Part shown: piece by piece, positions 1 through 64,000 of the stretch | Layout of the letters: the number at the start of each line of letters is the position of its first letter | Position numbering within the stretch: position 1 is the first letter of the stretch | Virus record (IMG/VR): IMGVR_UViG_3300029288_000083 | Coordinates: 30,130-94,129 of that record | From: a virus | Lineage: Duplodnaviria > Heunggongvirae > Uroviricota > Caudoviricetes | DNA length: 64,000 nt | Direction: 5' to 3' (one strand) | Position numbers and translations under genes: made by a program | The notes under the pieces: generated by a model | Seen by the model: the letters and a program-made list of their open reading frames with translations, nothing else | What the model was told of the DNA's origin: nothing | Database searches by the model: none

Positions 1-285
1 TTTCATTTAATTTTTGTTTCTCATTCAACTTTACTAAAATATGGGGATGCATTGCAGCCTCAATCATTGTAACAGTTTCAGATGTATTTGTAAATTCGAT
101 ATTTGTGTTTAAGTGTTTCCAAACAGCATCAGCAAATTCTCTGCCGTACATAGATTTACCAATTTCAACAATTGAGTAAAAATTTGAATAGCCTTTCTCA
201 TGTTCATTTAACAATGATGCGATGAATTCAGCTTTGTTGTATAAGTTAAGAGCCATAATGATATTTTATTTTATGTATTCAATTT

Positions 286-756
286 TTAAAAGTTTCCCCA
301 TGCAACTTGCATGCAAGGAACATTCATTACATCTCGATACGCTTTAACCATTTGGTCTCTATCTTCTAATGCAAACAATACATTATAGAATGGCGCAATA
401 TGCGTATTGTAAATTTCTTCTTTATATTCGCAATCTTTTCGTCTATCAGAATTTTTACGCATATGTAAAATATAATCTGAACCATTAATCCATCCAGTGT
501 ATTTTGCAATCTGCCGTAATGTTACGTCCATAAACTTTTCTTCGCGACCAGTGACAAAGATAATTTCATATCCTGCTTGTTTGAATAACTTCACAGTTTC
601 AACTACTGGCATGTTTGCTGAATCGACAATATCTGCCTTTCCTGCAAAATACGGACTTCTTTTTCCTACGGTTGCAAGCGTACCGTCTATATCACAAATT
701 ATTGCGAGTTTTTTAACTGTTGGTGTTCCTTCCATTTTATTTTGTTTTTCTGTCAC
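286..756 (-). CDS. HAD-superfamily phosphatase (polynucleotide 3'-phosphatase-like)
   Basis: N-terminal DxDGT motif 'ICDIDGTL' typical of HAD phosphatases. It lies adjacent to a P-loop kinase ORF, resembling the two halves of T4 Pnk. Confidence 0.55.
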   Translation of the reverse strand: MTEKQNKMEGTPTVKKLAIICDIDGTLATVGKRSPYFAGKADIVDSANMPVVETVKLFKQAGYEIIFVTGREEKFMDVTLRQIAKYTGWINGSDYILHMRKNSDRRKDCEYKEEIYNTHIAPFYNVLFALEDRDQMVKAYRDVMNVPCMQVAWGNF

Positions 757-964
757 TTAATAATACAAGTAATTGCGATTCGGGACTTGTTGATGTATAT
801 TTTCCCATTTCCACATAGCCTGTTGTTTTATCAACAGCAGTCACACGTTTTTTAATCAATTCGCCATTTGCTGTGTAATCGCGTTTTCTTGCATAATAAA
901 CAGTATCGCCGACTTCAATTTTTACGCCTTCAATGTCTTGAACTAAATGTAATAACTGACTCAT
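737..964 (-). CDS. hypothetical protein (75 aa)
   Basis: ORF in a tight minus-strand gene array. No recognisable motif. Confidence 0.3.
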   Translation of the reverse strand: MSQLLHLVQDIEGVKIEVGDTVYYARKRDYTANGELIKKRVTAVDKTTGYVEMGKYTSTSPESQLLVLLSDRKTK

Positions 965-1293
965 TATAATACTAAATTTAAAGTTACTTCCGTTTTCGCA
1001 TTATCATCGATTCTTCCAATTATAACGCAATTTTTCAGTTCAGTATTTTCTTTTATCTGAATTCCGCCAATTGTACCAAACTCATCTGTTATGCATTCAA
1101 GCAATTTGATGTCCGATATTATTGCGTATTGCGCTGGCCCTTTTCTTTCTTCAATTGCAATCATATTGCCCAATGACAATATTCTTGTAGCCAATCTACG
1201 CGTTGCGGCATTCTTATCTACAGCATCAGTTAAATTTAAAACTAATATGTTTGCTTCGGGATGATGCTTTTGTATTTTTTCTGATATGTCCAT
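964..1293 (-). CDS. hypothetical protein
   Basis: ORF abutting neighbours at 964 and 1296. No motif recognised. Confidence 0.35.
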   Translation of the reverse strand: MDISEKIQKHHPEANILVLNLTDAVDKNAATRRLATRILSLGNMIAIEERKGPAQYAIISDIKLLECITDEFGTIGGIQIKENTELKNCVIIGRIDDNAKTEVTLNLVL

Positions 1294-1295
1294 GA

Positions 1296-1703
1296 TTATC
1301 TTAATTTAATATCGAATCTTTTTTCCATTGCTTCTAATGAAGCTTCAGGAACATTGTGAATATCTTTACCCCCATGTCTGTTTTCAACAACCAATGAAAA
1401 TACAGAATATCCGTATGTTGCTGCCATATCATAATAAGGTTTCATTTCTTTAACAGTAGTTGATGTATTTGAAACAACAACTCTAGGTACACCGCATTTC
1501 ATTAAATTTTCGCATTTGGCTTGACATGATTTATGCGCGTATCCTTGTCTTGCAAGTTCCCATTTGTATTCTCCATCAATCATGTGATAGTCATCAGCGC
1601 AACAAATTACATCAGGATATCCTTTAGCAATTTCTTCGGCAACAGATGATTTACCTGAACCAGGTACACCTCTAACCATGAATAATATTTTTTCTTTGTT
1701 CAT
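1296..1703 (-). CDS. P-loop nucleotide/polynucleotide kinase-like protein
   Basis: Walker A motif 'GVPGSGKSS' near the N-terminus. Size (135 aa) fits an AAA_33/PNK-type kinase domain. Confidence 0.55.
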   Translation of the reverse strand: MNKEKILFMVRGVPGSGKSSVAEEIAKGYPDVICCADDYHMIDGEYKWELARQGYAHKSCQAKCENLMKCGVPRVVVSNTSTTVKEMKPYYDMAATYGYSVFSLVVENRHGGKDIHNVPEASLEAMEKRFDIKLR

Positions 1704-1753
1704 TTTTTTATTTTTAAAATCAAATATACAACATTAATTATGCAATAGCAAAT

Positions 1754-2743
1754 TTAAAGCATTAAAAGTTTTTTATTTGCGTTAACTTTTATTGTTTCAT
1801 ATTCATCTTGCTTATAAACGATATCCATATAATATAATTGTCCTGTTGGCGGTGGAACTTTACAGTTGCAATCAACAGTATTACGAATACGCACCTCAGA
1901 ACATGGATTTACTGTATCTGCTGCTTTTGCTAAATCTTTTACAATATCATCACCTACTGATGCGTGAAATGCACTTTTGCTTGTCGTTTTAATCACATGT
2001 CCAATGTTAGGATTTATTGTTGCAGCAGGTCTGAACTTAATATCGGGATGCTGTACTGCAGATCTTGCAACATCCGCCAAATCGAATAGTTCATCTTTAA
2101 AATTCGATATAACATCGTCAGCTTCTTTAGAAACCTTAAAATCATTCCATGTAGCATTTCCTTTTGATAATACAGCAACAGTTCTTGGCGCAATAAAATA
2201 CGATGATGTATAGTATTCTTTGTTTACGCCAGTATACTTATAGTTTTGTTCAAATTGAACAAGAATACTACTATCTGTCCTTGTGTTTTTTGCATACTTT
2301 CCTGTTGGCGATATTACTTTTCCAATATGGCCAGCTTCACATCCTGTTAATCTAAATGGTGATTTTGATTTCGGAACAGCAAGTCGCATGCCAAAACAAT
2401 TGTTCCACCATTTTTGGGCTTCAGTATGTAATACAACAACATTGTCACCTATAACCGGGTCGCGTTTTTCGATGTGAAAGAAGCTTTCATCTTTAATTAC
2501 GATTTCTTTTATGTGTATAGGAATATGATAAACAGTATTGCCATACATTGTTTTTGCTGCTTCGCTACACGATTGAATCGGAGTTAATGTGCATTGGTTT
2601 TGACCTTCGGCTGTTTTAAAATTGATGATTGCACAAGTAGCATTATTGTTTCTTGTTTCAATTTTAATATCGGTGCATTCTACAAATGTGTTATAAAACC
2701 TGTGATAGTAAGATTCGCCAACTTTTAATAATGTTTCTCTCAT
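1754..2743 (-). CDS. hypothetical protein (329 aa)
   Basis: Long ORF with compact spacing. I looked for RNA-ligase KxDG/KxHG motifs and found none. Confidence 0.4.
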   Translation of the reverse strand: MRETLLKVGESYYHRFYNTFVECTDIKIETRNNNATCAIINFKTAEGQNQCTLTPIQSCSEAAKTMYGNTVYHIPIHIKEIVIKDESFFHIEKRDPVIGDNVVVLHTEAQKWWNNCFGMRLAVPKSKSPFRLTGCEAGHIGKVISPTGKYAKNTRTDSSILVQFEQNYKYTGVNKEYYTSSYFIAPRTVAVLSKGNATWNDFKVSKEADDVISNFKDELFDLADVARSAVQHPDIKFRPAATINPNIGHVIKTTSKSAFHASVGDDIVKDLAKAADTVNPCSEVRIRNTVDCNCKVPPPTGQLYYMDIVYKQDEYETIKVNANKKLLML

Positions 2744-2771
2744 GATTAAAAGTTAAAAATAAAGTTACTGC

Positions 2772-3113
2772 TTAAGCAGTAACTTCTTCGCCAAATAATT
2801 CTTTATATAAAGCTTGTGCTTTTGTTAATCGACGTTCAGCAAGTGTGATATCGTCTTCTGCATCAAGAATTGCATTTGCGTTTAAAGGCAATTTTCTTTT
2901 TGCTGCATCAACTTTGTCATACAATGTATCAAGATTATCTTCAAGATCATTGATTTGTTTTTTCAAATTGATTTTTGAATTTCTTGCTTCTGCAAGCAAA
3001 TTGATTTTTGCGCCATTTTCTGAAGCATCGTTCAAATTCTTTACAAATTGACAGTTTTCATCAATTTTAATTGTGCGCTCACGTTTTCTTGTTTCTTGGT
3101 TTTCTGTTGACAT
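2772..3113 (-). CDS. coiled-coil hypothetical protein
   Basis: Charged sequence with heptad-like repeats (LEDNLDTLYDKVDAAKRKL). Confidence 0.35.
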   Translation of the reverse strand: MSTENQETRKRERTIKIDENCQFVKNLNDASENGAKINLLAEARNSKINLKKQINDLEDNLDTLYDKVDAAKRKLPLNANAILDAEDDITLAERRLTKAQALYKELFGEEVTA

Positions 3114-3192
3114 AACTTTTAGTTTTTTAAGATTATTATTTAGATTTATTGTTTATTATATACATTAGAATTCATTAGTTTTAATTGCAAAT

Positions 3193-3513
3193 TTATTTTA
3201 TGTATTCACCTGCATTATATGATTGTGCTAATGCATTACCTTCTGCAGTATTTCCCATAAGAGTAAGTACTTCACCGTTTGCATCTTTCAAGATTATTGA
3301 AGAATACGTGTTTTCAGTTTCTTTTGCGACAGCAACAACAAGAATCGGTGGCGTTAACTCTATATAAGATTCTACATGCGTTGCAGTTTCCTTTGTTTCA
3401 ACAACTGTTGTTGTTTCGGTTTTTGTTTCTTGGTCTGCGGATTTACAATTACGAGGAGAGCATGACTGAAATACTATAGCACATCCAGTCAAAATTAGAA
3501 ATACTTTTTTCAT
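3193..3513 (-). CDS. putative lipoprotein
   Basis: Signal peptide with lipobox-like 'LILTGCAIVF...SCSP'. Thr/Glu-rich mature part. Confidence 0.45.
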   Translation of the reverse strand: MKKVFLILTGCAIVFQSCSPRNCKSADQETKTETTTVVETKETATHVESYIELTPPILVVAVAKETENTYSSIILKDANGEVLTLMGNTAEGNALAQSYNAGEYIK

Positions 3514-3564
3514 TTATCAATTTATTAATTATTTGTATATTATATACAGAACAAGTAAAAAGTT

Positions 3565-4863
3565 TTAATTATTTTTGATTATTATTTCTTTTATGAAAAC
3601 AACATTTTCAGATTCTATTTTGATAAAATATGTGCCTGAAGGAATATCGGTTTTTCCTAATTCGTATTCTAAACTTTCATTCGTGTTAATATTTGTACTT
3701 AATAAAGTTTGTCCTGTTATGTTTATAAATTTTAATGTTGCAATTCCAACATGTTTATTTACTGTTACTTTTACATTTGGTGATGCTGATGGTATTGGAT
3801 AAACTAAAATGTTAAAATCTAAATCATTTCTATTTATACTTATTATTTTACTATCAACATTTTTACCATCGTAATCTGTTTGTTTCAATTTATAATAGTT
3901 CATGCCTGTTCTGGCGTCATAATCTTTGTATGCGTAATATCGCATAGTTGTTGAATTACCTGCGCCATCAATATCTGAAATATTTTCAAATGATATGCCA
4001 TCGTATGATTTTAAAATTGAAAAGAAATCATTATTTTTTTCTGATGCTGTTGTCCATTCTAAAAATATAAATTCCTTTTGATTCTTTCCAGTAAACTCTA
4101 CAAGTTCGATAGGAAGAACGGACCCACATGATGCACAATTTTGATTTACTGTTGCAGATCCCCACGTGCCTGTTCCGTTAATTGATATACTTGCCGGTGC
4201 ACATATATTCAACCCTGCATTACTTGACAATGGAACTGAACCTGAAATAGTGGTTGATGAAATGTCCAAACACGATTTCCCAATTGGAGTTTGTATTGCA
4301 TTTGTGTTGTTCCCATATTCAATTGTTGATGCATATAATTTGCCGTTACCGCCAAGACAAACACCTGAACCACCATTTTGCACTGTTAATGTCCCAGTGA
4401 CATTTGCTGTGCCATAGTTTGTCAGAACTGAATTTTCAAATAAATTGCCAATTATATTCAATGTTGCTCCGGCTGCATTTTCGATGCGTCCAGAAGAATT
4501 CACAGTCAAACCACTATTAAATGTGACTGTACCCCAATTTACCAAATCAACATTTAATGTTGTCATTGCAGTTGTTAGCGTTGCGCCTGGTAAAACATAA
4601 ATAGTGCCACCGTTAAAGTTTCCTGAAACTGTTAAGTTCCCTGAGCAAACAATGAATATTGAACCTGCCGATGTATTGATGCCGCCTCTTGTTTGTGTTG
4701 TACTGCTATAATACGTTTCCCCAGAATTTATATTAGCATTATCCGATACTAATTGAGTACCGGTACAAGTTGGCATTGCTGGGAGAGAAACACATTGCGA
4801 AATTGCAACATTAATCTTTACGGTTAATGCTATTAAAAAAAATATTCGTAATATGTATCTCAT
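3565..4863 (-). CDS. secreted beta-helix-like protein with T9SS C-terminal sorting domain
   Basis: N-terminal signal peptide (MRYILRIFFLIALTVKINVAISQ). Gly/Thr/Asn-rich repeats (TVSGNFNGGTIYV, NSGLTVNSSG). The C-terminal ~80 aa (LVYPIPSASPNVKVTVNK...GTYFIKIESENVVFIKEIIIKN) match the Por/T9SS CTD pattern. Confidence 0.6.
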   Translation of the reverse strand: MRYILRIFFLIALTVKINVAISQCVSLPAMPTCTGTQLVSDNANINSGETYYSSTTQTRGGINTSAGSIFIVCSGNLTVSGNFNGGTIYVLPGATLTTAMTTLNVDLVNWGTVTFNSGLTVNSSGRIENAAGATLNIIGNLFENSVLTNYGTANVTGTLTVQNGGSGVCLGGNGKLYASTIEYGNNTNAIQTPIGKSCLDISSTTISGSVPLSSNAGLNICAPASISINGTGTWGSATVNQNCASCGSVLPIELVEFTGKNQKEFIFLEWTTASEKNNDFFSILKSYDGISFENISDIDGAGNSTTMRYYAYKDYDARTGMNYYKLKQTDYDGKNVDSKIISINRNDLDFNILVYPIPSASPNVKVTVNKHVGIATLKFINITGQTLLSTNINTNESLEYELGKTDIPSGTYFIKIESENVVFIKEIIIKNN

Positions 4864-4893
4864 AGTGATGTATTATTTTATGTATTATATTAT

Positions 4894-5271
4894 CTATTCT
4901 TTCTTGTGCGGATTTTTTATGTAAGTTATACAAATATTATATACTTGTTCAATTGTGCAATTATCTTTTACAATTGCATTTGCATAATCTGTTCTGAACT
5001 TAACCGCACGCCAAAAATTAGCAGGTTCTGGATTCTTCGCATCGCATTCTTTGTTTGAATGCGTTAATATGTATTGAACTAATTGCATCGTCCAATTCCA
5101 ATCGTCATGAAAATGAAGTTCTTGATGAATGATTCTATTATCGAATAATTTCACGAACGGATTTAAGTTATCAACAAAAACCCATTTTAAACAAATTGAA
5201 TCTTTGCAAGTTACAACTTTTGCGCCAACGAAACGCGCAATCAATTCATTATTTTCTTTATGTGTTTTCAT
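4894..5271 (-). CDS. hypothetical protein
   Basis: ORF only. Confidence 0.35.
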   Translation of the reverse strand: MKTHKENNELIARFVGAKVVTCKDSICLKWVFVDNLNPFVKLFDNRIIHQELHFHDDWNWTMQLVQYILTHSNKECDAKNPEPANFWRAVKFRTDYANAIVKDNCTIEQVYNICITYIKNPHKKE

Positions 5272-5272
5272 A

Positions 5273-5794
5273 TTAGCAAATTAATAATTTTTTATTCTGT
5301 GTTGGTTTAAAGCATGTCTCGTAATTTTTCGTATGTTGTTCTTGAATATTTACATTACGATCTTTTAATATTCTTATTATATCGAATGATAAACTACCAT
5401 GCATATGCAATCTTTTTCGATTTGTTTCAACGCCATAAACAAATTCGTGTTCGCAAATAAAATTGTTAGCATCTATTGAATATGTAATGCCGCTTAATGG
5501 CACGCCGCTTATTGCATACGCATTAAGTTCTGTTTCTGTCGGATGAATAATGGCGTCTTCAGACTTTGACGATATGATGCTTATTTTATCATGCCGTCTT
5601 TTCAAATTTTTGTATAATACTGAACTTGTATTTAGTTTTGTTTTTGCATCTGTAATCTGTTCAATTGAAATATGCGTGCCATCACGGTACACATGCTTGC
5701 ATATAATATCATACGGATTGATTGAATACGTTACTCCATTAACAGGATTGTCAACGCTATGCGATATATCATATAGATTAATTTCATTTTTCAT
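5273..5794 (-). CDS. hypothetical protein with internal duplication
   Basis: Two internal repeats (GVTYSINPYDIICKHVYRDG / GITYSIDANNFICEHEFVYG). Confidence 0.4.
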   Translation of the reverse strand: MKNEINLYDISHSVDNPVNGVTYSINPYDIICKHVYRDGTHISIEQITDAKTKLNTSSVLYKNLKRRHDKISIISSKSEDAIIHPTETELNAYAISGVPLSGITYSIDANNFICEHEFVYGVETNRKRLHMHGSLSFDIIRILKDRNVNIQEQHTKNYETCFKPTQNKKLLIC

Positions 5795-6024
5795 TGTTCG
5801 CAGATTAATAGTACTTTTTTATTTGTCGGAAGTATTTCTTTATTGAATTGCGATTTTGCTCGCATGCTGCCTAATGTAACTGCTGGATTTTTTTCAAGAA
5901 AATCTTTCAAATGATTTTTCTTGTTATACGCAAACCATATGTCACCAAGATCTTCGCCACTTAATTTGTATAATGGTCTTCCTGACTTGGTTAGAACCCA
6001 ATCATCGTTTGTTTCGTTTTTCAT
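5791..6024 (-). CDS. hypothetical protein
   Basis: ORF overlapping the upstream gene by 4 nt. Confidence 0.3.
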   Translation of the reverse strand: MKNETNDDWVLTKSGRPLYKLSGEDLGDIWFAYNKKNHLKDFLEKNPAVTLGSMRAKSQFNKEILPTNKKVLLICEQ

Positions 6025-6348
6025 ATCAATTACAAATTAATAGTATGTTATTTGAAGACGGCTTAATTGCTTCATTTTCAATTGCAATATTATCCCATCT
6101 TTTATAGAATTCTTCGGTGAATTTTATATCAAGCATTACGTATTCACGAAGCTTTTCATATTGCTCAGGATCCATTTTATGCATGACGTTTTTTCTTGAT
6201 TGTTGAATACTTCTTTTTTAAACTTTTTGCAAATGCAATTATGTCATCTGCAATTTCTTCTCGTTCACCGTGCGGTTTATCACTAAGCAATTCTTCAATT
6301 TCTTCTACTGCACGTTTTCCTGCTAGATAATCAATGTCCATTCCCATA

Positions 6349-6826
6349 TCAAATAATTTTAAAAGTTTTTGTTTCCATTACAGGCCACCAATATTTACCG
6401 CCATTGTAACCTTTATCTTCTGGCCATTTTTGTTCATAATACTCTGGTAGTTTTTCGATTAATCTTGCTCGATGCGCTCTATGAAAATTTTCGTTTCCTA
6501 ACCACCAAGGCATATCAATCGGTGCCATACCAATGTTCCCATGATTCAAGTCTTGTATAAATTCTGGTGTCCATTCAAAAAAAAAGTGGCATTGTATTTT
6601 TATAGCCTCTTGATGTCCATTCCTTTATTGTAAAATCATGATACACTTTTAATGCATCGATGCATCCTTCCCATGCTTTAACAGCAGGATGGTTTTGCCA
6701 ACTTACTTTATTGCCTTCAAGTACATTAATGATTTGTTTATTTTCAATTCTTTGTTTTCCTAATCTGCGATAATCTAAAGCAGCAACGGATTCAATAAAA
6801 GACGGATATGGTAAAAATGTTTGCAT
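6349..6826 (-). pseudogene. denV-like pyrimidine-dimer DNA glycosylase (Pyr_excise family), frameshifted into two ORFs
   Basis: ORF 6575..6826 (…LDYRRLGKQRIENKQIINVL…WQNHPAVKAWEG…) and ORF 6349..6549 (…PWWLGNENFHRAHRARLIEKLPEYY) resemble the N- and C-terminal parts of endonuclease-V/denV-like proteins. They are separated at an A9 homopolymer (6583-6591). Confidence 0.45.
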
Positions 6827-6924
6827 ATAATATTATTTTTATATTATATACAGAACTATTTTATAGTTTTCATACAATGTCTTTATCTCTATTGTTATTT
6901 TAGATATAGTTGTTATTGTCAAAA

Positions 6925-6972
6925 CTAAAAAAGTTCACTGGATGCAAATTAATGTATATCCAGTGAACTTTA
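6925..6972 (-). terminator. rho-independent terminator downstream of the PARP gene
   Basis: 12-bp perfect stem agttcactggat / atccagtgaact. An A6 run on plus gives a U-run on the minus transcript. Confidence 0.55.
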
Positions 6973-6992
6973 CTTTATGTTATTTGAATTTA

Positions 6993-8291
6993 TTAATTTG
7001 CGATTTCAATAATGTATTTTACTGTTACTTGAGCAGCATCATAAACAATGAATTCATCATTTCTTAAATCGGCGCCGCCATGAGCATATACAGAATCAAA
7101 TCCTTCACGTGCAAGTTTTTGTTTGTTCAATGTGTAGCAATCAGAATTGTGATGTGTTATATTTTTTTGATTACCTACATGAAAATCAAATAATGCAAGA
7201 TATGCAGAACTTGATGACCCGCCTGACCAACATGCACCACGAAGAGATGTATAGCCAATTGATTTTTGAGCTTTATTTGCACCGTAAATACCATCGCCAA
7301 ACATTGAACCCGTATGAACCGCACCAGATGGACGAATTAATAAACCTGATTGTAAAATGTTGAACCAGTTTTCATTTCGTGAACCATGCCAAAATAATTC
7401 GCATTTTTTATCTTTTGCATTTGCAACATATGCATCAAACTTTTCTTGTGTTTTTCTGTTTGTAACACGGAATGCAGAACGGAATTGATTTGCATTCGGT
7501 CCCATCATTTTTTTGATGATTTCGATTTCTTGCGCATTTGCTTCAACCGCCTCAAGTCCAAGTGTTTGCAACATGTCCATAGATTTCTTATGGCCTTCAG
7601 CATCAGGTTTATTTGCTTTCGCTTGTTCTTTTTGCTTGCGAAGTAATTCAACTTGACCTGCCATTGTATCAAGAACCGCTTGTTCATCAGCCATCAATTT
7701 ATGAGCGCGTTTTGTATCAGCGTCAGATTTGAAACTTGATAATAAATGGTCTCGTACATTTGACATTTTACGAGGAATGATTGAATAAAGTTTCAATAAG
7801 TTATTATTGATACCTTCAAGATGCGCAGATTTCTCTGTTAGAATTTTTGAAAGTGTATCAATAATTTTTTGAGCTTCATCAACCATAGCTTGGGTTACTT
7901 CACTTTGCGTAACCGTATAGTTTTCTTGTACCGTCTTTTTAGCATAAGCCATCAATTTGTCGAATAATGCTTTAACTGCACGATTTTGAATTTCCGCTTG
8001 TGTGACAGTTTCACCATTTGCTTCAGCATCAGCAGTTACTTCCGCAATTGCTTCTTTGAACAAATGTGTCATATCCTCATAGCCTTTTTTTGTTTTGCTG
8101 CGGTAAATTTTATCCCACTCATGCGCAGAATATTCGTGTGTAACTTCGGTACCTTTAATACGTCCGTATTGCACGATAAAATTACCTGATGCTTGTTCGA
8201 ACATATTGTAATACTTGTTGTTATTATCTGCGGTAACGCAAACTAATTTAACAACTTTTTTTCCTGGAACTGTATAATCTTTTAATTGCAT
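6993..8291 (-). CDS. poly(ADP-ribose) polymerase-like protein (WGR domain + PARP catalytic domain)
   Basis: N-terminal WGR-like segment (YYNMFEQASGNFIVQYGRIKG). The C-terminus has PARP catalytic signatures in order: 'FWHGSRNENWFNILQSGLLI' (His-Gly-Ser), 'GSMFGDGIYGANKAQKSIGYTS' (Tyr) and 'NDEFIVYDAAQVTVKYIIEI' (catalytic Glu, cf. PARP1 '[20 protein letters not shown]'). Confidence 0.8.
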   Translation of the reverse strand: MQLKDYTVPGKKVVKLVCVTADNNNKYYNMFEQASGNFIVQYGRIKGTEVTHEYSAHEWDKIYRSKTKKGYEDMTHLFKEAIAEVTADAEANGETVTQAEIQNRAVKALFDKLMAYAKKTVQENYTVTQSEVTQAMVDEAQKIIDTLSKILTEKSAHLEGINNNLLKLYSIIPRKMSNVRDHLLSSFKSDADTKRAHKLMADEQAVLDTMAGQVELLRKQKEQAKANKPDAEGHKKSMDMLQTLGLEAVEANAQEIEIIKKMMGPNANQFRSAFRVTNRKTQEKFDAYVANAKDKKCELFWHGSRNENWFNILQSGLLIRPSGAVHTGSMFGDGIYGANKAQKSIGYTSLRGACWSGGSSSSAYLALFDFHVGNQKNITHHNSDCYTLNKQKLAREGFDSVYAHGGADLRNDEFIVYDAAQVTVKYIIEIAN

Positions 8292-8309
8292 ATCTGTAAT
8301 TTATTTTGA

Positions 8310-8849
8310 TTATTGTCTGCAAGCACGTACGTCATGTAAATGAATTCCTGTGAATGCGCGATAAGCGATTCGAACATCGTCCCTTGTGTATGTTGATGGG
8401 AACCAATAAACAGTTTGTGAAGTTACAGAATAAGCTTTCCAAGAACCGGTTGTTACAAGATTTGCGTTTGCAAATGATACAATAACTTTTCCTGAGCGAG
8501 TTGTGTGAGATCTGCCAGTTGCTACAGATGCAGGAACAATTTGATTTGCATTTGATGGTTGGCCAGCAGCAGCACGAAGAGATTGCGTTGTAGATTGATT
8601 TGCAGTTGTTGGTTGAGCAACAGATTGACCTTTTGAATCTGTGTACACACGGTGAACACCGTTATACGAGAATGAATAATTTTCTTCGGCACAAACCTGA
8701 ATCATTAAATCAGATACATCCGCTTGTTTTGCGAAGAATCCACGAACTCGTAATTCATTTTTGATGTCGAGAGTGGTTGTTGAACCATTTGTTTCGATTA
8801 AATCCGATGCAACATCGAATACGTCTGCTTTTGTAAGTGTCTTTGACAT
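8310..8849 (-). CDS. hypothetical protein
   Basis: ORF. Low-complexity Ser/Thr/Gln-rich middle. Confidence 0.35.
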   Translation of the reverse strand: MSKTLTKADVFDVASDLIETNGSTTTLDIKNELRVRGFFAKQADVSDLMIQVCAEENYSFSYNGVHRVYTDSKGQSVAQPTTANQSTTQSLRAAAGQPSNANQIVPASVATGRSHTTRSGKVIVSFANANLVTTGSWKAYSVTSQTVYWFPSTYTRDDVRIAYRAFTGIHLHDVRACRQ

Positions 8850-8921
8850 AGTTTAGATTTTTTTAAGTTTAACTTTTAGAACTTTTAGATTTTCTATTTC
8901 AATTTATTATATACACAAGAA

Positions 8922-16933: not shown

Positions 16934-17452
16934 TCATTTTCTTTTATCTGTTAAATTTAAGAACATTCGCATTTCGCCTTGTGATTTGAATTCTCTATGT
17001 TTTTCAATACATTTATTTTGAACTTTATCAAACTCTATGAATTTTATAATTCCTTGAGAAAATGGATAATCGCTATACACAATACTTACATCAACATCAA
17101 ATTTATTAGATAACGCTCCAAGTTCGGAATACACTTCTAATTGTTCTTTATGTCCATTTGATATTTTTTCATTTCCATGTTTGTATTCGATGATTCTCAA
17201 TTTACGAGAATTTCTGCTATATAAAGATAAATCAATATTTACCATTGATATGTTACGAACATTTGCTTCATCAGCAAATTTATTCAATGGTGACCCAAAA
17301 TTATGTCGTTCCGCTGTTGTCATGTTGTCGATATCAGCAGGATTCATTTCAACATATAATTTAGATAGTTCATCAACTAAAAATTGTTTATTACCTTTTG
17401 AACGACTAATAAGATTTAAAATCCTATTAGTAAACATTTTTTCATTTAGCAT
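16934..17452 (-). CDS. hypothetical protein
   Basis: ORF only. Confidence 0.35.
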   Translation of the reverse strand: MLNEKMFTNRILNLISRSKGNKQFLVDELSKLYVEMNPADIDNMTTAERHNFGSPLNKFADEANVRNISMVNIDLSLYSRNSRKLRIIEYKHGNEKISNGHKEQLEVYSELGALSNKFDVDVSIVYSDYPFSQGIIKFIEFDKVQNKCIEKHREFKSQGEMRMFLNLTDKRK

Positions 17453-18015
17453 TCTGTATTTTTTAATTCGTCTTCAATCAATTTTGCAATTTCAATAGCA
17501 GTATCTCGGTCTGCATCTAAATCCTTGAATTTTATGTTATTCTCAATTAATAAATTTCTTATGATAACTGATAACTCATTACTTTCTTCTTCTGTTTGAT
17601 TACGTCCGTTTGGATTGTAGTCTTTTGTTCTATTAAGAAAAATATTTAATGTCCAATACAAACCGTCTGCTGCAATTACAACTTTTTCTAACGCATCATT
17701 AAAAATTGTTTGTTTCGGATTATCGTTTGTGTTGTATAAACGATTATAAACAGTATTTAATAAAATAGGACTGTCTGTTATCACAACTTCAACTTTACCG
17801 TTTACTCTAAAAATCCTGTGGTGCTGTTTTCCTAACAAATATAATTGGTCTGTCATTGTGTGATGACGTTTCTCCCATACCAATTCTTTTGCAAATTCAG
17901 GAACCATTTCAGAATCAATTTTATCCCACTTTAATGCAGCAAAAGTTTCTGCCATTAATGTTGATTTGCCTGTTCCTGGTGCACCATATAAATTTACGAT
18001 TAATGTCTTTTTCAT
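17446..18015 (-). CDS. P-loop NTPase/kinase-like protein
   Basis: Walker A 'LYGAPGTGKSTL' at the N-terminus. Confidence 0.5.
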   Translation of the reverse strand: MKKTLIVNLYGAPGTGKSTLMAETFAALKWDKIDSEMVPEFAKELVWEKRHHTMTDQLYLLGKQHHRIFRVNGKVEVVITDSPILLNTVYNRLYNTNDNPKQTIFNDALEKVVIAADGLYWTLNIFLNRTKDYNPNGRNQTEEESNELSVIIRNLLIENNIKFKDLDADRDTAIEIAKLIEDELKNTEC

Positions 18016-18018
18016 ATT

Positions 18019-18567
18019 TTAAAAATTAACGTAATAACCGTATTTCTTGTTGCCATAAATTAATTTCAATGATGGATAACGTTCAGTCATGTTTTCGATT
18101 GTTAAATCATCTTGAATATGAATTTCGTGTGTATTGCCGTATGCAATACCTTGTACATAAGAATATGGAACAGCAACTAAACATTTTTGACCTTTTGAAT
18201 TCATTTCATCAATAATTCTTGTTGCATCTTCAATTGTTAAGTGTTCAAGAATGTCACCAAAAATTAAAAATTCGTATTCTGAAAAATCGAAATCAACAAT
18301 GTTAGAATGCGTCACCTTATTATAAATTTCAGATAACTTGTATTTGATAATGTATTTTTCAAACACTTCACAAGCATCAAGTTTATAAGGTGCAAGTAAT
18401 TTCGCGTACGTTCCTTTTCCTGGACCAACGTCTAGAATTTTAGTAATGTTATTTTTTTCAAACGTGTCAATTAAATATTCCTTGACTTGTTTTTTGTATG
18501 ATCCGTAACTTTGCGGCATATTAAAAAATTTAAAGATTAATGTATAACTATTAATTATTATATACAT
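18019..18567 (-). CDS. class I SAM-dependent methyltransferase
   Basis: Motif I 'ILDVGPGKGTYA' and motif 'FLIFGDILEHL'. Confidence 0.6.
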   Translation of the reverse strand: MYIIINSYTLIFKFFNMPQSYGSYKKQVKEYLIDTFEKNNITKILDVGPGKGTYAKLLAPYKLDACEVFEKYIIKYKLSEIYNKVTHSNIVDFDFSEYEFLIFGDILEHLTIEDATRIIDEMNSKGQKCLVAVPYSYVQGIAYGNTHEIHIQDDLTIENMTERYPSLKLIYGNKKYGYYVNF

Positions 18568-18586
18568 TACTAAACTATAGTTTTTG

Positions 18587-18667
18587 TAACCCCTGAGAGA
18601 CTCGAACTCTCACGTCTTTCGACACCGCATCCTAAGTGCGGCGCGTCTACCATTCCGCCAAGGGGCC
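18587..18667 (-). tRNA. tRNA, class II (tentative Leu-TAG)
   Basis: T-arm 'gagagactcgaactctc'. Anticodon arm ccgca/tcctaag/tgcgg. Confidence 0.6.
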
Positions 18668-18816
18668 ATTAGTTAAACAATTCGATTCCTCGATTTTCCC
18701 AGTTCGACCTGGGCCGTTGCATTGCTTGACCTATGCTTTACATTTGTTCCGTCAAGAACAAACAGCTTTAGTCCGAGGAGAAAGCGGCCACTCCGTTCTA
18801 CCTTTTGAATTGTTTG

Positions 18817-18897
18817 TGACCATGAGAGGACTCGAACCTCCACCCCTTTCGGGAGATGCTTCTTAGACACCCGCGTATACCATTCCGCCACATGGCC
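18817..18897 (-). tRNA. tRNA (class II, anticodon unresolved)
   Basis: T-arm 'gaggactcgaacctc'. Acceptor gaccatg/catggcc. Confidence 0.55.
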
Positions 18898-18908
18898 ATT
18901 TTATGTTG

Positions 18909-18980
18909 CTGTCCTTTCAAGATTCGAACTTGAACTACCTGAGTCAAAGTCAGGTGTGTTAACCATTACACTAAAGGACA
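18909..18980 (-). tRNA. tRNA (tentative Gln-TTG)
   Basis: Perfect acceptor tgtcctt/aaggaca. T-arm tcaag/attcgaa/cttga. Anticodon loop CTTTGAC. Confidence 0.65.
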
Positions 18981-18985
18981 ATATG

Positions 18986-19072
18986 TAGCTCAGGTCGGAG
19001 TCGAACCGACACGGACATTTCTGTCCAAAGGATTTTAAGTCCTTCGCGTACTACCAATTTCGCCACTGAGCC
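18986..19072 (-). tRNA. tRNA, class II (tentative Leu-TAA)
   Basis: T-arm gtcgg/agtcgaa/ccgac. Anticodon arm aagga/ttttaag/tcctt. Long variable arm. Confidence 0.6.
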
Positions 19073-19077
19073 AAATG

Positions 19078-19160
19078 TAGCCGGAACGGGACTCGAACCC
19101 GTACGCCCGATGGGCACCGCCTTTTAAGGACGGCGTGTCTACCAGTTCCACCATCCGGCC
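19078..19160 (-). tRNA. tRNA, class II
   Basis: T-arm acggg/actcgaa/cccgt. Acceptor gccggaa/atccggc. Confidence 0.55.
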
Positions 19161-19171
19161 ATTTGTACTTG

Positions 19172-19242
19172 TTGTCCATCAAGGATTCGAACCTTGAAAT
19201 TCAGCTCCAAAAACTGACGTGTTACCATTACACCAATGGACA
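19172..19242 (-). tRNA. tRNA
   Basis: T-arm caagg/attcgaa/ccttg. Acceptor tgtccat/atggaca. Confidence 0.6.
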
Positions 19243-19252
19243 ATATTTTAGA

Positions 19253-19322
19253 TGCCCGTTAAGGATTCGAACCTTAAACGACAGAATCAAAATCTGTAGT
19301 GTTACCGTTACACCAACGGGCA
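19253..19322 (-). tRNA. tRNA (tentative Gln-TTG, second copy)
   Basis: Acceptor tgcccgt/acgggca. Anticodon arm acaga/atcaaaa/tctgt. Confidence 0.6.
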
Positions 19323-19384
19323 ATTTATTTTCAAATATAAACCATTATGAAATGAATAGCAATGGTTTATGAATTAATTTAAAC

Positions 19385-19418
19385 TAAAAAAGCTCGGTCA
19401 ATTTGATTTGACCGAGCT
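19385..19418 (-). terminator. rho-independent terminator
   Basis: 10-bp stem gctcggtcaa/ttgaccgagc preceded by A6 on plus. Confidence 0.5.
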
Positions 19419-19672
19419 CTAAGTATTATAAGATAAATGAAAGTTTACATAATACAGAATCGGCCACAACTTCGTAGTTGTAGTAATTGCAATTGCTGTA
19501 ATAATATGTTAACTGAATTTTTCATTTTAATTTATTCTTTATTGATTTGAATTATTTTATAATTATATACACGAGTTTTAAATAGTTTCAAATTATTTTT
19601 ACCTTTGTGAATTAAATTATTTTTATTATATATTCACGAAGTTTAAAAAGTTTTACACAATTTTAATATTCT

Positions 19673-20341
19673 TTATAAATGTTTAAATCCTGTTTCATCT
19701 AACCAAGTTTTTAAATTTGGTATGCTAGTTCCGTTATAATCTGTACGTGTTGAAAACATGCCAGCGCCATGAGCAGTCATATCTATAATTTTGTTATTCT
19801 TTGTTAAGACTGTCATCCAAATGTTATTCGATAAACTCGGTGTCTCTCCGTGTTTTCGCATAAATGGTTCGTATAATGTGTATGCACCTATTGTGTATGA
19901 TTTGTTACTGATATCTAGCATAAAACTTGTGGACAATATTTTTTCTACTTCTTTCGGCATATTCTTATGCGATTCCGGAATCTCCAATACTTCTGCTAAA
20001 CGTTTTCCCATTTCTAATGGGTTATCGCGTTTATTACATTGAAGACAACCTCTGCTTCCTCTTCTATCTATAGAATAACTAATAAATATTTGGTCATATT
20101 GAATATTGAATCCTATTTCGTTTATTCTATCTTTATCACTGTAAAGAACATCACCTTCTGCATCTATACCAACGTATTGTAATTTCGGAACAGCAGTGGC
20201 CATTACACTTAACACAAAATCAATTGAATCATCTGTTAAATTAAATCTATTCTTATTATGAACAAAGAAGTTCTTTGCTTCGTCAAACGCGCCAGCGCTT
20301 TCGTTCAAGAAATCGTCAAACATGGGTATTCGGTTTTTCAT
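19673..20341 (-). CDS. paralog family member 1 (N-terminal 'IPMFDDFLNES' motif)
   Basis: Shares its N-terminal motif with three tandem neighbours. Confidence 0.45.
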   Translation of the reverse strand: MKNRIPMFDDFLNESAGAFDEAKNFFVHNKNRFNLTDDSIDFVLSVMATAVPKLQYVGIDAEGDVLYSDKDRINEIGFNIQYDQIFISYSIDRRGSRGCLQCNKRDNPLEMGKRLAEVLEIPESHKNMPKEVEKILSTSFMLDISNKSYTIGAYTLYEPFMRKHGETPSLSNNIWMTVLTKNNKIIDMTAHGAGMFSTRTDYNGTSIPNLKTWLDETGFKHL

Positions 20342-20718
20342 ATACTTTGAATTATTTTTATATTAGGTTCGGTTAATAATATCTGATAACCTAACCGTTC
20401 ACTCTCTTTGTTGAATTGCAAACCAAGATTCATTAAGAATTCCTCAAATTCATTAGATTTTGAGGAATCTTCAATATCAACATTTACATATGTTTTCCAA
20501 TCAGATACAAATTGAAAAGGTTTATTTCTGAATTTTTCACCTAACTTATTTGCAATCATTTCGGCAGCTGCAGCAATTTCACTTGATGGCCGTTCAACAG
20601 AATCAATAGTATTTAGTCCGCTTTGCTTTTTTATGTCGTCGCCCATGGATGTAAACAATCTATCGTATCCAAAAGTTGTAGTTACAAATTCGTTAAGTGT
20701 TGGAATTCTTCTTTTCAT
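20338..20718 (-). CDS. paralog family member 2 (N-terminal 'IPTLNEFV')
   Basis: Shared N-terminal motif. 4-nt overlaps with neighbours. Confidence 0.4.
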   Translation of the reverse strand: MKRRIPTLNEFVTTTFGYDRLFTSMGDDIKKQSGLNTIDSVERPSSEIAAAAEMIANKLGEKFRNKPFQFVSDWKTYVNVDIEDSSKSNEFEEFLMNLGLQFNKESERLGYQILLTEPNIKIIQSI

Positions 20719-21776
20719 TATTGTTTTTTTAACGCTTCTAAGTAATTTGGATAAATAAAATTTGTATCTTTTGATACATCAACTTTAGGTAAGCACCAAG
20801 CAAATACTTTTTGTATAATTTTTGCTGCTTCTTCAGCTTCTTTTAATGTTAAGCATTCACCAATAACTGTACTATCTTTTATTACTCTGTATGTATAAAT
20901 TGGCAATGCAATTTTTCCTATTGAATTGAAAGGTTCCCCTCTTGTTTCAATTTTAAATTTTTTGATTGTTGCGTCATATTGTTTATGAAATGCATCAACA
21001 AGTGTTGGATCCATTGGGTCTGCTGCTTCAAATACTTCGCCTTCGTTTTTTGCATTCAATTTATCTGCAGCAGTTTGTGCTTCAGCTTCTGTTTTATATC
21101 TAACAGATCCCGTTTTATCTTTGCCAGCGTTTTTGCTTGCATGTTTTACAACGTATTTATGTGATGGCATTGATAGACTTACAAAATAAACTCTATTGTC
21201 ATCAACAGATTCTTCAATATCAACAACTTCTTCAAAATCTTCAGATTCTCTAAGAATGTATTTATCACCAATGAATATTGCTGAATGATTTTCACCAGCT
21301 TCATTTTTAAAATCAAATCCGTAAACTGTTTCATTCCAAAATTGCGTGATTTCAGTTACAACGCCTTTCATTCCCATGATGTCAACAATTGCACCAGGAA
21401 CAATTGATGCAGTTCCTGTAGATTCTGCAACAGTTGTATCTTCAGCTTTTGCTTGATATGCTTTTAACGAATCAATAGTTTTTCTTACGCTGTTAGTTAT
21501 TTCAATAACTTTGTATGACATTCCATAATAACTTTTCTCGCCTGGCGATAATGTTTTGTTTCTGCGTTTCTTTGTTTCAACCATTGCATCTTTATCATCG
21601 CCTGTTTCGACAATACATCCTTGGTCTCTTCCGACAAACACCGGATATGATATATTTCCTCTGCCGATTGAACCGCCCATGCAAACAAGTGCATATTTAT
21701 TATCGAGATTTATTTCACCCTCATTTACTGCTGATTCATTGATGAATTCATCTAAACTTTTAAATCTTTGTTTCAT
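20718..21776 (-). CDS. paralog family member 3 (N-terminal 'KSLDEFINESAVNEG')
   Basis: Shared N-terminal motif. 352 aa. Confidence 0.45.
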   Translation of the reverse strand: MKQRFKSLDEFINESAVNEGEINLDNKYALVCMGGSIGRGNISYPVFVGRDQGCIVETGDDKDAMVETKKRRNKTLSPGEKSYYGMSYKVIEITNSVRKTIDSLKAYQAKAEDTTVAESTGTASIVPGAIVDIMGMKGVVTEITQFWNETVYGFDFKNEAGENHSAIFIGDKYILRESEDFEEVVDIEESVDDNRVYFVSLSMPSHKYVVKHASKNAGKDKTGSVRYKTEAEAQTAADKLNAKNEGEVFEAADPMDPTLVDAFHKQYDATIKKFKIETRGEPFNSIGKIALPIYTYRVIKDSTVIGECLTLKEAEEAAKIIQKVFAWCLPKVDVSKDTNFIYPNYLEALKKQ

Positions 21777-21788
21777 GTCTTTATTTTT

Positions 21789-22247
21789 TTATACGTTAAT
21801 GTCATTGCTTTTGCTTGCATTGAATCTTGTTTGTTCTTCTTTTAATTTTCTTTTATATGTTGATTTACATATATTTATTATTTCATCAAGTGTTGTGTAT
21901 GTTCCTATCAATTCAAATTTATTATCTTTAATATAATCACTTATTGGAAAGCTTTCCCATTCATCTACATTAATGCCAAATCGTATTTCTTTTGTTGACA
22001 TATTAATAACAAACACAAATTCACCAACTTCTTTAAATTTTGCAATTGTTGGTTGAAATGAATAGTCCATTCGTACTGCACACCAAGGATTCGACGCTGT
22101 AAGTTTTGTGAATCTTATAAATTTTGCATGTAGCCCAGTTTTTAGCGCTGCTGCCATTGTTGGTCCAGTCTTGGGACACATTTCTTCAGGTGTCAATTTT
22201 TTTGATTCATTTATGAATTCGTCTAATGATAAAAATCTTTTTTCCAT
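21789..22247 (-). CDS. paralog family member 4 (N-terminal 'LSLDEFINESKKL')
   Basis: Shared N-terminal motif. Confidence 0.45.
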   Translation of the reverse strand: MEKRFLSLDEFINESKKLTPEEMCPKTGPTMAAALKTGLHAKFIRFTKLTASNPWCAVRMDYSFQPTIAKFKEVGEFVFVINMSTKEIRFGINVDEWESFPISDYIKDNKFELIGTYTTLDEIINICKSTYKRKLKEEQTRFNASKSNDINV

Positions 22248-22579
22248 TAATTTTTTGTTTTATTATATATTCTTACAATTAATGCATAAAAAAAGGTTAA
22301 CCATTTCTGATTAACCCTTTTGTCGAAATTATTCATCGGCATTCTACCGAATACGTGCGGCTGACTAATCACAACCTAGTAACACACGATGGCATTAGTC
22401 ACGTAATACACCTAAGATTTAAACAATTTCTTTTACATCCGTTTCTGTATACCTTTGAATTCATTGCCCTGGTAGAGGCGAGATATCGGACGAAGGATAA
22501 TTGCTTACCCTATAATCATTTGAATTTCTTGGCATGTGTTTAATCAAAAACATTGTTTCATTCGTGTCCAAATGATTAG

Positions 22580-22653
22580 AGCAGAAGACGGGGAACGATC
22601 CCGCAACCTCGACCTTGGCAAGGTCGCGCTCTACCAATTGAGCTACTTCTGCA
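22580..22653 (-). tRNA. tRNA (tentative Gly-GCC)
   Basis: Perfect acceptor gcagaag/cttctgc. D-arm gctctaccaattgagc. Anticodon arm cgacc/ttggcaa/ggtcg. Confidence 0.55.
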
Positions 22654-22927
22654 TTTCTTCTTCGATGCAATCATCAATAAATTTTGCAACTTCAGAATTT
22701 TTTGATGAACGTGTAATTCGATATTTATGTTCACCGGAACAACAATAACAACTACATGGAACACTTTGCGTTCTCATCCATACGTCACGTTCGCCATTGA
22801 ATACTTTTTGCAAATATTCTGCATATCTAATATGTTTACTACACAATATGCCATGCCATATTTTTACGCGACGAATAATATGACTTCTTTTTTGCTCTCT
22901 TCTAAGAGCTCTTTTGTAATTTTTCAT
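22643..22927 (-). CDS. hypothetical Cys-rich small protein
   Basis: ORF with a 'CSCYCCSGEH' cluster. Low confidence. Confidence 0.25.
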   Translation of the reverse strand: MKNYKRALRREQKRSHIIRRVKIWHGILCSKHIRYAEYLQKVFNGERDVWMRTQSVPCSCYCCSGEHKYRITRSSKNSEVAKFIDDCIEEEMQK

Positions 22928-23214
22928 GTCCTTTTACTTTTTAAAGTTATAGGTCATCAGCAGATACAAACGGACCTTGTATCTACCTCAAAACCTAAGG
23001 ACGGCTTTATTTCTTTTCATCTTTTAAAAATTTTAATTTCAATTTTGCTTTATCGTATTTTTGTTTTGTCTTTTCGTATTCTTCTTTTGTTACATTAGAT
23101 TTGAAATTCTCACTTTGCAACTTCTTTAATAAAAATGCAACATAAGCAGTTTCTTGTTCAACTAAATTAACTTTCGGTTTATTCTTTTTCATAACAAAAT
23201 TTTGTAGCCGCAGT

Positions 23215-23286
23215 AGGGGTCGAACCTACATCAACCGGTTCGAAGCCGGACATGCTATCCATTGCACCATGCAGCCGTTTAATGAA
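23215..23286 (-). tRNA. tRNA
   Basis: T-arm gtagg/ggtcgaa/cctac. Acceptor with wobble pairs. Confidence 0.5.
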
Positions 23287-23971
23287 TTCTTTTATAACAG
23301 TTTTCTTCATAAAACGCATTCATATATCGTTTCATCCATCTATTTACCTTTTGCGGTTTTATATTTATTATAACCGCAATTTTTGACACCCAACCAAATT
23401 TTTTAAAATCTATATCAGTTTTTTTTATGATTTCTATAATATCTTTATATTTTTCTTTGTTTTGTTCAAATACTGCATTTGCGTAATCATTTCGATTACC
23501 GTACTTGTGTCGTTTAAATTCTTTCAATACGTCATCAATATTGTATTTTCTATACGATCTATTTGAATTTATAAATTCTTCAAATAATTTGAATTCTGCA
23601 TCAGGATTGTTTAAAAAATCTTTTGCCGCTATTCTATAAACTATCCATCCATTTTCAATTAGAATATTGTCTCTTCTATTATCATATTCTATATTTGCTG
23701 CTGTTCTGTAATGCTGTATCCCATCAATTTCTATATCACATTTTAAATCAATTAAACCGAAATCCAAGAAAAAACCGTATGCTGGAAATTGATCTTGTAT
23801 ACTATATTTTTCATAATATCCATTATTTCTCAGAAATCCTTCAAATAATTTTTCTGGATAACTTCTGTTGTTTCTATTTGCTTTAGACCATCCAGGATGC
23901 CGACCTTCTGCGTGCACCTTTTTCATAGATACAGAAATTTTTTCTCTTGTCTTATTTGAAAGAACTTTCAT
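23279..23971 (-). CDS. DUF559/Vsr-like endonuclease-domain protein (homing-endonuclease-like)
   Basis: 'GFFLDFGLIDLKCDIEIDGIQHYRTAANIEYDNRRDNILIENGWIVYRI' resembles the DUF559 restriction-endonuclease-like fold. The C-terminal segment 'FGWVSKIAVIINIKPQKVNRWMKRY' is shared with HNH gene 26489..27067. Confidence 0.45.
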   Translation of the reverse strand: MKVLSNKTREKISVSMKKVHAEGRHPGWSKANRNNRSYPEKLFEGFLRNNGYYEKYSIQDQFPAYGFFLDFGLIDLKCDIEIDGIQHYRTAANIEYDNRRDNILIENGWIVYRIAAKDFLNNPDAEFKLFEEFINSNRSYRKYNIDDVLKEFKRHKYGNRNDYANAVFEQNKEKYKDIIEIIKKTDIDFKKFGWVSKIAVIINIKPQKVNRWMKRYMNAFYEENCYKRIH

Positions 23972-24019
23972 ATATTTTTATTTATATATTTATTTCGAAC
24001 CTTCATATTTACAAAGCTG

Positions 24020-24091
24020 TAGTCCCAATGCGACTCGAACGCATATCTATGGTTTCGTAGACCATTGTTCTATCCATTGAACTATGGGACC
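24020..24091 (-). tRNA. tRNA (tentative Arg-ACG)
   Basis: T-arm atgcg/actcgaa/cgcat. Anticodon arm atggt/ttcgtag/accat. Confidence 0.55.
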
Positions 24092-24096
24092 AAAAT

Positions 24097-24300
24097 TTAT
24101 ATTTTTATAACCTGTGCATATGTTTGTTTAAATTCTTTTGTATCAATTTCGCCATCGCTACGTATAATAGATAATTTCAATTGCTTTTCAGTCATTGACT
24201 TTACTATGCATTTTCTAAATTCTCTGTAACCAAGCAAAACAGCAATAACAGTATCACCTACTGAAATTTCTTTTCCTAAATAATCAATTCCTTTTTCCAT
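24097..24300 (-). CDS. hypothetical small protein
   Basis: ORF between tRNAs. Confidence 0.25.
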   Translation of the reverse strand: MEKGIDYLGKEISVGDTVIAVLLGYREFRKCIVKSMTEKQLKLSIIRSDGEIDTKEFKQTYAQVIKI

Positions 24301-24370
24301 TTATTTATTTATTAAAAACAAATATACAACATTATAAAGGCAATAGCAATATATATGCTATTTATTTTCG

Positions 24371-24460
24371 AGAAATTGGTTGGATTCGAACCAACGATTC
24401 CTTTATGGAATACCGGCTTCCGCCAGCGCATTAAGCCACTCTGCCACAAAATCAATTTAG
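24371..24460 (-). tRNA. tRNA, class II (anticodon unresolved)
   Basis: T-arm gttgg/attcgaa/ccaac. About 90 nt long. Confidence 0.4.
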
Positions 24461-24547
24461 AGGAAGCTACGAGATTCGAACTCGTGGACCGTTTTACCGG
24501 CCACTTGCTTTCCAAGCAAGCACTATCGACCGCTCTGTCAAACTTCC
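24461..24547 (-). tRNA. tRNA, class II (tentative Ser-GGA)
   Basis: T-arm acgag/attcgaa/ctcgt. Anticodon arm cttgc/tttccaa/gcaag. Variable arm ggaccgttttaccggcc. Confidence 0.6.
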
Positions 24548-24548
24548 A

Positions 24549-24854
24549 TTATTTTACTTTCTTTTGCTTCTTATGCCATTCAATATACTTTTGAATTTTT
24601 TCATTTTCTAAAAGTTTTTCAATTGAATTGTAATGTTCTGCAAGTTCTTTTTCTGTAAAGAAATGATGAACTGTTTTATGACAATGATATTTGCAAATCC
24701 ATGCGCCATAATTGCTCATGTAATCTTTATCGTACTTTCTTTCAAATTTTCCTTTACCGTGAACGAACTTTGGTATCAAATGATGAAAGTTTAAATACGT
24801 ATCATCACGTCCGCATAATTCGCATTTTTCAGGTTTATCTTGTTTCTTTTCCAT
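24549..24854 (-). CDS. HNH endonuclease
   Basis: 'CELCGRDDTYLNFHHLIPK…WICKYHCHKTVHH' is an HNH-like motif with Cys/His ligands. Confidence 0.55.
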   Translation of the reverse strand: MEKKQDKPEKCELCGRDDTYLNFHHLIPKFVHGKGKFERKYDKDYMSNYGAWICKYHCHKTVHHFFTEKELAEHYNSIEKLLENEKIQKYIEWHKKQKKVK

Positions 24855-24868
24855 TTAAACAATTTTTG

Positions 24869-24943
24869 TAAAGTGTACTGGATTTGAACCAGTGACTTCT
24901 ACCATGTCGAGGTAGCACTCTGACCAGACTGAGTTAACACCTT
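24869..24943 (-). tRNA. tRNA (tentative Val-GAC)
   Basis: T-arm actgg/atttgaa/ccagt. Anticodon arm ctacc/atgtcga/ggtag. Confidence 0.6.
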
Positions 24944-25075
24944 ATGTTGAAATCATACGGGAATCGAACCCTTCTTCCCTCGAGGAATCACCTAGACTCT
25001 GATTTCAATGTTGTTTATAACAATCATTATGTAACATTTATGCTATTAATGATTGTTATCTCATACATTAATTTG

Positions 25076-25147
25076 AGCAAGATATGAGATTCGGACTCAC
25101 GACCCCTACGTTGGCAACGTAATGCTCTACCGCTGAGCTAATCTTGC
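25076..25147 (-). tRNA. tRNA (tentative Gly-GCC)
   Basis: T-arm atgag/attcgga/ctcac. Anticodon loop ttggcaa. Confidence 0.45.
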
Positions 25148-25228
25148 ATGGGCCTGTCTCTCCAAGCTTGTCACCTTACCATCTCATTTATTTGAATTTC
25201 GCTGGGGAAGGTCCCGACGACTTACAAC

Positions 25229-25984
25229 TTAAAATTTCATTTTTCTTCCTTTATGCCACCCCAAAGGAATTTCATCTTCTTTTTTAATTTTTTTATTTTG
25301 TTTCAATTCTGAATTGTGAATCCACATAGAACCGTATTGTGATGATTCTTTGCCAACATATCTTGCTTTTAATTTATCTGATATTTTTTTCTTCGTTGAT
25401 TCAGTATGCAAAATATCTTTCCGTATTCCTGTATACTTGTCAGAATTTATAAATTCATCCACTGTTATTCTTTTCATTACACCAAATTCATCTCGCACAA
25501 CAACTGTTCCTTTTGTGTGATGCTGCAATATGCCATTCAAATATAAATCATTTTTTGTTTCAATATAATGGCATACGCCATTATCATCTCTTGCATATAC
25601 ATATCCAATATTTCCTTTCGTTGCACCAATAAGTTCGCCGGCTAAGTATCTGGCGTCATGTATTGAAACTTGATATATTTTTCCATTTGCATCTTTTACA
25701 GTTGCTGTGCCAACTGTGTGAAATCCCTTATTAGGAATATAGTAATTTTCATTTAGAGGATCATCAATGAACTTTGCAATTTCGTCTGATTCAAACTTTA
25801 TTGCATCCTCTCTGCAAATAAAGTCATCCTTAAGTATTTCTTTTTTCAATTTTGTTTTGTCTGGTTTCCATACAGACATTGAACCTAAATAATTATCTAA
25901 TCTAGGATGAACTTTAGAACTTCTTGAACCTATATAGAATTGTTTTGTTTCTATATGTTCAATTCGATATACGTAATGATGCAT
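25229..25984 (-). CDS. GIY-YIG homing endonuclease
   Basis: 'YVYRIEHIETKQFYIGSRS' (GIY…YIG). C-terminal NUMOD-like 'WIHNSELKQNKKIKKEDEIPLGWHKGRKMKF' is shared with 40648..41295. Confidence 0.7.
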   Translation of the reverse strand: MHHYVYRIEHIETKQFYIGSRSSKVHPRLDNYLGSMSVWKPDKTKLKKEILKDDFICREDAIKFESDEIAKFIDDPLNENYYIPNKGFHTVGTATVKDANGKIYQVSIHDARYLAGELIGATKGNIGYVYARDDNGVCHYIETKNDLYLNGILQHHTKGTVVVRDEFGVMKRITVDEFINSDKYTGIRKDILHTESTKKKISDKLKARYVGKESSQYGSMWIHNSELKQNKKIKKEDEIPLGWHKGRKMKF

Positions 25985-26059
25985 AAATTATTTTTATTTA
26001 TATATCAATGTGTTTGAGTTTCATTAATGAAACTCAAACACATATCCCGCAATAATTGG

Positions 26060-26131
26060 AGCAGGTGAACGGATTCGAACCGTCGTCCTCTGATTGGAAG
26101 TCAGAAACACTAACCACTGTGCTACACCTGC
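26060..26131 (-). tRNA. tRNA (tentative Gly-TCC)
   Basis: Perfect acceptor gcaggtg/cacctgc. Anticodon arm tctga/ttggaag/tcaga. Confidence 0.6.
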
Positions 26132-26412
26132 ATTAAACAAACTGAGCGTGCCCAGGATTCTGTTTTATATCATCATTTATCTATTGGCCGAAACCCGAAT
26201 ATCATTGAGTTGCTTTCCCTCTAATTCTGTTTTCGTTGCAACCTCCGCAGTAATATCGAAATAAATTCTCCTGCGTCTAGCAAAGTTGTCCTGAAGTTCC
26301 TCTCCGTAGAGCGATGATTCCTCTTGTTTGTTTGGGCTGTTGATATGATTTGCGCATACTTTACAATTGACTGTCACCCTCCTAATGGGGCCGTTTAACA
26401 ACAACCATGAGA

Positions 26413-26484
26413 GCCTTGTTACGGATTCGAACCGCAGTTTCCTGATTACAAGTCAGGAGTAATTGACCAACTATACGAACAAGG
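26413..26484 (-). tRNA. tRNA (tentative Thr-TGT), copy 1
   Basis: Perfect acceptor ccttgtt/aacaagg. Anticodon arm cctga/ttacaag/tcagg. Identical to 28700..28771. Confidence 0.65.
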
Positions 26485-26488
26485 CAAT

Positions 26489-27067
26489 TTATATTTTTCT
26501 TTTATATGCATTTGCTTCAATTTTTGGCAAATGACGTTTCATCCAATCTCTAGTTTTTTGCGGCGTCATTTCAATAATTTCAGCAACCCTTTTGCACCAC
26601 CCAAATTCTTCAAAGTTTATATTTCCGTTTATAACCTTTTCTTTCAATTCTTCTATTGCGTCTTTCTTTTTTTGTTCTGATAAAAAACGTACCGTCTTGT
26701 AATATTTTTTTCTATATTCACGTGTCGAATTTTTATTTGCGCCTTTATACGTTGCAGTTAAAGAATGACAGTTTGGACAAAGAACTCTTAAATTATCAAT
26801 ACTGTTATTAATAGGATTCCCGTCAATATGATCTATTTCTAAAGGAATCTTGTTTGTATATTCATTAACTTCATGCCAACCACACATCGAACATTTATTA
26901 TCTGCATTAGATAAGATCCAACGTCTAGCCGGACTTGTGATTTTTCGTTCATATGCATCAAGTTCAAGCCATTTTTGCAATAGCATGTTACTGAAGTATT
27001 CTGCTTGACATTTATTATCACAAAATTTATTGCCTTTAATTTCTTTTCCGCAATTGATACATTCCAT
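26489..27067 (-). CDS. HNH endonuclease
   Basis: 'CSMCGWHEVNEYTNKIPLEIDHIDGNPINNSIDNLRVLCPNCH' is a classic HNH. C-terminal DNA-binding-like tail is shared with 23279..23971. Confidence 0.6.
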   Translation of the reverse strand: MECINCGKEIKGNKFCDNKCQAEYFSNMLLQKWLELDAYERKITSPARRWILSNADNKCSMCGWHEVNEYTNKIPLEIDHIDGNPINNSIDNLRVLCPNCHSLTATYKGANKNSTREYRKKYYKTVRFLSEQKKKDAIEELKEKVINGNINFEEFGWCKRVAEIIEMTPQKTRDWMKRHLPKIEANAYKRKI

Positions 27068-27145
27068 AATTTTTTAATTTATTTTATATATCAAATGTTA
27101 GGTTCCGAAAAATATTAAACTGCTTTGGTTCCATTTTTATTTTAG

Positions 27146-27221
27146 GGTGAAAGACGGGCCTCGAACCCGCAACCTCCTGAACCACAATCAGGCACTCTAA
27201 CCAATTGAGCTACAATCACCA
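27146..27221 (-). tRNA. tRNA-like (tentative His-GTG, imperfect acceptor)
   Basis: T-arm acggg/cctcgaa/cccgc. Anticodon arm cctga/accacaa/tcagg. Two acceptor mismatches. Confidence 0.4.
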
Positions 27222-27231
27222 TGTATTTTTG

Positions 27232-27305
27232 TGGAGCCCGTGGGACTCGAACCCACAACCCCCGCCGTGCAAGGGCGGTGCTCTAGCCAATTGAGCTAGG
27301 ACCCC
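27232..27305 (-). tRNA. tRNA (tentative Ala-TGC)
   Basis: T-arm gtggg/actcgaa/cccac. Anticodon arm ccgcc/gtgcaag/ggcgg. D-arm gctctagccaattgagctag. Confidence 0.55.
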
Positions 27306-27378
27306 AAATGTCAGGTTGCAATTGTTTTCTTTACCATAAGATGAATCATGCTGTACGCAACCTTTAAATTTGTTATTG

Positions 27379-27465
27379 AGGAGAGTAAGGGATTCGAACC
27401 CTTGGACCGTGTTACCGGTCACTTGTTTAGCAAACAAGCCATATCAGCCACTCATGCAACTCTCC
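27379..27465 (-). tRNA. tRNA, class II (tentative Ser-GCT)
   Basis: Perfect acceptor ggagagt/actctcc. Anticodon arm cttgt/ttagcaa/acaag. Confidence 0.6.
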
Positions 27466-27470
27466 ATTAG

Positions 27471-27554
27471 AGCAAGTAACTGGATTTGAACCAGTGATTG
27501 GACGAACCTAACGGTTTTGCAGACCGTTCCCTTAGACCACTCGGGCATACTTGC
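27471..27554 (-). tRNA. tRNA with long variable region (anticodon loop reads GCA, tentative)
   Basis: Perfect acceptor gcaagta/tacttgc. T-arm actgg/atttgaa/ccagt. Confidence 0.5.
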
Positions 27555-27561
27555 AATTCAG

Positions 27562-27648
27562 AGGAAGGTGAGGGATTCGAACCCTCGGACCGTGTTACCG
27601 GCCACTGGTTTTCAAGACCAGCGCAATCGCCCGCTCTGCCAACCTTCC
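27562..27648 (-). tRNA. tRNA, class II (tentative Ser-TGA)
   Basis: Perfect acceptor ggaaggt/accttcc. Anticodon arm ctggt/tttcaag/accag. Confidence 0.6.
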
Positions 27649-27821
27649 ATATAGTTTATTCAATAACTACCTTGTAGTTTTTTCTTGAATAATTTTTTGC
27701 AGATTTGTGCACTTTATGAATTGCAACAAATCCGGTTTTATTTTCAATTTCTGCTTCTCTGGAACCTCTTCGATTTGCTTTAATATAATCGGATTCCGTA
27801 ATTTCAAACTTTTTCATATTT

Positions 27822-28157
27822 TTATTTTATTTCCTTTTCTTTAATTTCAACTGGTACGATTGCATTTATTCCAAAGTGATACAATTTTGATTTCGTACGA
27901 ACAGTTTTCACTAACCCAGTTTTATACATTTCAGTTAAAATGTTTTCGTAATTATTGCCTGAGAAAACGTATTTTAAATTAGCAGCAGTTGACATCCAAT
28001 AATGATTTCTCAAACAAGCTTTATGTTTGTTTATTTCAAGTTTAACATCTTTTAATAAACAGCCTGGATTTTTTTCAATGAATTCTATTGCTTTATTCAT
28101 TGCATTTTTGTTTTCCGCTTTTAATTTTGCCATATTAGTGAATTTTAAATTTATCAA
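27822..28157 (-). CDS. hypothetical protein
   Basis: ORF only. Confidence 0.3.
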   Translation of the reverse strand: MINLKFTNMAKLKAENKNAMNKAIEFIEKNPGCLLKDVKLEINKHKACLRNHYWMSTAANLKYVFSGNNYENILTEMYKTGLVKTVRTKSKLYHFGINAIVPVEIKEKEIK

Positions 28158-28159
28158 TT

Positions 28160-28205
28160 AATTAAAATCAAATATACAACATTAATGAAGCAATAGCAAT
28201 AGTTT
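28160..28205 (-). promoter_or_regulatory. class-2 conserved intergenic motif (Bacteroidetes sigmaA-like promoter), representative copy
   Basis: Plus 'ttaaaatcaaatatacaacattaatgaagcaatagcaatag'. On minus this reads CTATTGCTATTGC…TTGTATATTTGATTT and contains TTG…TAnnTTTG. About 12 copies, including 1720-1760, 9595-9640, 11680-11725, 24300-24350, 30510-30560, 42350-42385, 42455-42500, 43480-43520, 58750-58800, 58855-58900 and 19335-19370. Confidence 0.45.
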
Positions 28206-28220
28206 TATCATTTATTTTTG

Positions 28221-28293
28221 TGGAGCCGCGGGAAATCGAACCCCGATATGTAGAGTGCAAATCTACCGTAATCGCCATTATACTACGGCCCCA
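28221..28293 (-). tRNA. tRNA
   Basis: T-arm with ttcgatt loop. Acceptor ggagccg/cggcccc (one G-U). Confidence 0.5.
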
Positions 28294-28384
28294 TGTTCAG
28301 GTTGCAACTTTGTGGGTTTGAACCACGATTCTGTTTTCGAGACGGAATTTTAACCTAAGTTGTTTGCTGTAAGCAACCTTTTAG

Positions 28385-28459
28385 TAGAGTAGACAAGACT
28401 CGAACTTGCGACCTCCTGAATCCAAATCAGGTAATCTAAACCAACTGATATACTACTCT
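28385..28459 (-). tRNA. tRNA (tentative Pro-TGG)
   Basis: Perfect acceptor agagtag/ctactct. Anticodon arm cctga/atccaaa/tcagg. Confidence 0.6.
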
Positions 28460-28470
28460 ATAAATTTTGT

Positions 28471-28545
28471 CGGGGGTAGCAGGATTCGAACCTGCAACCT
28501 CCTGGTCCCAAACCAGGCGCGATAACCGGATTACGCTATACCCCG
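28471..28545 (-). tRNA. tRNA (anticodon loop also reads TGG, tentative)
   Basis: T-arm gcagg/attcgaa/cctgc. Anticodon arm cctgg/tcccaaa/ccagg. Confidence 0.55.
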
Positions 28546-28602
28546 AAATTTGATTATTTTCTTCCTTTTATATATCAAAGTTCGAATTCCTAAATTATTA
28601 TG

Positions 28603-28683
28603 TTATGCAGGAGGGATTCGAACCCCCATGTCCGAAGAACCGATTTTACAGACCGGCGAGCCAACCAATTGCTCAACTGCACA
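28603..28683 (-). tRNA. tRNA, class II (anticodon unresolved)
   Basis: T-arm gaggg/attcgaa/ccccc. Acceptor tatgcag/ctgcaca. Confidence 0.45.
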
Positions 28684-28699
28684 ATGTATTTTTATTAGA

Positions 28700-28771
28700 G
28701 CCTTGTTACGGATTCGAACCGCAGTTTCCTGATTACAAGTCAGGAGTAATTGACCAACTATACGAACAAGG
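28700..28771 (-). tRNA. tRNA (tentative Thr-TGT), copy 2
   Basis: Exact duplicate of 26413..26484, including 3-4 flanking nt. Confidence 0.65.
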
Positions 28772-28778
28772 CAATTTG

Positions 28779-28860
28779 TGGGAGTAGTAGGACTCGAACC
28801 TACGAAGGCCGAAGCCGAGGGATTTACAGTCCCTTGCAATTGCCGCTATGCGATACTCCC
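28779..28860 (-). tRNA. tRNA, class II (tentative Tyr-GTA)
   Basis: Perfect acceptor gggagta/tactccc. Anticodon arm aggga/tttacag/tccct. Variable arm gaaggccgaagcc. Confidence 0.6.
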
Positions 28861-28918
28861 AAATAAACCGAAATGTCAAAGAACATTGCAATCAAATTGC
28901 AATGTTAAGTTTTTCTCA

Positions 28919-28954
28919 TAAAAAAAACCGGATTCTTGTTAGAACCCGGTTTTC
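28919..28954 (-). terminator. rho-independent terminator (bidirectional-looking)
   Basis: Stem aaccgg/ccggtt flanked by A8 and T4. Confidence 0.5.
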
Positions 28955-29141
28955 AATATTATTTGAACAATGTTTATTCAAATACATATGTAACCGGGTT
29001 ATCACTCGTAGGGGCTACTGGATAGCCTGCAGAGCAACGTCCTGATGCGAAATGATATGTACTCGATGTTGTTTTCATTGTTTTATTTTTTATGATTAAT
29101 TTTATTATATATTACTTTTTATTTTTCTTTTTTTACAAGAA

Positions 29142-29576
29142 TTATTTTCTTGCAGCTTTTTGTTTTTTTGTTTCTTTTGCCTTGAATTCTTCAAGTTTTA
29201 ATGAATCACCAGGAAGCAAATTAATTTGTTTCTTTGGGTCAACACCGTGTGCTCTTAAAAGCGCATTGTGTTTTGCTTTTGCCATTTTCACCTCAGCACG
29301 TTCTGCTGCAGTTTTTTCCCACGTTTTGCCTGTAACCATATCCTCAGGTTTGATAACACGCAAATTGATTTCTCTGTGGATTTCAGCCTTGCGTCTTTCG
29401 TAGTCAGGACCGTAATCTCCGCGTGCAAATCCCTTCATGAATTCAGCGTTATCGTCGTGCTTTCTTTTTTTGTGGTCGCCTTTGCTATCCACAGTTTCTG
29501 TTTCCGATTTGCCAGAATGTGCAGATTGGAATTTTACAGTTTCATCAACTTCAACGTTGTCAATAATTTCAGCCAT
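29142..29576 (-). CDS. highly charged Lys/Glu-rich protein
   Basis: ORF. About 35% K/R/E/D. Confidence 0.35.
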   Translation of the reverse strand: MAEIIDNVEVDETVKFQSAHSGKSETETVDSKGDHKKRKHDDNAEFMKGFARGDYGPDYERRKAEIHREINLRVIKPEDMVTGKTWEKTAAERAEVKMAKAKHNALLRAHGVDPKKQINLLPGDSLKLEEFKAKETKKQKAARK

Positions 29577-29649
29577 TTTTATAAATTTTAATTGTTAATT
29601 TTGATTTGTAATAATTATATACACAAGTATTTAAAAGTTTCAATTTATT

Positions 29650-30120
29650 TTAAATATTTTTTGAAATATTTTCATTAAGTATTTTTAATGCAATTTCTTT
29701 TAACGTTTTAGTATCGTCATATTCAACATTTGCAATTTCATTAAGAAATTGCGCTTTACGTTCATCAGTTATAATCCAATTGCCTGCTGTTTCATATTTT
29801 TTCGATAATCTTTCAGATACTAATTTTGTATTAATGTCCTCCATCATTTTTCTTCCAGATTCTGTTATTGCTTCAGCAGTTTCTTTATCATACGGTAAAA
29901 TATCAAAACGTTTCATTACATGCGGATAAAGTCCAGCAAATTGAAACATGCTATCTATTCTATCGTACAAATCAGTATTACCTGGGTATTTGCTACAGAA
30001 TAATGATATCTGTCTAATAGTTTCGCCATGTTGTATGGAATGCATTTCACATTCTCTAATTTTCCATGGGTCGATACGAATATCATTTGTTCCATCAAAT
30101 TCCAAATCGTCGTAAATCAT
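29650..30120 (-). CDS. hypothetical protein
   Basis: ORF only. Confidence 0.35.
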   Translation of the reverse strand: MIYDDLEFDGTNDIRIDPWKIRECEMHSIQHGETIRQISLFCSKYPGNTDLYDRIDSMFQFAGLYPHVMKRFDILPYDKETAEAITESGRKMMEDINTKLVSERLSKKYETAGNWIITDERKAQFLNEIANVEYDDTKTLKEIALKILNENISKNI

Positions 30121-30168
30121 ATTGTCAATTTTAATTTATTGTTATATACAGAACTTTAAATTAGTTTG

Positions 30169-30432
30169 CTATTTACGCATTAATTTTTTGTACCAAGATA
30201 TATCTTCATCCTCATATTTCATATATCCGAACCAAGATTTGCCATCTTTGCGCATGCACCATAAATTTCGAACTTCATTCATATTTATTGGTAACAACAT
30301 TAAATCAAAGTCGTCAATAAGAATTGAAACTTTAGACTGTTTTCTGAACATTCGATTATTAATTCGTTTGTCCTTTTTTTCGCTTCCTCCGCCATGACCG
30401 CATATTGGAGTTTTTTTGTAAGATCTGCTCAT
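30169..30432 (-). CDS. hypothetical small protein
   Basis: ORF only. Confidence 0.3.
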   Translation of the reverse strand: MSRSYKKTPICGHGGGSEKKDKRINNRMFRKQSKVSILIDDFDLMLLPINMNEVRNLWCMRKDGKSWFGYMKYEDEDISWYKKLMRK

Positions 30433-30559
30433 GTTTTCTAAGTTATTTTAATTTACTTAGAAAACGATACCCTTGCCTTTCATTTATATGATTATTTTAA
30501 GTTATATTAATTGAAACAAATATAAACTATTTTTTATGCAATAGCAATAGTTTTATTAT

Positions 30560-31072
30560 TTATTTTACAATTTTACTATTATTGTCTAAATTACATAAAG
30601 TTCCTTTTACAAGAATCTTTTCTTTTAACTGAGTCCAATCAGTTATTTTATTTGAATCATACGGTTTTGCTCCGTCTGCTCTATTTATTGCTAACGTTAT
30701 ATGTGGAAATGCAATTGAACTTGCAAATTGGTCAAATCCTTTTACAATAACTTTTACAGCAAGAACTCTACCGTTTATCAAACCTATATGTGTTAATGTA
30801 ATGTCGAATTGCTTGCCAAGGTCAGGCAATAAGTTATTTGGTGTAGGACCCATTCCAACAGTTACGTGATGCGCAATTGTTTCCCAAGCTTGTGTTTGTT
30901 CCCAATTGTCAACAACAAGTTTACAAAGTTTATTTGCTCTGTCTTTTTCGTCAATAACGAATGCGTGATATGATATTCCCATCTGATTTAATTTATTGTT
31001 ATATACATAACATACAAATAGTTTAAGTTCATAATGTTGCATTAAATGAACTTTTATAAATGATAATAACAA
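30560..31072 (-). CDS. 2H phosphoesterase superfamily protein (LigT/CPDase-like)
   Basis: Two H-x-T/S-x motifs 'AHHVTVGMG' and 'FPHITLAIN' at the spacing expected for a 2H fold. The true start may be the internal Met (MGISYHAF). Confidence 0.5.
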   Translation of the reverse strand: MLLSFIKVHLMQHYELKLFVCYVYNNKLNQMGISYHAFVIDEKDRANKLCKLVVDNWEQTQAWETIAHHVTVGMGPTPNNLLPDLGKQFDITLTHIGLINGRVLAVKVIVKGFDQFASSIAFPHITLAINRADGAKPYDSNKITDWTQLKEKILVKGTLCNLDNNSKIVK

Positions 31073-31152
31073 CTACAATAAAGTTTATTGAGTTTCCGTA
31101 TTATCTTTAGAATTAATTCTACGGCATTTTCGATTCAATGTATTATAAACTA

Positions 31153-31186
31153 AAAAACACTGGAACCTTTCGATTCCAGTGTTTTG
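31153..31186 (-). terminator. rho-independent terminator after the flotillin gene
   Basis: Stem aacactggaa/ttccagtgtt flanked by A6 and T4. Confidence 0.5.
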
Positions 31187-31204
31187 ATTATTAATTTATT
31201 ACAA

Positions 31205-32788
31205 TTATGCAGATAAATCAGTTTTATCCGATTTTTTAGCATTATCAGTAATTGCCTTTGTCACTTTATGAGCGGCAACTGATTCGTTTGTTGCCTTTTC
31301 ACCTGCTCCTTGCATGAAACCAGGTAGTTCAGCGCCTACTTGATTGAATACGTCCTTCATAGGAGGTAACATTGCAAACAGATTTTTCATGAAACCTGCA
31401 GTAGAGTTAGAATCGCCGTTAGAACCGCCGTTGCCAGAATCCCATACAGTGATTTTATCAAATTTGATATTTTTGATTGCGTCCACTTGAATTCTCATGA
31501 TTTCAGGTAATTTATCAGCAATCATCAATTGTGCAGCCTTTTCAGCAGAACCTGCAGCCGCAACGATTTTAGCAAAACCTTCCGCTTGTTTTGTTAAGAT
31601 TTCTTGGTGTCCTTTCGCTTCAGCTTCCATTTTAAGGAATACAGCATCAGCCTCACCTTGAGCAATTTTACGAGTTGCATCAGCAGTTGCTTCAGCTTCA
31701 ACGATTTGTTTTTGTTTTGCAATTTCAGCAGGAACAACAGTATTTGCATATTGTGTTGCTTTATCTTTTTCTGCACGTTTTACCTCAGCAAGACGTTCTG
31801 CTTCGTAAGAATCTTTAAGAGCTTCAGCAGTTGATACCTTTTGAGCAGTTATTGCCTTTTTGTTTGCTTCAGCTTCAGCAACTTGTCTATCAGCAGATGT
31901 TTTAGCAATTGCAATGGCTGCAGTATTTTCTCCTTCAATTGCTTTTGCATTTGCAGCAGCAGTTTGTACACGTTTCGATTGTGCAGCTTCAGCTTCACCT
32001 ACTTCAGCAGCAGCGGTTGCAGCAGCAATTGATTTACGTCGAACCTGGTCAGCATTTGCTTCACCGATTTCTGTATCTGCTTCAAGAGCAGCAACTTCAG
32101 TACGTTTTTGTTTTTCTGCAGTTGCAACACCGATTGCTCCTTCACGTTGTTTATTTGCAACAGATACAGCAGCTTCATTTATAACACGAGCAGCAGCTTC
32201 TTTACCAAGAGCATTAAGATATCCCGATTCATCATTGATGTCAGTTACGTTAACGTTGATAAGTTTCAAACCAATTTTTTGTAACTCATCCTCAAGATTT
32301 GTTTGAATTGCTGTTAAAAATTTATCACGGTCTGAATTGATTTCCTCAATGTCCATTGTTGCAATAACAAGACGCATTTGACCAAAGATGATATCTTGAG
32401 CAAGTGATGCAATTGTTGCACGGTCAAGTCCAAGTAATCGTTCAGCTGCATTTTGTCGAACACCGTCTTCAGCAGAAATAGCAACAGTAAATGTTGAAGG
32501 CACATCAATACGAATGTTTTGTTTTGATAACGCATTTTTTAAATTTACATCAAGAGCAATAGGTTTCAAATCAAGAAACGCAAAGTCCTGAATAACGGGC
32601 CATATAAATTGACCGCCACCGTGTGTAACATGAGCAGTTGTTGTTTCGCCCGATGCAGATTTTCCCGTCTTCCCATAAACAACCAAAAGTTTATCTGACG
32701 GACAGCGTTGATAACGTTTTACCATTGCTGCGATTAATGCGAATACCGACAATGCGGCGACGCAAACTAGAATTAAAGTGTACACCAT
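31205..32788 (-). CDS. flotillin-like SPFH/Band-7 protein
   Basis: N-terminal TM helix, then an SPFH-like region. Long Ala/Glu-rich coiled coil with 'EAEA' repeats, typical of flotillin/YqiK. Confidence 0.65.
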   Translation of the reverse strand: MVYTLILVCVAALSVFALIAAMVKRYQRCPSDKLLVVYGKTGKSASGETTTAHVTHGGGQFIWPVIQDFAFLDLKPIALDVNLKNALSKQNIRIDVPSTFTVAISAEDGVRQNAAERLLGLDRATIASLAQDIIFGQMRLVIATMDIEEINSDRDKFLTAIQTNLEDELQKIGLKLINVNVTDINDESGYLNALGKEAAARVINEAAVSVANKQREGAIGVATAEKQKRTEVAALEADTEIGEANADQVRRKSIAAATAAAEVGEAEAAQSKRVQTAAANAKAIEGENTAAIAIAKTSADRQVAEAEANKKAITAQKVSTAEALKDSYEAERLAEVKRAEKDKATQYANTVVPAEIAKQKQIVEAEATADATRKIAQGEADAVFLKMEAEAKGHQEILTKQAEGFAKIVAAAGSAEKAAQLMIADKLPEIMRIQVDAIKNIKFDKITVWDSGNGGSNGDSNSTAGFMKNLFAMLPPMKDVFNQVGAELPGFMQGAGEKATNESVAAHKVTKAITDNAKKSDKTDLSA

Positions 32789-32837
32789 AAGTAATTAAGA
32801 TTAAGTTAGAAATTAAAGATATATTTAAGATTAGAAA

Positions 32838-33386
32838 TTACTGATAAGTTACAATAATGTTGCCATCATTGATTTCATAAACTGTTACTGACCGTCCGGT
32901 TTCAATTGTACCACAATTTGATATTGCATCAAGAATTTTTACAGAACCGCCAAAATCAATTTTTATTTTTCCTTTGCTATTCTCTGGTATTTTTAAATAC
33001 ACAGTACCCACTCTACCGATAAGTGTATTTATATCAGGTGTGCCATCTTGTCGAAATTTTCGCATTCCATACATTGTTAAAACCAATACAACAATTGTTA
33101 GTACGCCACAGATTGTTCCTAATAATAATGAGATTCCTTGTGAGAATCCTATATTATGAAATTGCAATGTTGATAACGATGTGACAAGTAATAACTTAAC
33201 AAGGTTTGTATATGTAAACCAAGTAAAATTATGATCTAATGAATCACCATCAGTATCGTGGTCACTATTGATTCCAAATAAATTTGCAACAAACATTGCC
33301 AAGAAAATAATACCGGAGAATATAGCAATAAAAATTAATGTATATTCAAACCCGGAACATGTTGAAAGATAATTTGTAAAATTCAT
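32838..33386 (-). CDS. NfeD-like membrane protein
   Basis: Several N-terminal TM helices. C-terminal beta domain 'GKIKIDFGGSVKILDAISNCGTIETGRSVTVYEINDGNIIVTY'. Sits immediately downstream of the flotillin gene (canonical NfeD-SPFH pairing). Confidence 0.5.
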   Translation of the reverse strand: MNFTNYLSTCSGFEYTLIFIAIFSGIIFLAMFVANLFGINSDHDTDGDSLDHNFTWFTYTNLVKLLLVTSLSTLQFHNIGFSQGISLLLGTICGVLTIVVLVLTMYGMRKFRQDGTPDINTLIGRVGTVYLKIPENSKGKIKIDFGGSVKILDAISNCGTIETGRSVTVYEINDGNIIVTYQ

Positions 33387-33387
33387 A

Positions 33388-33882
33388 TTATAAATTCATA
33401 TTAATAATTGTTTGTGTTACTCGATTTATGTGTTCAGTTTCCTCTTCTTCTGTATATCGTTGATTACTGCCTGTTAATTCAAAATAACGATTTGGGTCAT
33501 AATCACGACAATGCGATAAATAACTATTGTGAGCATTTTTAATTTTCAAACCAATTTCTTGAACAGAAATTTCGCGAATACTAATTAAAGATGATTCGTA
33601 CGAATTTGTTCCGTACGTTTGTTCTTCAGATATTAAAATGTATTGTTTATTGCAATACGGACATTTATATATCATGTCATGCGAATTGGGTACACGATAC
33701 CAGCCGGTTTTACCGTAATAATAATCGCGTTTATTTGGAAGGATTTTTGTGCAGGTACAAGAATCTGAGTTTTCTTTCCTGAATAATTTTGAAATTTTAG
33801 TTGAGATATTTTCGCTAATCGAATACACCCGAATAAGGTGTTGTGACGTTGGATTTATTTCTTTAAAGATCATATCAATCAA
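33388..33882 (-). CDS. hypothetical Cys-containing protein
   Basis: ORF. 'CPYCNKQY' zinc-ribbon-like. Confidence 0.3.
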   Translation of the reverse strand: MIDMIFKEINPTSQHLIRVYSISENISTKISKLFRKENSDSCTCTKILPNKRDYYYGKTGWYRVPNSHDMIYKCPYCNKQYILISEEQTYGTNSYESSLISIREISVQEIGLKIKNAHNSYLSHCRDYDPNRYFELTGSNQRYTEEEETEHINRVTQTIINMNL

Positions 33883-33942
33883 TTAACTTGTATTATCAAT
33901 TTTATTTTATATACAGAAACATTAAATAGTTTCAATATCTTG

Positions 33943-34017
33943 TAGCGAGAGACGGACTCGAACCGTCGACCTCTGGGTTATGAGCCCAGCTAGCTTCCAA
34001 CTGCTAACATCTCGCAA
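33943..34017 (-). tRNA. tRNA (CAU anticodon loop, Met/Ile2-type)
   Basis: T-arm gacgg/actcgaa/ccgtc. Anticodon arm ctggg/ttatgag/cccag. Confidence 0.55.
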
Positions 34018-34112
34018 TGTATTTTCAAATTACATTAACTTCTTTAAGTTGAACTGTTATAAATAATGTTCAAATCTTCTAATGTAATTATTGCACGCGT
34101 GCAACTTTTTTG

Positions 34113-34184
34113 TTGCGGGAGCAGGATTCGAACCTGCGGCCTCCAGCTTATGAGGCTGGCGAGCTACCCCTGCTCTATCCCGCA
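34113..34184 (-). tRNA. tRNA (CAU anticodon loop)
   Basis: Perfect acceptor tgcggga/tcccgca. T-arm gcagg/attcgaa/cctgc. Anticodon arm ccagc/ttatgag/gctgg. Confidence 0.6.
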
Positions 34185-34382
34185 ATGTATCTTAAAAATA
34201 TAGGATGTCTGGCGTAAGCTCGTTCCGAAGAACTACATGTTATAAAATAACACCCGTCTAGTTGTCCACTAATGTTAAAGCTTGGACCTATATTTAATTT
34301 TTTAAAAACGATGACTACTCAAACATAATCCACAATTCAATAACTGTTTCTAAAGGCCTACAACTTCGGCATCGTTTATTTG

Positions 34383-34453
34383 TAACGCATATAGGATTCG
34401 AACCTATGTTTCAACCGTCAGCGATTGCGCCCTTACCCCTAGACTAATGCGTC
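34383..34453 (-). tRNA. possible tRNA (poorly resolved)
   Basis: T-arm atagg/attcgaa/cctat. Acceptor aacgcat/atgcgtc. Anticodon arm not resolved. Confidence 0.3.
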
Positions 34454-35115
34454 GAACGTTTGTTTGAACTCGGCAAAGTTCACTTCAACGTTTCTAACAA
34501 GATATTTGCCGTACCTTGTTAAAGAGTTAAAAGAAACAGATTATCTATCCAGAACGGAAAGGCTCAATTTTATCACCAGATTTCTGGTAAAGAGCACCCT
34601 GTTTCTCTTATATTTTGTATTGCAAAATCACCCACCGGTACATTAGCGCAGCCTAGAAAGTCTCAGATCGGGTTAGGATCCTCAAGCAACAATTTCGACT
34701 GAAGGCTTTATCTTGGCACTCCAGAACTTAATCTGATTCTGCAATACGAATTTTATTGTAATTCGATTCCCAAATACGAACAATACGTATCAAGAACCAA
34801 ACCCATGTTATAACCAATTTCAAATTCTCTTTGAGATTTTGCATTTGCTAAATAAATCAAAATGATATCAGCAAAAGGCTGATAAAAATAACGAACTTTA
34901 AAATTTGTTATTTTCAATCTCAAGTTTTTGTACCGTTCAATGATTTTCATAATTTGTCAATTTTAATTTTATATTATATACAAGAACATTCATTAGTTTC
35001 AAAAATATTAAAATAAAATTGAAAATTATTAGACTCTCTGGAATCCTCGTACTTATACCGAAGTATACGTCAATATTTTTCAATTTTATTTTATATACAG
35101 AATTTTTTAATAGTT

Positions 35116-35427
35116 TCATTTTAATGATGGGTATTTTGCATCAATCTCATCAATTAAATGATATGGACTTCCAGATTCTACAAATTGAATATTCTTAAAC
35201 CCATTTTCTTCAGTGATAACAGAATCTTTTGCTAATACAGAACCTGTGTATTTTTGTCCATAATCGCCAGTTACAGTTTTTGTTGCAACATCAATGTCAC
35301 CCCAATCTGAACGGCCATTACCGATAGGCTCTACATAATATTTTTTTCCTGTGCGTATCGAAAATACGATATGCTTTCCTGTTTCCGATGAATTTACTAA
35401 GAAATTCTTGATGGGGTCTGAATCCAT
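35116..35427 (-). CDS. hypothetical protein
   Basis: ORF between tRNAs. Confidence 0.3.
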   Translation of the reverse strand: MDSDPIKNFLVNSSETGKHIVFSIRTGKKYYVEPIGNGRSDWGDIDVATKTVTGDYGQKYTGSVLAKDSVITEENGFKNIQFVESGSPYHLIDEIDAKYPSLK

Positions 35428-35450
35428 AATTTTACTTTATTTTAATTGTT

Positions 35451-35524
35451 AAGTTGGCCCTGAGGGATTCGAACCCCCGATCTTGTTCTTATGAGGAACT
35501 TGCGTTAACCAACTACGCCAAGGG
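35451..35524 (-). tRNA. tRNA (CAU anticodon loop)
   Basis: Perfect acceptor tggccct/agggcca. Anticodon arm gttc/ttatgag/gaac. Confidence 0.55.
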
Positions 35525-35533
35525 CCAGTTTAT

Positions 35534-35761
35534 TTATTTTCCTTTTGTTGAATAATATAATTTTATACTAGGATCATTATTTTTAATTGCTTCTTGCAAT
35601 GAAATTAAATCTTCAATTATTTTTGCTTCTCGATTTTCATCGTTTTTCAAATTTGGATTTAATGTTACGCTTGATATATCAAAACATGGCGTGTAACCAT
35701 TATCTGTTAGCAATTTTCGATAATGCTCTATTCTTTCTTGTGCTGCTTTATTTAATTTCAT
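35534..35761 (-). CDS. hypothetical small protein
   Basis: ORF between tRNAs. Confidence 0.3.
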   Translation of the reverse strand: MKLNKAAQERIEHYRKLLTDNGYTPCFDISSVTLNPNLKNDENREAKIIEDLISLQEAIKNNDPSIKLYYSTKGK

Positions 35762-35778
35762 AATTCTAATTTATTTTG

Positions 35779-35851
35779 TACACCTAACAGGATTCGAACC
35801 TGTACGAACTGCTTAGAAGGCAGTGATGCTAATCCGTTACATCATAGGTGC
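35779..35851 (-). tRNA. tRNA (tentative Arg-TCT)
   Basis: T-arm acagg/attcgaa/cctgt. Anticodon arm actgc/ttagaag/gcagt. Confidence 0.55.
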
Positions 35852-35868
35852 ATATTTTGCAATTATTG

Positions 35869-35942
35869 TACCCCCACCAGGAATCGAACCTGAATTTAGA
35901 AATTAGAAGTTTCTCGTTCTATCCGTTGAACTACGGAGGCAT
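35869..35942 (-). tRNA. tRNA (anticodon loop also reads TCT, wobble-rich acceptor)
   Basis: T-arm ccagg/aatcgaa/cctga. Anticodon arm agaaa/ttagaag/tttct. Confidence 0.4.
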
Positions 35943-35950
35943 TTATTGTT

Positions 35951-36027
35951 GTGATCCAGGCGGGACTTGAACCCAGGACCCCGATATTAAAAGTATCGTG
36001 CTCTAAACCAACTGAGCTAGCGGACCG
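35951..36027 (-). tRNA. tRNA-like (tentative Lys-TTT, mismatched T-stem and acceptor)
   Basis: Anticodon arm cgata/cttttaa/tatcg in sense. D-arm gctcagttggtttagagc. Several stem mismatches. Confidence 0.4.
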
Positions 36028-36035
36028 TGAAAATG

Positions 36036-36108
36036 TGCAACCGGTGGGACTCGAACCCACAACCCACTGGTTAAAAGCCAGTTACATCTACCATTGAGCT
36101 ACGATTGC
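36036..36108 (-). tRNA. tRNA (tentative Lys-TTT)
   Basis: T-arm gtggg/actcgaa/cccac. Anticodon arm actgg/ttaaaag/ccagt. Confidence 0.6.
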
Positions 36109-36213
36109 AATTATTATTAAAAGCAACTCGTAGATTGTCACGTATCCGTAAGTTACTTATCAGTTATGTTTTTTGTGCTTCTTCATTTTATTTACTTTTT
36201 AATAATTTATATG

Positions 36214-36286
36214 TAGCGAGGACCAGCTTCGAACTGGTGACCTCAGGTTTATGACACCCGCGCTCTGCCAACTGAGCTACCTCGCC
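36214..36286 (-). tRNA. tRNA (CAU anticodon, Met-type)
   Basis: Sense GGCGAGG-TA-GCTCAGTTGGCAGAGC-…CGGGT/GTCATAA/ACCTG…-ACCAG/TTCGAAG/CTGGT-CCTCGCT. Confidence 0.65.
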
Positions 36287-36298
36287 ATTTATGTTTTG

Positions 36299-36371
36299 TT
36301 GCGGTGATGCGAATCGAACGCATATTGGCAAGTTTATGAGACTCGCTAGGGGACCAATACCCTACACCACG
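36299..36371 (-). tRNA. tRNA (CAU anticodon loop)
   Basis: T-arm atgcg/aatcgaa/cgcat. Anticodon arm caagt/ttatgag/actcg. Confidence 0.5.
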
Positions 36372-36385
36372 ATATGTTATTTTTG

Positions 36386-36477
36386 TAGCGAGTACAGGAT
36401 TCGAACCTGTGTATACCCTAATTAAGGGACTCCGTGCTTATGAGGCAGGTGAGATGACCTAACTTCTCCAACTCGCG
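36386..36477 (-). tRNA. tRNA, class II with a CUCAUAA-like anticodon loop (unusual)
   Basis: Perfect acceptor agcgagt/actcgcg. T-arm acagg/attcgaa/cctgt. Long variable stem-loop (tccc…ggga). Loop ttatgag. Confidence 0.45.
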
Positions 36478-36499
36478 ATATGTTTTCAATTTCAATTTG

Positions 36500-36633
36500 T
36501 TGCGAGGGCCGGACTCGAACCGACGACCACGAGATTAGGAGTCTATTTCGTATTTGTTGCTGTATGAAATCTTTAATCAGATTTCAGTTTTTTGAATACG
36601 TGCTCTACCAACTGAGCTACCTCGCAATATGTT
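36500..36633 (-). tRNA. tRNA gene interrupted by a ~60-nt insert (intron-like)
   Basis: Perfect acceptor ttgcgagg/cctcgcaa. T-arm gccggactcgaaccgac. D-arm gtgctctaccaactgagctacc (cf. tRNA 36214..36286). Internal hairpin 'gaaatctttaatcagatttc'. Confidence 0.5.
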
Positions 36634-36651
36634 TTTTCTTTAATAAACGGA

Positions 36652-36684
36652 CAAAAAAAGGTCCTGATTAAAAACCAGGACCTT
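36652..36684 (-). terminator. rho-independent terminator at the end of a tRNA cluster
   Basis: Stem ggtcctg/caggacc with A8 upstream on plus. Confidence 0.55.
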
Positions 36685-36852
36685 GAGAATATTCTTATTT
36701 AAACATTATCATACCTGGTTTGAGAAGATTATCATCTTTCTCATCATACGTTTTATTGTTCTACGTTTTATTGTTATGATTGTTTTCATTTTCGAAGATT
36801 GTTATGTTTTATTAGTTTAACTTTTTTTGTATTATCAGTATTATATATTCTT

Positions 36853-37263
36853 TTAAATAAAAGATTTTTTCACTAGTTCACTTGCAACTTTACCGTCGTA
36901 TTGACCTGTATAATTTGATGTTAAATACGACATTATTTTACCCATGTCTTTCATTGAACTATATGAATTATCTTTAATTTGTTTTTCGATAATTTTTTGT
37001 AATTCTGATTCGTTTAACATTTTCGGCAAATAACATTCAAGATATATATTTTCATCAGTTACATTACATTCAATATTTGATGATATTAACTTTTTGATAA
37101 TAACTTGCACTTCTGTATCTGAAACAATTGGTGATTCACGTTTTGGTTCTTTTGATTTTTTATCAACTTCAGAAAGTAATGTCGATAAAACATTTTTTTG
37201 AACAGAATTTCCTTGTTTCATTGCCGTCATACGGTCAGTTGCAATTGTTTCCTTGAGTGTCAT
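36853..37263 (-). CDS. GatB/YqeY domain protein
   Basis: Matches the YqeY pattern along its whole length: 'LKETIATDRMTAMKQGN…VLSTLLSEV…E…D.EV…I.K…CYLPKMLNESELQKIIEKQIKDN…SMKDMGKIMSYL…DGKVASELVKK'. Confidence 0.65.
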   Translation of the reverse strand: MTLKETIATDRMTAMKQGNSVQKNVLSTLLSEVDKKSKEPKRESPIVSDTEVQVIIKKLISSNIECNVTDENIYLECYLPKMLNESELQKIIEKQIKDNSYSSMKDMGKIMSYLTSNYTGQYDGKVASELVKKSFI

Positions 37264-37284
37264 TGTTTTTAATTTAATTGTTAT

Positions 37285-37318
37285 TTATATACAGAACTTT
37301 TTAATAGTTTCAATTTTA
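37285..37318 (-). promoter_or_regulatory. class-1 conserved intergenic motif (phage-specific promoter candidate), representative copy
   Basis: Plus 'ttatatacagaactttttaatagtttca'. On minus this reads TGAAACTATTAAAAAGTTCTGTATATAA. About 17 copies just upstream of minus-strand gene starts, including 3537-3565, 6820-6855, 8885-8935, 14350-14380, 14595-14635, 19560-19595, 19625-19660, 29610-29645, 30140-30170, 33905-33940, 34975-35010, 35085-35115, 42745-42785, 42835-42870 and 59835-59870. Confidence 0.45.
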
Positions 37319-37513
37319 TTAAATAAAATATCCAGGACTTAAAATTCTATTCCAATCAATTTCAACCCACATACATGCGGGTTCATCAATCTTCCCATAT
37401 CTTTTATACATTAGAACTCTTTCATTTAAACATCCTTTTCTATTGCAGTGATGTTTACATTTATTTTCAGTGTTCCAATCATGTCCTAATAAATTACATT
37501 TCCAATTTGACAT
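37319..37513 (-). CDS. hypothetical small Cys-rich protein
   Basis: Trimmed to the internal Met because the upstream part overlaps tRNA-like sequence. Confidence 0.25.
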   Translation of the reverse strand: MSNWKCNLLGHDWNTENKCKHHCNRKGCLNERVLMYKRYGKIDEPACMWVEIDWNRILSPGYFI

Positions 37514-37737
37514 AATTAAATATTTTAGCAGGGTGTGAGGGATTCGAACCCAATTCCATACGATGTACAAAATCTTTACCATCTACAGGCTTGGCCGCCT
37601 GTTGTTTTACGCTAGAAACAATGTTTCAGCCTTTCAGCATCTGTCGTCTTGCCTCATTTTAAACTAACTCCCTATATCGCGCGTTTTTCAGGCCGCGCCC
37701 CCTACATCATTTTTTCAAAAAGGTTGACATTCCTTTT

Positions 37738-37811
37738 GCACGCCTGCCAGGACTCGAACCTGGAACCTTCGGTTTTGGAGACCGCTGCCCCACCAATTGG
37801 GCCACAGACGT
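37738..37811 (-). tRNA. tRNA
   Basis: T-arm ccagg/actcgaa/cctgg. Acceptor acgcctg/cagacgt. Confidence 0.5.
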
Positions 37812-37942
37812 GTATTGCGAAATTTATTAGATTTCGTTACGTTCCTGCGCATGATTTGATTCAACAATAGTTTCATATAGAATGAAACTCATGGGAACAC
37901 CGCTCGATATTGAAAATAGAGCGTATGCGGCGCACATTTTTT

Positions 37943-38060
37943 ATTTGTAGTTACATCAGGAATCGAACCTGAAACTCTTCCGTGACAGGGAAATATTGGT
38001 TGCTGAATAGAATCTTTATGCAGATTCAATTTTTAAGCATGTTGCCATTACACCATGTAA
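37943..38060 (-). tRNA. tRNA (tentative Asp-GTC) interrupted by a ~45-nt insert between the D-arm and the anticodon arm
   Basis: Perfect acceptor gttacat/atgtaac. T-arm tcagg/aatcgaa/cctga. Anticodon arm cttcc/gtgacag/ggaaa. Insert hairpin 'gaatctttatgcagattc'. Confidence 0.5.
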
Positions 38061-38103
38061 CTAGCTCTCCCAGAAGGACTTGAACCTACGCCAAGGATTG
38101 CCG

Positions 38104-38766
38104 TTATTTTATTTCTTTATAATGTTCAATAAGTTTCATTTCAAATAATTCTTTACCTAATATAATTTGTAAATCTAATGGAAAATTTTGCCATTTTGCT
38201 CTATCTTTATCAGTAGGATATCCTTTTATTTCAATATACTTTTTTTCATCTATTAAATAAAAATCTGGTGTATAATGACGTTTCTTATTTTCAAAGTAAT
38301 ATTCAAATCGTTCAGTAGGTCTACGCCATTTAATGTTGTTTGCGTCAAGATATTTTGCGTACGCAACTTCCCAAGACCCATGAAACTTAATTCCATTATA
38401 TTCAATAATTCTAGAATGTGCAAATGATAAATGCCAAGTTCCATTTTTTACTTTAGTTAAAACTGATTCAGCAACAACTTTTGATATTGCTGCGATACGT
38501 TCGTCAGTTTCTTTTGTTAATCCTTCGCACCATGTTTTTATTCTGCCTTCTTTATGTGCAATAGAATATGAATTTCCATTATTCGCAACTCGTTCATCGG
38601 TTTCTTTTGTCTTTCCATTGTTCCATTGTTTTCTAGTTCCTTTTTTAAATCCTTCATTGGGGTCAAATTCTTTTCCATCGCCGTGAACGCGCCAAATATG
38701 CGTTCCTATACCATGTTTTGAATATTCTTTATTACAATGCGGACATTTAATTTTTTGGTTGTGCAT
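38104..38766 (-). CDS. zinc-finger nuclease-like protein (paralog A)
   Basis: N-terminal 'CPHCNKEY…GIGTHIWRVHGDG'. C-terminal 'HYTPDFYLIDEKKYIEIKGY' resembles PD-(D/E)xK. Paralog of 39350..40006. Confidence 0.4.
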   Translation of the reverse strand: MHNQKIKCPHCNKEYSKHGIGTHIWRVHGDGKEFDPNEGFKKGTRKQWNNGKTKETDERVANNGNSYSIAHKEGRIKTWCEGLTKETDERIAAISKVVAESVLTKVKNGTWHLSFAHSRIIEYNGIKFHGSWEVAYAKYLDANNIKWRRPTERFEYYFENKKRHYTPDFYLIDEKKYIEIKGYPTDKDRAKWQNFPLDLQIILGKELFEMKLIEHYKEIK

Positions 38767-38814
38767 ATGATTTTTATTTTATAATTTATATATTCATATG
38801 CTTTACCAAATTTG

Positions 38815-38885
38815 CTCTCTCACCTGGACTCGAACCAGAAACAAGGGATTAACAGTCCCACGTGATAACCATTTCACCATAAGAG
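38815..38885 (-). tRNA. tRNA (tentative Asn-GTT)
   Basis: T-arm cctgg/actcgaa/ccaga. Anticodon arm ggga/ttaacag/tccc. Confidence 0.5.
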
Positions 38886-38943
38886 AATATTGCAACGTTT
38901 AAACTTGAACGGGAATAACGTTGCTGAACATCTTTCCGTTTTG

Positions 38944-39017
38944 TAGGCTGCCTGGGAGTTGAACCCAGAACCTCTTGAGTATCAGTCAAGTGCTCTAACC
39001 AATTGAGCTAACAGCCT
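38944..39017 (-). tRNA. tRNA (tentative Ile-GAT)
   Basis: T-arm ctggg/agttgaa/cccag. Anticodon arm cttga/gtatcag/tcaag. Confidence 0.6.
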
Positions 39018-39022
39018 ATATG

Positions 39023-39096
39023 TTGTCGTGACTGGACTTGAACCAGTGACCCCGAACTTATCAGGTTCGTAATCTAACCAACTGATATACACGACA
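39023..39096 (-). tRNA. tRNA (anticodon loop also reads GAT)
   Basis: Perfect acceptor tgtcgtg/cacgaca. Anticodon arm cgaac/ttatcag/gttcg. Confidence 0.55.
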
Positions 39097-39106
39097 ATAA
39101 AATTTG

Positions 39107-39350
39107 CGGTCCTAAAAGGAGTCGAACCTTTCATCACCGGCCTCTGCCGGTATTTCCCTGGAAACTTCAGGACCAAGTCAGACGTGCTCACCGTTACACT
39201 ACCAGGCCATTACGCCCAGATTGGATTCGAACCAATACTTTCCGAGATTTTTGTTTGCAATTGCAAACTTGTGGAACGAGACGGATTTGAACCCACATCT
39301 CAGGCTTTTCAGTCCTGCGCGAACTGACCATCTGCGCTAACTTCCCAATT
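39107..39350 (-). other. cluster of irregular/degenerate tRNA-like sequences
   Basis: Two T-arm-like elements (aaagg/agtcgaa/ccttt, attgg/attcgaa/ccaat). A Phe-GAA-like element at ~39275-39347 with poor stems. A perfect palindrome gtttgcaattgcaaac. None folds cleanly by eye. Confidence 0.3.
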
Positions 39351-40006
39351 TATGTTATTAGCTTTTCGTATATTGCTAATTCCTTTTTTTGTATTATTTC
39401 AATATTCAGGTTATGTTGTTCCTGAACTTTAATCATTTTATTTTTATCATCACCCCACCAATATCCTTTTACTTCGAAATACTTATTTAATTTTGGGCTA
39501 TAAAAATCTGGTGTGTACATATGTGTTATACCGCTTTCATCTTCCCATTCATATGAATGCGTCGAATTTCCTACACCTATTTTTATCCATTCATTGTCAA
39601 TTAAATCGAGAACCTTTGCAAATCGAAGTTCCCATGTTCCTTGTACCTTTACTTTATCACCATTCGCTTTTTCATATTCGAACCATTTGCATTTCCCACC
39701 AGGATTATGCAAACTCATTCGTTCTGACGTTTTTTTACGTTGTTCAGCAGTGTGAGTTTTACCTAAAAATGATGGCGTTATTTCGCCATTTGCAATTTTT
39801 GCTGATAACGTTTTACCCATTTGTGCAACAGCATCGCTTGTTTCTTTTGATAAACCTTTATTCCAAATTTCTCTGGAACCATTAGCATAACCTATATTAG
39901 GATTATGATTTTGACCATCACCATGCATTCGCCATATATGTGTAGCAATTCCTTTATATGGAAATTCTTTACCACAATGGGGACATATTTTTGTTTCTTT
40001 TATCAT
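39350..40006 (-). CDS. zinc-finger nuclease-like protein (paralog B)
   Basis: 'CPHCGKEF…GIATHIWRMHGDG' and 'MYTPDFYSPKLNKYFEVKGYWW'. Confidence 0.4.
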   Translation of the reverse strand: MIKETKICPHCGKEFPYKGIATHIWRMHGDGQNHNPNIGYANGSREIWNKGLSKETSDAVAQMGKTLSAKIANGEITPSFLGKTHTAEQRKKTSERMSLHNPGGKCKWFEYEKANGDKVKVQGTWELRFAKVLDLIDNEWIKIGVGNSTHSYEWEDESGITHMYTPDFYSPKLNKYFEVKGYWWGDDKNKMIKVQEQHNLNIEIIQKKELAIYEKLIT

Positions 40007-40074
40007 TTGTTTTTATTTATATATTCAATGCATTACCAAAAAATATATAAAAGCACTAACGCACTACCAAATTG

Positions 40075-40147
40075 TGCGGATGACCGGACTCGAACCGATA
40101 TGGTGTGCTCTTCAGGCACATGCAATGACCATCTTTGCTACATCCGC
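40075..40147 (-). tRNA. tRNA (tentative Phe-GAA)
   Basis: Perfect acceptor gcggatg/catccgc. Anticodon arm tgtgc/tcttcag/gcaca. Confidence 0.6.
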
Positions 40148-40285
40148 AAATTACAGGTTGAACTTTTGTCAAAATGAAAATTTGAGTTTTTATTGTTTGC
40201 TGAACTCAACCTTTTATATTTTATCAATTGAAGACCCTCGTTAAAGGAAACAGTCCAATACAGAATTCTTCAATTAAATGCAATG

Positions 40286-40357
40286 TAGCCCGTGCGAGAA
40301 TCGAACTCGCCTTTCCAGGTTGAAAACCTGATGTCCTAACCGATAGACGAACGGGCC
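40286..40357 (-). tRNA. tRNA (tentative Glu-TTC)
   Basis: T-arm gcgag/aatcgaa/ctcgc. Anticodon arm ccagg/ttgaaaa/cctga. Confidence 0.55.
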
Positions 40358-40464
40358 GTGTATTATGTTCGTGGAAAATTTTCCATGATTTCTTCGTAAA
40401 TCTCAATTTCGTCTGTTGTAATTGTTGTTTCCATAACTTTATATTATTTTAACATTTAATTTAG

Positions 40465-40539
40465 TAGGAGATGAGGGATTCGAACCCCCCGACCCGCTGA
40501 ATGTAAATCAGCCGCTCTGTACCGCTGAGCTAATCTCCT
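40465..40539 (-). tRNA. tRNA (tentative Val-TAC)
   Basis: Perfect acceptor aggagat/atctcct. Anticodon arm gctga/atgtaaa/tcagc. Confidence 0.6.
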
Positions 40540-40647
40540 ATAATAACCGGACCGCGCACACCCATTCAATAAATTCAGCAGGAACCTTGTTTAATGAATG
40601 TCCTGATGGCAGCATTCGGTCACTAATTTTTATTCAATTTATTCAAT

Positions 40648-41295
40648 TTATTCAAATTTCATTTTTCTTCCTTTATTCCATCCTTCCGGAATTGATTCAT
40701 CTTTCTTTATTTTTTTGTTTTGTTTTAAAGAAATGTTATGAATCCACATAAAACCAAATTGCGAATTTTTTTCACCTGCGTGTTTCCCACACGCAGATAA
40801 TCTCATTTTTTCTTTTGTTTCTTCACTATGTTTAGTTCCAGTTTTATCTGGTACTTTTATTTTTCCTTCGTTATGTAATTTTACTATAGTATTACGCATT
40901 CTATTAGAACATTCTTTCATATATTCGGTATCAGTTTCCATTTTACGTTTATGAACCAATCCACCGGCAATTGAACGTATTCGTTGATTTTCAACAGAAA
41001 TAAATCCGCCTTCGCCGTCAGGTCGTAAATTCATACACATACAATCGGTTTGCCATAATGATGAAATTAATTCCTTTTCTCTAATCTTCAATGAACATCT
41101 ATCAGGAAGAAACTCTAAAATTTCCTTTTTAAAATTTTCAATGCCATGTTTGCGAATTGCATTCCATAAATATTTTCCTGAACCCATATATCCATCATCT
41201 AAGTTAAATGTAGAATGCATGCCTATATAGTATTTTTCATTTATAAGATTTGTTATCTTATAAATGTAATGAATCGTGTACTGTTTCCTTGGCAT
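40648..41295 (-). CDS. GIY-YIG homing endonuclease
   Basis: 'YIYKITNLINEKYYIGMHS' (GIY-YIG). C-terminal 'WIHNISLKQNKKIKKDESIPEGWNKGRKMKFE' is paralogous to 25229..25984. Confidence 0.7.
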   Translation of the reverse strand: MPRKQYTIHYIYKITNLINEKYYIGMHSTFNLDDGYMGSGKYLWNAIRKHGIENFKKEILEFLPDRCSLKIREKELISSLWQTDCMCMNLRPDGEGGFISVENQRIRSIAGGLVHKRKMETDTEYMKECSNRMRNTIVKLHNEGKIKVPDKTGTKHSEETKEKMRLSACGKHAGEKNSQFGFMWIHNISLKQNKKIKKDESIPEGWNKGRKMKFE

Positions 41296-41345
41296 ATAAA
41301 ATTAGTTTTATTTTATATATCAAAGTTGAGGTACATTTTTTACTT

Positions 41346-41417
41346 CGGTCATAACGAGATTCGAACTCGTGTCCCAGCATAGACAGTGCCGGAGGATAAC
41401 CCCTACTCCATATGACC
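41346..41417 (-). tRNA. tRNA (possibly Asp-GTC)
   Basis: Perfect acceptor ggtcata/tatgacc. T-arm acgag/attcgaa/ctcgt. Confidence 0.5.
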
Positions 41418-41428
41418 TTATTATTTGC

Positions 41429-41500
41429 GGTACCGACGGGATTTGAACCCGCGATCTTCGCCGTGACAGGGCGACAGGGACGGCCGCTCCCCTACGGTGG
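41429..41500 (-). tRNA. tRNA-like, degenerate acceptor (anticodon loop reads GTC)
   Basis: T-arm acggg/atttgaa/cccgc. Anticodon arm tcgcc/ctgtcac/ggcga in sense. Acceptor halves do not pair (GGTACC palindrome at the 3' side). Confidence 0.3.
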
Positions 41501-41684
41501 TAAATGTATAGAGATGCACTCTATAATATTCATCGAACATTTCAGCCGGGGCATTATGCCGGCGTCCAAATCTCAAAGAACATTTAATTTTTAGTTATTC
41601 CAATTTGTCAAAGAACATTTAAATAAATCGGCTGGAGCTATCCTCCGAGCATTTAACCATTACTGGCACCGATTTATAATTTGT

Positions 41685-41756
41685 CACCCATACGAGAATC
41701 GAACTCGTATTTACAGATTGAAGGTCTGTTGTCCTAACCGTTAGACGAATGGGTGG
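41685..41756 (-). tRNA. tRNA (tentative Glu-TTC, paralog of 40286..40357)
   Basis: Perfect acceptor cacccat/atgggtg. Anticodon arm acaga/ttgaagg/tctgt. Confidence 0.6.
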
Positions 41757-42528
41757 TTAGAAAGGCAACATTTTGTTTTTATTGAGACTTGCCTACCGAT
41801 AACTCAAATATATTTTTAAAAATTACTGTCCAATGATGGTTAATTGGATTCCACGCGTCGATTAGCGTTTCAATGAATTAGATTTTAACCGGTGTTAAAA
41901 ATCGAGATTGACTCTGCATTACTCAATTTGTCTTTGGTCATGACTCCTAAACAATTTGCTCCCTCAAATAAACCTTTATTCATTTCCCGTATTAATTTAC
42001 ATCCTTTAACTTGTTTAGTATCATCCACAATACTTGTACTTCAATTGTACTTTGGGGCTCGAACCCAAATTCAATCTTTTGTTTTAATCAGTTACATCAT
42101 CCACAAATGTTTATACCACGTTTTCATGAGTATGGTATATGGGGTATGATCCCATTTGCGCCTTTCAAACAATCAATTTTAGTCAAATTATCTCAATTAA
42201 TCAAAGCATTATAATTATGCTTCAGTAATTTTTTGATTTTGATTTATGCCTTAGCGATTAAGCCCGGATTTATCACCAAAATCATTTTTATTTTTCCAAT
42301 ATTTTAAAGAACTCGTTTTTAATATTTGTTTTATCAAATATGTATATACAAATATAAACCATTTAATAAGAAATAGCAAATTTTTATGAATTTATTTTGT
42401 ATTTTATTTGCATTTATTTTTTTATTTCAATATGTAAATGAACAATTAATTAAAATCAAATATACAACTTTTTAATGTAATAGCAATAGTTTTGTCATTT
42501 ATTTTCAAAATATTTTAGCCATATAAAA

Positions 42529-42565
42529 TAAAAAAATCCGGAAGATTTGCATCAACCGGATTCAT
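42529..42565 (-). terminator. rho-independent terminator-like hairpin
   Basis: aaaaaaatccgg…ccggattc. Confidence 0.4.
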
Positions 42566-42866
42566 TATTGTGAAAAAGAATTATTCATTTATACACATAA
42601 GAGTTTCGGTTGAAAAGATTGTTTCCAATCCTCAATAAAATTGGAATTAAATTCCACATTAATATTTCCGAAAAATGTTCTCATGACTGTTTGTTTAAAT
42701 GTTTTATTTTATTTTATATATCAAAGTAAAAATTTGAATTATTTAAAAATTATATACACAAGTTTTAAATAGTTTCATTTGTTTTAAAATTATTTGAAAA
42801 GTTTTATTTTTTATGTTTCAGTAATTAAAAACAATTTTAATATACACAAGTTTTAAATAGTTTCAA

Positions 42867-43460
42867 TTATTTATAAAGTTCTTTATCTAGCATGTATGAC
42901 AGAACTGGTAATGGCACTTGCGAAAGTACATCTTGATATTTTTTCAATTTGAAGAAGTCGCGTGCTTTTGTTGAAGAAGTTTCTTCAATTACGTTTGCTT
43001 TACCTAAATATATGTTAGGAGACTTTACATACCATTGTTTATCAATAACAGGCTGAATTCCTGTTCGCGATATCACAATAAATTTTGCATGTTCTTTTAG
43101 ATATGCGCTTTGGTAAAATGTATCGAAATTATTTGCAACATCTTGTCCCATGATAAAGTAAAAATCAATATCAGGATATTCAGATTTTAACGCTGCAAAT
43201 AAATCTCGTGTATAACCTGACAGCTGCATTCTTAATTCAATATCATTAACTATGATTCGAGGATCTTCATCGTTCAATGCAGCTTGAATCATTTCGATTC
43301 TATTTTCATAAGCTGTAAGATTTTTGCCTTGCTTATGCGTATTGCATGGAATAACCCAAATTTCATCGACATGGGTTTCTTTAAGAACATGATTTGCAAT
43401 AAAAATATGTCCACGTGTTATTGGGTCAAATGAACCTCCAAGTATTCCTACTGTTTTCAT
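42867..43460 (-). CDS. nadD: nicotinate/nicotinamide mononucleotide adenylyltransferase (NadD-like)
   Basis: 'VGILGGSFDPITRGHIFIANHV' (GxFxPxHxGH). Length 197 aa, typical of NadD. Confidence 0.7.
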   Translation of the reverse strand: MKTVGILGGSFDPITRGHIFIANHVLKETHVDEIWVIPCNTHKQGKNLTAYENRIEMIQAALNDEDPRIIVNDIELRMQLSGYTRDLFAALKSEYPDIDFYFIMGQDVANNFDTFYQSAYLKEHAKFIVISRTGIQPVIDKQWYVKSPNIYLGKANVIEETSSTKARDFFKLKKYQDVLSQVPLPVLSYMLDKELYK

Positions 43461-44127
43461 AATGTGAATTTTTAATTTGAAACAAATATAAACTATTTAA
43501 TAAGCAATAGCAACTAAAATGCTAATTATTTTTAACATTAAATGAACTTTTTATTTTACTGTAGTTGTCAATATAAAGTTTATTAAAGTTCATCTATAGA
43601 TATTCTAAAATCATTAGAAATACAATAGTATTCAGTTGTTTAAAAATAATTTTCAAAATTTGAAACTATTTCTAAAATGTGAATATAATAATTACTCAAT
43701 TTACGGAAAGGGTAATATAGAAAGATAGATACACTAAGGTAGTTCTAGGATTCTTTTAGCAATTCCATGTTATAAATCTATTAAATAGTAATTGTCTCAT
43801 TTGGAATTAAGTGATTCATCCAATTTATTAAACTATAAGGATTGTCTAGTGTTGTTGTATCAACATTCATTATCGCATTAAAATTACCTTTTTTAAACTG
43901 GTCATCTAATGTTTTTGACTTTTGCATTTTCTGTTATAATTAAAGAACCTCCTATATAATAAGTGTTAACATTAATGTAAATGTATTTTGCTTTATATCT
44001 AGTTCATTAAATTCTAATACTAGTGTACTTAATAAAATAGAAATAAGTATAATAGTTCCGATAACTCTTTTACAGGATATATCATTATCGGAACTAAACA
44101 TTGATTTTAAAAACTTCTTTATCATAT

Positions 44128-44586
44128 TTAATCAATTTTGCAAATTATTTCATACTTATGTTCAGTTGGTGTTCCTCCTGATTTAGCCCATTCAACTGTT
44201 ATTGGTCCGTAGCTTAAATCTGCTTGTGGTAATGGACTGATACCAAATATCGAAGTAACTCTTTGGATAATACCAGGTACCGCTGTAATAGGGCAACTAA
44301 TAGTTCTTAGAGTATTTGTGTAATCATAATATTTAACATCTATTGAAGTTGGGTATGTTACGTTAACACTTGAAGTACATTTAATAATTATATCTGAAAT
44401 ACCTCTATATCCAGTGCCTGCTGGTATAATTGTTTGAGAACCTGCAGCTACTCCATCTATAATGTTAATATATGTATCTTTCTTTAACGTATCTAATTTC
44501 GCACCATCTACTGAAACATCTCTGCCATCTACAGTTCCATCAACAGTAATATTACCAGCAACAACTAAATCTTTTAGTATTTTCAT
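44128..44586 (-). CDS. tail fibre-associated/structural protein
   Basis: In the structural block. Gly/Thr/Val-rich. Confidence 0.35.
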   Translation of the reverse strand: MKILKDLVVAGNITVDGTVDGRDVSVDGAKLDTLKKDTYINIIDGVAAGSQTIIPAGTGYRGISDIIIKCTSSVNVTYPTSIDVKYYDYTNTLRTISCPITAVPGIIQRVTSIFGISPLPQADLSYGPITVEWAKSGGTPTEHKYEIICKID

Positions 44587-44602
44587 TTAGAATTTATTTT
44601 TA

Positions 44603-45145
44603 TTATTTGATAACGATACGATACACGTTTGACGCAGGTGCGACTGCAAATGTTACAGTTACTGTATTGACACCAGTCACGACGTAATCAGCATATACGA
44701 TTTCACCTGTTGAAATTTCTCGTAATTCAACAATAACGTCAAGTGTATTTAAGTTATGCGTAATTGGAATTGATGTTAATAAAGGTGAACCTTGAACAAT
44801 GTTTGCAGCATATCTGCCTACAAGATTCGTTAAGTGAGTTGTTAACTTTAATGGTGTGATTGCACGAGCATCATCAGTTCCTGTTGTTACTTCTGCTTGC
44901 GTTGCAATTTCGATTAAACCGGCACGTGTTTCTGTTGATGTAACAGAAGCTAAAGATGCAGGTGTAATTGCTTTAATTGTATCAGTTCCAGTTTGTGCTT
45001 CTGCGTTTGTTGCAAGATAAACCATACCAAGTATAGTTGTAGTTGCTTGTTGTCTGTTTCTTTCTAATGCAATCCAGTCAGCAGCAGTAGTTGGTCCTGC
45101 GTCATCTTTATTTGCAATAATAACATCACCAACGTCTAATTTCAT
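44603..45145 (-). CDS. tail fibre-like structural protein
   Basis: Thr/Ala/Val-rich. In the structural block. Confidence 0.35.
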   Translation of the reverse strand: MKLDVGDVIIANKDDAGPTTAADWIALERNRQQATTTILGMVYLATNAEAQTGTDTIKAITPASLASVTSTETRAGLIEIATQAEVTTGTDDARAITPLKLTTHLTNLVGRYAANIVQGSPLLTSIPITHNLNTLDVIVELREISTGEIVYADYVVTGVNTVTVTFAVAPASNVYRIVIK

Positions 45146-45171
45146 TTGTCCGCCTACGTTACCTGCAACTG

Positions 45172-45807
45172 TTACATACCAATAATCGCCTTTTTGAGTT
45201 CCTGGGCAGCTCCAACTACAGGGAACGTTGACCCTGATGCGTCAAATGATCCTTCAAGATTTCCTAACGCAACAACAGTAGTATCAATATACGATTTTAT
45301 TGCAGTTGATGTTGCTAATGTTGTTGTTGATGCATTTGCTAAATCCGATACAACGCCTACAGCTGATGTAACACCAGTGCCAGCAACAACACGACCGATA
45401 ACAGTCATTGTTGCAACATCTTGAATTTTTGCAAACGTTACGTTCTTATCTGTAATTTTAATAGTCGTAACAGAATTAGAAGCTAATTCATTATTGCTAA
45501 CACCGCCTGTTGCAATTTTAACGCCTGATGCACTTACAGATAATGTTGCGCCATCAAGATTTACTGCTAATGATATTGCACCTGTTGTGCCACCGCCAGT
45601 TAAACCGTTTCCTGCAGTAACTGCAGTTATATCGCCTGCCATACTTTTCCAAGCAGCAGCAGTTCCGTCGTAATAATAGACTAATTGGTCTGACGTATTA
45701 TAATATACTTGACCCGCAACTGGTGATCCAGGAGGTGTTCCTAAATTTTGCAATGCAACATTTAGTATTTGATTTTTCGTCAAGTCTAAATTACTTAATA
45801 GTTTCAT
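45172..45807 (-). CDS. tail fibre protein
   Basis: N-terminal 'LDLTKNQILNVALQNLGTPPGSPVAGQVYYN' resembles conserved phage tail-fibre N-termini. Confidence 0.45.
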   Translation of the reverse strand: MKLLSNLDLTKNQILNVALQNLGTPPGSPVAGQVYYNTSDQLVYYYDGTAAAWKSMAGDITAVTAGNGLTGGGTTGAISLAVNLDGATLSVSASGVKIATGGVSNNELASNSVTTIKITDKNVTFAKIQDVATMTVIGRVVAGTGVTSAVGVVSDLANASTTTLATSTAIKSYIDTTVVALGNLEGSFDASGSTFPVVGAAQELKKAIIGM

Positions 45808-45839
45808 TTTCTATAATTATTTTATTTATTTATATATTC

Positions 45840-47033
45840 TTAATTCACGTACGCTTTACCACTGAAAGCAGCAGTGAATGTCATAACAACTGTATTCATA
45901 TCTTGATATTCTTTATCGCCATAAACTTCTGTGCTTGCTGAATCAACAATTGTGACTACAGCGTATTTTCCAAGATTGTGATTAATTGTCCAAGTTGCTG
46001 AAGCAACAATTTGATTATGCACATATGTTTTATCAGCAACTGATGCAAGTGCATCATCAACATATCCTTTTGTTGTTATATGATCGTTATCAGCAGCACC
46101 TGTTGCTATATCAGTAACACCTGATAATACATTTAGATTTGTTGTTGAGATAGTATCAGATTCGACAATTGAATCTAATGCGCTAATCATAACTCGACCA
46201 TTATTTAATGGTGCTGAAGCATTTGTACCGCCGTTTGCAATTGGTAGTATGTTAAATACATCAGCAGTTAAATCAACAGACGAACCACTCGAAACAACTC
46301 CGCTATCAATTCTTAATAAACCGTCATTGATTCCTGATAACGTTAATCCAACAAATGATGGTGAATTTGTTGTTCCAAGATTTTGATTAAGGTTGCTAAC
46401 GTAACCCCATTGGGCATTAGTTATTACATTTGTATCAATATTCGATAATTGTGTTACCTCATTAGAAGTAAGACTAAGAACATTGTTATTATTGATACTA
46501 ACGCCACCAACTGTTGGCATATTTGTGATTTCTATATCAGTAAACCAGCCTTTAGCAATTCGTGAACCTGTTGTTCCTATTTGATTTGTTGCTGAAATAG
46601 TTCCGCTTACATTTTGCAATAAGCCATTTCCTAATGATGTAAGTACAATGTTATTAAATGTAGGTATTGATGTTGTCGAAACATTTTGATTCATGTTTCC
46701 TAAATATCCCCACTTTGTAGAAGATATTGATGTTGACCCAATGTTTGCTAATTGCAAATATATGCCAGTTGTTAAACTTATAACATTATTATATTGTGCA
46801 AGTGATAAATGATAAAATTCATTAACAGCACCACCTTGTTTCGATATTAATGTATTATGTGCAAGCGTTGGTATTCCGTTTGTTAATGATAGCCATTGAG
46901 CACCTATAAATCCTTCAAAATCTGTACCAGTCCATCGGATCATACCTGCAACAGCAGTGTCGGACGTATTTGGCAACATTTTTATAGTGCCATCTACTTG
47001 TATTGAATATTCTATCCGTTTAACTAACTCCAT
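45840..47033 (-). CDS. tail fibre protein (paralog of 48753..51008)
   Basis: N-terminal 60 aa nearly identical to 48753..51008 (MELVKRIEYSIQVDGT…GMIRW.G.D..GF…W.SLT). Repeated 'LPIANGGTN' motifs. Confidence 0.55.
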   Translation of the reverse strand: MELVKRIEYSIQVDGTIKMLPNTSDTAVAGMIRWTGTDFEGFIGAQWLSLTNGIPTLAHNTLISKQGGAVNEFYHLSLAQYNNVISLTTGIYLQLANIGSTSISSTKWGYLGNMNQNVSTTSIPTFNNIVLTSLGNGLLQNVSGTISATNQIGTTGSRIAKGWFTDIEITNMPTVGGVSINNNNVLSLTSNEVTQLSNIDTNVITNAQWGYVSNLNQNLGTTNSPSFVGLTLSGINDGLLRIDSGVVSSGSSVDLTADVFNILPIANGGTNASAPLNNGRVMISALDSIVESDTISTTNLNVLSGVTDIATGAADNDHITTKGYVDDALASVADKTYVHNQIVASATWTINHNLGKYAVVTIVDSASTEVYGDKEYQDMNTVVMTFTAAFSGKAYVN

Positions 47034-47106
47034 GTTCTATACTATTATTTTATTATATATTCGTTTGAATACATGGATAACTTCAACTTAATAAATCGAA
47101 TGAATT

Positions 47107-47775
47107 TTAAAAAACGTAATTGATGTCGTTTAAGTAATTACAATATGCACCAGTTAATAAAGCAGACCATGCGGTATTATCTGTAACATTAGGTATTGAT
47201 GTACCATCATTGTATTTTGATGTTGCAAGATTTTGAGCAAGCCACGTTTGTGTGCCAATTGTAACTGAAGTATAAAAATTTCCATCTCCATCTGTTACTG
47301 TTGTATTTGAATTATCGTTATCTCGTATGCAACGAATGCTTAACCCTGATGCGTAAAATGGATTTGAACTATAAAAAGTCGGACCTGTATAATTTAATAA
47401 ATGTTCAAAAGCAGAATTAACATTTGCAATTGTTGACGACCAATACTCTGCACCGGTATTTGGATGTGTTTGAAATGTGCCATCTGTAAAACGTGTACCT
47501 GCAGGCTTACCCGTGAAACCTGTTGTATTTGTTGCACCAGTATTTGGCGAATCCCAATGTGTTGTTCCAGTTTCTTTTAATGGTCCACCAGCAACTCCTG
47601 AACCGCCAAGATACGTGATAAGTGTCCAGAACTCTGTATCGGTTGGCACGTGCCAACCTGTAGGAGCAAGCTTGCCTGTATTTACTGCATACCAATTGTA
47701 CAATCTTCCATAACCTAAAACAGATGGCGATTGTACTACTTGCGGTTTATATCCTAACAGATGAATGAATTCCAT
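47107..47775 (-). CDS. FISUMP-domain (TIGR02145-like) protein
   Basis: 'RLYNWYAVNTGKLAPTGWHVPTDTEFWTLITYLGG…' and C-terminal '…GLSIRCIRD' match the Fibrobacter/Bacteroidetes paralogous domain. Confidence 0.5.
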   Translation of the reverse strand: MEFIHLLGYKPQVVQSPSVLGYGRLYNWYAVNTGKLAPTGWHVPTDTEFWTLITYLGGSGVAGGPLKETGTTHWDSPNTGATNTTGFTGKPAGTRFTDGTFQTHPNTGAEYWSSTIANVNSAFEHLLNYTGPTFYSSNPFYASGLSIRCIRDNDNSNTTVTDGDGNFYTSVTIGTQTWLAQNLATSKYNDGTSIPNVTDNTAWSALLTGAYCNYLNDINYVF

Positions 47776-48033
47776 TTAATACTGATTTATTAATTGATAT
47801 GTTACTTCAGCAGTTGTTGTTTCCTTTGTACAAAGTAAAACGTAAACATTTTTCTTTGCACCATCATATGTGAATTGTCCTGGTATTAAATGAAAGGTTG
47901 CAGGGAATATCGGTGCAACAGAACCTGTCAGTGTTAATAATTTACTAACATTTTCCTTATAAATTGCTGTAAAAGTTGTAGATGATAATGTTTTTTGTGA
48001 ATTGATTGAATTTGCTTGAAAAATCAATAACAT
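47776..48033 (-). CDS. hypothetical small protein
   Basis: ORF in the structural block. Confidence 0.3.
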   Translation of the reverse strand: MLLIFQANSINSQKTLSSTTFTAIYKENVSKLLTLTGSVAPIFPATFHLIPGQFTYDGAKKNVYVLLCTKETTTAEVTYQLINQY

Positions 48034-48127
48034 TATTTGTCATTGCTAATGTTCAGCGTGTATTACCACTTACCAATGAAGATAAACCAGACATTGATGA
48101 ATTTGACATTATTATTTATTTTTTTAA

Positions 48128-48760
48128 TTATTTGAATCTTCCTTGTAAATGATTATAATTTTGCAATTCATAAATAGTTTTATTATGATCTATGCAAAGT
48201 CTTTTCAATAATACTTCTTCTAATGTATAACACAATGCAAATGTTATATCGTGTATACTTTTAAGCAATTTTATTTTTTCAAATACTTCATTAATATAAA
48301 TATCTTTAAATGTAATATCATTAAATCCCAAAAGCCCACTGCATATAATATTTCCTATGTTATCAATCGAAATACCTAATTGCATAACTTCTTTGTTGAA
48401 ACTACAAGATCTTAATTTTTCTGTAATTATATCAGCATCTGTTTTTGGCATTTCATATAAAGTTGCATCAATATCAATATGTATGTATGGTTCTTTTTGA
48501 AATTCTTGTACTTGAAATTTTCCAATGTAAATTAATCTATCATCTATAATTGGAAAATTAATTATTTCAACATTATTCTTATCAATAATATCTTTTATAA
48601 CTTCATAGCCAGCAACATCAGTATACATTTTATAATCTGCTATTTTTGAATGAACACTGTAAGATTTTTGCAAATATTGTTTCATACTACGAATAGTAGA
48701 AAATCCTGCATTTAATCTTTCTCCTTCAAAAGTATTATATGTCTGAATTATTTTATGCAT
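48128..48760 (-). CDS. hypothetical protein (possible fibre assembly factor)
   Basis: Lies between two fibre genes. No motif. Confidence 0.3.
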   Translation of the reverse strand: MHKIIQTYNTFEGERLNAGFSTIRSMKQYLQKSYSVHSKIADYKMYTDVAGYEVIKDIIDKNNVEIINFPIIDDRLIYIGKFQVQEFQKEPYIHIDIDATLYEMPKTDADIITEKLRSCSFNKEVMQLGISIDNIGNIICSGLLGFNDITFKDIYINEVFEKIKLLKSIHDITFALCYTLEEVLLKRLCIDHNKTIYELQNYNHLQGRFK

Positions 48761-51008
48761 AAACCTTTCCTCTTATAGTTCCAGTTAATGTAACAGAAAC
48801 ATATGTTGTTGCAGGGTCAAAAGTTGCGTCATGACTAACTGCGAAAGTTAAGCCATCAGATATTTTTGGAATTGAATTTGTTCCTGATTGATATGTTCCG
48901 TCAAATTCAGATGTTATGACATATCTATATCCGTCACCTGCTAGATTACCGTATGAACTATCATAACTAACGTACGCACTATTTCTAGCGCCAAATTGAC
49001 TTATCGTGAATTTTGTATTTATTGTTGATATTACTCTATCAGTTAATAAAATTTGACTGAAGCCATCAAAATCAACGTATCCTTCAGTTAATCCTGTGAA
49101 GATATTGATTGTATCTGTTGATGTGCTGGCTTTCATTCTAAAAATAACTTCAGCAGTAAAGAAGCCTCCTTGTAAAATGGTTCCTTTTACTGTTAAATCA
49201 GGATTACTATTATTCTGCCATGTATACGCGTTTATTTTATTATCGACATATTTTTTGTTTACAACTTCTAAATCGTTTATAAATGCTAAATCATTATTAT
49301 ATACTATTTTTCCATCGCCTTGTATATAAACCTTTTCATTGTTTTCAGTTAAGAATGAAGCTATTTTTTCTGTATCTGCAAGATATGTACGCCCAGTACT
49401 TCCATCAGATTTACATGCGTTTAATGAGAATCCTGCACCACTAGGCGCAGTTGCACCTTGGTAACTTGTAATTGATACTGGTGCGTACGCGCCACCTGTC
49501 GAATTTGTAAAACCTGCTAGTTGCATTCCGCCTATAGCATGTCCAACACCTGATACCATACCAGCAACTTGTCCATCTATTGCAGGTCCAAACGGTAATG
49601 ACCCGAAAGGCGTGGCTGCCATGTGTATATTTCGATAATACGTAGATGCATTTCCATTTAATGTGAATACTTGGTTTGCACCTAAATATGAATATCCGCC
49701 AATAAGTAATTGTTCATTAAATTGTGTTGTGCCTGTAACTGTGCCACCTGTTAATGGAAGATAACTTCCAGATAAACCACTTATTGCGCTATCAACATAA
49801 CCTTGTGTAGGAAACTTATTATTATTACTTGTTCCTGTTACGACACTTGTAATACCTGAAAGAACAGCTAAATTTGTTGTTGTAATTGTTGACGATTCGA
49901 CAATTTTTCCAAATGAACTTATCATAACGCGTCCATTAACTAAAGCAGTTGACGAGTTTGTTCCGCCATTTGCTATAGGTAATAACAAATTAGATATAAC
50001 ATTTGAAACTTTATTATTTACCCATTCAACATCGGGAATTGAACGGTTAACAAAGTTTGCGCTAAAATCATTATTGTAGGTCATACCAGTAAATGATAAT
50101 GATCCGCTTGATATTTCAAACGAATTATTTGCAACTAGCCAGTAAGCGTCAGCATTCGCGCTGATATTACTGAATGAACTCATTGGGTTACCAAAACTCA
50201 ATGTATGTCCTGCACCAAATACATAAGTATCTTCTGTAATTGCTCCACCGAATTTAATAACTTCATTTGAAATTGTTAATCCGTTTTCTGCTGTTAATTT
50301 CGGAATACTTGCAATTTGCTTATCTACATATCCTTGTGTAACTAATTTATCGTTATTTATATCTGGACTGCCTACGCCTATCGTTATTCCTGTGATTCCG
50401 TCTAATAAATTTAAAATATTTACAGAAACAGTGGATTCAATAATTGTGCCATTTTCGCTTATCATTACAAATCCATTTGCTAAAACCGCATTTGAATTTG
50501 TTCCACCATTTGCTATCGGCAATATTCCAGAAACTTGCGAATCCAAATCTATTTTATTCGTCGTGCTCAAGAATCCGCCGCTTACAGATAAAGGTCCATC
50601 AGTTAAAGATGATAAATTTATGTTAGAGAATTCTGGTGCAGAACCAGACTTAACATCTTGGTCCAAACTTCCAAGTAAACCCCATTGATACGCTTCTATG
50701 ACAGTATTTTGAATTTTAGCCAATTGCGTATATGCGTTATTGCTTATACCTATTAAGTTATTGTATTGAAATAAAGAAAGGTGATAAAAGTCATCATCTA
50801 AACCTCCTCCTTGTTTTGAACCTAGTGCATTATGTTCGATTGCTGAAATATCGCCTGTCAAAGATACCCATGCGCCATTTACAAAACCTTGTAAATCAAC
50901 ACCGTTCCATCTAATCATTCCACCAACACCAGCATCGCTAGTATTCTGTAACAATTTTAATGTGCCATCTACTTGTATTGAATATTCTATTCGTTTAATT
51001 AACTCCAT
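48753..51008 (-). CDS. large tail fibre protein
   Basis: 751 aa. Conserved N-terminus shared with 45840..47033. Repeated 'LPIANGGTNS' segments. Ser/Gly/Thr-rich. Confidence 0.55.
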   Translation of the reverse strand: MELIKRIEYSIQVDGTLKLLQNTSDAGVGGMIRWNGVDLQGFVNGAWVSLTGDISAIEHNALGSKQGGGLDDDFYHLSLFQYNNLIGISNNAYTQLAKIQNTVIEAYQWGLLGSLDQDVKSGSAPEFSNINLSSLTDGPLSVSGGFLSTTNKIDLDSQVSGILPIANGGTNSNAVLANGFVMISENGTIIESTVSVNILNLLDGITGITIGVGSPDINNDKLVTQGYVDKQIASIPKLTAENGLTISNEVIKFGGAITEDTYVFGAGHTLSFGNPMSSFSNISANADAYWLVANNSFEISSGSLSFTGMTYNNDFSANFVNRSIPDVEWVNNKVSNVISNLLLPIANGGTNSSTALVNGRVMISSFGKIVESSTITTTNLAVLSGITSVVTGTSNNNKFPTQGYVDSAISGLSGSYLPLTGGTVTGTTQFNEQLLIGGYSYLGANQVFTLNGNASTYYRNIHMAATPFGSLPFGPAIDGQVAGMVSGVGHAIGGMQLAGFTNSTGGAYAPVSITSYQGATAPSGAGFSLNACKSDGSTGRTYLADTEKIASFLTENNEKVYIQGDGKIVYNNDLAFINDLEVVNKKYVDNKINAYTWQNNSNPDLTVKGTILQGGFFTAEVIFRMKASTSTDTINIFTGLTEGYVDFDGFSQILLTDRVISTINTKFTISQFGARNSAYVSYDSSYGNLAGDGYRYVITSEFDGTYQSGTNSIPKISDGLTFAVSHDATFDPATTYVSVTLTGTIRGKVYA

Positions 51009-51015
51009 TATGATA

Positions 51016-52344
51016 TTAAATTGTTATGCTGTTTGCTTTGTATTTCAAAATTCCTGTAAACCCAGTAGCATCTGCAATTACGTCTAACATTAAATTGTTT
51101 CCACTTATTGATGCGTTGAAATTAATTCCAAGATTTGAATTTGTTGGCAATGTTATGTATTCTGTTTCTAAACCAGGATTTGCGCCATCGTGTAGCATTT
51201 TTATGTTTCCTGTTGCAAAAAAACCGTTTCTTTCTAATGTATATGTTATATGAACAGCGCGTATTTGAGTTATATCGCATACTGATATACTTGTTGTTGC
51301 ATTATCTGCAATATTTTCAATAAATTCTGTGTCAACAGCAACAGGTTCACCATTCCATGATAGAATTGTGCCATTGTCGCTGAATAAATCTAAAGTTGAA
51401 ATGTTTGTATGCTCATGATCATTAACCGCAACCAAATTATTGCCAACTATTGCAATTGTTGTACCGTCCACATTTACTGCTAGCCCATTGCCTGGTGTCC
51501 CAGCGTACAATGAAATCGCGCCTGCTGCGTATACCACTGCCGCATTTAATTTGTCATATGTTACAGCACCGCTGTATATTTTTCCATTGGTAACCGCATT
51601 ATTCGATAATTGCGTTGCCGTGATACCACTATTCTTTACGTACAATGCAGTACTATTCCATCCAATTGTTGTATCGTCATACAATACACTTATTGTGTTT
51701 CCTATTTTTGAAATTCCGTTTCCTGCAAGCAGAATACCAATGCCGTTAAATTGATTAAATGTTAATGTATCAGTTCCTAAATTGTATATTCCATTTGCCG
51801 CGATTGGTGAACCGCCTGCAGCAGATAAAATATAACCAGCGCCTTTATTTACATTTCCTTTATTTACAAAACATGTCATTCCTAATCGAACTTCATTGCT
51901 GCTAGGCAATACGTTATCGCAGTCAGATGCTCTATAAAATTTGTTGTTTGTTACATTATACGTCCAAATACCATTGCCTTTTGCGTCTGATGCATTTTTG
52001 ATTAAAATTCTAAAGCCGTCTGTTATTGATACGCCATCTATTGATTTTGGATTGATTATGTTACCCCAATAATCTGTTCCTTCGCCTGCTGTTTCCGCGT
52101 TATATGTGTATGGCGAATTGTTTGTATTTTGCAATTCGGTAACAGTAGTAGTTGCAACATCGACAGGTTCTTTCGTAGAAGCAACATTTGTTTTTGTATC
52201 AACATATATTTTTGTTGCAACGTCATTATCGGTTTGTGGAATACTTACATTGCTGATAGCATGTCCGTTCATTGAAAGGTCAGAATCGACAAGTAACTTT
52301 GCTATCGTTACTGATGCATTCTTTATTTGTTTACCACTTATCAT
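51016..52344 (-). CDS. tail fibre/structural protein
   Basis: Gly/Asn/Thr-rich 442 aa in the structural block. Confidence 0.4.
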   Translation of the reverse strand: MISGKQIKNASVTIAKLLVDSDLSMNGHAISNVSIPQTDNDVATKIYVDTKTNVASTKEPVDVATTTVTELQNTNNSPYTYNAETAGEGTDYWGNIINPKSIDGVSITDGFRILIKNASDAKGNGIWTYNVTNNKFYRASDCDNVLPSSNEVRLGMTCFVNKGNVNKGAGYILSAAGGSPIAANGIYNLGTDTLTFNQFNGIGILLAGNGISKIGNTISVLYDDTTIGWNSTALYVKNSGITATQLSNNAVTNGKIYSGAVTYDKLNAAVVYAAGAISLYAGTPGNGLAVNVDGTTIAIVGNNLVAVNDHEHTNISTLDLFSDNGTILSWNGEPVAVDTEFIENIADNATTSISVCDITQIRAVHITYTLERNGFFATGNIKMLHDGANPGLETEYITLPTNSNLGINFNASISGNNLMLDVIADATGFTGILKYKANSITI

Positions 52345-52568
52345 TGTTCTTTTATTTTATTTATATATTCAATAATTGTGTTGTAAAAATAAATGTTTAG
52401 CAAGAAATAACTTGCGTAAGTCTTACACACGTTGTTGTTTGTGTACTTATATAATCTATCAATAACTCATATTTTGTCAACGTCTTTGCATACATATGCG
52501 TCCGCATTTTGATTTAAGTGTAGATTTGTAGTAGCACAGATGCTGTTAACATCATCAGATTAAATTTT

Positions 52569-54152
52569 TTATGCGCCTCCGCCTGTTATAAAATCAATAG
52601 TATCATTGATTCCATCTGTTGACATTAAATAATATAATGATATTTCATCATCTGTTGCTAATTGATAGCCTGCAATACTTCCGTTCCAATAAACTTTATC
52701 ACCAACTTGTATATCAATAATTGCTCTTGGCGTTACTCCGGAATCTCCACTAAAATAACAAGAACAATTGAGTTTGGTATTATCGCCTACATCAATTCCA
52801 ACCCCGTTTATTTCAACTTTGACATATGAATTATTTACGGGCGTTGTTGATATACCAAGCGTTGTTGCTAATGAACCGTCTGCTGTTGTAACAAGACAAT
52901 CCATTTTTTTATCGCTAGCTGTATCTTGAATCGACGCAAACGCAGTTGCCCACACTGCAGCGTTTGGTGTATCAATTACGCATATGTATGTTTTATATGT
53001 TATTGTATTTACCCACAATGTACCTATTTCTGCTGTTTCGTACGATACAGATGGCGGGATACTACTATCACCAGCGTTTGGATTACGTGCTGCATTTATT
53101 GTTTTTCTTTGAAATCCAGTATGACCAGATTCGTTGAATCCCAATTCAAATAACTCCGAGTGATTTGCAGTTCCGCTGCCTGGCGAACCTATTGTTCCAC
53201 TTATTGCTGCTATATCATTGTTGCTGATTGACGCGCTTAAACTTGTACAAAAATGTGTTCGAAGTACTTTGTACAATTTTTTATCTGGTGCTGTTATGTT
53301 TCCATTATCATAAGATAATATTTGACCTGCTAAATAAGTATAACGTTTTCTTAAATCTGCTCCTGCATCGTGGTGAGTTGTTATACTTGTAATTACATTA
53401 CTTAATAAAGTGCCAGGCGTTATTGCTGGCGCATTTATTGATTGTCCTGTTTTATAATTCAAATAATTTTCAGACGTTCCTTCTGCTGAAACACCCCAAC
53501 TCCAAGGACGTAAATGATTGAATCCTGACGCTGAACTGTAATTGGCAGGTACATATACTATACCTAAAAGTACAGATTCATCTGCAAACAATCCTGCATT
53601 GTTTAATTGAGTTTCAACGTATGATACATTGAAAAGATCCGTTAAATTTGTCGAACCATTCACGACAGTTATTTTTGCTTTGTAAAAAGCAGTGTCTGAT
53701 ATTTCTGCTCTGTTTGGATAACCACTAGATGCATATATTAAATCATATCGACCATACGATGATGTTGGTAATACTGTTATATCGCCTGGTGCATTATCTG
53801 CTTGAACTACTGCTTTGTGACGATATGTTACGCCATTAATTCTTACATAGCCATTTGTTATTCTAATGTATAAAGGGTCGGCGTCGCCGCCCGCTCCTTC
53901 GATTGAAACAACTTGCATTCCATTTATAATTGCATTTTCTGTATTTAATGCAATTATTTGTTTTGAATCTGATGTGTACAATTGTCCAGTGTACAGATTT
54001 ATTCCAATCTCACCTTGATAGATTGTTTGATTTGTCCATGTACTTGCATCGTCAACATGATTTGTTCCAGGAACTGCTACAACTGGAGATTCAGATTTAT
54101 CTGTCCAGTATTTTGAAATTCTTCTAGAAAATTGTGTTATTATGTTGCTCAT
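52569..54152 (-). CDS. structural protein (tail/baseplate-like)
   Basis: 527 aa, Ser/Thr/Gly/Asn-rich. Confidence 0.4.
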   Translation of the reverse strand: MSNIITQFSRRISKYWTDKSESPVVAVPGTNHVDDASTWTNQTIYQGEIGINLYTGQLYTSDSKQIIALNTENAIINGMQVVSIEGAGGDADPLYIRITNGYVRINGVTYRHKAVVQADNAPGDITVLPTSSYGRYDLIYASSGYPNRAEISDTAFYKAKITVVNGSTNLTDLFNVSYVETQLNNAGLFADESVLLGIVYVPANYSSASGFNHLRPWSWGVSAEGTSENYLNYKTGQSINAPAITPGTLLSNVITSITTHHDAGADLRKRYTYLAGQILSYDNGNITAPDKKLYKVLRTHFCTSLSASISNNDIAAISGTIGSPGSGTANHSELFELGFNESGHTGFQRKTINAARNPNAGDSSIPPSVSYETAEIGTLWVNTITYKTYICVIDTPNAAVWATAFASIQDTASDKKMDCLVTTADGSLATTLGISTTPVNNSYVKVEINGVGIDVGDNTKLNCSCYFSGDSGVTPRAIIDIQVGDKVYWNGSIAGYQLATDDEISLYYLMSTDGINDTIDFITGGGA

Positions 54153-54181
54153 TGAACTTTATTATTTTAATATATATTCAT

Positions 54182-55045
54182 TTACGAAGCAACAAGAATC
54201 TGTACCTGTAAAGCTTTTGAGTGCGTATTTTTAATCCAAACAGTTTCAATTAAATTCATATCTGTTTCGTTTACATCATCGTCTGCTGTATTCAAATAAA
54301 GTTTACTTAAATTTCGGAAAGTGGCATTTGCGCCATTTGTTTGATAATCATCGTCATACGCATATTTAATATGTTTATCGTTTGATGCTAATGGAGGGTT
54401 TACGTTTTCAACATATAAAGGTTCAACTAACACAAATCGGAATCTACCGTTTGGATAACGTATAGGAGTTTGCGTCAATACATTTGTTATTATGCTAGCA
54501 TCAATTGATAATGAATATGTAAATGCTATGCCAGGCGTCACTGCACGTATTTGAAACGTTTGTGAACTTTCAACAATGTTATAAATTTCAATTTGTGTTT
54601 TTATATTTGCATTTGCATTTATAGCAGCTTTAATGTTTGTTATTAAATTTGCAAACGTAGTGCCAGAAACAAAAGAAACTGTTTCACTTATGCCAAGAGA
54701 AATACATGAAACTGATAATGAACAGTTCGTGCTTATTGTCGGTGTTCCGATAAAATAAGAAGATACATCATATTGATAAATTTCTCTTCTTATTCCATAA
54801 TCTGTAACCATGCCAGAATCAACTCTTCTTATTTCGCCTGGCTGTAAAACTGCAATCGTATCATTATAACAATCAACAGGTACGAAAAAATTCTTTAAGC
54901 AAATGCACGCAACAGTGTTTGGACCTTTTACTATACATAATTTGTTAGGATCTATGAATCTTAACATCATTATGTTTGAATACAATGATGGACAAACAAG
55001 TCCTGATGCTGCGCTTATTTCTGGTTGTGCAATATTTCCACTCAT
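54182..55045 (-). CDS. structural protein
   Basis: ORF in the structural block. Confidence 0.35.
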   Translation of the reverse strand: MSGNIAQPEISAASGLVCPSLYSNIMMLRFIDPNKLCIVKGPNTVACICLKNFFVPVDCYNDTIAVLQPGEIRRVDSGMVTDYGIRREIYQYDVSSYFIGTPTISTNCSLSVSCISLGISETVSFVSGTTFANLITNIKAAINANANIKTQIEIYNIVESSQTFQIRAVTPGIAFTYSLSIDASIITNVLTQTPIRYPNGRFRFVLVEPLYVENVNPPLASNDKHIKYAYDDDYQTNGANATFRNLSKLYLNTADDDVNETDMNLIETVWIKNTHSKALQVQILVAS

Positions 55046-55062
55046 TATTGGTTTTGAATATT

Positions 55063-55800
55063 TTAATTGTCAAGTCCAGGTGTCGTTTTTGGGTGACGAG
55101 TTCCTGTTCTTGTTTTATTTATATATTCTTCTACCATTTGTTTAAATGCGGGTACCGTTTGGTCGACATCTTTTAATATGTCTTCATGAACAATCGGAGT
55201 TTCATTTATTTCTTTATTTGTAACTTCGTCGCCTGTGTTCATGTCTGTTGTTTCAACAACTTCCGCTATTGAATCAGTTTCTTTTGTTTCATCAGACAAT
55301 GTTTCAGAGACTTGATTTGTTTGTGTGGTTTGTATTTGTTCAATTGGTTTCGTATCACTGGCAGGCTTTATATAATCAACTAGCGCCTTTATAAATCCTA
55401 ATGCAACAATAGGAAGTACCGCACCACTCACAATTGCCAAAATTCTTTTTTGTTCAATTGCGTCCATGTCTTGTAGACCGAATAATTGAATCCAACCAGT
55501 AAAATCGTGTAAATGAGCAAATGCATAAAACGTATTTCCCATTATTTGCATAGCAGTTAATACTAAGAATAATGACCATACGATAAATTTATTCATTTTA
55601 TCTAATACGATAATTGATGCTAATGACGCAGCTGCACCTACTTCGAATGCAATTGCTAATGTTGTGGCCATTGTTGGATTATTACTCAATCCGAAGAATT
55701 GAATAACGTGTACCATTGATATGACACTGACTAAAATGTATAATGATACGAATGAAAAAATAATGAAGTAGTGAAGTAATTTATTTTTACTTGTTTTCAT
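55063..55800 (-). CDS. multi-pass membrane protein
   Basis: At least 5 hydrophobic helices in the N-terminal 160 aa. Acidic C-terminal tail. Confidence 0.4.
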   Translation of the reverse strand: MKTSKNKLLHYFIIFSFVSLYILVSVISMVHVIQFFGLSNNPTMATTLAIAFEVGAAASLASIIVLDKMNKFIVWSLFLVLTAMQIMGNTFYAFAHLHDFTGWIQLFGLQDMDAIEQKRILAIVSGAVLPIVALGFIKALVDYIKPASDTKPIEQIQTTQTNQVSETLSDETKETDSIAEVVETTDMNTGDEVTNKEINETPIVHEDILKDVDQTVPAFKQMVEEYINKTRTGTRHPKTTPGLDN

Positions 55801-56092
55801 TTTTAAGTTTTGTTATTTCATTTTCGATTTCAGATTGTCTTTGTACGTCTAACAATTTTCGGTCTGTTGCTTGTATGAAACGCTTTTCTGTTTCAAGACC
55901 TTGTATTTGTAATTCTGTTTTTGTTGTTGAGTTATTTTTTAATTCAATAACTTCAGTACGCAAAGAATCGGTTTCTTTCGATAATCTTTTTGTTGCACTG
56001 CTTGTGCTGCAACTATTGCATGTATTTAATGATGTTAATAAAATCAAAAATACAATTGCATAGAATAAATGTTTTACTTTAATTTCTTTCAT
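55787..56092 (-). CDS. signal-peptide coiled-coil protein
   Basis: N-terminal hydrophobic segment, then charged coiled-coil. Confidence 0.3.
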   Translation of the reverse strand: MKEIKVKHLFYAIVFLILLTSLNTCNSCSTSSATKRLSKETDSLRTEVIELKNNSTTKTELQIQGLETEKRFIQATDRKLLDVQRQSEIENEITKLKNENK

Positions 56093-56098
56093 GATATT

Positions 56099-56350
56099 TT
56101 AGTTTGTGTGTCTTTCGTTCAACACTGTTAAGTATATTTTCTTTAAGTTCTTTAGTTTTTCTTTTATAACACTTAAGTTATAATTTTCAATTTCTTCGCC
56201 ATCAAGTAATTTTTTTAAAGAATCGCCTTCAAGCAAAATGATAATAAAAGACAATTGGTCTAAAAGTTCAATATCAGTTAAAACCAATACTGAACTTTTA
56301 ACCAAGTCAAGTTCCAAATTATTTTTCAGATTCTGTTGTTGATTCAACAT
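56099..56350 (-). CDS. hypothetical small protein
   Basis: ORF only. Confidence 0.25.
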   Translation of the reverse strand: MLNQQQNLKNNLELDLVKSSVLVLTDIELLDQLSFIIILLEGDSLKKLLDGEEIENYNLSVIKEKLKNLKKIYLTVLNERHTN

Positions 56351-56870
56351 TTTCTGCTTCGTCTTCTTTAAAAGTATTCATTGGTGCTTCAGGGTCAACA
56401 CCATGTTCTAAACTTTGTAATCTGAATGTCATTTCTTCAAATTCGCGTTTATCTTGTTCTGCTCTAGATTTTGCTTGATTGATAGCTTTAATCAATTCAG
56501 TCATTGCCTCAGCTTCAGGTAATCCTTTGCCTTCGTGTTTAGACATGAAATAATATAATGCTTCCAACGCAACAGGCGTAATCATCAATTCTGCTCTAGC
56601 AGGGTCTGTAATAAAATCATGTAAAATTCTGTTTACTTCAAGAACACCTATGCATTCAGTAAATCTCCATTTTGCTTCTTTTACAATGAATTGTTTAATT
56701 TTCTTTGCAATTGCGTCGCCACCTGGAATTAAATACTTTTTGTTTTCTAGTTCATCTTTTTTCTCTTCGATTTCAATTTTAAGTTTTTCGATAACTTCTG
56801 GATTGATACCTGATGTTTTTGTTGTTTCTACTTTGTCAACAACGATTTCTACTTCTTGTGTCTTAGACAT
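56319..56870 (-). CDS. hypothetical protein
   Basis: ORF only. Confidence 0.35.
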   Translation of the reverse strand: MSKTQEVEIVVDKVETTKTSGINPEVIEKLKIEIEEKKDELENKKYLIPGGDAIAKKIKQFIVKEAKWRFTECIGVLEVNRILHDFITDPARAELMITPVALEALYYFMSKHEGKGLPEAEAMTELIKAINQAKSRAEQDKREFEEMTFRLQSLEHGVDPEAPMNTFKEDEAENVESTTESEK

Positions 56871-56895
56871 ACTATTAGTTTTTGTGATTTATAAT

Positions 56896-57636
56896 TTATT
56901 TTTGTATATATTCTTTATAAAATATGCCGACAAGGTAAAGAAAGCAATTTAAGTATACATCCATTTCATTTGCATGAACAATGTATTTTTGGCATCCTTC
57001 GGGCGTTGCAATCCAAATAGCAGCGTAATCTGGTTTCTTTTTGTACAATTCAAAATACGCTTGCGCATATGCAGCAGCTTGTATTTTGTACTTTACAAGT
57101 TTTCTTTGGTAATCAGTTACAATTTTAGTTGATGTTTTATAATCACCAACTACAAGTTTTCCTTCGTTATCATAATAGATAATATCAGTACGTCCTGCGT
57201 ATTTGTATTTTGGTGAGACCATTAATCCTTCAATCATTACAGGTTTTGCAAACTCTGTAATAAAATCAGATTGATAAATGTTATAAAAGAAATTTCTACC
57301 TAATTCAAAAAATTTCTTATCGACATCTGGAAATAATGTAGGTGTTTTTTGTTGCGTATATAATAAAGCATCATCAGGGGATTTGCCCATCTTTAAAGCA
57401 ACCGCATAATTTTCAAGGTATGAATGCATAACGGAACCTCTATCGGCGCCACGTCTTGAAACGTATTCCCATACTTCAGGCGATAAATTTCCTTTTAATT
57501 CAGCAACTTCTAAATCTTCTAATTTAGAAAGTATAGTTGTTACCGATGGATATTTTGCTCGCTTTTCTCCAAATTCTATTTCGTAGAATCCTTCAGAATT
57601 TCTGTTGCCTTTTAAAATAGCACGTTCCATACCCAT
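56896..57636 (-). CDS. PD-(D/E)xK nuclease (RecB/exonuclease-like)
   Basis: 'YKYAGRTDIIYYDNEGKLVVGDYKTS' (D…D-x-K core). Conserved Tyr/Gln tail. Confidence 0.5.
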   Translation of the reverse strand: MGMERAILKGNRNSEGFYEIEFGEKRAKYPSVTTILSKLEDLEVAELKGNLSPEVWEYVSRRGADRGSVMHSYLENYAVALKMGKSPDDALLYTQQKTPTLFPDVDKKFFELGRNFFYNIYQSDFITEFAKPVMIEGLMVSPKYKYAGRTDIIYYDNEGKLVVGDYKTSTKIVTDYQRKLVKYKIQAAAYAQAYFELYKKKPDYAAIWIATPEGCQKYIVHANEMDVYLNCFLYLVGIFYKEYIQK

Positions 57637-58067
57637 GATAAACCTGATAAAATTGTGGAAATTTTAATTAAGCAGGTTATCAAAATACCTAGTATGAACA
57701 TTATACGTAAAAAGTAAAGAACTGTAAATTCTTTAAACAAGGGTGAGTAAACAATAAGGTAAGATCTGTCAGTTTTCTTTTCAATTGCAGGAAACATTAT
57801 TTCATGCAAATCCAATGTTTTTAAGTATTTGTTTATTGGACTTAACATTTCCAATAAACGAGTTCGGCGCACGATTTCTTCTTCGCCCACATCTTCTTTA
57901 CGTAGATTAAGCACTGTGAATATTCGTCCAACCCAGTCAACACGCAGTCCAAAGGACTGCCATGTTGGTGTGTTTTTATTTTTTCTTGCAGTTCGTTTGA
58001 TATAAAAAAAGTTTATAACTTCACGTGTTGCAAGGTAGAGTCTATATTCTCTAATTGATTTTTTCAT
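57612..58067 (-). CDS. hypothetical protein with C-terminal TM segment
   Basis: ORF only. Confidence 0.3.
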   Translation of the reverse strand: MKKSIREYRLYLATREVINFFYIKRTARKNKNTPTWQSFGLRVDWVGRIFTVLNLRKEDVGEEEIVRRTRLLEMLSPINKYLKTLDLHEIMFPAIEKKTDRSYLIVYSPLFKEFTVLYFLRIMFILGILITCLIKISTILSGLSWVWNVLF

Positions 58068-58715
58068 TTATCTGTATTTTTGGTCCTCAGCAAATAATTG
58101 AACCAATTCAGGTTCATTTGTTACAAGAATTTTTCGTATCAAATCTTTTCCACGAAAAACTTTATTCTTTGCGCTGTTTTCAGGAATGCTCATTTCTTCT
58201 GCAATTGTTTTGTAAGGTTTTTTATCAACATGCCATTTAATCAATGCAGTTTTAATGATTCCTTCTTTTCCAGAATCTTTCAAACCGTTTATTGCATCAA
58301 TAGTTTTGTTGTAAAGTACTTCGACCACATCATATTTTGGTTTTGTGTCGAATTCATCAAAATCAGAATCAATTGATATTGCGCTTTCATTAACAGTGCC
58401 TTCCTCAAACATTCTGTCTAAAGATTTTGTTCTGTTTGTGTGTCTTTTTGCAAGCAAGCATTCGTTGTATGCAATTCTGTAAATCCAGGTAGAGAAAGCA
58501 GCAGCTCCAGGATTATATTGGTCGATGTTTTGCCACACTTTTGCAAACACGATGTTTACAATTTCTTGACGTGATTCAGGATCCGTTTCAATAGTTGCAA
58601 TTTTTTTAAGAACACCTGGTTTTAAACGGTTCATTAAAATTTTGAATCGTTTTTCAGATTTTGTTTCAATAAATGCATTTGCAAGATCTTGAATTTGAGA
58701 TTTAGGTTGTGCCAT
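58068..58715 (-). CDS. sigma-70 family RNA polymerase sigma factor
   Basis: Region-2-like 'NIVFAKVWQNIDQYNPGAAAFSTWIYRIAYNECLLAKR'. Region-4-like HTH 'YKTIAEEMSIPENSAKNKVFRGKDLIRK'. Confidence 0.6.
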   Translation of the reverse strand: MAQPKSQIQDLANAFIETKSEKRFKILMNRLKPGVLKKIATIETDPESRQEIVNIVFAKVWQNIDQYNPGAAAFSTWIYRIAYNECLLAKRHTNRTKSLDRMFEEGTVNESAISIDSDFDEFDTKPKYDVVEVLYNKTIDAINGLKDSGKEGIIKTALIKWHVDKKPYKTIAEEMSIPENSAKNKVFRGKDLIRKILVTNEPELVQLFAEDQKYR

Positions 58716-58959
58716 AATTTTAGTTTATTTTAAGTGACGTTTAGATTAATATTTAAAAACAAATATACAACATTTATTCATCAATAGCAATTATTTATGA
58801 ATTTATTTTGTAAATTTATTCCTTCAGTTCTTTAAGTTATTGTATGATTAATTAATTAAAATCAAATATACAACATTAATGAAGCAATAGCAAATTTTTA
58901 TGATAGATTTTTGAAACATTGGTTACTTTTTTCACCAATGTTTCAAATCATATCATTTA

Positions 58960-59265
58960 TTATTTCGTTTCTGCTTCAGGTGTAACAAGTTTCACGTGGT
59001 CTTTAACGCCTGCGAAAATGTTTGCAACTTCATCGTATGGATAATTTCCCAATACACCGATGATTGTGTTAATTTCCTTTTCAGTCATTACTTCTTTACC
59101 AATTAAAGGCATAACACCAGCAACTTGTGAAAAAGGTTTTGTTCCGAATAAGTTTCTTACTGCGCCTGAAAATTCTTTTGATACTGTGAATTGGTTTTCA
59201 ACTGCTTGTTCAACTGTTTCAACAACTTTTGCATCTGTAATTTCTGTGTTTTTTGTTTTAGACAT
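58960..59265 (-). CDS. hypothetical protein
   Basis: ORF only. Confidence 0.3.
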   Translation of the reverse strand: MSKTKNTEITDAKVVETVEQAVENQFTVSKEFSGAVRNLFGTKPFSQVAGVMPLIGKEVMTEKEINTIIGVLGNYPYDEVANIFAGVKDHVKLVTPEAETK

Positions 59266-59269
59266 AACT

Positions 59270-59836
59270 TTATATTTTGTTTTTGTTTGTTAATACTTTT
59301 ATTAAATTTGGTAATATGTTTTCTGTTTGTAACGATATCTTCATATCCCAAGGCATTCCCCATTGTTCCCAATTTTCAAAATCAATTTCATCAGATACCC
59401 ATCGTCTGTTTGAATCATCGTGTTTATCGCCTCTTCCATTTATTCTACTAACACGAAGTTGTATCGAGGTTTCAATATATATTATGATAAAATTTTCACG
59501 TGGCATTATATCTAAATATTTTTGCAATCCTCTTGGCGTTAATAATAATACATCAGCAGCATTAAAATCTTCATGTGTTAAACCGTAGTACCAGCCATTA
59601 AAATTATCAACTTCTACGAATGATCCTAATTTAATGTTATCTTCAAATTGTTCTTTAGAAACAAATCGGTAATCAACATTTTGTTTTTCGTAATCTCGCA
59701 TTGGACGAGATGTTGTACTTAATTGCCCTTTAAACCCAAATTTCTCTAGTTCCATTGCAATTGTTGACTTACCTGAACAACTTTTTCCTACTAATACTAT
59801 TTTTTTATCCATGTACTTAACTGTTTTGTAAAACAA
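59270..59836 (-). CDS. guanylate kinase-like nucleoside monophosphate kinase
   Basis: P-loop 'VGKSCSGKST'. 'STTSRPMRDYEKQNVDYRFVSKEQFE…GWYYGL' matches GMK signature regions. Confidence 0.65.
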   Translation of the reverse strand: MFYKTVKYMDKKIVLVGKSCSGKSTIAMELEKFGFKGQLSTTSRPMRDYEKQNVDYRFVSKEQFEDNIKLGSFVEVDNFNGWYYGLTHEDFNAADVLLLTPRGLQKYLDIMPRENFIIIYIETSIQLRVSRINGRGDKHDDSNRRWVSDEIDFENWEQWGMPWDMKISLQTENILPNLIKVLTNKNKI

Positions 59837-59854
59837 TTATTATATACAAGACTT

Positions 59855-60097
59855 TTAAATAGTTTCATGGTTTTTGCCATCGCTTTTTCTTAAAGCAAGA
59901 TCTTTGTTTGATGAACGTATGCCTGGTTCGAAATATGGAGTTTGCGATTTGAATTGAGACCGCATATACGCAATTATTTTGTCACCAGGTGCAGGTAAAA
60001 CTGCTGTTTCTGGTGCAGGATAATCGCTTGTTTCAATTTTTGATTCCTCAGTGTTTCCTTTAAGATAATCTTCGTAATTTATACTACTGTTTTCCAT
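59855..60097 (-). CDS. hypothetical small protein
   Basis: ORF only. Confidence 0.25.
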   Translation of the reverse strand: MENSSINYEDYLKGNTEESKIETSDYPAPETAVLPAPGDKIIAYMRSQFKSQTPYFEPGIRSSNKDLALRKSDGKNHETI

Positions 60098-60353
60098 TTT
60101 CAGATTCTATTTTTAATTTTTGAAGTTTCACTTTATATTTTTCAATATCTAATTGACACATTCTATAATCTAAAGACGCAATCATAGTTCTCGTTTTATT
60201 GTTTGCCTTTTTTGCAGCATCGAGTCTATGTTTTATATACTTTAATTTTTCAAGTTTCGCTTTTAACGTTTCTTGAGTTTGTTTTGTCATTTCGACATTT
60301 GATATTGGTTCCATAATTTCAATTTTATTGTTCTTGTGTTGCAACTGTTCCAA
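60084..60353 (-). CDS. coiled-coil small protein
   Basis: ORF only. Confidence 0.3.
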   Translation of the reverse strand: MEQLQHKNNKIEIMEPISNVEMTKQTQETLKAKLEKLKYIKHRLDAAKKANNKTRTMIASLDYRMCQLDIEKYKVKLQKLKIESENGKQ

Positions 60354-63300
60354 CTACGCGAACTGATAAGTCATCAAGTTTCGCAGACATTGCAGCAATT
60401 GTTCCTTTAAGTTCGTTTATTGCATTTATAAATAATGTAGTAGTATCAACCTTTTCAGCAACTGGTGCTTTTGTTTTTACTTCAGTTTCCTTTTTATTTA
60501 TTGCTTGACCTGCTGCTGTATTATCTAATCCTTCAGCAACTGTTTGTTTTGCATCTTTAACGCCAAATGCTTTATTTATTAACTCCATGTTTGCTTTGAA
60601 TGTGTTAGCATCCATTTTTGCAAAATTTGTTAATGATGTAGTCCAGTTTGCAAAACTTGTAACTGAAGTAGGTGACAATTTTGTAAAGTTTGTTGTGAAC
60701 TCACCCATTGATTTTGACATACCGCCAAATGCTTTAGCAAATTTTTCAAATTCTGTTGCAGATTTCGATAATTTCACCAGTGAGTTTGTTAAGTAATCAA
60801 AAGCATATACACCTGTTTTTAATGTATCGCTTTGTTTACCCTCTATAGGTTTAGCTTTAGATAAAACGTTGAATGCAGATTCCAATGATGATTTGATATT
60901 TGTACTTACACTTACAGGATCTTTAATTTCAGAGAATTTTTTGATGATTCCACCGAAATCACCAAGAACCGTATTTATTTGTGTTACATAATCAACAGCA
61001 TCTTCAATATCACCACCATCTGCACCTTCACCTGCTTTACTAACAGCATTTATAATTGAAGTTATTGCTTTGCCAATATTTGTTGAAACGTTATCAATAT
61101 TTACAGATGTTTTTGAATACACAGGTTTTCCTGTTTTCTCATCTATATGATCTACTATTTTAATGTTTTGTAAATTTGCAAATGTATTAATGCCAGTTGC
61201 GAAATTTGCAAGTACATCAGCAACTGGTGCAATTGCTGTTGCCATTCCTGCAACACCAACCATTTTAACGCCACTTTTAACTGCATTTTTAACTTTGCTC
61301 CATAAACTTCCACCGCCTGTATCAGTTCCACCAGTTGCAGCATTCGATAATGTATTAATTATTTTTGTTATAGCTGTTCCTGCATTAGCAATTGCAGCAT
61401 CAATATTTACATGTCCTGCGATTATTGGGTTTCCTTTTGCATCGTAACCTGAAATAATTGGAATAGCTTGCATGTTTGCAAATACATTTATGCCACCTGC
61501 AATTTTTGTTAAGACATCACCAATTTTTAATGCATTACTTATACCTCTTTCGGTAGGAGTCTCTGACATATCAGTACCAACAAGCATTTTTGCAACGCTC
61601 CATGTACTTCCGCTACCAGTATCTGCAAAATTTGAAAATAACGCAAGTATCTTAGGCATAAATGCACCGATGTTTGCAATTGCGCCGTTTGCGTTTACGG
61701 TTTTTCCATAAATTGGATTACCATCTTTATTGTATCCTGTTATAAGTGGAATGCTTTCAAGTTGAGCCCATGCACCAATGCCTTCAGCAATTGATGTTAA
61801 AACTTTTCCTATTTTCAATGCAGATGAAATACCTAATTGAAAAGGACTATCACTTAAATCATTTCCTGATATTAATTTGAATAAATTAAAGCTATCAGGT
61901 TTTGTTAAAATACCAGTGTTTTGTGCCAATGAAATGAATGGGTCAAGAATACTTTGACCGCTGTTCGGCGTAAGAACAGTTTTAATTTGTTCAATAGCAA
62001 CATTTATGTTTGCTTTACCTTTATACACAGGTTTACCTTTATTGTCATAATGGTCTATTAACGGTATATTTTGTAAATCCATCCAAGAACCTACACCTGT
62101 TGCTAATGACGTCAATACATCACCAATTTTAACAGCAGCAGATATACCCATAGAGAAAGGACTATTACTTAAATCATTTCCTGTTATGAATTTCAATAAA
62201 CTGAAGTCTCCGGATTTAGAAAGGTTTGCTGTATTCGATAATGTTATAAATGGAAGCATAATGCCGCCTGTTTTTCCATCACCTATAAATGTAATAACGT
62301 TATCAATTGCTTGTGATATGTTAGCACGTTCTCCAGAATATATCGGGTTTCCGTTTTTATCATAACCGCTTATTAATTGAATATTTTGTAAATTAGCCCA
62401 TGCACCAATTCCTTTTGCCATTGAAGATAATGCAGCGCCTATACCGATTGCTTGCATTACAGCCATTGTCATTTTACCTGTATTAAGAGCAGTTTTTCCA
62501 ACACTCTTTAACGCACCCCATATTCCGCCGCCTTGTTTTTCAGCGTCAGCATCATCACCCAATAAAACCATAAAGCCATCTTTGAGTTGACCCATTGTTG
62601 TTTTGAATTGGTCACCTGGAAATTGGTCAGCACCTAAATCCATGTAAGATTTCATTCCCTTTGCAACTGCCCATAAACTTCCACCAATAGCAGCAAGTAA
62701 TCCTGCGCCTATTAATGTGAAACCTGCAGTTATTGGATTACCTATTAATGTAACTGCAGCAGCAATTCCAACAACAGAAGTTCCTAATTTTGCAAGGTCC
62801 TCCCACGATTTGCCTTTTAGCGCATCAAATGTTGTTTTTAATCCATATCCGAAAACAACTAATGCCAATGACGTTACTGCCAATGCAATCGAACCTTTAA
62901 ATATGTTAGACGCATTTTTACCAAGTAAGTACATTGCACCACCAATTCCAGTAACAGCAATAGCAATTGATGCACCAACTTCTAATGGTGAAACACCTGC
63001 ATATTTTGATATTAATGCAATTGATAATCCCATTATAGCAATACCTAATGCCAAGAATATCATACCAGCGCCCATTGTTTTCAATGCCTTTGCACCTTTT
63101 TCGACAGGTGGCATACCAAGAAATACCATCATTAATGCTAAACCGCCTACTGCTGATATAATTCCTAAACCTGCGCCTAAAGTTCCACCTACACTTGCGC
63201 CTTTCATTACCATTGCAGATAATGCAAACGATAACGATAATATTGCAATACCGCCTGCTAAATATAGCATGCCTTTACCTATATCTTTTAATACAGATAC

Positions 63301-63990
63301 ACCTTTTTTAATAGGTGGTATGTTAAGTAATATACATAACAATGCAACACCACCAATGATGCCGATTGCACCTGTCGGGAATCCGAATTTTGAAAGCGCA
63401 ACTGATGATAATACAGCTGATAATGATAACATCGCAATACCCCCTGCAAGGAATATCATTCCTTTACCCATATCGCCCATTACCTTAGAGCCTTTTTCTA
63501 TGTCTTTTGATTTTTGTCCAATTTTGGTGAAAACACCACCCATTGCTTGTAATACAATTGCAAATATTGGAAGAACAGGTAAAACTGGCAATAAAAGAAG
63601 ACCAGTTTTAAGCATGTTCTTTGAAAATCCTAATATAGCATTACCAAGGACATCCATATTCGATATTCCTTGTGTTACTGCTTTTGTTCCTAATTTTTTT
63701 AACGGGTCAGCAACTTCTTTTAAGAAACTTATAAACATCGGGGCACCTTTATTTGCTTTTGAAAAACCTTTCAATCCCGCAGCAATTGATAATATGCTTG
63801 CACCAAATCCGTTCAATAAATTAGGTTGTGCAGTTGAATCACCAAGTTGTATTTTCAACAAATTAATGATAGTGTCCAATTTTTTATTTGTCTCAGCAGA
63901 TGTATTACCGCCTGTGCTACCTTTTGCAGCTGCAGTAACAGATTTTGCAGCATCATCCGCATCGCCGCCCTTTGCTTTACTTGAAGACAT
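60325..63990 (-). CDS. tape-measure-like large protein (TM segments, Gly-rich repeats)
   Basis: 1221 aa. Multiple hydrophobic Gly/Ala/Ile-rich TM-like segments (GIAMLSLS…, LAGGIAILSLS…). Repeated ~100-aa units (…NIPLI.GYDK.GNPIY…). Coiled N- and C-termini. Confidence 0.5.
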   Translation of the reverse strand: MSSSKAKGGDADDAAKSVTAAAKGSTGGNTSAETNKKLDTIINLLKIQLGDSTAQPNLLNGFGASILSIAAGLKGFSKANKGAPMFISFLKEVADPLKKLGTKAVTQGISNMDVLGNAILGFSKNMLKTGLLLLPVLPVLPIFAIVLQAMGGVFTKIGQKSKDIEKGSKVMGDMGKGMIFLAGGIAMLSLSAVLSSVALSKFGFPTGAIGIIGGVALLCILLNIPPIKKGVSVLKDIGKGMLYLAGGIAILSLSFALSAMVMKGASVGGTLGAGLGIISAVGGLALMMVFLGMPPVEKGAKALKTMGAGMIFLALGIAIMGLSIALISKYAGVSPLEVGASIAIAVTGIGGAMYLLGKNASNIFKGSIALAVTSLALVVFGYGLKTTFDALKGKSWEDLAKLGTSVVGIAAAVTLIGNPITAGFTLIGAGLLAAIGGSLWAVAKGMKSYMDLGADQFPGDQFKTTMGQLKDGFMVLLGDDADAEKQGGGIWGALKSVGKTALNTGKMTMAVMQAIGIGAALSSMAKGIGAWANLQNIQLISGYDKNGNPIYSGERANISQAIDNVITFIGDGKTGGIMLPFITLSNTANLSKSGDFSLLKFITGNDLSNSPFSMGISAAVKIGDVLTSLATGVGSWMDLQNIPLIDHYDNKGKPVYKGKANINVAIEQIKTVLTPNSGQSILDPFISLAQNTGILTKPDSFNLFKLISGNDLSDSPFQLGISSALKIGKVLTSIAEGIGAWAQLESIPLITGYNKDGNPIYGKTVNANGAIANIGAFMPKILALFSNFADTGSGSTWSVAKMLVGTDMSETPTERGISNALKIGDVLTKIAGGINVFANMQAIPIISGYDAKGNPIIAGHVNIDAAIANAGTAITKIINTLSNAATGGTDTGGGSLWSKVKNAVKSGVKMVGVAGMATAIAPVADVLANFATGINTFANLQNIKIVDHIDEKTGKPVYSKTSVNIDNVSTNIGKAITSIINAVSKAGEGADGGDIEDAVDYVTQINTVLGDFGGIIKKFSEIKDPVSVSTNIKSSLESAFNVLSKAKPIEGKQSDTLKTGVYAFDYLTNSLVKLSKSATEFEKFAKAFGGMSKSMGEFTTNFTKLSPTSVTSFANWTTSLTNFAKMDANTFKANMELINKAFGVKDAKQTVAEGLDNTAAGQAINKKETEVKTKAPVAEKVDTTTLFINAINELKGTIAAMSAKLDDLSVRVVGTVATQEQ

Positions 63991-64000
63991 TTTTTTGTTA

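Follow-up and report, generated by a model that had tools for sequence, protein, structure and literature searches.

The DNA analysed here, a 64-kb stretch of phage sequence (the window) together with a further 4.7 kb, represents about 15% of a genome of ~425 kb. The rest of this genome could encode other sigma factors, activators or an RNA polymerase. Short repeated motifs of three classes, here called C1, C2 and C3, are found between the genes of the window (Table 1). Two tandem C2 copies precede a gene that is indeed, as had been annotated initially, that of a sigma factor, and one of the ECF type. Its stop codon is directly followed by the ATG of a gene for a conserved membrane protein, for which a PDB fold search gave no match. 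The only solid plus-strand gene, encoding the GH19 endolysin-like protein (14652-15266), carries a plus-strand C3 copy. The initial annotation had described two motif classes over the range 1720-59870, which agrees with the first C2 copy (1711-1777) and the last C1 copy (59829-59870); C3 was absent from that account, and the two-class model was thus incomplete.

Table 1. Motif copies and sigma-factor locus, with positions in the window; bits are weight-matrix scores and regex denotes a regular-expression match.
Feature	Position	Strand	Score or support
Sigma-factor gene, ECF-type (group IV)	58068..58715	-	Sigma70_r2 + r4_2; 215 aa
Tail-anchored membrane protein gene adjoining sigma gene	57612..58067	-	AF2 pLDDT 91
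C1 before guanylate kinase gene 59270-59812	59829..59870	-	34.8 bits
C1, sole plus-strand copy, facing 3' end of long minus-strand operon	43658..43699	+	31.6 bits
C1, promoter hub	42827..42868	-	37.6 bits
C1, promoter hub, 0 mismatches to initially annotated 29-mer	42739..42780	-	45.9 bits
C1 before YqeY-like gene 36853-37263	37274..37315	-	45.5 bits; Pfam YqeY
C1, first of two before orf65	35080..35121	-	43.4 bits
C1, 22 nt before orf65 (34753-34950)	34963..35004	-	39.3 bits
C1 before orf161/NfeD-like/flotillin operon (33873-31205)	33896..33937	-	44.2 bits; Band_7, NfeD
C1 before 2H-phosphodiesterase-like gene (about 30982-30560)	30988..31029	-	38.3 bits; weak tRNA_lig_CPD match
C1 before orf156 (29650-30120)	30131..30172	-	39.6 bits
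C1 before orf144 (29142-29576)	29604..29645	-	37.9 bits
C1, weak or hybrid: AAACT block + C3-type GAATATATAAT core	19617..19658	-	30.2 bits; C3 regex also matches 19627-19635
C1, top-scoring copy	19552..19593	-	47.1 bits
C1, weak, before methyltransferase-like ORF (about 18519-18019)	18547..18588	-	26.2 bits
C1, weak, facing orf67 (14386-14589), divergent from plus-strand endolysin-like gene	14591..14632	-	28.2 bits
C1 before phosphatase-like orf163, RNase HII farther down unit; AAACT block within hairpin	14348..14389	-	36.5 bits; DSPc
C1 before orf179 + PARP-like gene 6993-8291	8896..8937	-	38.3 bits; PARP
C1 before pyrimidine-dimer glycosylase gene 6575-6826	6833..6874	-	41.0 bits; Pyr_excise
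C1, doubtful, within orf173	5602..5643	-	22.6 bits, lowest match
C1 before orf106 (3193-3513)	3529..3570	-	42.4 bits
C1 before orf113 (2772-3113)	3145..3186	-	37.6 bits
C2, distal of tandem pair before sigma gene	58853..58919	-	70.7 bits; TTGCTATT...TGTTGTATATTTG; pair kept in relatives
C2, proximal of tandem pair, core end 44 nt from sigma ATG	58750..58816	-	72.9 bits
C2 before NadD/cytidylyltransferase-like gene 42867-43460, 22 nt to ATG	43473..43539	-	57.3 bits; Pfam CTP_transf_like
C2, promoter hub before tRNA array, 1-nt spacing variant	42447..42513	-	36.6 bits
C2, promoter hub before tRNA array	42339..42405	-	64.5 bits
C2 before small ORF 30169-30432	30507..30573	-	59.5 bits
C2 before orf103 (27822-28133) + tRNA-Ser/Cys/Ser/Ala/His cluster	28159..28225	-	70.4 bits; site-to-gene map
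C2 before orf67 (24097-24300) + tRNA-Arg	24309..24375	-	66.8 bits
C2 immediately before tRNA-Gln/Leu cluster	19322..19388	-	51.5 bits
C2 before orf109, orf92, NMNAT-like orf344	11679..11745	-	68.3 bits; Pfam
C2 before orf210 (8922-9554)	9587..9653	-	68.2 bits
C2 before PNKP-like unit, kinase 1296-1703 through phosphatase 286-735	1711..1777	-	61.2 bits; AAA_33, HAD_PNKP
C3 core 33 nt before orf183, inside exonuclease gene 3' end	56905..56913	-	regex; (G/A)AATATATA kept in 7 loci
C3-like core inside orf245 CDS, 73 nt before orf287, ambiguous	55120..55128	-	regex
C3 core 17 nt before orf527	54171..54179	-	regex; also at L017 orthologous site
C3 core 16 nt before orf442 (tail-fibre/head-decoration-like)	52362..52370	-	regex; PHROG matches
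C3 core 19 nt before orf397	47054..47062	-	regex
C3 core 22 nt before orf211, then tail-fibre-like orf180 + orf152	45831..45839	-	regex
C3 core, promoter hub	42715..42722	-	regex
C3 core 17 nt before GIY-YIG endonuclease gene	41314..41321	-	regex
C3 core 10 nt before endonuclease-I-like orf218	40018..40026	-	regex
C3 core 19 nt before endonuclease-I-like orf220	38787..38795	-	regex
C3 core, no nearby gene start	36842..36850	-	regex
C3 match in orf161, probably chance	33666..33673	-	regex
C3-like variant GTAATATATAATAAAA	29098..29115	-	
C3 core 21 nt before tRNA-Pro	28569..28576	-	regex
C3 core 16 nt before HNH endonuclease gene	27085..27092	-	regex
C3 core 13 nt before GIY-YIG-like orf251	25999..26006	-	regex
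C3-like variant AAATATATAAATAAAA before DUF559/Vsr-like orf230	23972..23991	-	
C3 core 15 nt before orf152 (21789-22247)	22264..22272	-	regex
C3 core 13 nt before GH19 endolysin-like gene	14630..14638	+	regex

The repeated motifs are real, and their best interpretation is as promoters of the phage. An unseeded test of 8-mer enrichment in the non-coding DNA ranked words of C2 (GCTATTGC, TATATTTG) and C1 (TGTATATA, GTATATAA, GAAACTAT) at the top, confirming enrichment beyond background. The 16-mer AAATCAAATATACAAC has six perfect copies and two with a single mismatch on the plus strand, and a 67-nt weight matrix made from these copies found 12 C2 sites, all of them on the minus strand (36.6-72.9 bits), against none in 30 dinucleotide shuffles, where the top score was 4.8 bits. 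The 42-nt C1 matrix found 20 minus-strand copies and one on the plus strand (22.6-47.1 bits; 16 copies at >=34.8 bits), compared with a mean of 0.2 matches and a top score of 17.8 bits in shuffles; a C1 29-mer gave six matches with at most three mismatches when none was expected. The 16 higher-scoring C1 copies are close to the ~17 annotated initially; for C2, ~12 had been annotated. C3 was found by regular expression in 17 minus-strand and two plus-strand copies, against 3.5 and 2.2, respectively, in shuffles. It is a short, AT-rich motif, its relaxed matrix drifts into the A-rich background (10.7 matches per shuffle), and two of its sites sit in coding sequence.

Motif copies are co-oriented with genes and lie about 10-60 nt before start codons or tRNAs, with median distances of 19-29 nt from the core. 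Similarity between copies is limited to footprints of 45-70 nt (about -50 to +20 in C2 and -30 to +20 in C1) and falls outside them to a background of 0.28-0.30; the copies are compact sites, not duplicated cassettes. In the C2 copy at 19322..19388, which has a strong terminator just upstream (19420-19389), TATATTTG stops 9 nt short of the mature 5' end of tRNA-Gln; this placement, and that of C3 before tRNA-Pro, points to signals of transcription rather than translation. It is very unlikely that the motifs are instead some other strand-specific signal, such as an RNA-processing or translation-initiation element, a regulator-binding site or the remnant of a duplicated or mobile cassette. C3 cores do lie 10-23 nt from start codons, with an A-rich 3' part that overlaps the A-rich zone at -10 to -14 of Bacteroidota translation starts, a TAAAA ribosome-binding-like element has been mentioned (PMC2483708), and the intergenic regions are short, so each site is also near the end of the upstream gene. 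However, tRNA genes directly follow C2 and C3, the sequence and spacing of C2 are those of a known promoter consensus, the two halves of C1 are set at a rigid distance, the footprints are promoter-sized, and the motif cores showed neither hairpins nor dyad symmetry. Moreover, C3 precedes homing endonucleases of unrelated families and is thus not part of a single mobile cassette.

Six related phage contigs carry the motifs at orthologous positions; their sigma factors are 58-73% (alignment A5) or 59-74% (BLASTP) identical to that of the window. The flanks have diverged between these relatives, yet the promoter class at each orthologous site is unchanged: C1 precedes the guanylate kinase gene in 5/5 loci, C2 the sigma gene in 7/7 and C3 the orf183 orthologue in 7/7. 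At the five guanylate kinase sites AAACTATTT and TG.ATA.AA are invariant, as are TTG..ATT and TATATT at the proximal C2 of the sigma gene (alignment A2, 7 loci).

The C2 pattern, aAAAATAAAT-N-(T)TTGCTATTGC-N9-tGTTGTATATTTG, matches the housekeeping sigma-A promoter of Bacteroidota (-33 TTG, -7 TAnnTTTG; PMC6847099) in both sequence and geometry, as had been suggested: once the last G of TATATTTG is set to -5 in the numbering of that report, the G of TTG falls at -33. With these two elements and an A-rich block upstream, C2 would act as a strong promoter for the host housekeeping sigma and, since no phage protein would be required, we infer that it is early. It would drive the tRNA clusters, NAD and nucleotide enzymes, the PNKP-like unit and, through the tandem pair, the sigma gene. 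The PNKP-like, NMNAT-like, NadD-like and sigma genes had been correctly assigned to this class; RNase HII (11727-12341) had not, since it lies upstream of the copy at 11679-11745, which overlaps its 3' end and does not drive it, and neither had the homing endonucleases, which follow C3.

The host is very probably a member of the Bacteroidota. A different host, for which C2 would be an ordinary sigma-70 promoter (TTGCTA/TTGACA-N17-TATATT) and C1 (TTGAAA-N18-TATAAT) a second host-type promoter, is highly improbable. C2 of the relatives can indeed be read as TTGACA-N17-TATATT, which would equally suit canonical sigma-70; C1, as TGAAAC-N17-TATAAT, looks sigma-70-like, and its sites, called as TTGAAA-N18-TATAAT, are the best minus-strand matches of a generic sigma-70 scan (11/12 positions). 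The contig is labelled at NCBI as an archaeal MAG, so binning is uninformative on the host. On the other hand, a Shine-Dalgarno-like core precedes just 2 of 69 genes, the leaders being A-rich, one window protein bears a C-terminal T9SS sorting domain (Por_Secre_tail), and almost all of the 80 best flotillin homologues come from Bacteroidota. By sigma similarity, Prevotella Lak phages and huge phages come closest; Lak phages and genomes over 634 kb have been assigned to Bacteroidetes hosts (PMC7162821). Furthermore, the full TATATTTG, beyond TATATT alone, is invariant in all 12 window copies of C2.

C1 is bipartite, with the rigidly spaced pattern tGAAACTaTTt-N9-t.TGTATATAAt. Its upstream half, tGAAACnaTTt, equals the -35 consensus tGAAACnTTTt of B. 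subtilis ECF promoters (PMC5758882), which makes the phage sigma factor, as proposed initially, a reasonable reader of C1. This protein scores 44.2 bits with TIGR02937 (cut-off 42.9), has its best partial matches to SigW/RpoE models and aligns over its full length with AlgU, SigW and sigma-E in the PDB. In domain 4, the helix KNKVFRGK pairs with RSRIFRAR in the AlgU alignment and, like the AAACTATTT block, is invariant in the relatives. The sigma factor is thus a candidate reader of C1, possibly also of C3, and its recognition of C1, judged from sequence, is plausible but unproven: domain 4 would bind the GAAACT block and domain 2 TGTATATAA. Against this role, no C1 copy precedes the sigma gene itself, which thus lacks the autoregulation usual for ECF sigmas. 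C1 may serve a second wave of accessory genes, including those for guanylate kinase, YqeY, the PARP unit, DenV and flotillin/NfeD. Among its earlier assignments, the 2H-like and guanylate kinase genes stand; the endolysin gene does not, being served by the plus-strand C3 while the nearby minus-strand C1 faces away. The plus-strand C1 has no ORF downstream.

It is also conceivable, though unlikely, that the sigma factor has C3 as its target, alone or along with C1, rather than C1 alone, or that C1 is a sigma-appropriation promoter like those of T4 middle genes, with host sigma-A on the TATA-like -10 and a phage activator on GAAACT replacing the -33 element. C1 and C3 have in common the core TATATAA and, one to three bases before it, a G; hybrids occur at 19617-19658, at the plus-strand 43658-43699 and in the L013 guanylate kinase promoter (TGAATATAA), and the -10 half of C1, TGTATATAA, differs from CGT(A/C), normal in ECF promoters, by missing CGT (PMC5758882). 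Yet a bipartite promoter would be expected for a sigma with domains 2 and 4, and C3 lacks upstream conservation. As for appropriation, the C1 and C3 cores miss the near-invariant T-7, T-6 and G-5 of the host (PMC6847099), making host sigma-A a poor fit, and the window proteins scanned yielded no MotA- or AsiA-like candidate.

C3 (GAATATATAAATAAAA; core GA(A)TATATA) has the pattern tGA(A)TATATAAaTAAAA, with no -35-like block and no conservation upstream of the core. Conservation of the C3-like core at 55120..55128 may reflect the protein code. The class precedes tail-fibre-like genes, the GH19 endolysin-like gene and homing endonucleases of at least four families, for which it would be a T4-late-like TATA-box promoter, its reader being either the same ECF-type sigma, making no -35 contact, or another factor encoded outside the window. 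We consider it quite improbable that C1 and/or C3 depend on such outside machinery, be it a phage RNA polymerase or a second phage sigma, such as a gp55-like one with a gp33-like co-activator, with the sigma factor of the window having other targets. The limited part of the genome covered, the T4-late-like architecture of C3 (PMC2988020) and the frequency of several sigma-like factors in jumbo phages without their own polymerase (PMC7824862) are consistent with it. Against it, the window proteins scanned yielded no such factor, the window's own sigma fits the ECF-like -35 half of C1, and sigma gene and C1 motif are kept together in all relatives.

Taken together, we favour, as the probable reading, a phage of ~425 kb in a Bacteroidota host that would use the host RNA polymerase throughout, steered by three promoter codes, C1, C2 and C3. 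Such a system is an ordinary type of phage gene control, here in a phage group that has been little studied. Against this reading, GAAAC and GTA lie 14 nt apart in C1, compared with 17 nt in the ECF arrangement TGAAAC-N16-CGTA. In architecture, C3 resembles the late promoters of T4, in which an 8-bp TATA box, placed roughly one helical turn before the start, is followed by an AT-rich segment (PMC2988020).

Three classes of conserved motif lie in the non-coding DNA of this phage. Two of them, class 1 (C1) and class 2 (C2), had been described in the initial annotation, and both families are present at the places claimed for them, C2 with 12 copies where about 12 had been counted; the view that there are only two classes did not hold, a third (C3) being also present. 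Enrichment over background, on which the description depended, was examined by an unseeded 8-mer test of the non-coding DNA in gene orientation, and the C2 words GCTATTGC, TATATTTG and GTTGTATA ranked first together with the C1 words TGTATATA, GTATATAA and GAAACTAT; the reverse-complement counts of the top 8-mers were near zero. A further 8-mer, ATCGAATT, is enriched (6 observed against 0.41 expected) but fits none of the motif classes. Several long 'gaps' in the gene map, for example 13459-13849 and 16103-16457, resemble unannotated coding sequence.

The window has 33% G+C and carries nearly all of its genes on the minus strand. Contigs as long as 425,361 bp encode an identical copy of its sigma factor protein. 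The 425-kb source contig is assigned by NCBI to a 'Candidatus Pacearchaeota archaeon' MAG; the tail sheath, tail fibres, tRNA array and homing endonucleases show it to be a huge phage that was misbinned. Among GenBank phages the nearest are the Prevotella Lak megaphages and other huge phages, with a sigma identity of only 24-27%. A Shine-Dalgarno-like core is found in just 2 of 69 genes, the leaders being A-rich with a peak at -11 to -14, and this combination of sparse Shine-Dalgarno sequences and A-rich leaders is the situation described for Bacteroidota (PMC6847099). The window also encodes a T9SS C-terminal sorting domain (Por_Secre_tail, 28.6 bits against a cut-off of 27), and of the 80 best homologues that the phage flotillin has in cells, at 53-59% identity, nearly all come from Bacteroidota. 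A host in Bacteroidota is thus indicated, indirectly, by the scarcity of Shine-Dalgarno sequences, the T9SS domain and the flotillin homologues. One rival reading is a host outside this phylum. C1 was absent from 267 kb of Bacteroidota chromosomal DNA, and C3 was not in excess there, a weak test since that DNA is mostly coding sequence.

Coordinates of genes and gene groups discussed in the text
Feature	Coordinates	Strand	Remarks
Sigma factor gene	58068-58715	-	215-aa product
orf151	57612-58067	-	next to the sigma gene
Guanylate kinase gene (GMK)	59270-59812
Pyrimidine-dimer glycosylase gene (DenV)	6575-6826
tRNA array	16458-41755	-	50 genes (ARAGORN), 52 (Rfam)
Homing-endonuclease-like genes	23279-23971, 25229-25984, 26489-27067, 38104-38766, 39350-40006, 40648-41295		interleaved with tRNA genes
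RNA-repair/ADP-ribose toolkit and flotillin/NfeD pair	286-1703, 6993-8291, 11727-12341, 12895-13458, 31205-33386		toolkit members: PNKP-like kinase and phosphatase, PARP-like protein, RNase HII, NADAR-like glycosidase

By its sequence, C2 displays every testable feature of a Bacteroidota sigma-A promoter. Its 16-mer occurs on the plus strand in six exact matches and two with one mismatch, and a 67-nt weight matrix trained on these 16-mer copies finds all 12 sites on the minus strand with 36.6-72.9 bits, against a best position of no more than 4.8 bits in 30 dinucleotide shuffles. In the consensus, aAAAATAAAT..ATAAA..a-TTGCTATTGC-N9-TGtTGTATATTTGaTTtTAA, the word TATATTTG is invariant in all 12 copies and agrees with the Bacteroidota -7 element TAnnTTTG, revised to TAHHTTTG (numbered T-12, A-11, T-8, T-7, T-6, G-5 in PMC6847099). 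A TTG is likewise present in every copy (as TTTG in three), and lies 20 nt from the TA in 11 of them and 19 nt in the copy at 42447-42513. With the last G of the -7 box set at -5, the 20-nt distance puts the G of that first TTG at -33, which coincides with the location of the phylum's -33 element in the numbering of PMC6847099. The earlier observation that C2 contains a Bacteroidota sigma-A-like TTG and TAnnTTTG is therefore upheld, both being present in 12 of 12 copies. Like the promoters of the Bacteroidota primary sigma factor, sigma-ABfr (-33 TTTG, -7 TAnnTTTG), C2 combines both elements with an AT-rich spacer and upstream blocks, and its sites are co-oriented with, and close upstream of, genes and tRNAs. 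Unlike Bacteroidota housekeeping promoters, however, it is conserved far more tightly, across about 70 nt; the conserved stretch takes in a second TTG, 6 nt 3' of the first, another TTG immediately next to the -7 box, and the word AAAATAAAT near -50.

A rival reading takes the motifs for signals other than promoters. Pairwise identity among copies exceeds the background (0.28-0.30) only at about -50 to +20 round the core in C2, and only from about -30 to +20 in C1; the copies are thus compact, with footprints of promoter size, and are not segments that were duplicated. One C2 copy ends 9 nt ahead of the mature 5' end of a tRNA-Gln and is itself preceded by a terminator with a 13-bp stem, an arrangement that fits a transcription start with a short leader. 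A generic sigma-70 scan gave no enrichment above shuffles. The genes behind C2 comprise the sigma gene followed by orf151 and an exonuclease, the NadD- and NMNAT-like enzymes, the unit of PNKP-like kinase and phosphatase, and several tRNA clusters. RNase HII, which had been listed among its targets, is not downstream of any C2 site. The sigma gene is preceded by two tandem C2 copies, and the tandem arrangement recurs in relatives, with TTGACATT as the -33 block and TATATT(TG) as the -7 block; in an alignment of the proximal sigma-gene promoter from seven loci, TTG..ATT and TATATT are invariant.

The sigma factor itself, which the initial annotation had proposed, proved to be genuine. Its product scores 42.4 bits with Sigma70_r2 and 21.9 bits with r4_2 (under the latter's own cut-off), exceeds the cut-off of the ECF superfamily model TIGR02937 (44.2 against 42.9 bits), has its best partial matches in the SigW and RpoE models, and, at 215 aa, aligns end to end with the solved AlgU, SigW and sigma-E. 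It thus belongs by sequence to the ECF type, with sigma-2 and sigma-4 domains only. In the alignment its sigma-4 helix KNKVFRGK, invariant in ten relatives, lines up with RSRIFRAR of AlgU. The adjacent orf151, whose ATG directly follows the sigma stop codon, encodes a conserved protein of 151 aa that ends in a transmembrane helix and has a confident AlphaFold model (pLDDT 91). It had no Pfam, NCBIfam or PDB-sequence match, and no PDB fold match at E <= 0.001. From its position orf151 could be a sigma partner or an anti-sigma factor; its model gave no match to an anti-sigma-like fold.

C1 is the class that this sigma factor would plausibly read. Its 29-mer gives six matches at no more than three mismatches, where none is expected, and a 42-nt matrix finds 20 minus-strand copies and one plus-strand copy (22.6-47.1 bits), against a mean of 0.2 matches and a top score of 17.8 bits in shuffles. 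The consensus, tGAAACTAtTtAAaa.Tt.TGTATATAAt, has a single spacing register common to all copies; AAACT is near-invariant across the 21 window copies and five orthologous sites, and the five loci aligned at the orthologous GMK promoter all keep the block AAACTATTT unchanged. Promoters of the ECF sigma factors of B. subtilis have a -35 element tGAAACnTTTt and a -10 element CGTA or CGTC, with spacers of 14-17 bp (PMC5758882), and the tGAAACTaTTt half of C1 is the same word as this -35 element of B. subtilis (sigma-W/M/X/V). Rigid spacing, close adherence to consensus and an ECF-type sigma encoded nearby are further likenesses to ECF promoters, a group to which those of E. coli sigma-E and P. aeruginosa AlgU also belong. 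C1 thus has an ECF-type -35 word, which makes recognition by the phage sigma plausible, but its downstream half is unlike an ECF -10: TGTATATAA contains GTA preceded by T, not C, and so is not CGT(A/C), and GAAAC lies 14 nt from GTA, 3 nt less than in TGAAAC-N16-CGTA (17 nt). An alternative parse of C1 is TGAAAC-N17-TATAAT, and the sigma-70 scan reads it as TTGAAA-N18-TATAAT, agreeing at 11 of 12 positions. The downstream half also recalls the AATGTA element of the promoters of gp36 of phage phiEco32 (PMC12276001). Nor does the sigma gene appear to be regulated in the ECF manner: in the window it is preceded by no C1, just the two C2 sites, and among relatives only contig L017 has a C1-like match there, weak (18.9 bits) and overlapping. 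By this measure C1 does not behave as an autoregulated ECF promoter, and the system further differs from known ECF systems in having no recognisable anti-sigma and a phage developmental, not a stress, regulon.

Genes behind C1 include guanylate kinase, YqeY, a 2H-like phosphodiesterase, the PARP unit, DenV, flotillin/NfeD, and a phosphatase unit with NADAR and RNase HII. The sole plus-strand copy (43658-43699) has no ORF downstream and points into the 3' end of a 15-kb run of minus-strand genes; its transcript, if there is one, could be antisense or could interfere.

C3 is defined by tGA(A)TATATAAaTAAAA, which recurs in intergenic regions that lack C1 and C2. A relaxed weight matrix drifted into the A-rich background, and the strict core GAA?TATATA was used instead; the minus strand has 17 copies of it and the plus strand two, against 3.5 and 2.2 in shuffles (maximum 9), and for the TATATAA heptamer the counts in non-coding DNA are 28 (minus strand) and two (plus strand). 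Thirteen of the 17 minus-strand cores sit 10-33 nt 5' of a start codon or of tRNA-Pro, and of the plus-strand pair one core is 13 nt 5' of the GH19 endolysin-like gene, the only convincing plus-strand gene. The information content is about zero upstream of tGA, so that C3 has no -35-like block; the core TATATAA is followed by an A-rich stretch. C3 is kept at orthologous sites before the two genes after the tail sheath (contigs L019, L013 and L016; L019 extends 4.7 kb past the window) and before the orthologues of orf183, orf527 and orf442 in relatives. Contigs L019 and L020, two assemblies of one phage, are identical up to orf442 and differ at about 17700-20650 (locus coordinates), where one has a 751-aa gene and the other genes of 396 and 401 aa; this suggests variation of a tail-fibre cassette within the population.

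The genes behind C3 are the tail-fibre-like orf442, orf211, orf180, the GH19 endolysin-like gene, and homing endonucleases that fall into four or more unrelated families (DUF559/Vsr-like, GIY-YIG, HNH and endonuclease-I-like), each gene having its own C3 10-20 nt upstream. Two earlier assignments consequently change hands: the homing endonucleases had been placed under C2 and the endolysin-like gene under C1, and C3 precedes them instead, on the plus strand in the latter case. At 14590-14652 a minus-strand C1 (14591-14632) overlaps a divergent plus-strand C3 (14630-14638), and the GH19 endolysin-like gene ends in a terminator-like hairpin (15251-15278).

The base before the TATATAA core is G in 16 of 17 aligned C1 copies and A in all 14 C3 copies; the sole aligned C1 copy lacking the G is the hybrid site 19617-19658, one of a few C1/C3 hybrids. 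These sites bear on a rival scheme, in which the sigma factor reads C3, or both C1 and C3, or in which C1 is appropriated in a MotA-like manner; the ECF-like -35 half stands on the side of C1, and C3 shares the TATATAA core. The reader of T4 late promoters is gp55, acting together with gp33 and the sliding clamp. No homologue of gp55, gp33 or gp45 was found among the window ORFs scanned, and the phage is not T4-like, judged by the proteins examined. A further rival holds that the readers of the motifs are encoded in the remaining 85% of the genome. Like C3, T4 late promoters consist of a TATA box (8 bp, at -10) with no -35 element and an AT-rich downstream stretch (PMC2988020). C3 lies a short way 5' of genes for tail fibres, lysis and homing endonucleases, and TATAAATA is present in 4 of its 14 copies, whereas its conserved G(A)A prefix is absent from the T4 box. 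On sequence, the likeness is one of form only.

Ahead of the tRNA array is a hub (42339-42868) with five sites, C1, C1, C3, C2 and C2, within 530 bp; if the classes differ in timing, it would sustain tRNA expression in all phases. Between the hub and the first tRNA lie about 590 nt of unannotated DNA (region 41756-42868) with a tRNA-like T-arm fragment, GGGTTCGAGCCCC. An Rfam scan of the window found nothing except tRNAs, two of its matches being 127-129 nt long (36500-36626 and 16545-16673), which may reflect an insert or intron; three ARAGORN calls (24370-24453, 34382-34453 and 39106-39174) have abnormal anticodon loops.

The motifs are confined to a close lineage. An 18-kb Megablast query matched none of 50,697 phage records. 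The exact C1 and C2 patterns had 12 single-copy matches in IMG/VR, none sharing window proteins except for one weak NADAR-like match, and they were dismissed as chance matches for this want of shared proteins; scanning a metagenome collection outside which the source contig lies for the C2 pattern yielded 86 single-copy matches, none with shared proteins or further copies. LR756500 and Lak-C1, with sigmas 24-27% identical, showed no motif enrichment over 40-kb regions, and the more distant IMG/VR contig L194 (sigma 40% identical) has no C1, C2 or C3. Their absence from more distant huge phages marks the consensus sequences as specific to the close lineage. L194 (IMGVR_UViG_3300010167_000012, 3070-18522) has repeated plus-strand motifs of its own, each well above chance: TTGTTAGTAACTTT occurs four times, once a short way 5' of the L194 sigma gene, and GGAATAGATAGTAAAG five times.

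From the observed motifs, with their statistics, positions and conservation, and from the family of the sigma factor, we infer which factor reads which class and how the classes are timed. In the model with most support, host polymerase with sigma-A would fire C2 and so yield the ECF-type sigma, which would then redirect the polymerase to C1; C3, a TATA box without a -35, would be read by the phage sigma or a further factor and would drive virion, lysis and endonuclease genes. We think it rather improbable that the full scheme holds, namely that a Bacteroidota megaphage without its own polymerase runs a three-tier programme in which an ECF-derived sigma reads TTGAAAC-N17-TATAAT (the -35 of ECF promoters joined to a -10 resembling that of sigma-70), a promoter code closed to the divergent host sigma-ABfr, with T4-like TATA-box late promoters and with the sigma checked by orf151 as a tail-anchored anti-sigma of new fold. 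If true, the scheme would offer an orthogonal sigma/promoter pair for Bacteroidota engineering and a new anti-sigma family.

Our literature search turned up no paper about promoters in the Lak/Mahaphage-type group of huge Bacteroidota phages. The window supplies promoter consensus sequences of three kinds, all conserved and sharply defined, together with a candidate sigma, for a poorly covered group of phages. With this set one can predict transcription units, and the temporal classes to which they probably belong, throughout an uncultivated genome of 425 kb, including the expression of roughly 50 tRNA genes and of homing endonucleases. For Bacteroidota genetics it also offers candidate promoters that are compact and strong, and perhaps a sigma and promoter that form an orthogonal pair; it is of use in annotating and perhaps engineering Bacteroidota phages.

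The scheme of host promoter, phage sigma and phage promoters is itself familiar. With phiEco32 this phage would share the passage from host-type promoters, through a phage sigma with N- and C-terminal domains, to phage-specific promoters, and the C1 core shares TGTA with the gp36 promoters, several copies reading AATGTATA. The two differ in host phylum, in sigma lineage and in the strong -35-like block of C1, and no gp79-like partner was identified here. The Bacillus phage SPO1 likewise re-targets the host polymerase stepwise through phage sigmas, host sigma-A being followed by phage sigmas for the middle and the late genes (PMC13401047), whereas the window has one phage sigma and the consensus sequences differ. 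By analogy, then, the overall logic is that of phiEco32, SPO1 and T4.

What the first reader, a model, noticed from the sequence alone, without database searches (positions are those of the whole stretch)
3565..4863. Phage gene for a secreted beta-helix-like protein carrying a type IX secretion C-terminal sorting domain
The product has a cleavable signal peptide, Gly/Asn/Thr-rich repeats (TVSGNFNGGTIYV…) suggestive of a right-handed beta-helix or adhesin fold, and an ~80-aa C-terminus matching the Por/T9SS CTD pattern (…VYPIPSASPNV…GTYFIKIESENVVFIKEIIIKN). T9SS cargo is specific to Bacteroidota. A phage encoding its own T9SS-routed surface protein could remodel the host surface for superinfection exclusion, gliding or adhesion changes, or dispersal.
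Basis: partly seen in the sequence, partly recalled or inferred. Interest (0 to 1): 0.6.

Follow-up and report, generated by a model that had tools for sequence, protein, structure and literature searches.

The report
Huge-phage gene for a T9SS-exported beta-helix protein
A very large phage of Bacteroidota carries a gene for a small adhesin-like protein with all the signals needed for export by the host's type IX secretion system.

Summary
ORF 3565-4863 (minus strand, 432 aa) has four parts:
- a Sec signal peptide that obeys the Bacteroidetes Q-rule;
- an FN3-like spacer;
- a type A T9SS C-terminal domain (TIGR04183 32.9 bits against a cut-off of 23; PF18962 28.6 against 27).

The family profile also matches the NucA CTD solved inside the Flavobacterium translocon (E 6e-7).

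The window is phage. It has 50 tRNA genes, tail-fibre, sigma-factor and homing-endonuclease genes. It shares protein similarity with the 462-kb phage LR756500.1. The source contig is up to 425 kb.

The beta-helix has no conserved charged residue, so it is most likely a binding or coat protein and not an enzyme. The passenger family is small (102 clusters among 1.84 billion representatives) and nearly always ends in a CTD. Copies in phage context form one clade nested among chromosomal Bacteroidota copies.

Novelty is limited. Phage T9SS cargo was reported in 2019 and 2020, and NCBI already names this protein. Its biological role (surface remodelling or superinfection exclusion) is untested.

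The parts
3565..4863 (-). Complete gene, 432 codons plus stop (stop codon 3565-3567)
   Evidence: ORF list. It is 100% identical to P0001 = NCBI MCK9574640.1 / MFA5722702.1, on 13 contigs, with places shown from four samples.
4798..4863 (-). Sec (SPase I) signal peptide, aa 1-22, with predicted cleavage AIS|QC that exposes Gln (Bacteroidetes Q-rule)
   Evidence: Sequence inspection and a hydropathy screen. Q sits immediately before the conserved Cys24 in nearly all family members. AF2 gives helix 2-16 with low pLDDT. The Q-rule is described in PMC5837995. No SignalP run was possible.
4126..4794 (-). Passenger domain, aa 24-246: a right-handed parallel beta-helix, Thr/Gly/Asn/Ser-rich. It has 8 Cys; five are conserved in 15/16 family members and two (C33, C246) are invariant. 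No charged residue is conserved.
3829..4116 (-). FN3-like beta-sandwich spacer, aa 250-345 (LPIEL..W.T.SE.NND.F...S.DG..F...GAGNS..Y.Y.D...YYKLKQTDYDG)
3574..3804 (-). Type A T9SS C-terminal sorting domain (CTD), aa 354-430
   Evidence: TIGR04183 32.9 bits against 23. PF18962 28.6 bits against 27. The family profile matches 8glk_D, the NucA CTD in the SprA/PorV translocon, at E 5.8e-7. Seven predicted strands. YP[IN]P 355-358, G384, G410-x-Y412 and K425 are conserved.
6844..6852 (-). Nearest upstream copy of the over-represented intergenic motif TGTATATAA, a probable phage promoter element. It is the inferred start of the transcription unit that ends with this gene.
   Evidence: The motif occurs 17 times against 1.8 expected, and 16 of 17 copies are on the gene strand. 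It is enriched upstream of ORFs. Its assignment to this gene is an inference only.

Best explanation
The gene is a phage-borne member of a small, Bacteroidota-specific family of type IX secretion cargo proteins.

Shown by sequence or model:
- a Sec signal peptide with the Bacteroidetes Q-rule;
- a ~220-aa disulfide-rich right-handed beta-helix passenger;
- an FN3-like spacer;
- a canonical type A CTD at the extreme C-terminus.

Inferred from what is established for type A cargo (Lauber 2024, PMC10994853): during infection the pre-protein crosses the inner membrane through Sec. It folds and forms disulfides in the periplasm. PorV/SprA of the host translocon then recognise its CTD. After export it is either released or, after CTD removal, linked to surface lipopolysaccharide.

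The passenger has no conserved acidic, basic or His residue, and its closest folds are self-associating or adhesive beta-helices. It therefore most likely acts as a binding or coat protein on the infected cell surface and not as an enzyme.

The most plausible benefit to the phage is speculative: alteration of the host surface, through masking of receptors against superinfection or through changed adhesion, aggregation or gliding.

The gene appears to have been captured once from a cellular Bacteroidota genome and kept in a lineage of large phages.
For: - CTD: with the 7-strand model.
- Signal peptide and Q-rule; literature.
- Beta-helix fold, adhesin-like neighbours.
- No N-domain column has a D/E/K/R/H majority in at least 10 of 16 sequences; only 11 of 223 residues are charged; the Cys residues are conserved.
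- Family architecture is fixed. There are 102 representative clusters, mostly 400-480 aa. At least 72 of the 100 fetched carry a CTD within 12 residues of the C-terminus.
- All 80 best cellular loci are Bacteroidota.
- Phage identity of the window: 50 tRNAs; tail-fibre, exonuclease, sigma-factor, HNH and PARP PHROGs; 39-46% protein matches to huge phage LR756500.1, and PARP matches to Cellulophaga phages; source contigs of 379-425 kb.
- Phage clade: P0001, P0002, P0004, P0005 and P0008 all lie in phage-like contexts. P0011, P0017 and P0121 lie in bacterial chromosomal contexts. The NJ tree groups the phage-context sequences.
- The protein is invariant on contigs from four samples whose upstream gene content differs.
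Against: - No expression, localisation or secretion data exist.
- The host is unknown, so the presence of a T9SS in it is inferred only from the CTD, the Q-rule and the Bacteroidota-only homologues.
- The Pfam score is only 1.6 bits above its threshold.
- CTD pLDDT is moderate (66-84).
- Released or LPS-anchored fate cannot be told from sequence.
- The role for the phage is pure inference.
- The tree is a simple NJ tree of 16 sequences without support values. Contexts of P0003 and P0006 were not checked.
- The related phage LR756500.1 carries a different passenger on the same FN3+CTD module, so this particular passenger is not universal in the lineage.
Confidence: 0.72

Rival explanations
1. 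It is a virion component, a tailspike or fibre-like receptor-binding protein. On this reading the FN3-like and C-terminal sandwiches are Ig-like decoration domains and not a secretion signal.
Against: - The family has a conserved Sec signal peptide with the Q-rule and conserved cysteines, features that fit exported proteins and not proteins assembled in the cytoplasm.
- The tailspike matches have rmsd of 10-17 A, against 2.8 A for the adhesins.
- Homologues sit in ordinary bacterial chromosomal contexts.
- The gene lies about 40 kb from the tail-fibre cluster, among auxiliary genes.
- The CTD passes curated thresholds and matches a translocon-bound CTD.
Confidence: 0.07
2. It is a secreted polysaccharide lyase or depolymerase, an enzymatic auxiliary gene like the glycoside hydrolases of Cryophage.
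Against: No acidic, basic or His residue is conserved anywhere in the passenger, and only 11 of 223 residues are charged. There is no Pfam, NCBIfam or PHROG enzyme family hit. The helix is short, and its best superpositions are with non-enzymatic adhesins.
Confidence: 0.05
3. It is a recently captured host gene that is carried passively and has no role in the phage life cycle.
For: Cellular homologues exist at 35-39% identity. The gene lies in a variable accessory region. Two phage-context homologues lie near IS605/TnpB genes.
Against: The phage-context copies form their own clade, at 44-56% identity to the window protein. Signal peptide, cysteines, FN3-like domain and CTD are all intact in that clade. 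This implies long retention under constraint. The protein is identical across strain variants whose neighbouring genes differ.
Confidence: 0.1
4. The contig is not a phage but a cellular or plasmid fragment, so this is an ordinary bacterial T9SS cargo gene.
For: NCBI bins the contig in MAGs labelled Pacearchaeota and Clostridia. There is no nucleotide match to known phages. The two largest ORFs have no phage homologue. The sequence is not in IMG/VR. No capsid or terminase gene lies within the window.
Against: - There are 50 co-oriented tRNA genes in 25 kb, interspersed with homing endonucleases.
- Genes are near-unidirectional, 92 of 107 on one strand.
- Tail-fibre PHROGs are present.
- Protein matches to the curated huge phage LR756500.1 occur at several loci.
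- The two MAG labels are mutually inconsistent and neither is Bacteroidota, which is what a mis-binned phage contig would look like.
Confidence: 0.03

Closest known systems
Type A T9SS cargo proteins of Bacteroidota (for example F. johnsoniae NucA and RemZ, P. gingivalis RgpB; TIGR04183 / PF18962)
   Same: Sec signal peptide, a passenger, an Ig/FN3-like spacer and a ~75-aa 7-strand CTD at the extreme C-terminus with the conserved near-terminal Lys. The family profile aligns end to end with the NucA CTD solved in the translocon.
   Different: It is encoded by a phage and not by the cell. The passenger is an uncharacterised beta-helix family with no Pfam model. Secretion has not been shown.
Phage-encoded T9SS cargo genes already reported: 'Cryophage' endoglucanase, GH39 and PA14 proteins (PMC7468147), and T9SS-sorting-domain ORFs of gut phages with BACON repeats (PMC6949934)
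   Same: A type A sorting domain on a phage-encoded protein. The hypothesis is also the same: hijacking of the host T9SS, and possibly superinfection or competition effects.
   Different: The passenger here is non-enzymatic and adhesin-like. The carrier is a huge phage (425-kb contig). The passenger family has a distinct phage clade.
The 369-aa ORF of huge phage LR756500.1 (record 36880-37989) and similar ORFs on IMG/VR contigs of 150-510 kb
   Same: Signal peptide, a Cys/Gly/Asn-rich N-domain, the same FN3-like domain and TIGR04183 (32.7 bits). It lies about 6 kb from a PARP gene that is 46% identical to the window's PARP.
   Different: Only the FN3+CTD module aligns (29% identity). The N-domains are not detectably homologous.
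Self-associating autotransporter adhesins (TibA 4q1q, Ag43 7kob) and other beta-helical adhesins (HMW1, tapirins, Candida Awp)
   Different: Sequence identity is only 12-19%. Export is through a T9SS CTD and not through a T5SS barrel or TPS partner. Membership of those families is not claimed.
Phage-encoded envelope proteins that block superinfection (for example T5 Llp, lambda-family Cor; from my own knowledge, not tested here)
   Same: The proposed logic is the same: a phage-encoded exported protein changes the surface of the infected cell.
   Different: There is no sequence or fold relation. Those are small lipoproteins or inner-membrane proteins. The function here is only hypothesised.

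Membership tests
T9SS type A CTD cargo (TIGR04183 / PF18962) | CTD profile HMM score above the curated cut-off | tested here: met
   TIGR04183 32.9 bits against 23, full profile 1-72. PF18962 28.6 bits against 27. 15 of 16 family members hit PF18962 at E <= 0.1, a looser test than Pfam's gathering score.
T9SS type A CTD cargo (TIGR04183 / PF18962) | CTD located at the extreme C-terminus | tested here: met
   aa 354-430 of 432.
T9SS type A CTD cargo (TIGR04183 / PF18962) | N-terminal Sec signal peptide for the first, inner-membrane step | tested here: met
   n/h/c regions are present, with A at -3, S at -1 and Q at +1. It is the top hydropathy score among window ORFs and is conserved in the family. 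No SignalP run, so this rests on a heuristic.
T9SS type A CTD cargo (TIGR04183 / PF18962) | 7-stranded beta-sandwich fold of the CTD | tested here: met
   The AF2 model has 7 strands between aa 352 and 429, with pLDDT 66-84. Foldseek matches tandem FN3-like sandwiches and PorU 6za2.
T9SS type A CTD cargo (TIGR04183 / PF18962) | Near-invariant Lys close to the C-terminus and the fold-defining motifs (PMC10994853) | tested here: met
   K425 is present in 11 of 16 members. YP[IN]P 355-358, invariant G384 and G410-x-Y412 are present. The profile aligns with the NucA CTD including ...IKKIII.
T9SS type A CTD cargo (TIGR04183 / PF18962) | Producer cell has a T9SS (SprA/Sov, PorV, PorU, GldKLMN) | not testable with these tools
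   The host is unknown. The only evidence is indirect: all 80 best cellular relatives are Bacteroidota, the Q-rule applies, and the PARP gene matches Cellulophaga phages.
T9SS type A CTD cargo (TIGR04183 / PF18962) | T9SS-dependent export and CTD cleavage demonstrated | not testable with these tools
   This needs an experiment.
Pectate-lyase-like enzymatic beta-helices and phage depolymerases | Conserved catalytic acidic or basic residues on the helix face | tested here: not met
   No N-domain column has a D/E/K/R/H majority in at least 10 of 16 sequences. No enzyme family hit.
Right-handed parallel beta-helix fold (adhesin type) | Fold match to solved beta-helices | tested here: met
Type V autotransporter / TPS adhesins | C-terminal beta-barrel translocator or TPS secretion domain | tested here: not met
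   The C-terminus is FN3-like plus a T9SS CTD, and there is no autotransporter family hit. The resemblance is in passenger fold only.
Huge phage (over 200 kb) of Bacteroidota | Phage hallmark genes, a large tRNA complement, a genome over 200 kb, and relatives among curated huge phages | tested here: met
   50 tRNAs. Tail-fibre, sigma-factor, exonuclease and HNH PHROGs. Contigs of 379 and 425 kb carry the identical gene. Protein matches of 39-46% to LR756500.1. No capsid, portal or terminase gene was seen, because only 64 kb is available.

The most novel reading that the evidence does not exclude
Large phages of Bacteroidota routinely use the host type IX secretion system to display their own proteins on the infected cell. 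This beta-helix protein would be a phage-specific surface coat or adhesin that blocks superinfection or switches off gliding and adhesion. A related, virus-enriched class of secreted proteins carries the same FN3-like domain but ends in a ~40-aa tail that may be an undescribed minimal sorting signal.
Probability: 0.25. Interest if true: 0.65.

Novelty: new member of a known kind. Interest (0 to 1): 0.38.

Why it matters
T9SS-exported surface proteins are, from my own knowledge of the literature (not checked here), linked to gliding, adhesion and phage sensitivity in Bacteroidota. A phage that sends its own cargo through the T9SS could change how infected cells move, stick together or resist other phages.

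The case gives three concrete handles. There is a small, well-defined passenger family with a distinct phage clade. There is a high-confidence structural model. There is also evidence that CTD-bearing proteins recur on viral contigs of 150-510 kb (L094, L104, L122, L127, L135, L136, L153, L160).

It also gives an independent host-phylum marker (CTD plus Q-rule) for a 425-kb phage contig that public databases currently assign to an archaeon and to a Clostridia MAG.

The concept itself is already in the literature, and no function has been shown. It is therefore a solid example and not a discovery.

Tried and rejected
- Megablast of window 1-20000 against phages found no match.
- tblastn of the 1221-aa and 751-aa ORFs against phages found no match.
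- PHROGs has no family for the target.
- An IMG/VR scan with the single protein found nothing. An exact 48-mer of the gene is not in IMG/VR.
- The search for homologous proteins with the N-domain alone returned nothing, not even the protein itself. I read this as a limit of the word index on this low-complexity composition. The exhaustive HMMER search did find the family.
- Sigma-70-type promoter and terminator scans around the gene were not above the shuffled expectation.
- The motif ATAATATAMA is not enriched. TGTATATAA is enriched.
- My own CTD HMM found no second CTD protein in the 64-kb window, and no short-tail protein either.
- An enzymatic reading of the beta-helix was rejected because no charged residues are conserved.
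- hhalign of the viral short tail against my CTD alignment gave probability 4%, so the tail cannot be called a truncated CTD.
- Literature searches for the accession numbers (LR756500, SRR and MCK ids) found nothing, so the sampled environment is unknown.
- dN/dS was not computed, because the nearest distinct homologue is 56% identical and synonymous sites would be saturated.

Full report
**Observation.** The window has an ATG-initiated ORF at 3565..4863 on the minus strand, encoding 432 aa. The frame opens only three codons upstream of the ATG, so the N-terminus is not in doubt. NCBIfam TIGR04183 (Por_Secre_tail, 'T9SS type A sorting domain') scores 32.9 bits against a curated cut-off of 23. 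It covers the whole profile (1-72 of 72) at aa 354-430, two residues from the C-terminus. Pfam PF18962 scores 28.6 bits against a gathering score of 27. PHROGs has no family for the protein.

**Anatomy.** An alignment of 16 full-length homologues (A1) and an AlphaFold2 model built on it (mean pLDDT 81.8) resolve four parts.

1. aa 1-22 form a signal peptide, MRYILR / IFFLIALTV / KINVAIS|QC. The Gln before the conserved Cys24 recurs in nearly all members. This is the 'Q-rule' that is specific to signal-peptidase-I substrates of Bacteroidetes (PMC5837995). The rule has already been noted for proteins of Porphyromonas phages (PMC10367356). A simple hydropathy screen found only three window ORFs with signal-like N-termini, and this one scored highest.
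3. aa 250-345 form an FN3-like sandwich.
4. aa 354-430 form the CTD. It is predicted as seven strands, the fold described for T9SS CTDs (PMC10994853). The profile of A1 matches PDB chain 8glk_D end to end at E 5.8e-7. That chain is 'Endonuclease I', 75 residues, and 8GLK is cited only in the T9SS translocon paper, which models a NucA substrate complex; I take the chain to be the NucA CTD captured in the SprA/PorV translocon. The profile also matches the CTD of a GH167 enzyme (E 6.8e-7). The fold-defining positions are conserved: YP[IN]P 355-358, invariant G384 and G410-x-Y412. So is the near-terminal Lys (K425, 11 of 16) that Lauber et al. single out as nearly invariant.

**Is it a phage?** There is no nucleotide match to known phages, and the two largest ORFs have no phage homologue. 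The window carries no capsid or terminase gene. The following evidence still supports a phage:
- There are 50 tRNA genes, all on the gene strand, within 25 kb. They are interspersed with HNH and other homing endonucleases. Huge phages are reported to carry up to 67 tRNAs (PMC7162821).
- 92 of 107 ORFs are on one strand.
- PHROG hits include tail-fibre proteins (44128-45807 and 51016-52344), a phage exonuclease, a sigma factor and a PARP family.
- Three parts of the window match the curated 462-kb 'uncultured phage' LR756500.1: the PARP at 46% identity (E 4e-93), ORFs 55063-57636 at 39.5% (E 3e-46), and the FN3+CTD module of the target itself.
- After LR756500.1, the best PARP matches are Cellulophaga phages, whose host is a flavobacterium.
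- The identical protein is on record on 13 contigs of up to 379 and 425 kb, with places shown from four samples. NCBI has it in MAGs labelled Pacearchaeota and Clostridia. Those two labels contradict each other and the Bacteroidota signals, as expected for a mis-binned phage contig.

**The family and its history.** An exhaustive HMMER search with the passenger alone found only 102 clusters among 1.84 billion representatives. Almost all are 400-480 aa with the passenger at the same position. At least 72 of 100 end in a CTD by my own HMM, and about a dozen more have one slightly further from the end. This is therefore a small, architecturally fixed T9SS cargo family.

In species-representative genomes, all 80 best loci are Bacteroidota. 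Full-length matches occur in Flavobacteriales, Chitinophagales and Saprospiraceae MAGs at 35-38% identity.

Context look-ups split the family cleanly:
- P0001, P0002, P0004, P0005 and P0008 are 44-56% identical to the window protein. They sit among dense small hypothetical genes with PIF1 helicase, PhageMetallopep, DNA polymerase A, YopX, DUF932 and thioredoxin.
- P0011, P0017 and P0121 are 31-39% identical. They sit beside TonB-dependent receptors, PFOR, methylmalonyl-CoA mutase, OmpA and other T9SS cargos.

In a neighbour-joining tree, the phage-context sequences form one clade nested among the cellular ones. The simplest reading is a single capture from a Bacteroidota genome followed by long retention. 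Signal peptide, cysteines, spacer and CTD are all intact across the phage clade. The protein is also invariant between strain variants whose upstream genes differ, one set carrying PARP and the other DUF7487.

**Mechanism.** What is shown: the four sequence and structure modules, and membership of the type A CTD family by every feature that can be tested in silico. What is inferred from the established pathway (PMC10994853): Sec export, periplasmic folding, recognition of the CTD by PorV/SprA, and then release or attachment to surface lipopolysaccharide. What is speculative: the benefit to the phage.

The passenger resembles self-associating or substrate-binding adhesins and has no catalytic signature. 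I therefore favour a surface-coat or adhesin role that changes receptor accessibility, aggregation or gliding of the infected cell.

The gene lies in an accessory region with PARP, a denV-like Pyr_excise gene, PNK-like, NADAR and RNase HII genes. It lies about 40 kb from the tail-fibre genes. It is probably transcribed from a promoter class marked by TGTATATAA, which occurs 17 times against 1.8 expected, with 16 of 17 copies on the gene strand. The nearest upstream copy is at 6844-6852.

**Rivals.**
- A virion receptor-binding protein is unlikely, because of the conserved signal peptide and cysteines, the cellular homologues, and the poor superposition on tailspikes.
- A secreted depolymerase is unlikely, because no charged residue is conserved.
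- A passively carried host gene is unlikely, because of the conserved phage clade.
- A non-phage origin of the contig is unlikely for the reasons given above.

**Comparison with what is known, and novelty.**
- Phage-encoded proteins with T9SS sorting domains were noted in gut phage contigs in 2019 (PMC6949934).
- They were described explicitly as phage-encoded T9SS cargo in 'Cryophage' in 2020, with the same hypothesis of hijacking the host system and possible superinfection effects (PMC7468147).
- Al-Shayeb et al. wrote that huge phages encode proteins predicted to reach the membrane or cell surface, and that these may affect susceptibility to other phages (PMC7162821).
- NCBI's pipeline already names this exact protein.
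- LR756500.1 has an unannotated 369-aa ORF with the same FN3+CTD module (TIGR04183 32.7 bits). LR756504.1 has another ORF that matches my own CTD HMM.
- 16 of the 80 best IMG/VR loci carry CTD proteins by my own HMM. Eight of these are on contigs of 150-510 kb, and two were confirmed with TIGR04183.

This case adds the following: a non-enzymatic beta-helix passenger, a defined family with a phage clade, and a good model. I rate it a new member of a known kind and of moderate interest.

**Side observation.** Of the 80 best IMG/VR loci with the FN3-like domain, 63 end in a conserved ~40-aa tail and not in a CTD. The tail consensus is ...KKIIKIINLLGQEVDENYKGLVIIIYSDGSVEKIIKE. These proteins also have Q-rule signal peptides. 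The tail does not reach TIGR04183 and is not significantly similar to my CTD profile. It occurs in the Bacteroidetes-infecting genomes LR745206.1 and LR756502.1. It was absent from all 80 best cellular loci, although that set is biased towards CTD-bearing hits. It remains unexplained.

Noticed in passing
IMG/VR loci L093, L097, L099, L106, L107, L111, L116, L118, L125, L128 and others (63 of L092-L171); also L174 (LR756502.1), L176 (LR745206.1) and P0063: Secreted proteins on viral contigs have a Q-rule signal peptide and carry the same FN3-like domain as the target. They end in a conserved ~40-aa tail (consensus KKIIKIINLLGQEVDENYKGLVIIIYSDGSVEKIIKE) where the target has a T9SS CTD. The tail does not hit TIGR04183. 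It was found in 0 of the 80 best cellular Bacteroidota loci, a set biased towards CTD-bearing hits. It may be a virus-enriched sorting signal or mini-domain.
   Followed up: partly
window 16458-41755: There are 50 tRNA genes, all on the minus strand, many of them duplicated and three with odd anticodon loops. GIY-YIG-like (inferred from sequence only) and HNH homing-endonuclease ORFs lie between them (for example 25229-25984, 26489-27067, 40648-41295).
   Followed up: partly
window, 17 sites, for example 3156-3164, 3540-3548, 6844-6852, 8907-8915, 14359-14367: The motif TGTATATAA occurs 17 times against 1.8 expected. 16 of 17 copies are on the gene strand, and most lie in intergenic DNA upstream of ORFs. 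It is probably a phage promoter element resembling an extended -10.
   Followed up: partly
window 3193-3513 (-): The ORF immediately downstream of the target (106 aa, MKKVFLILTGCAIVFQSC...) has a lipoprotein-like signal sequence and its own TGTATATAA motif. Its only family hit is weak and confined to the signal region (PG1828 family lipoprotein, 23 bits against a cut-off of 50). With the target it forms a pair of adjacent exported proteins. The pairing is not conserved in the related phage contigs.
   Followed up: partly
window 6993-8291 (-), 12895-13458 (-), 286-756 and 1296-1703 (-), 6575-6826 (-): An accessory cluster holds a PARP-like ADP-ribosyltransferase (46% identical to LR756500.1, 28% to Cellulophaga phages), a NADAR domain protein, PNK-like kinase and phosphatase ORFs, and a denV-like Pyr_excise gene. 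This may relate to defence, counter-defence or DNA and RNA repair.
   Followed up: partly
window 31205-32788 (-): A 527-aa SPFH/Band 7 (flotillin-like) protein is encoded by the phage (PF01145, 98.9 bits). It is followed by a small membrane protein.
   Followed up: no
window 42001-44000: GC content drops locally to 0.25, against about 0.33 elsewhere.
   Followed up: no
NCBI records MCK9574640.1 and MFA5722702.1 (source contig up to 425 kb): The identical protein, and hence the contig, is deposited in MAGs labelled Candidatus Pacearchaeota archaeon and Clostridia bacterium. Both labels are almost certainly binning errors for a phage of Bacteroidota.
   Followed up: partly
L010 16451-17534 and L172 9842-11080: IS605 OrfB/TnpB (Cas12f-like) genes lie near the homologous T9SS cargo gene on two phage-like contigs. 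This hints at local mobility in that region.
   Followed up: no

Follow-up and report, generated by a model that had tools for sequence, protein, structure and literature searches.

In eukaryotes, PARPs hold a central place in DNA-break signalling and serve as drug targets, and the eukaryotic enzymes are thought to have evolved from PARP relatives in prokaryotes and viruses. A gene for a PARP-like protein lies in the DNA analysed here, a stretch of 64,000 nucleotides (64 kb) that is called the window throughout. The locus raises the questions of whether this gene belongs to a phage, whether its product is a complete PARP, and what such an enzyme could do for a virus.

The gene and its product

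The gene and the structure that follows it are as follows.

6993..8291, minus strand: PARP gene, 432 aa plus stop codon (ORF, Pfam PARP, PHROG 23333, exact database match)
6927..6971, minus strand: intrinsic-terminator-like hairpin with a 14-bp stem and U-run, 22 nt past the PARP stop codon

An earlier note on this DNA had described a 432-aa product, and the ORF was confirmed to run from ATG start to stop at exactly 6993-8291 on the minus strand; plus-strand translation of the same interval has many stops. The protein (hereafter the window PARP) is identical to NCBI MFA5722709.1, deposited as "ADP-ribose polymerase". The motifs quoted earlier are all found in it: QYGRIKG, which holds Y42-G43-R44; FWHGSRNENW, with H302; GDGIYGANKAQKSIGYTS, which holds Y336, K343, S344, and Y347; and NDEFIVYD, with E413. 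The hairpin was spotted by eye and then folded, with a dG of -20.3 kcal/mol (z=-5.7) that 0 of 200 shuffles equalled. An automated terminator scan gave no match at this locus because the loop of the hairpin is long, and a consensus promoter scan gave 22 matches compared to 17.6 +/- 4.6 in shuffles, i.e. not above shuffles.

Phage origin of the source element

The source contig of 379-425 kb carries the NCBI label "Candidatus Pacearchaeota archaeon", and this name is the one point in favour of a cellular (archaeal) gene or a decayed, inactive passenger, either of which would make 'phage PARP' a mis-assignment. That reading is highly improbable. The window encodes tail-fibre proteins (phrog_972 at 1.6e-20, and others), a phage-type exonuclease, homing endonucleases, and 50 clustered tRNA genes, with almost all genes on one strand, and relatives of the PARP are encoded by at least 246 IMG/VR viral contigs. 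Decay is contradicted by the catalytic residues, which are all invariant in 64 relatives. An identical copy of a neighbouring gene is binned under 'Clostridia bacterium', and the bin labels are therefore unreliable. Moreover, a sigma-70-like factor and a bacterial T9SS sorting domain do not fit an archaeal source, and an archaeal origin was rejected on these grounds together with the phage gene content. The gene thus belongs to a huge tailed phage, in line with the phage origin stated in the earlier note, and the host of this phage is probably a member of the Bacteroidota. Taken at face value, the 'Pacearchaeota' label would wrongly imply the first archaeal PARP, when the DNA is that of a mis-binned phage.

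The earlier note also held that PARPs are very rarely reported in phages, a view that is out of date. Phage PARPs have been described since 2014 (Perina 2014, PMC4245714), with further reports in Iyer 2021 (PMC7824862), Iyer 2022 (PMC9503650), and Microbiome 2024 (PMC11662467). In addition to the IMG/VR contigs, relatives of the window PARP occur in 16 cultured or assembled phage records and make up 544 distinct clusters at 50% identity (E<=1e-30). The family is neither new nor rare, being fairly common in uncultured phages, and the protein encoded in the window is of a known kind. It falls in a separate metagenomic clade on contigs of 100-500 kb. When window positions 1-20000 were compared by megablast with 50,697 phage records, nothing matched, and the genome itself is therefore absent from that cultured and assembled phage set. 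With about 430 aa and no zinc fingers, the members of this large, conserved phage PARP clade would offer a handy minimal system for the study of WGR/HD gating.

Catalytic domain and active site

The C-terminal region and its active-site elements are located as follows.

6996..7556, minus strand: ADP-ribosyltransferase (ART) catalytic domain, aa 246-432 (PF00644 at aa 269-430; Foldseek)
7380..7388, minus strand: H302-G303-S304, NAD+ site, PARP1 H862-G863-S864 (alignment, conservation)
7284..7286, minus strand: Y336, PARP1 Y896 (alignment, conservation)
7053..7055, minus strand: E413, catalytic Glu, PARP1 E988 (alignment, conservation)
7293..7334, minus strand: donor-site D-loop RPSGAVHTGSMFGD, aa 320-333 (length equal to the PARP1 loop)

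The window PARP is almost certainly a PARP-family enzyme. The PARP profile match that had been expected is significant (PF00644, E=6.6e-22, 78.4 bits against a cutoff of 26.7), and all 64 relatives match the same profile. PHROG 23333 matches at E=6e-57, with aa 17-430 aligned to profile positions 9-382 of 383. A single-sequence search finds PARP1 catalytic fragments in the PDB at 2.7e-12, and with the family profile PARP1 is reached at 1.1e-22 in one continuous stretch from WGR through ART. No NCBIfam model matches the window PARP.

The H-Y-E triad is present where it had been placed, at H302, Y336, and E413. In a HMMER alignment with checked PARP1 numbering, H302, G303, S304, M330, and Y336 correspond to H862, G863, S864, M890, and Y896, and K343, S344, Y347, and E413 correspond to K903, S904, Y907, and E988. 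Among 64 relatives with 48-73% identity, no variation is seen at H302, G303, S304, Y336, K343, Y347, and E413, and almost none at M330 and S344. The R-S-E signature of the T4 Alt/Mod ARTs was not found in this active site, and no Alt/Mod family is among the Pfam or PHROG matches of the window PARP.

The acceptor side of the domain differs from that of PARP1. An invariant Asn (N411) occupies the position of PARP1 Y986, leaving no aromatic residue two before the catalytic Glu, and the position of PARP1 L985 is a near-invariant Arg in the family. Y986 and L985 of PARP1 are acceptor-site positions that are tied to polymer elongation and branching, and long polymers are therefore not assured. The statement in the earlier note that an H-Y-E triad predicts poly-ADP-ribosylation goes too far, as the triad is necessary but not sufficient: PARP3 and PARP4 have it and are mono-ARTs (PMC9189837). 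On the donor side, the 14-residue D-loop RPSGAVHTGSMFGD aligns without gaps to PARP1 'APPEAPVTGYMFGK', and it is modelled at low confidence (low pLDDT at aa 321-328, AF2). PARP3, a mono-ART, is without a D-loop (PMC8150716).

WGR module, helical domain, and predicted structure

The N-terminal half contains two predicted regulatory domains.

7998..8291, minus strand: N-terminal WGR-type domain, 'YGR' variant, aa 1-98 (mainly structure; weak profiles)
8160..8168, minus strand: Y42-G43-R44, counterpart of the W-G-R motif (alignment, conservation)
7557..7997, minus strand: helical regulatory (HD / PARP_reg-like) domain, aa 99-245 (phmmer, AF2 model)

Both domains are weak by sequence alone, and their assignment is drawn mainly from the structure model. 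The WGR-type N-terminus that had been proposed stands by its fold, a four-strand beta sheet at aa 13-55 followed by helices, and by its conserved G-R, but the Pfam match behind the name falls below the cutoff (PF05406, 17 bits against 22; E=0.0064), and this profile is found at E<=0.01 in only 7 of 64 relatives. A WGR-only family profile has the PARP3 WGR domain (2eoc_A) as its best PDB match at E=0.01, which is not significant alone, and the full family profile pairs 'eyGRv' with PARP1 'sWGRVg'. N25, K26, Y28, G43, R44, K66, and Y71 of the module are invariant in the 64 relatives. Tyr in place of Trp is the commonest state among bacterial PARPs (PMC5966428).

For the helical domain, phmmer aligns aa 133-245 to the PARP1 HD inside one significant stretch, and the AF2 model is helical throughout aa 104-226, with the helices in a bundle. 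All matches of an HD-only profile are to the PARP1 HD, at E of about 0.3, which is not significant alone. The PF02877 (PARP_reg) match that had been thought possible is missing from the window PARP, and 2 of 64 family members have one.

The full-length AlphaFold model (pLDDT 85.7, pTM 0.79) aligns over about 490 columns to the WGR-HD-ART chains of PARP2 and PARP1 in Foldseek. The best matches are DNA-break-bound PARP2 (7aeo_A, 1e-20) and PARP1 WGR-CAT (4dqy_C, TM 0.65/0.62); the full-length alignment covers the WGR domains of 7aeo_A, 6x0l_P, and 4dqy_C, and the catalytic domains of PARP1/2/3/4 are matched with E values of 1e-16 to 1e-20. Superposition bears out the suggested PARP1 likeness, the sequence alignment has His, Tyr, and Glu at the predicted positions, and the window PARP is a genuine PARP1-3-type protein with a minimal WGR(YGR)-HD-ART architecture.

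Gene neighbourhood in the window

The genes next to the PARP gene, and one further downstream, are listed below.

8310..8849, minus strand: 179-aa gene, ending 18 nt before the PARP start codon (ORF)
6575..6826, minus strand: pyrimidine-dimer DNA glycosylase, T4 endonuclease V type (Pfam Pyr_excise 1.5e-22)
286..1703, minus strand: split polynucleotide kinase-phosphatase (Pfam; HAD_PNKP 286-756, AAA_33 kinase 1296-1703)

The 179-aa gene is probably co-transcribed with PARP. Its product has two small domains with a disordered linker between them (AF2 pLDDT 78), and the N-terminal domain is weakly winged-helix-like, with the BlaI DNA-binding domain as the best Foldseek match at E=6e-3; no Foldseek match at E<=1e-3 and no Pfam or PHROG match was obtained. 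The next gene downstream, past the terminator-like hairpin, is Pyr_excise, and the split PNK-phosphatase follows 5-7 kb downstream of the PARP gene. A trio of PNKP and Metallophos genes is found in the window, and in one related locus (L006) it directly follows PARP.

The earlier note placed the gene next to other NAD-linked genes. This is correct for NADAR (12895-13458), which lies 4.6 kb away, but the adjacent HD-nucleotidyltransferase fusion has only a CoaD-like best score below the cutoff, and the true NadD-type NMNAT is 35 kb from the PARP gene. A conserved 'NAD-linked accessory region' was rejected, since NADAR, the HD-CoaD-like fusion, RNase HII, and Pyr_excise occur in 1-2 of 49 groups of related loci (Pyr_excise adjoins PARP in 1); the NAD-gene neighbourhood is specific to the window phage. 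T4 has NADAR (gp30.3) but no PARP, and the substrate of NADAR is guanine-ADPr, not PAR.

Recurrent neighbours across relatives

Neighbours were counted over 49 non-redundant locus groups, with genes within 10 kb of PARP considered for ligases. A ligase is present in 27 of the 49 groups, any end-repair gene (ligases, PNK, and others) in 30, and a PNK-like gene, by a domain-specific count, in 9; the family of the 179-aa protein is near PARP in 13 and immediately upstream in about 6. The arrangements are independent of that in the window and L006 in several cases: LigA stands by PARP in one locus (L007), Cellulophaga phi4:1 gp031 is flanked by a DNA ligase and a CCA-adding enzyme, and Klebsiella FBKp34 gp111 has an RlaP domain and a phosphatase nearby. 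In one neighbour ORF, a PNK domain and a GIY-YIG homing endonuclease are joined.

In 27 of the 49 groups, PARP directly adjoins the gene of a hydrolase-like partner, a protein of another sub-lineage that the window does not encode. It has no Pfam match and no PDB sequence match at E<1, and all 120 of its listed homologues are 'hypothetical' or unnamed. One syntenic block that includes this partner is common to 25 of the 27 ligase-linked groups, and shared descent could therefore account for much of the association between PARP and ligase. No PARG, macrodomain, or ARH was matched by Pfam across all ORFs of the 64-kb window (genome 379-425 kb), and the PARG signature GGG-X6-8-QEE occurs neither in the window nor in 86 related loci.

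The recurrent end-repair neighbours suggest that breaks activate this ADP-ribosyltransferase and that phage repair enzymes act together with it. On the other hand, the PARPs of the Xanthomonas and Stenotrophomonas jumbo phages XacN1 and RAS14 have no repair genes nearby, which would suit the suggestion of Iyer et al. 2021 that jumbo-phage PARPs are host-takeover enzymes (PMC7824862), as would the sigma-70-like factor of the window phage itself. Such a role is unlikely for the window PARP. T4-type takeover ARTs are of the R-S-E clade and have no WGR or HD regulatory modules, and the genes that recur beside phage PARPs serve ligation and end healing and not transcription. Moreover, the break-sensing WGR residues conserved across the family and the autoinhibitory HD argue for nucleic-acid gating, not constitutive activity.

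Proposed function

A break-gated PARP that works with phage end-repair enzymes is the best overall explanation of these observations, and we consider it fairly probable. By parts, the window PARP is likely to be catalytically active, activation by breaks seems more likely than not, and a true polymerase is slightly favoured over a mono- or oligo-transferase. A repair-linked role is more tentative, at somewhat under even chances. Several findings weigh against the overall explanation: the missing PARG and macrodomain in the 64-kb window, N411 and the Arg at the L985 position, the ligase synteny that common ancestry may explain, the jumbo phages with no repair genes near PARP, and the strong terminator-like hairpin between PARP and Pyr_excise.

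By analogy with PARP2, PARP3, and the Herpetosiphon and C. difficile enzymes, the helical domain would keep the active site shut, and binding of the WGR domain to a nucleic-acid break would open it; the break is most likely one with a 5'-phosphorylated end. NAD+ would then be used for ADP-ribosylation of the enzyme itself, of nearby proteins, or of the broken end, and the products would probably be oligo- or poly-chains. As gene context suggests, the partners may be the phage end-healing and sealing enzymes, namely the PNK-phosphatase in the window and RNA and DNA ligases in relatives, and together they could tag phage nucleic acid hit by UV or host nucleases, shield it, or steer its repair.

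PARP1-3 ADP-ribosylate phosphorylated DNA ends, and a 5'-ADPr can replace ligase adenylylation (PMC8053099). PARP2 and PARP3 favour DNA ends over automodification, and ligation through 5'-ADPr is free of ATP (PMC8053099). In an alternative reading, the enzyme would act mainly on phosphorylated ends, either of phage DNA that has been broken or of cleaved tRNA, and, like PARP3 on DNA, would add mostly a single ADP-ribose, so that ends are shielded from host exonucleases or primed for ATP-independent ligation by the neighbouring ligases. RNA and DNA ligases, PNK, RlaP, and a CCA-adding enzyme do recur beside phage PARPs, N411 stands in place of PARP1 Y986, and the window phage invests heavily in tRNAs (50 genes). 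However, the D-loop is like that of PARP1/2 and unlike PARP3, PARP3 is reported to be inactive on RNA (PMC8053099), and the synteny with ligases may be inherited. End-capping as the main activity is accordingly doubtful, a little more so than host takeover, and the break-gated PARP working with end-repair enzymes is preferred.

A broader proposal, which we regard as speculative and improbable in full, is that phage PARPs respond to breaks by ADP-ribosylating phosphorylated ends, either of damaged phage DNA or of tRNA cleaved by the host, in a module with PNK, RNA/DNA ligases, and the hydrolase-like partner. If true, phages would use this end-modifying module to counter the nuclease defences of the host, and PARP-coupled break repair would have a possible origin in prokaryotic viruses. 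The ligase and end-healing neighbourhood gives a concrete, testable hypothesis for PAR chemistry in virus-bacterium conflict.

Comparison with known systems

Human PARPs: The window PARP has the same WGR-HD-ART order and fold as human PARP2 and PARP3, a core common to PARP1 (7aeo_A 1e-20; 4dqy_C TM 0.65). The H-Y-E and NAD+-site residues are at identical positions, and the D-loop is of PARP1/2 length. However, identity to the human enzymes is 16-20%, Tyr replaces Trp in the WGR motif, and the N-terminal tail, zinc fingers, and BRCT are lacking. The Asn at PARP1 Y986 and the Arg at L985 also set it apart, and the 64-kb window yielded neither a PARG nor an HPF1-type partner, and the 86 loci no PARG signature.

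Bacterial PARPs: HaPARP from Herpetosiphon aurantiacus and CdPARP from Clostridioides difficile CD160, likened here by description, are compact WGR-HD-ART proteins of about 400-450 aa. Bacterial PARPs typically have the YGR variant and an HD that Pfam often misses (PMC5966428). HaPARP and CdPARP are the two bacterial PARPs that have been assayed; both synthesize PAR in vitro, and DNA is needed to activate HaPARP (PMC8120803). Each is paired with a cognate PARG that removes the modification, whereas none was found with the window PARP in the 64-kb window.

T4 Alt, ModA, and ModB: These are likewise phage-encoded NAD+-dependent ARTs. They belong to another ART clade (R-S-E compared to H-Y-E), are without WGR or HD, and carry out mono-ADP-ribosylation or RNAylation of host proteins (PMC9503650).

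Annotated phage PARPs: phi4:1 gp031, vB_KpM_FBKp34 gp111, XacN1 ORF414 (BBA65562.1), and A0A8D9PE85 (Bacteriophage sp.) are full-length homologues with 95-99% query coverage, and belong to the same PHROG, 23333, as the window PARP. The annotation of FBKp34 gp111 lists WGR, PARP_reg, and PARP domains, and the model of UniProt A0A8D9PE85 superposes on that of the window PARP with TM 0.84/0.87. LR756500.1, the record nearest to the window PARP, shares 46% identity with it; the value is 36% for A0A8D9PE85 and only 24-28% for the proteins of cultured phages.

Reading frame, family and active site

The open reading frame at 6993-8291 on the minus strand runs from ATG to stop and encodes a PARP of 432 aa, to which all residue numbers refer; the plus-strand frame over the same interval is riddled with stops. 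All motifs quoted in the earlier note are found in this product. Profile searches settle its identity: the Pfam PARP catalytic domain (PF00644) matches aa 269-430 with E=6.6e-22 and 78 bits (cutoff 26.7), PHROG 23333 ('polymerase') matches over the whole length at 6e-57, and PARP1 catalytic fragments in the PDB match at 2.7e-12. With PARP1 residue numbers verified on the printed HMMER alignment, the equivalences are H302=H862, G303=G863, S304=S864, M330=M890, Y336=Y896, K343=K903, S344=S904, Y347=Y907 and E413=E988. Across 64 relatives (48-73% identity) there is no variation at H302, G303, S304, Y336, K343, Y347 or E413, and almost none at M330 and S344. The first identification of the gene as a PARP-family member was correct, as the findings on which it had staked itself (a PF00644 match, ART-type structural matches, and His, Tyr and Glu at the predicted sites) were all obtained.

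Distribution and previous reports

PARPs had been called very rarely reported in phages, which does not hold. Homologues were found by tblastn in 16 of 50,697 phage records: Cellulophaga phi4:1, phi17:2 and their variants, three Klebsiella phages, Xanthomonas XacN1 and Xoo-sp13, Stenotrophomonas CM1 and RAS14, and two uncultured huge phages. Most of these records already carry a PARP annotation, and that of Klebsiella FBKp34 lists WGR, PARP_reg and PARP domains. At least 246 IMG/VR viral contigs encode a relative, and when 1.84 billion cluster representatives were searched exhaustively with HMMER, 544 matched at E<=1e-30. The phage model A0A8D9PE85 in BFVD is near-superposable on the window PARP (TM 0.84/0.87). 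Perina et al. 2014 reported that Aeromonas phage Aeh1 and Cellulophaga phi4:1 have PARPs, and drew attention to their H-Y-E triad (PMC4245714). Iyer et al. 2021 pointed out jumbo-phage PARPs (PMC7824862), Iyer et al. 2022 counted PART/PARP as one of the viral ART families met most often (PMC9503650), and a 2024 study assigned 'PARP1' to many NAD-jumbo phages (PMC11662467). No published assay of any phage PARP was found in the literature. The window PARP belongs, as an uncharacterised member, to a known, annotated and fairly widespread phage PARP family.

Domain architecture

The AlphaFold2 model, built on an alignment of 64 relatives, is confident (mean pLDDT 85.7, pTM 0.79) and consists of an N-terminal four-strand sheet with helices (aa 13-90), a bundle of helices (aa 104-226) and a C-terminal alpha/beta domain. 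The top Foldseek matches in the PDB are full chains of WGR, helical regulatory (HD, PARP_reg) and catalytic (ART) domains rather than catalytic domains alone; they include DNA-bound PARP2, 7aeo_A (1e-20) and 6x0l_P, and the WGR-CAT part of PARP1 bound to a double-strand break, 4dqy_C (TM 0.65/0.62), in alignments of ~490 columns. The full family profile aligns with PARP1 in a single stretch from WGR through HD to ART at 1.1e-22, with 'eyGRv' opposite 'sWGRVg'. The WGR-only family profile has the PARP3 WGR domain as its best PDB match (E=0.01), and the sole matches of the HD-only profile are PARP1 HDs (E ~0.3). N25, K26, Y28, G43, R44, K66 and Y71 of the WGR module are invariant in the 64 relatives. 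The WGR domain proposed earlier is supported by structure and family profile. Judged on sequence only, both regulatory domains are weak: Pfam WGR reaches 17 bits where the cutoff is 22, and over the 64 relatives Pfam WGR touches 7 and PARP_reg 2. Replacement of the WGR Trp by Tyr (YGR) and a helical domain missed by Pfam are both the norm in bacterial PARPs (Garcia-Saura et al., PMC5966428), and the window PARP is like them in both respects. Based on concordant weak sequence signals, the predicted structure and this likeness, the WGR(YGR)-HD-ART architecture is accepted.

The carrier phage

The window has ~33% GC and 84 of its 103 selected ORFs on the minus strand. It contains 50 tRNA genes by ARAGORN and 52 Rfam tRNA matches (16.4-41.8 kb). 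Among its products are a sigma-70-like factor, a phage exonuclease and tail-fibre proteins, whose matches include phrog_972 at 1.6e-20.

Features of the carrier
16458-41755, minus strand: tRNA array (ARAGORN/Rfam), most amino acids covered, several duplicates
23279-23971, 25229-25984, 26489-27067 and 40648-41295: homing-endonuclease-like ORFs (DUF559/MTES_1575, GIY-YIG-like, HNH_3) interspersed with tRNA genes
3565-4863, minus strand: phage protein with a T9SS C-terminal sorting domain (Por_Secre_tail)
47107-47775, minus strand: phage protein with a Fib_succ_major domain
15282-15824: R2K-clade ATP-grasp
31205-32788: SPFH/flotillin-like protein
36853-37263: YqeY-like protein
14652-15266, plus strand: GH19 lysozyme-like gene, among the few plus-strand gene calls
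60325-63990, minus strand: 1221-aa glycine/alanine-rich repetitive protein with predicted membrane-like segments

Two Rfam tRNA matches of 127-129 nt (16545-16673, 36500-36626) may contain introns, and three ARAGORN calls (24370-24453, 34382-34453, 39106-39174) have abnormal anticodon loops. In relatives, a PNK-like gene (locus L022, 2323-3519) carries a GIY-YIG module, either fused or inserted, and Klebsiella phage FBKp34 has a YqeY-domain gene two genes downstream of PARP. Neither Pfam nor PHROG matches the 1221-aa product, a possible tape-measure or injected protein.

Contigs of 379,087 and up to 425,361 bp encode an identical PARP. Its NCBI entry, MFA5722709.1, is titled 'MAG: ADP-ribose polymerase [Candidatus Pacearchaeota archaeon]', which would falsely suggest an archaeal PARP, and the adjoining 179-aa gene has an identical copy filed as 'Clostridia bacterium'. 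Both labels are rejected as binning artefacts; by gene content the carrier is a huge tailed phage. The T9SS sorting and Fib_succ_major domains point to a Bacteroidota/FCB host. The closest homologues in cultured phages are in Cellulophaga phages.

Genes around the PARP gene

Neighbours in the window
8310-8849, minus strand: 179-aa gene, ending 18 nt ahead of the PARP start
6927-6971, minus strand: strong terminator-like hairpin with U-run, 14-bp stem, 22 nt past the PARP stop (dG -20.3 kcal/mol, z=-5.7)
6575-6826: T4-endoV-type pyrimidine-dimer glycosylase (Pfam)
286-756 and 1296-1703, minus strand: split PNK-phosphatase, HAD-phosphatase and P-loop kinase respectively (Pfam)
11727-12341: RNase HII (Pfam)
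12895-13458, minus strand: NADAR-domain protein (Pfam 4.6e-42)
10004-11038, minus strand: HD-phosphohydrolase/nucleotidyltransferase fusion, best score CoaD-like and below cutoff
17446-18015, minus strand: AAA_28 protein, weakly NadR-kinase-like
42867-43460, minus strand: NadD-type NMN/NaMN adenylyltransferase (TIGR00482 above cutoff), 35 kb from PARP

The hairpin lies between the PARP and glycosylase genes and was overlooked by a consensus terminator scan. The 179-aa gene and PARP probably form one transcription unit. In the 179-aa protein a disordered linker (aa 74-107) connects two small domains, of which the N-terminal one is weakly winged-helix-like. The NAD-related genes (42867-43460, 10004-11038 and 17446-18015) are dispersed over the window, and a Metallophos phosphoesterase lies just beyond its edge (locus L001, 18286-19047).

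For the conservation count, all ORFs within 10 kb of PARP were clustered, and 86 loci were reduced to 49 groups at <90% PARP identity. Window-specific neighbours occur in 1-2 groups and hence are not conserved. NADAR enzymes of this type strip ADP-ribose from guanine in DNA, the T4 version being gp30.3. Since NADAR is adjacent in just 2/49 groups, it probably serves to counteract host toxins that ADP-ribosylate DNA, not to partner PARP.

By Pfam, Rnl2-type RNA ligase and ATP-dependent DNA ligase are each near PARP in 25/49 groups, Rnl1 in 16, and RlaP and an HD_4 protein in 13 each; a PNK-like kinase accompanies it in 9, any ligase in 27 and any end-repair gene in 30. Much of this linkage is supplied by one syntenic clade, in which a hydrolase-like gene (~237 aa) abuts the PARP stop; that gene occurs in 27 groups, 25 in common with the ligase groups, so common descent inflates the count. 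Repair-gene linkage nevertheless recurs in differing arrangements: the PNKP and Metallophos trio follows PARP in the window and, directly, in locus L006, L007 has LigA 4 kb upstream of PARP, Cellulophaga phi4:1 gp031 is flanked by DNA ligase and a CCA-adding enzyme, and Klebsiella FBKp34 gp111 has an RlaP domain and a phosphatase nearby. The jumbo phages of Xanthomonas and Stenotrophomonas do not follow this pattern.

Hydrolase-like gene (not in the window)
L034 11257-12027, L010 11271-11999, L026 11274-12008, and 24 other groups: ~237-aa gene near PARP

It starts -36 to +5 nt from the PARP stop in most of its 27 groups. The protein matches PHROG 3668 'hydrolase' at 4e-17 but no Pfam family or PDB sequence, and its invariant motifs include H109, NGGTxN, EPDL and DERV. 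Among 4,734 homologues, all of the 120 matches listed are either 'hypothetical' or without a name. The protein is a candidate partner of PARP. The 179-aa family is near PARP in 13/49 groups, in none of them alongside the hydrolase-like gene.

Proposed role

WGR-type PARPs are activated by 5'-phosphorylated breaks (PMC8150716), and they can ADP-ribosylate 5'-phosphorylated ends, which may even prime ATP-independent ligation (PMC8053099). Together with the recurrent repair neighbours, this makes a break-gated enzyme the most economical reading: the phage PARP would be an ADP-ribosyltransferase gated by nucleic-acid breaks and would cooperate with phage end-healing and sealing enzymes. Takeover of host proteins in the manner of T4 Alt/Mod, already proposed in print for jumbo-phage PARPs (PMC7824862), is the less likely alternative, being harder to square with the conserved WGR/HD gating. 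Membership of a nucleic-acid end-modifying counter-defence module is considered unlikely. The interest of these PARPs lies in the recurrent repair-gene linkage and in two candidate partners that are mutually exclusive over the locus groups.

Comparison with known poly- and mono-ADP-ribosyltransferases

The H-Y-E triad had been taken to predict elongation, which is too strong a claim, since PARP3 and PARP4 have the triad and yet are mono-ARTs (PMC9189837). Several features count against polymer synthesis. Unlike PARP1, the family has an invariant Asn at the Y986 position and a near-invariant Arg at the L985 position in the 64 relatives; no PARG or macrodomain was detected by Pfam in any ORF of the 64-kb window, and a search for a PARG signature came up empty in the window and in the 86 related loci. 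On the other side, PARP3 is without a donor D-loop (PMC8150716), whereas the window PARP, aligned to PARP1, has a D-loop of PARP1/2 length and retains the S/Y-M-F-G motif. This D-loop counts for polymer synthesis, as do two assayed bacterial enzymes of the same architecture, both of which make PAR (PMC8120803).

Follow-up and report, generated by a model that had tools for sequence, protein, structure and literature searches.

Why would a bacteriophage carry a flotillin gene together with a gene for the membrane partner of flotillins? Many bacteria possess flotillin-NfeD operons, whose physiological role is a matter of debate; knock-outs of bacterial flotillins often have mild phenotypes (PMC13086221). 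A pair of this kind lies in a 64,000-nucleotide stretch of DNA (hereafter the window) from the viral record IMGVR_UViG_3300029288_000083, where it was pointed out in an earlier note made from the sequence alone. SPFH-domain proteins of viruses have been noted since 2006 (PMC1524935, PMC10892097, PMC13239085). Here we analysed the identity of the two proteins, the nature of their carrier, their relatives, and the roles that such a pair might have during infection. With a phage copy, the action of the flotillin cage can be studied in a simple system, and a membrane-scaffold module extends the list of host-like functions encoded by very large phages.

The two genes form an NfeD-flotillin operon

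Both genes are located on the minus strand, which the earlier note had not stated, so that the 182-aa NfeD-like gene (33386..32838) precedes the flotillin gene (32788..31205). The ORF ends given in the earlier note are exact; the ORF at 32838..33386, which it had called the next gene, is real, but on this strand it is the upstream gene of the pair (Table 1). The order NfeD first, flotillin second is that of yuaF-floT and yqiJ-yqiK. A scan of the spacer between the two genes found no terminator-like site, and a strong terminator-like hairpin that begins 20 nt past the flotillin stop codon (scan and sequence) is likely to be the end of the transcription unit. Among the other loci examined, the partner ORF was directly upstream of the flotillin gene in 17 of 17, with a spacer of 0-55 nt in 15 of them and a 14-nt overlap of the ORFs in L013 and L017. 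This constant pairing, together with the at least 8000 flotillin homologues found at E<=1e-10, argues that neither ORF is due to chance. The canonical NfeD-SPFH operon arrangement proposed for this locus is thus borne out, and it fits the SPFH2-NfeD2 operon class defined by Hinderhofer et al. 2009 (PMC2636767).

Table 1. Features of the flotillin-NfeD locus (window coordinates).
Feature	Position	Strand	Basis or remark
Upstream ORF, 164 aa, no assigned function	33388..33882	-	1 nt before NfeD start
Short NfeD2-type (YqiJ/YuaF-like) membrane protein, 182 aa	32838..33386	-	Of the two genes, the one nearer the promoter
NfeD membrane region, aa 12-113	33048..33353	-	Three predicted TM helices (hydropathy, AF2)
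NfeD C-terminal OB-fold-like beta domain, aa 120-181	32844..33029	-	Pfam stretch, AF2, fold matches
Spacer, NfeD stop to flotillin start	32789..32837	-	49 nt, AT-rich (sequence)
Flotillin (SPFH2, FloT/YqiK type), 527 aa	31205..32788	-	Pfam, NCBIfam, PDB, Foldseek
N-terminal membrane anchor of flotillin, aa 2-25	32714..32785	-	Hydropathy (aa 1-26), AF2 helix 2-25
SPFH/Band_7 domain, aa 33-214	32147..32692	-	Pfam; AF2 alpha/beta domain aa 35-181
Ala/Glu/Lys-rich helical 'flotillin' region, aa 215-439	31472..32146	-	Composition, AF2, flotillin-1/2 alignment
Terminator-like hairpin	31154..31185	-	14-pair stem, 4-nt loop, T-rich tail; consensus match only

The ORF of 164 aa upstream of the pair is probably co-transcribed with it, given the gap of a single nucleotide to the NfeD start. 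It lies outside the conserved cassette, is absent from the closest syntenic relative (L021), and showed no significant match in Pfam, PHROG, PADLOC or PDB, its two Pfam matches at E=0.007-0.009 being spurious and far below gathering. No informative match in the same four databases was obtained for the downstream ORF (170 aa). This protein weakly resembles a 2H phosphoesterase and is conserved in L021 only. The association with defence islands that had been suggested for SPFH/NfeD pairs found no counterpart here, as neither flotillin, NfeD nor the two neighbouring ORFs had a match in PADLOC-DB v2 at E<=0.01.

The 527-aa protein is a flotillin of the FloT/YqiK type

Judged from profile searches and the predicted fold, the identity of the 527-aa protein is secure. 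The SPFH domain expected from the earlier note was recognised by the Pfam Band_7 model (PF01145) at aa 33-214 with 98.9 bits (gathering score 23.6, E=4.6e-28), the match spanning profile positions 7-175 of 176. The domain follows one hydrophobic N-terminal helix, which is conserved across a 30-sequence alignment, and a basic KRYQR motif; behind the anchor stands the invariant basic motif R25..R28-C29-P30-S31-D32. By the positive-inside rule, the protein would be anchored by this helix and expose its SPFH domain to the cytoplasm. We preferred the start that yields 527 aa, since the 506-aa gene call of JGI (P0001) would cut off the conserved anchor. The region from aa 215 to 400 is rich in Ala (27%) and Glu (13%) and contains 25 EA/AE dipeptides, and the AlphaFold (AF2) model has two very long helices (aa 190-292 and 300-391) as well as shorter ones, including aa 395-439. 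In solved flotillins the corresponding helical region builds the wall and roof of a cage, and by analogy with these relatives the window flotillin would assemble into a large membrane-attached ring or cage.

The anchor and EA-rich helical architecture that had been read from the sequence was also supported by comparisons over the whole protein. The NCBIfam FloT model (NF058507) aligned to aa 11-477 at 181.6 bits, with the equivalog cut-off of 700 not reached; by this score the window flotillin is a FloT homologue of like architecture, not a FloT equivalog. Pfam Flot (PF15975) scored 24.2 bits, under its gathering score of 27. A sequence search of the PDB returned human flotillin-1 (9BQ2, E=6.5e-23, aa 55-475), and the protein aligned over its full length to FloT and to human flotillin-1/2. 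In a Foldseek search with the AF2 monomer model, which is of moderate confidence (pLDDT 67.8), the top four matches were flotillin complexes, including 9L3G and 9BQ2. The window flotillin has kept every column that is invariant across 29 homologues. A generic coiled-coil structural protein lacking Band_7 and NfeD relatives, named in the earlier note as the alternative, is not what these searches found.

The 182-aa protein is a short NfeD2-type membrane protein

The 182-aa protein had been described as a polytopic membrane protein with an NfeD-like C-terminal beta domain. The Pfam NfeD model (PF01957), proposed as a check, did not reach its threshold with the window protein alone (21 bits over aa 120-179, gathering score 29.1), and a homologue search with the protein directly returned only itself. 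NfeD orthologues were taken as the ORFs upstream of the flotillin genes in the other loci, followed by a profile search for database homologues, which were used for the structure prediction. Pfam NfeD was matched by 7 of 12 orthologues (best E=5.6e-7), and the top PDB match of the orthologue profile was YuaF (2K14, E=7e-5; wider profile E=4.6e-4). The five best PDB matches of the AF2 model (pLDDT 83.7) in Foldseek were all NfeD structures (E 9e-6 to 2.5e-4), its fold matches comprising 2K14, 3WWV, 8Z5G (YbbJ), 3CP0 and 2K5H. The orthologue profile and the predicted structure together confirm the NfeD identity, and with it the description given above. When the sequence was used alone, designed beta-propeller 'Bagel' proteins were its top PDB matches, due to repeat-like G/T-rich strands; they were dropped because the profile and fold searches gave NfeD.

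The model places helices at aa 12-36, 59-78 and 83-113. An acidic, D-rich loop (aa 39-52) sits between the first and second helix; in an alignment of 42 sequences, its residues D44, D46 and D48 show conservation of 90% or more. Five beta strands follow at aa 126-181. In this family the beta domain is the part that binds the partner, and by analogy with QmcA-YbbJ (8Z5G) and the literature (PMC13086221) that of the window protein probably binds the window flotillin. Neither Pfam nor the AF2 model revealed a ClpP-type protease domain in the 182 aa, which is thus a short form, in agreement with the '3TM protein prototyped by YqiJ/YuaF' (PMC11237479). The JGI label of the protein reads 'membrane protein implicated in regulation of membrane protease activity'.

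The carrier is a very large, tRNA-rich phage

The gene content of the window is phage-like, with 68 PHROG families among 71 ORFs, including a T4-type PNKP, homing endonucleases and a tail-fibre subunit; endonuclease V is also encoded. About 50 tRNA genes are packed into 25 kb, all co-oriented on the coding strand, and nearly every gene of the window is on one strand. The nearest matches of a PARP-like gene were found in a 462-kb uncultured phage and in Cellulophaga phages, and no ribosomal or other core cellular genes were detected among the Pfam matches of the window. Capsid, portal and terminase genes are not within its 64 kb and lie outside it. The flotillin-bearing source contigs span 379 kb (k141_1283972 of ENA ERZ27247363) to 425 kb (the JGI copy), and the identical flotillin gene is present in at least four independent data sets. 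In line with the earlier note, the phage setting is well supported and the carrier is a very large, tRNA-rich phage; its host is probably a member of Bacteroidota. When an 8-kb query around the pair was compared by Megablast with 50,697 phage records, the sole match was a tRNA, so there is no close sequenced relative.

A cassette lineage mainly of large phage contigs

Conservation in related phages, which the earlier note had proposed to check, was found: the cassette recurs on other large-phage contigs at 61-79% identity. The L021 cassette (78% identical) is likewise inside a tRNA array, that of L023 shares its 318-kb contig with a T4 prohead protease gene, and the contigs of L022 and L026 encode Rnl2, Thg1 and PhoH. 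Three further IMG/VR loci (L009-L011) were counted only as database-labelled viral contigs. A pooled Pfam scan of these three showed phage-type and metabolic genes mixed and not assignable per locus. In GTDB species-representative genomes at least 594 matches were obtained, the cassette thus being common across Bacteroidota; the best 80 of these were at most 59% identical and nearly all from Bacteroidota. A split between cellular and viral sequences was recovered in 60-94 of 100 bootstraps. Support for a single clade of phage copies was weak (35-49 of 100), and a single acquisition is therefore not claimed. On the basis of these sequence comparisons, the window cassette belongs to a lineage that occurs mainly on large phage contigs and is distinct from all sampled cellular copies.

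Flotillin and NfeD co-evolve and are inherited together, their distance matrices being correlated with a Mantel r of 0.79, a value reached by 0 of 5000 permutations. The flotillin gene is under purifying selection (dN/dS 0.13-0.22), and the dN/dS of the NfeD gene is 0.24-0.51. GC3 is ~0.20, as in an AT-rich phage. No flotillin match was found in LR756500.1, the closest GenBank relative by one gene, which indicates that the module is dispensable. In PHROGs v4 neither flotillin nor NfeD matched a group at E<=0.001, and the cassette is thus absent from that phage-family catalogue.

Comparison with known flotillin and SPFH systems

The window pair is of the known SPFH2-NfeD2 operon kind (YqiK/YqiJ, FloT/YuaF), and its phage setting is rare. 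B. subtilis yuaF-floT (yuaG) and E. coli yqiJ-yqiK likewise encode a short 3-TM NfeD first and a flotillin second; their flotillins share with the window protein the anchor, the SPFH domain, the A/E-rich helices and the Flot region, and YuaF is the best match of the window NfeD profile and model. Moreover, the co-evolution of the two window genes is as reported for the SPFH2-NfeD2 class (PMC2636767). In contrast to the window pair, these operons are carried by cells; no yuaI-like third gene accompanies the window pair, and the sigma-W stress control known from B. subtilis cannot be assumed for it. The chromosomal cassettes of Bacteroidota (e.g. L024 and L025) are two-gene units as in the window, with a spacer of 24-36 nt, and their flotillins are the nearest cellular relatives (51-59% identity among the best 80 matches). 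The window flotillin nevertheless groups with the phage-contig copies and not with any bacterial family, and the identity between the window NfeD and the Bacteroidota partners is only 24-28%.

Full-length 'flotillin family' proteins are also encoded in the complete deposited genomes of phage csAssE-Sib (OR575929) and Vibrio phage KIT04 (LC487410, gene 048). These are 33-35% identical to the window copy and form separate deep branches. In csAssE-Sib a 164-aa YqiJ-like membrane protein is encoded directly upstream of the flotillin, whereas the upstream ORF of KIT04 is of 82 aa and without a beta domain; RNA ligase and NAD-salvage genes are located near the KIT04 flotillin. Our literature searches returned no functional publication on either of these or on any other phage flotillin. 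Giant viruses and several groups of phages, among them T4-like and Vi01-like ones, also encode SPFH/Band 7 proteins, but short ones of ~170-420 aa. These resemble stomatin, HflC or prohibitin or are lipoproteins and, unlike the window protein, have no long flotillin helices and no reported NfeD partner. In BFVD, a single viral entry (A0A679DKI1, 473 aa, E=1.3e-27) was a full-length flotillin-type match.

Two cages of known structure serve as templates for the probable working of the window pair, namely the E. coli QmcA-YbbJ (SPFH1-NfeD1) cage (PDB 8Z5G), in which YbbJ is among the top folds for the NfeD model, and the human flotillin-1/2 44-mer (PDB 9BQ2/9L3G), which gave the top folds for the flotillin model. 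Both differ from the window pair: QmcA is a short stomatin-type SPFH protein, and human flotillins have neither a transmembrane anchor nor an NfeD partner.

Possible roles of the phage pair

Our preferred reading as a whole (roughly 60% probable) is that a very large phage carries the intact SPFH2-NfeD2 operon as an accessory module whose products would form a cage in the host membrane; membrane maintenance is its least certain part. SPFH proteins build membrane cages, and NfeD has been proposed to promote their oligomerisation (PMC12624060, PMC13086221). By analogy with flotillin-1/2, QmcA-YbbJ and HflK/C, the phage flotillin would be anchored in the host inner membrane by its N-terminal helix, and would oligomerise through its long helices to form a cage or dome at the cytoplasmic side; the NfeD partner, with its three helices, would reside inside the enclosed membrane patch, where its C-terminal beta domain would bind the cage and promote or stabilise assembly. 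With low certainty, the phage might in this way preserve the fluidity, integrity and energised state of the host membrane throughout the long infection by a very large genome, and the role may perhaps include buffering membrane damage caused by stress responses or by membrane-targeting abortive-infection effectors. That an intact pair is kept under purifying selection in a phage lineage implies a gain large enough to show within one round of infection; in view of the mild bacterial knock-outs, this gain may be subtle.

A dedicated counter-defence function, in which the flotillin cage and NfeD specifically protect or repair the inner membrane when abortive-infection effectors form pores in it or depolarise it, appears rather unlikely. 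The cage would then complement neighbouring tRNA, RNA-repair and NAD-salvage genes that offset tRNA cleavage and NAD depletion. In fact, the cassette often adjoins such genes in phages: Rnl2-NfeD-flotillin occurs with Thg1 in L022 and L026, and Thg1 and NAPRTase are present in L023; one contig (P0022) contains Rnl1, another RNA ligase, NAPRTase and PTH2; RNA ligase, PRPP synthetase and NAPRTase are encoded by the unrelated T5-like phage KIT04; and tRNA arrays with a 2H-phosphoesterase-like gene are found in the window and in L021. Flotillin/YqiJ operons have furthermore been tied to PspA membrane-stress systems (PMC11237479), PspA of B. subtilis is tethered by an SPFH protein (PMC8581546), and the rtc RNA-repair locus of P. 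aeruginosa includes an SPFH gene. These associations are of the guilt-by-association kind, however, accessory genes cluster in large phages anyway, and the gene contexts amount to about four independent lineages, while the carriers L028 and csAssE-Sib are without such neighbours and the searched literature reports no anti-defence activity of any SPFH protein. The recurrent neighbours raise the idea that the module may contribute to how the phage responds to host abortive-infection systems, which is directly testable since KIT04 was isolated on Vibrio parahaemolyticus ATCC 17802. More doubtful is the broader proposal that large phages keep a flotillin-NfeD cage lineage of their own as a third counter-defence arm beside tRNA supply and repair and NAD+ salvage, or, as a variant, that the cage fastens enzymes of RNA repair, or other machinery of the phage, to a patch of protected membrane; the SPFH gene in the bacterial rtc locus would fit the tethering variant.

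It is improbable that the pair acts by capturing or regulating a host membrane protease, in the manner of HflK/C and FtsH or of stomatin and the long NfeD protease, and thereby alters the stability of phage or host proteins. The regulation of proteases by SPFH/NfeD pairs invoked in the earlier note has been documented in the SPFH1/NfeD1b branch and in that of HflK/C, but not in the flotillin/NfeD2 branch. SPFH cages do enclose FtsH (HflK/C), QmcA/YbbK interacts with FtsH (PMC2636767), and the JGI label of the window NfeD mentions membrane protease regulation; against this, that protein is the short form without the protease domain, the SPFH2 branch faces the cytoplasm and has no protease partner documented in the searched literature, and a protease gene adjoined the cassette in none of the loci examined.

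Very improbable, too, is a passenger gene pair that was recently captured from a host, has no phage-specific role and will soon be lost. Donors abound among Bacteroidota, and the module is missing from LR756500.1. A recent capture is, however, at odds with the identity of at most ~60% to cellular copies (best 80 matches) compared with 61-79% on phage contigs, and the purifying selection on flotillin, the phage-adapted GC3, the complete set of invariant columns and the identical gene in independent data sets all speak against a gene on its way to loss.

Hardly credible is that the window stems from a cellular genome or from a giant plasmid: an identical 17-kb contig is contained in the 'Candidatus Pacearchaeota' MAG GCA_023228225.1, and the window is without a capsid or terminase gene, but low-GC DPANN archaeal MAG bins commonly pick up phage contigs, and the phage-type gene content, the co-oriented tRNA array, the coding on almost a single strand and the absence of core cellular genes from the Pfam matches are joined by closest protein matches that are phage.

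Organization of the flotillin-NfeD locus

The two open reading frames that an earlier note had proposed as a phage-encoded flotillin/NfeD pair were present to the exact nucleotide, both on the minus strand (see table), so that the NfeD-like gene, described there as the next gene, is the promoter-proximal one. The order NfeD-like gene, then flotillin gene, is that of yuaF-floT and yqiJ-yqiK, in agreement with the operon arrangement claimed for the pair, which is an SPFH2-NfeD2 operon of a known kind and not categorically new. The 170-aa ORF downstream of the cassette showed a weak likeness to the cyclic phosphodiesterase (2H) domain of fungal tRNA ligase (21.4 bits, gathering score 23), was also weakly similar to phrog_36523, and occupies the same position in the closest relative (locus L021, 55% conserved).

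Coordinates of the flotillin-NfeD cassette and of other features of the window
Feature	Position	Strand	Remark
164-aa ORF	33882..33388	minus	first in transcription order; 1-nt gap to NfeD-like gene
NfeD-like gene, 182 aa	33386..32838	minus	second in transcription order
AT-rich spacer, 49 nt	between NfeD-like gene and flotillin gene		
Flotillin gene, 527 aa	32788..31205	minus	
Hairpin, 14-pair stem and T-rich tail	31185..31154	minus	20 nt past flotillin gene
170-aa ORF	30560-31072	minus	directly downstream of flotillin terminator
Por_Secre_tail (type IX secretion C-terminal sorting domain) ORF and Fib_succ_major domain ORF	3565-4863, 47107-47775	minus	Pfam
tRNA island	16458-41755	minus	~25 kb
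Rfam tRNA matches of ~128 nt	36500-36626, 16545-16673	minus	44.7 and 40.9 bits
tRNAs with irregular anticodon loops	24370-24453, 34382-34453, 39106-39174		ARAGORN
tRNA-Met of 93 nt	36385-36477		ARAGORN
Split PNKP ORFs	286-756, 1296-1703	minus	
NAD/ADP-ribose gene set	6993-8291, 10004-11038, 42867-43460	minus	PARP-like and two NMNAT-type ORFs
Homing-endonuclease-like genes	23279-23971, 26489-27067, 39350-40006, 40648-41295	minus	among tRNA genes
Large ORFs of 1221, 751 and 527 aa	60325-63990, 48753-51008, 52569-54152	minus	

The larger protein is a full-length flotillin homologue

Pfam Band_7 matched the larger protein over aa 33-214 (98.9 bits against a gathering score of 23.6, E=4.6e-28), and the Pfam Flot model scored slightly below its gathering score (24.2 bits, 27). 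The NCBIfam FloT model aligned over aa 11-477 with 181.6 bits, below the equivalog cut-off of 700; judged from its sequence, the protein is a full-length homologue of FloT, not a FloT equivalog. The best sequence matches in the PDB were human flotillin-1 and flotillin-2 of the solved cage (9BQ2, 9L3G; E=6.5e-23, aa 55-475). A single hydrophobic helix at the N-terminus, followed by a basic motif, and the composition of residues 215-400 (27% Ala, 13% Glu, 10% Lys, 25 EA/AE dipeptides) fit the description of a membrane-anchored protein with EA repeats. The JGI gene call is shorter (506 aa) and would remove the anchor; the 527-aa start was preferred because the anchor is conserved across homologues. 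In the AlphaFold model (30 homologues), helix 2-25 precedes a predicted alpha/beta SPFH domain (35-181) and helices 190-292, 300-391 and 395-439; its pLDDT was moderate (67.8), as expected for one predicted cage subunit. The best fold matches of this model in the PDB were flotillin complexes (E=3.6e-15), ranking above stomatin, prohibitin, HflK/C, QmcA and vault.

The partner is an NfeD-like protein of the short type

The NfeD assignment was at first the weak point of the finding. The Pfam NfeD model, by which the assignment was to be checked, reached 21 bits, short of its gathering score of 29.1, and a direct database search with the protein returned no match beyond itself; therefore, ORFs directly upstream of flotillin were gathered from related loci (n = 12). 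Pfam NfeD was matched by seven of these 12 orthologues (best E=5.6e-7), and their profile had as its top PDB match YuaF (2K14, E=7e-5), the partner protein of the B. subtilis floT operon, followed by the Pyrococcus 'stomatin operon partner protein' 3WWV. The Pfam check on the protein itself thus fell short, and its NfeD identity comes from the orthologues' profile and from fold matches. The AlphaFold model (42 homologues, pLDDT 83.7) contains three membrane helices (12-36, 59-78 and 83-113) and, as had been claimed, an NfeD-like C-terminal beta-domain, here of five strands (126-181); the top five Foldseek matches in the PDB were all NfeD structures (YuaF, 1510-C, YbbJ in the QmcA-YbbJ complex, 3CP0 and MTH693, probability 1.00 each). 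The protein is labelled 'NfeD family protein' by NCBI and 'membrane protein implicated in regulation of membrane protease activity' by JGI. Since a protease domain is absent, the partner is of the short NfeD2/YqiJ/YuaF type. The loop joining membrane helices 1 and 2 (aa 39-52) is acidic and has a D-x-D-x-D pattern that resembles a cation-binding motif; its residues D44, D46 and D48 each show at least 90% conservation among 42 family members from phages and bacteria.

Conservation and origin of the cassette

An ORF lies directly upstream of flotillin in 17 of 17 other loci, at a spacing of 0-55 nt or with a 14-nt overlap (L013, L017), and encodes a 164-203 aa NfeD-like membrane protein in all other loci examined except Vibrio phage KIT04 (82 aa). 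The genes on either side change from one locus to the next, which makes the pair a self-contained cassette. Conservation in related phages, which the earlier note had asked about, was borne out by phage-type contexts: L021 (78% identical, syntenic with the window, cassette inside an array of 25 tRNAs), L022 and L026/L007 (69% identical, order Thg1, metallophosphatase, Rnl2, NfeD, flotillin, with PhoH, DnaJ and NAD-dependent ligase nearby), L023 (63% identical, on a 318-kb contig that also encodes a T4 prohead protease) and the 147-kb contig of homologue P0022. The same cassette was found at 54-56% identity in the bacterial contexts L024 and L025, the latter a 4.6-Mb chromosome. A pattern scan of 185,579 species-representative genomes gave at least 594 confirmed relatives, the best 80 of which were 51-59% identical and nearly all from Bacteroidota of many families.

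In a neighbour-joining tree of 108 sequences, the 87 cellular sequences grouped without any viral-context sequence in 60 of 100 bootstraps, and in 94 of 100 if two IMG/VR sequences may join them. The group of the window, L021 and database homologue P0003 received 199/200 support, and a 13-member viral-context clade only 49/100. We conclude that the window flotillin is part of a lineage that resides in large phages and derives, through one or more acquisitions, from a Bacteroidota-type flotillin. SPFH2-NfeD2 pairs co-evolve and are laterally transferred as a unit (PMC2636767). Flotillin and NfeD trees agreed here, and pairwise distances were correlated (Mantel r=0.79, reached in none of 5000 permutations). 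NfeD is evolving much faster (41% identity with L021, versus 78% for flotillin); dN/dS ranged from 0.13 to 0.22 in flotillin and from 0.24 to 0.51 in NfeD, synonymous sites being close to saturation. GC3 was ~0.20 in both genes, consistent with an AT-rich phage.

Phage assignment and host

The pair lies in a gap inside an island of 50 tRNA genes (ARAGORN; 52 Rfam matches), all co-oriented on the strand of nearly all ORFs, representing all 20 amino acids and including several tandem duplicates (e.g. Met-CAT x7, Gln-TTG x3). The 71 window ORFs scanned matched 68 PHROG families, among them polynucleotide kinase/phosphatase, several homing endonucleases, a tail-fibre proximal subunit, nucleotide kinases and an exonuclease; Pfam matches included PARP, NADAR, R2K ATP-grasp, T4-type pyrimidine-dimer glycosylase, RNase HII and sigma-70 region 2. 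Identical flotillin was found in at least four independent data sets, and contigs that carry it measure 379 and up to 425 kb; the closest relative of the PARP-like protein is from a 462-kb uncultured phage (46%), followed by Cellulophaga phages. These features make a strong case for the proposed phage setting, though an incomplete one, as the window contains no capsid or terminase hallmark genes. An identical 17-kb piece, L004, is present in a 'Candidatus Pacearchaeota archaeon' MAG (NCBI GCA_023228225.1, JALOBO010000029.1), a label that the NCBI nr name of its NfeD gene follows; it is probably a phage contig that ended up in an archaeal MAG through a binning error. Though otherwise identical, L004 has two genes (5114-7023) that are absent from contig L003, one of 271 aa (Phage_endo_I/DUF7487-like) and one of 283 aa; they separate the YqeY gene from the 75-aa ORF and represent a strain-level insertion polymorphism.

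Type IX secretion sorting domains are a marker of Bacteroidota. The sorting-domain ORF, at 28.6 bits barely over the gathering score, and the Fib_succ_major ORF point to a host in the Bacteroidota/FCB group, and the phage carriers of this lineage probably have Bacteroidota as hosts.

Flotillin is rare in viruses

Flotillin matches were found in 10 of 50,697 GenBank phage records, the only annotated complete genomes being csAssE-Sib (34.5%) and Vibrio phage KIT04 (32.9%), both with a 'flotillin family protein'; a pattern-based scan of IMG/VR gave 14 loci. In BFVD, a single viral protein matched the full-length flotillin-type fold (473 aa, 31% identity), whereas the other viral SPFH proteins (giant viruses, various phages) are short and stomatin-, HflC- or prohibitin-like. 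Short SPFH proteins of T4-like and Vi01-like phages have been listed, unexplained, since 2006 (PMC1524935, PMC10892097, PMC13239085). Our literature searches found no paper on a phage flotillin or flotillin-NfeD pair, and this setting, a lineage kept in very large phages, is rare and apparently undiscussed.

Possible functions of the cassette

The data establish identity, architecture, pairing, conservation and setting for the two genes. SPFH proteins form large membrane rings or domes, such as the flotillin-1/2 44-mer, HflK/C and the 26 QmcA-YbbJ heterodimers protruding into the cytoplasm, and NfeD partners have been proposed to promote oligomerisation (PMC12624060, PMC13086221); the operon of flotillin with YqiJ/YuaF is tied to PspA-type membrane-stress systems (PMC11237479). 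By analogy, phage flotillin and NfeD would assemble into a cage that covers a patch of the host inner membrane from the cytoplasmic side, with the three-helix NfeD seated in that patch. We favour the reading that the cage may keep the host membrane fluid, sealed and energised through the long infection by a very large genome, the least certain step.

Alternatively, the cage could act at the membrane as one arm of a set of counter-defence genes, as suggested by phage cassettes that repeatedly adjoin RNA-repair, tRNA-related and NAD-salvage genes: Rnl2 immediately upstream (L022, L026), Thg1 (L022, L026, L023), Rnl1, an RNA ligase and PTH2 (P0022 contig), NAPRTase directly downstream (L023, P0022 contig), tRNA arrays with a 2H-phosphoesterase-like gene (window, L021) and, in the unrelated, T5-like Vibrio phage KIT04, RNA ligase, PNK-kinase homologue, PRPP synthetase and NAPRTase within 6 kb. 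Phages use such genes to make good the losses when host defences cleave tRNAs or deplete NAD. In P. aeruginosa, too, the rtc RNA-repair locus has an SPFH gene embedded in it (PMC13086221). This support is gene association only, in about four independent lineages, and two carriers (L028, csAssE-Sib) have no neighbours of these kinds. A PADLOC search did not back a defence role for the two proteins themselves, a link raised in the earlier note. If shown, a counter-defence role would make the pair substantially more interesting.

Other features of the window

The two activities of PNKP apparently reside in different ORFs, one for a HAD_PNKP phosphatase (E=5.6e-38) and one that is AAA_33 kinase-like (E=4.3e-9). 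The kinase-like ORF has homologues close to the flotillin cassette in L007 and L022, and one adjoining the RNA ligase in Vibrio phage KIT04. The NAD/ADP-ribose set comprises a PARP-like protein (phrog_23333, E=6e-57), two proteins of cytidylyltransferase-like (NMNAT) type, one of which has a phosphohydrolase-like N-terminus fused to it, and a further protein with a NADAR domain (E=4.6e-42). The three large ORFs had no Pfam or PHROG match, and the 1221-aa protein had no tblastn match among 50,697 phage records. The homing-endonuclease-like genes are of DUF559/MTES_1575, HNH, Phage_endo_I-like and GIY-YIG types. The two ~128-nt Rfam matches, not called by ARAGORN, may be intron-containing or otherwise interrupted tRNA genes.
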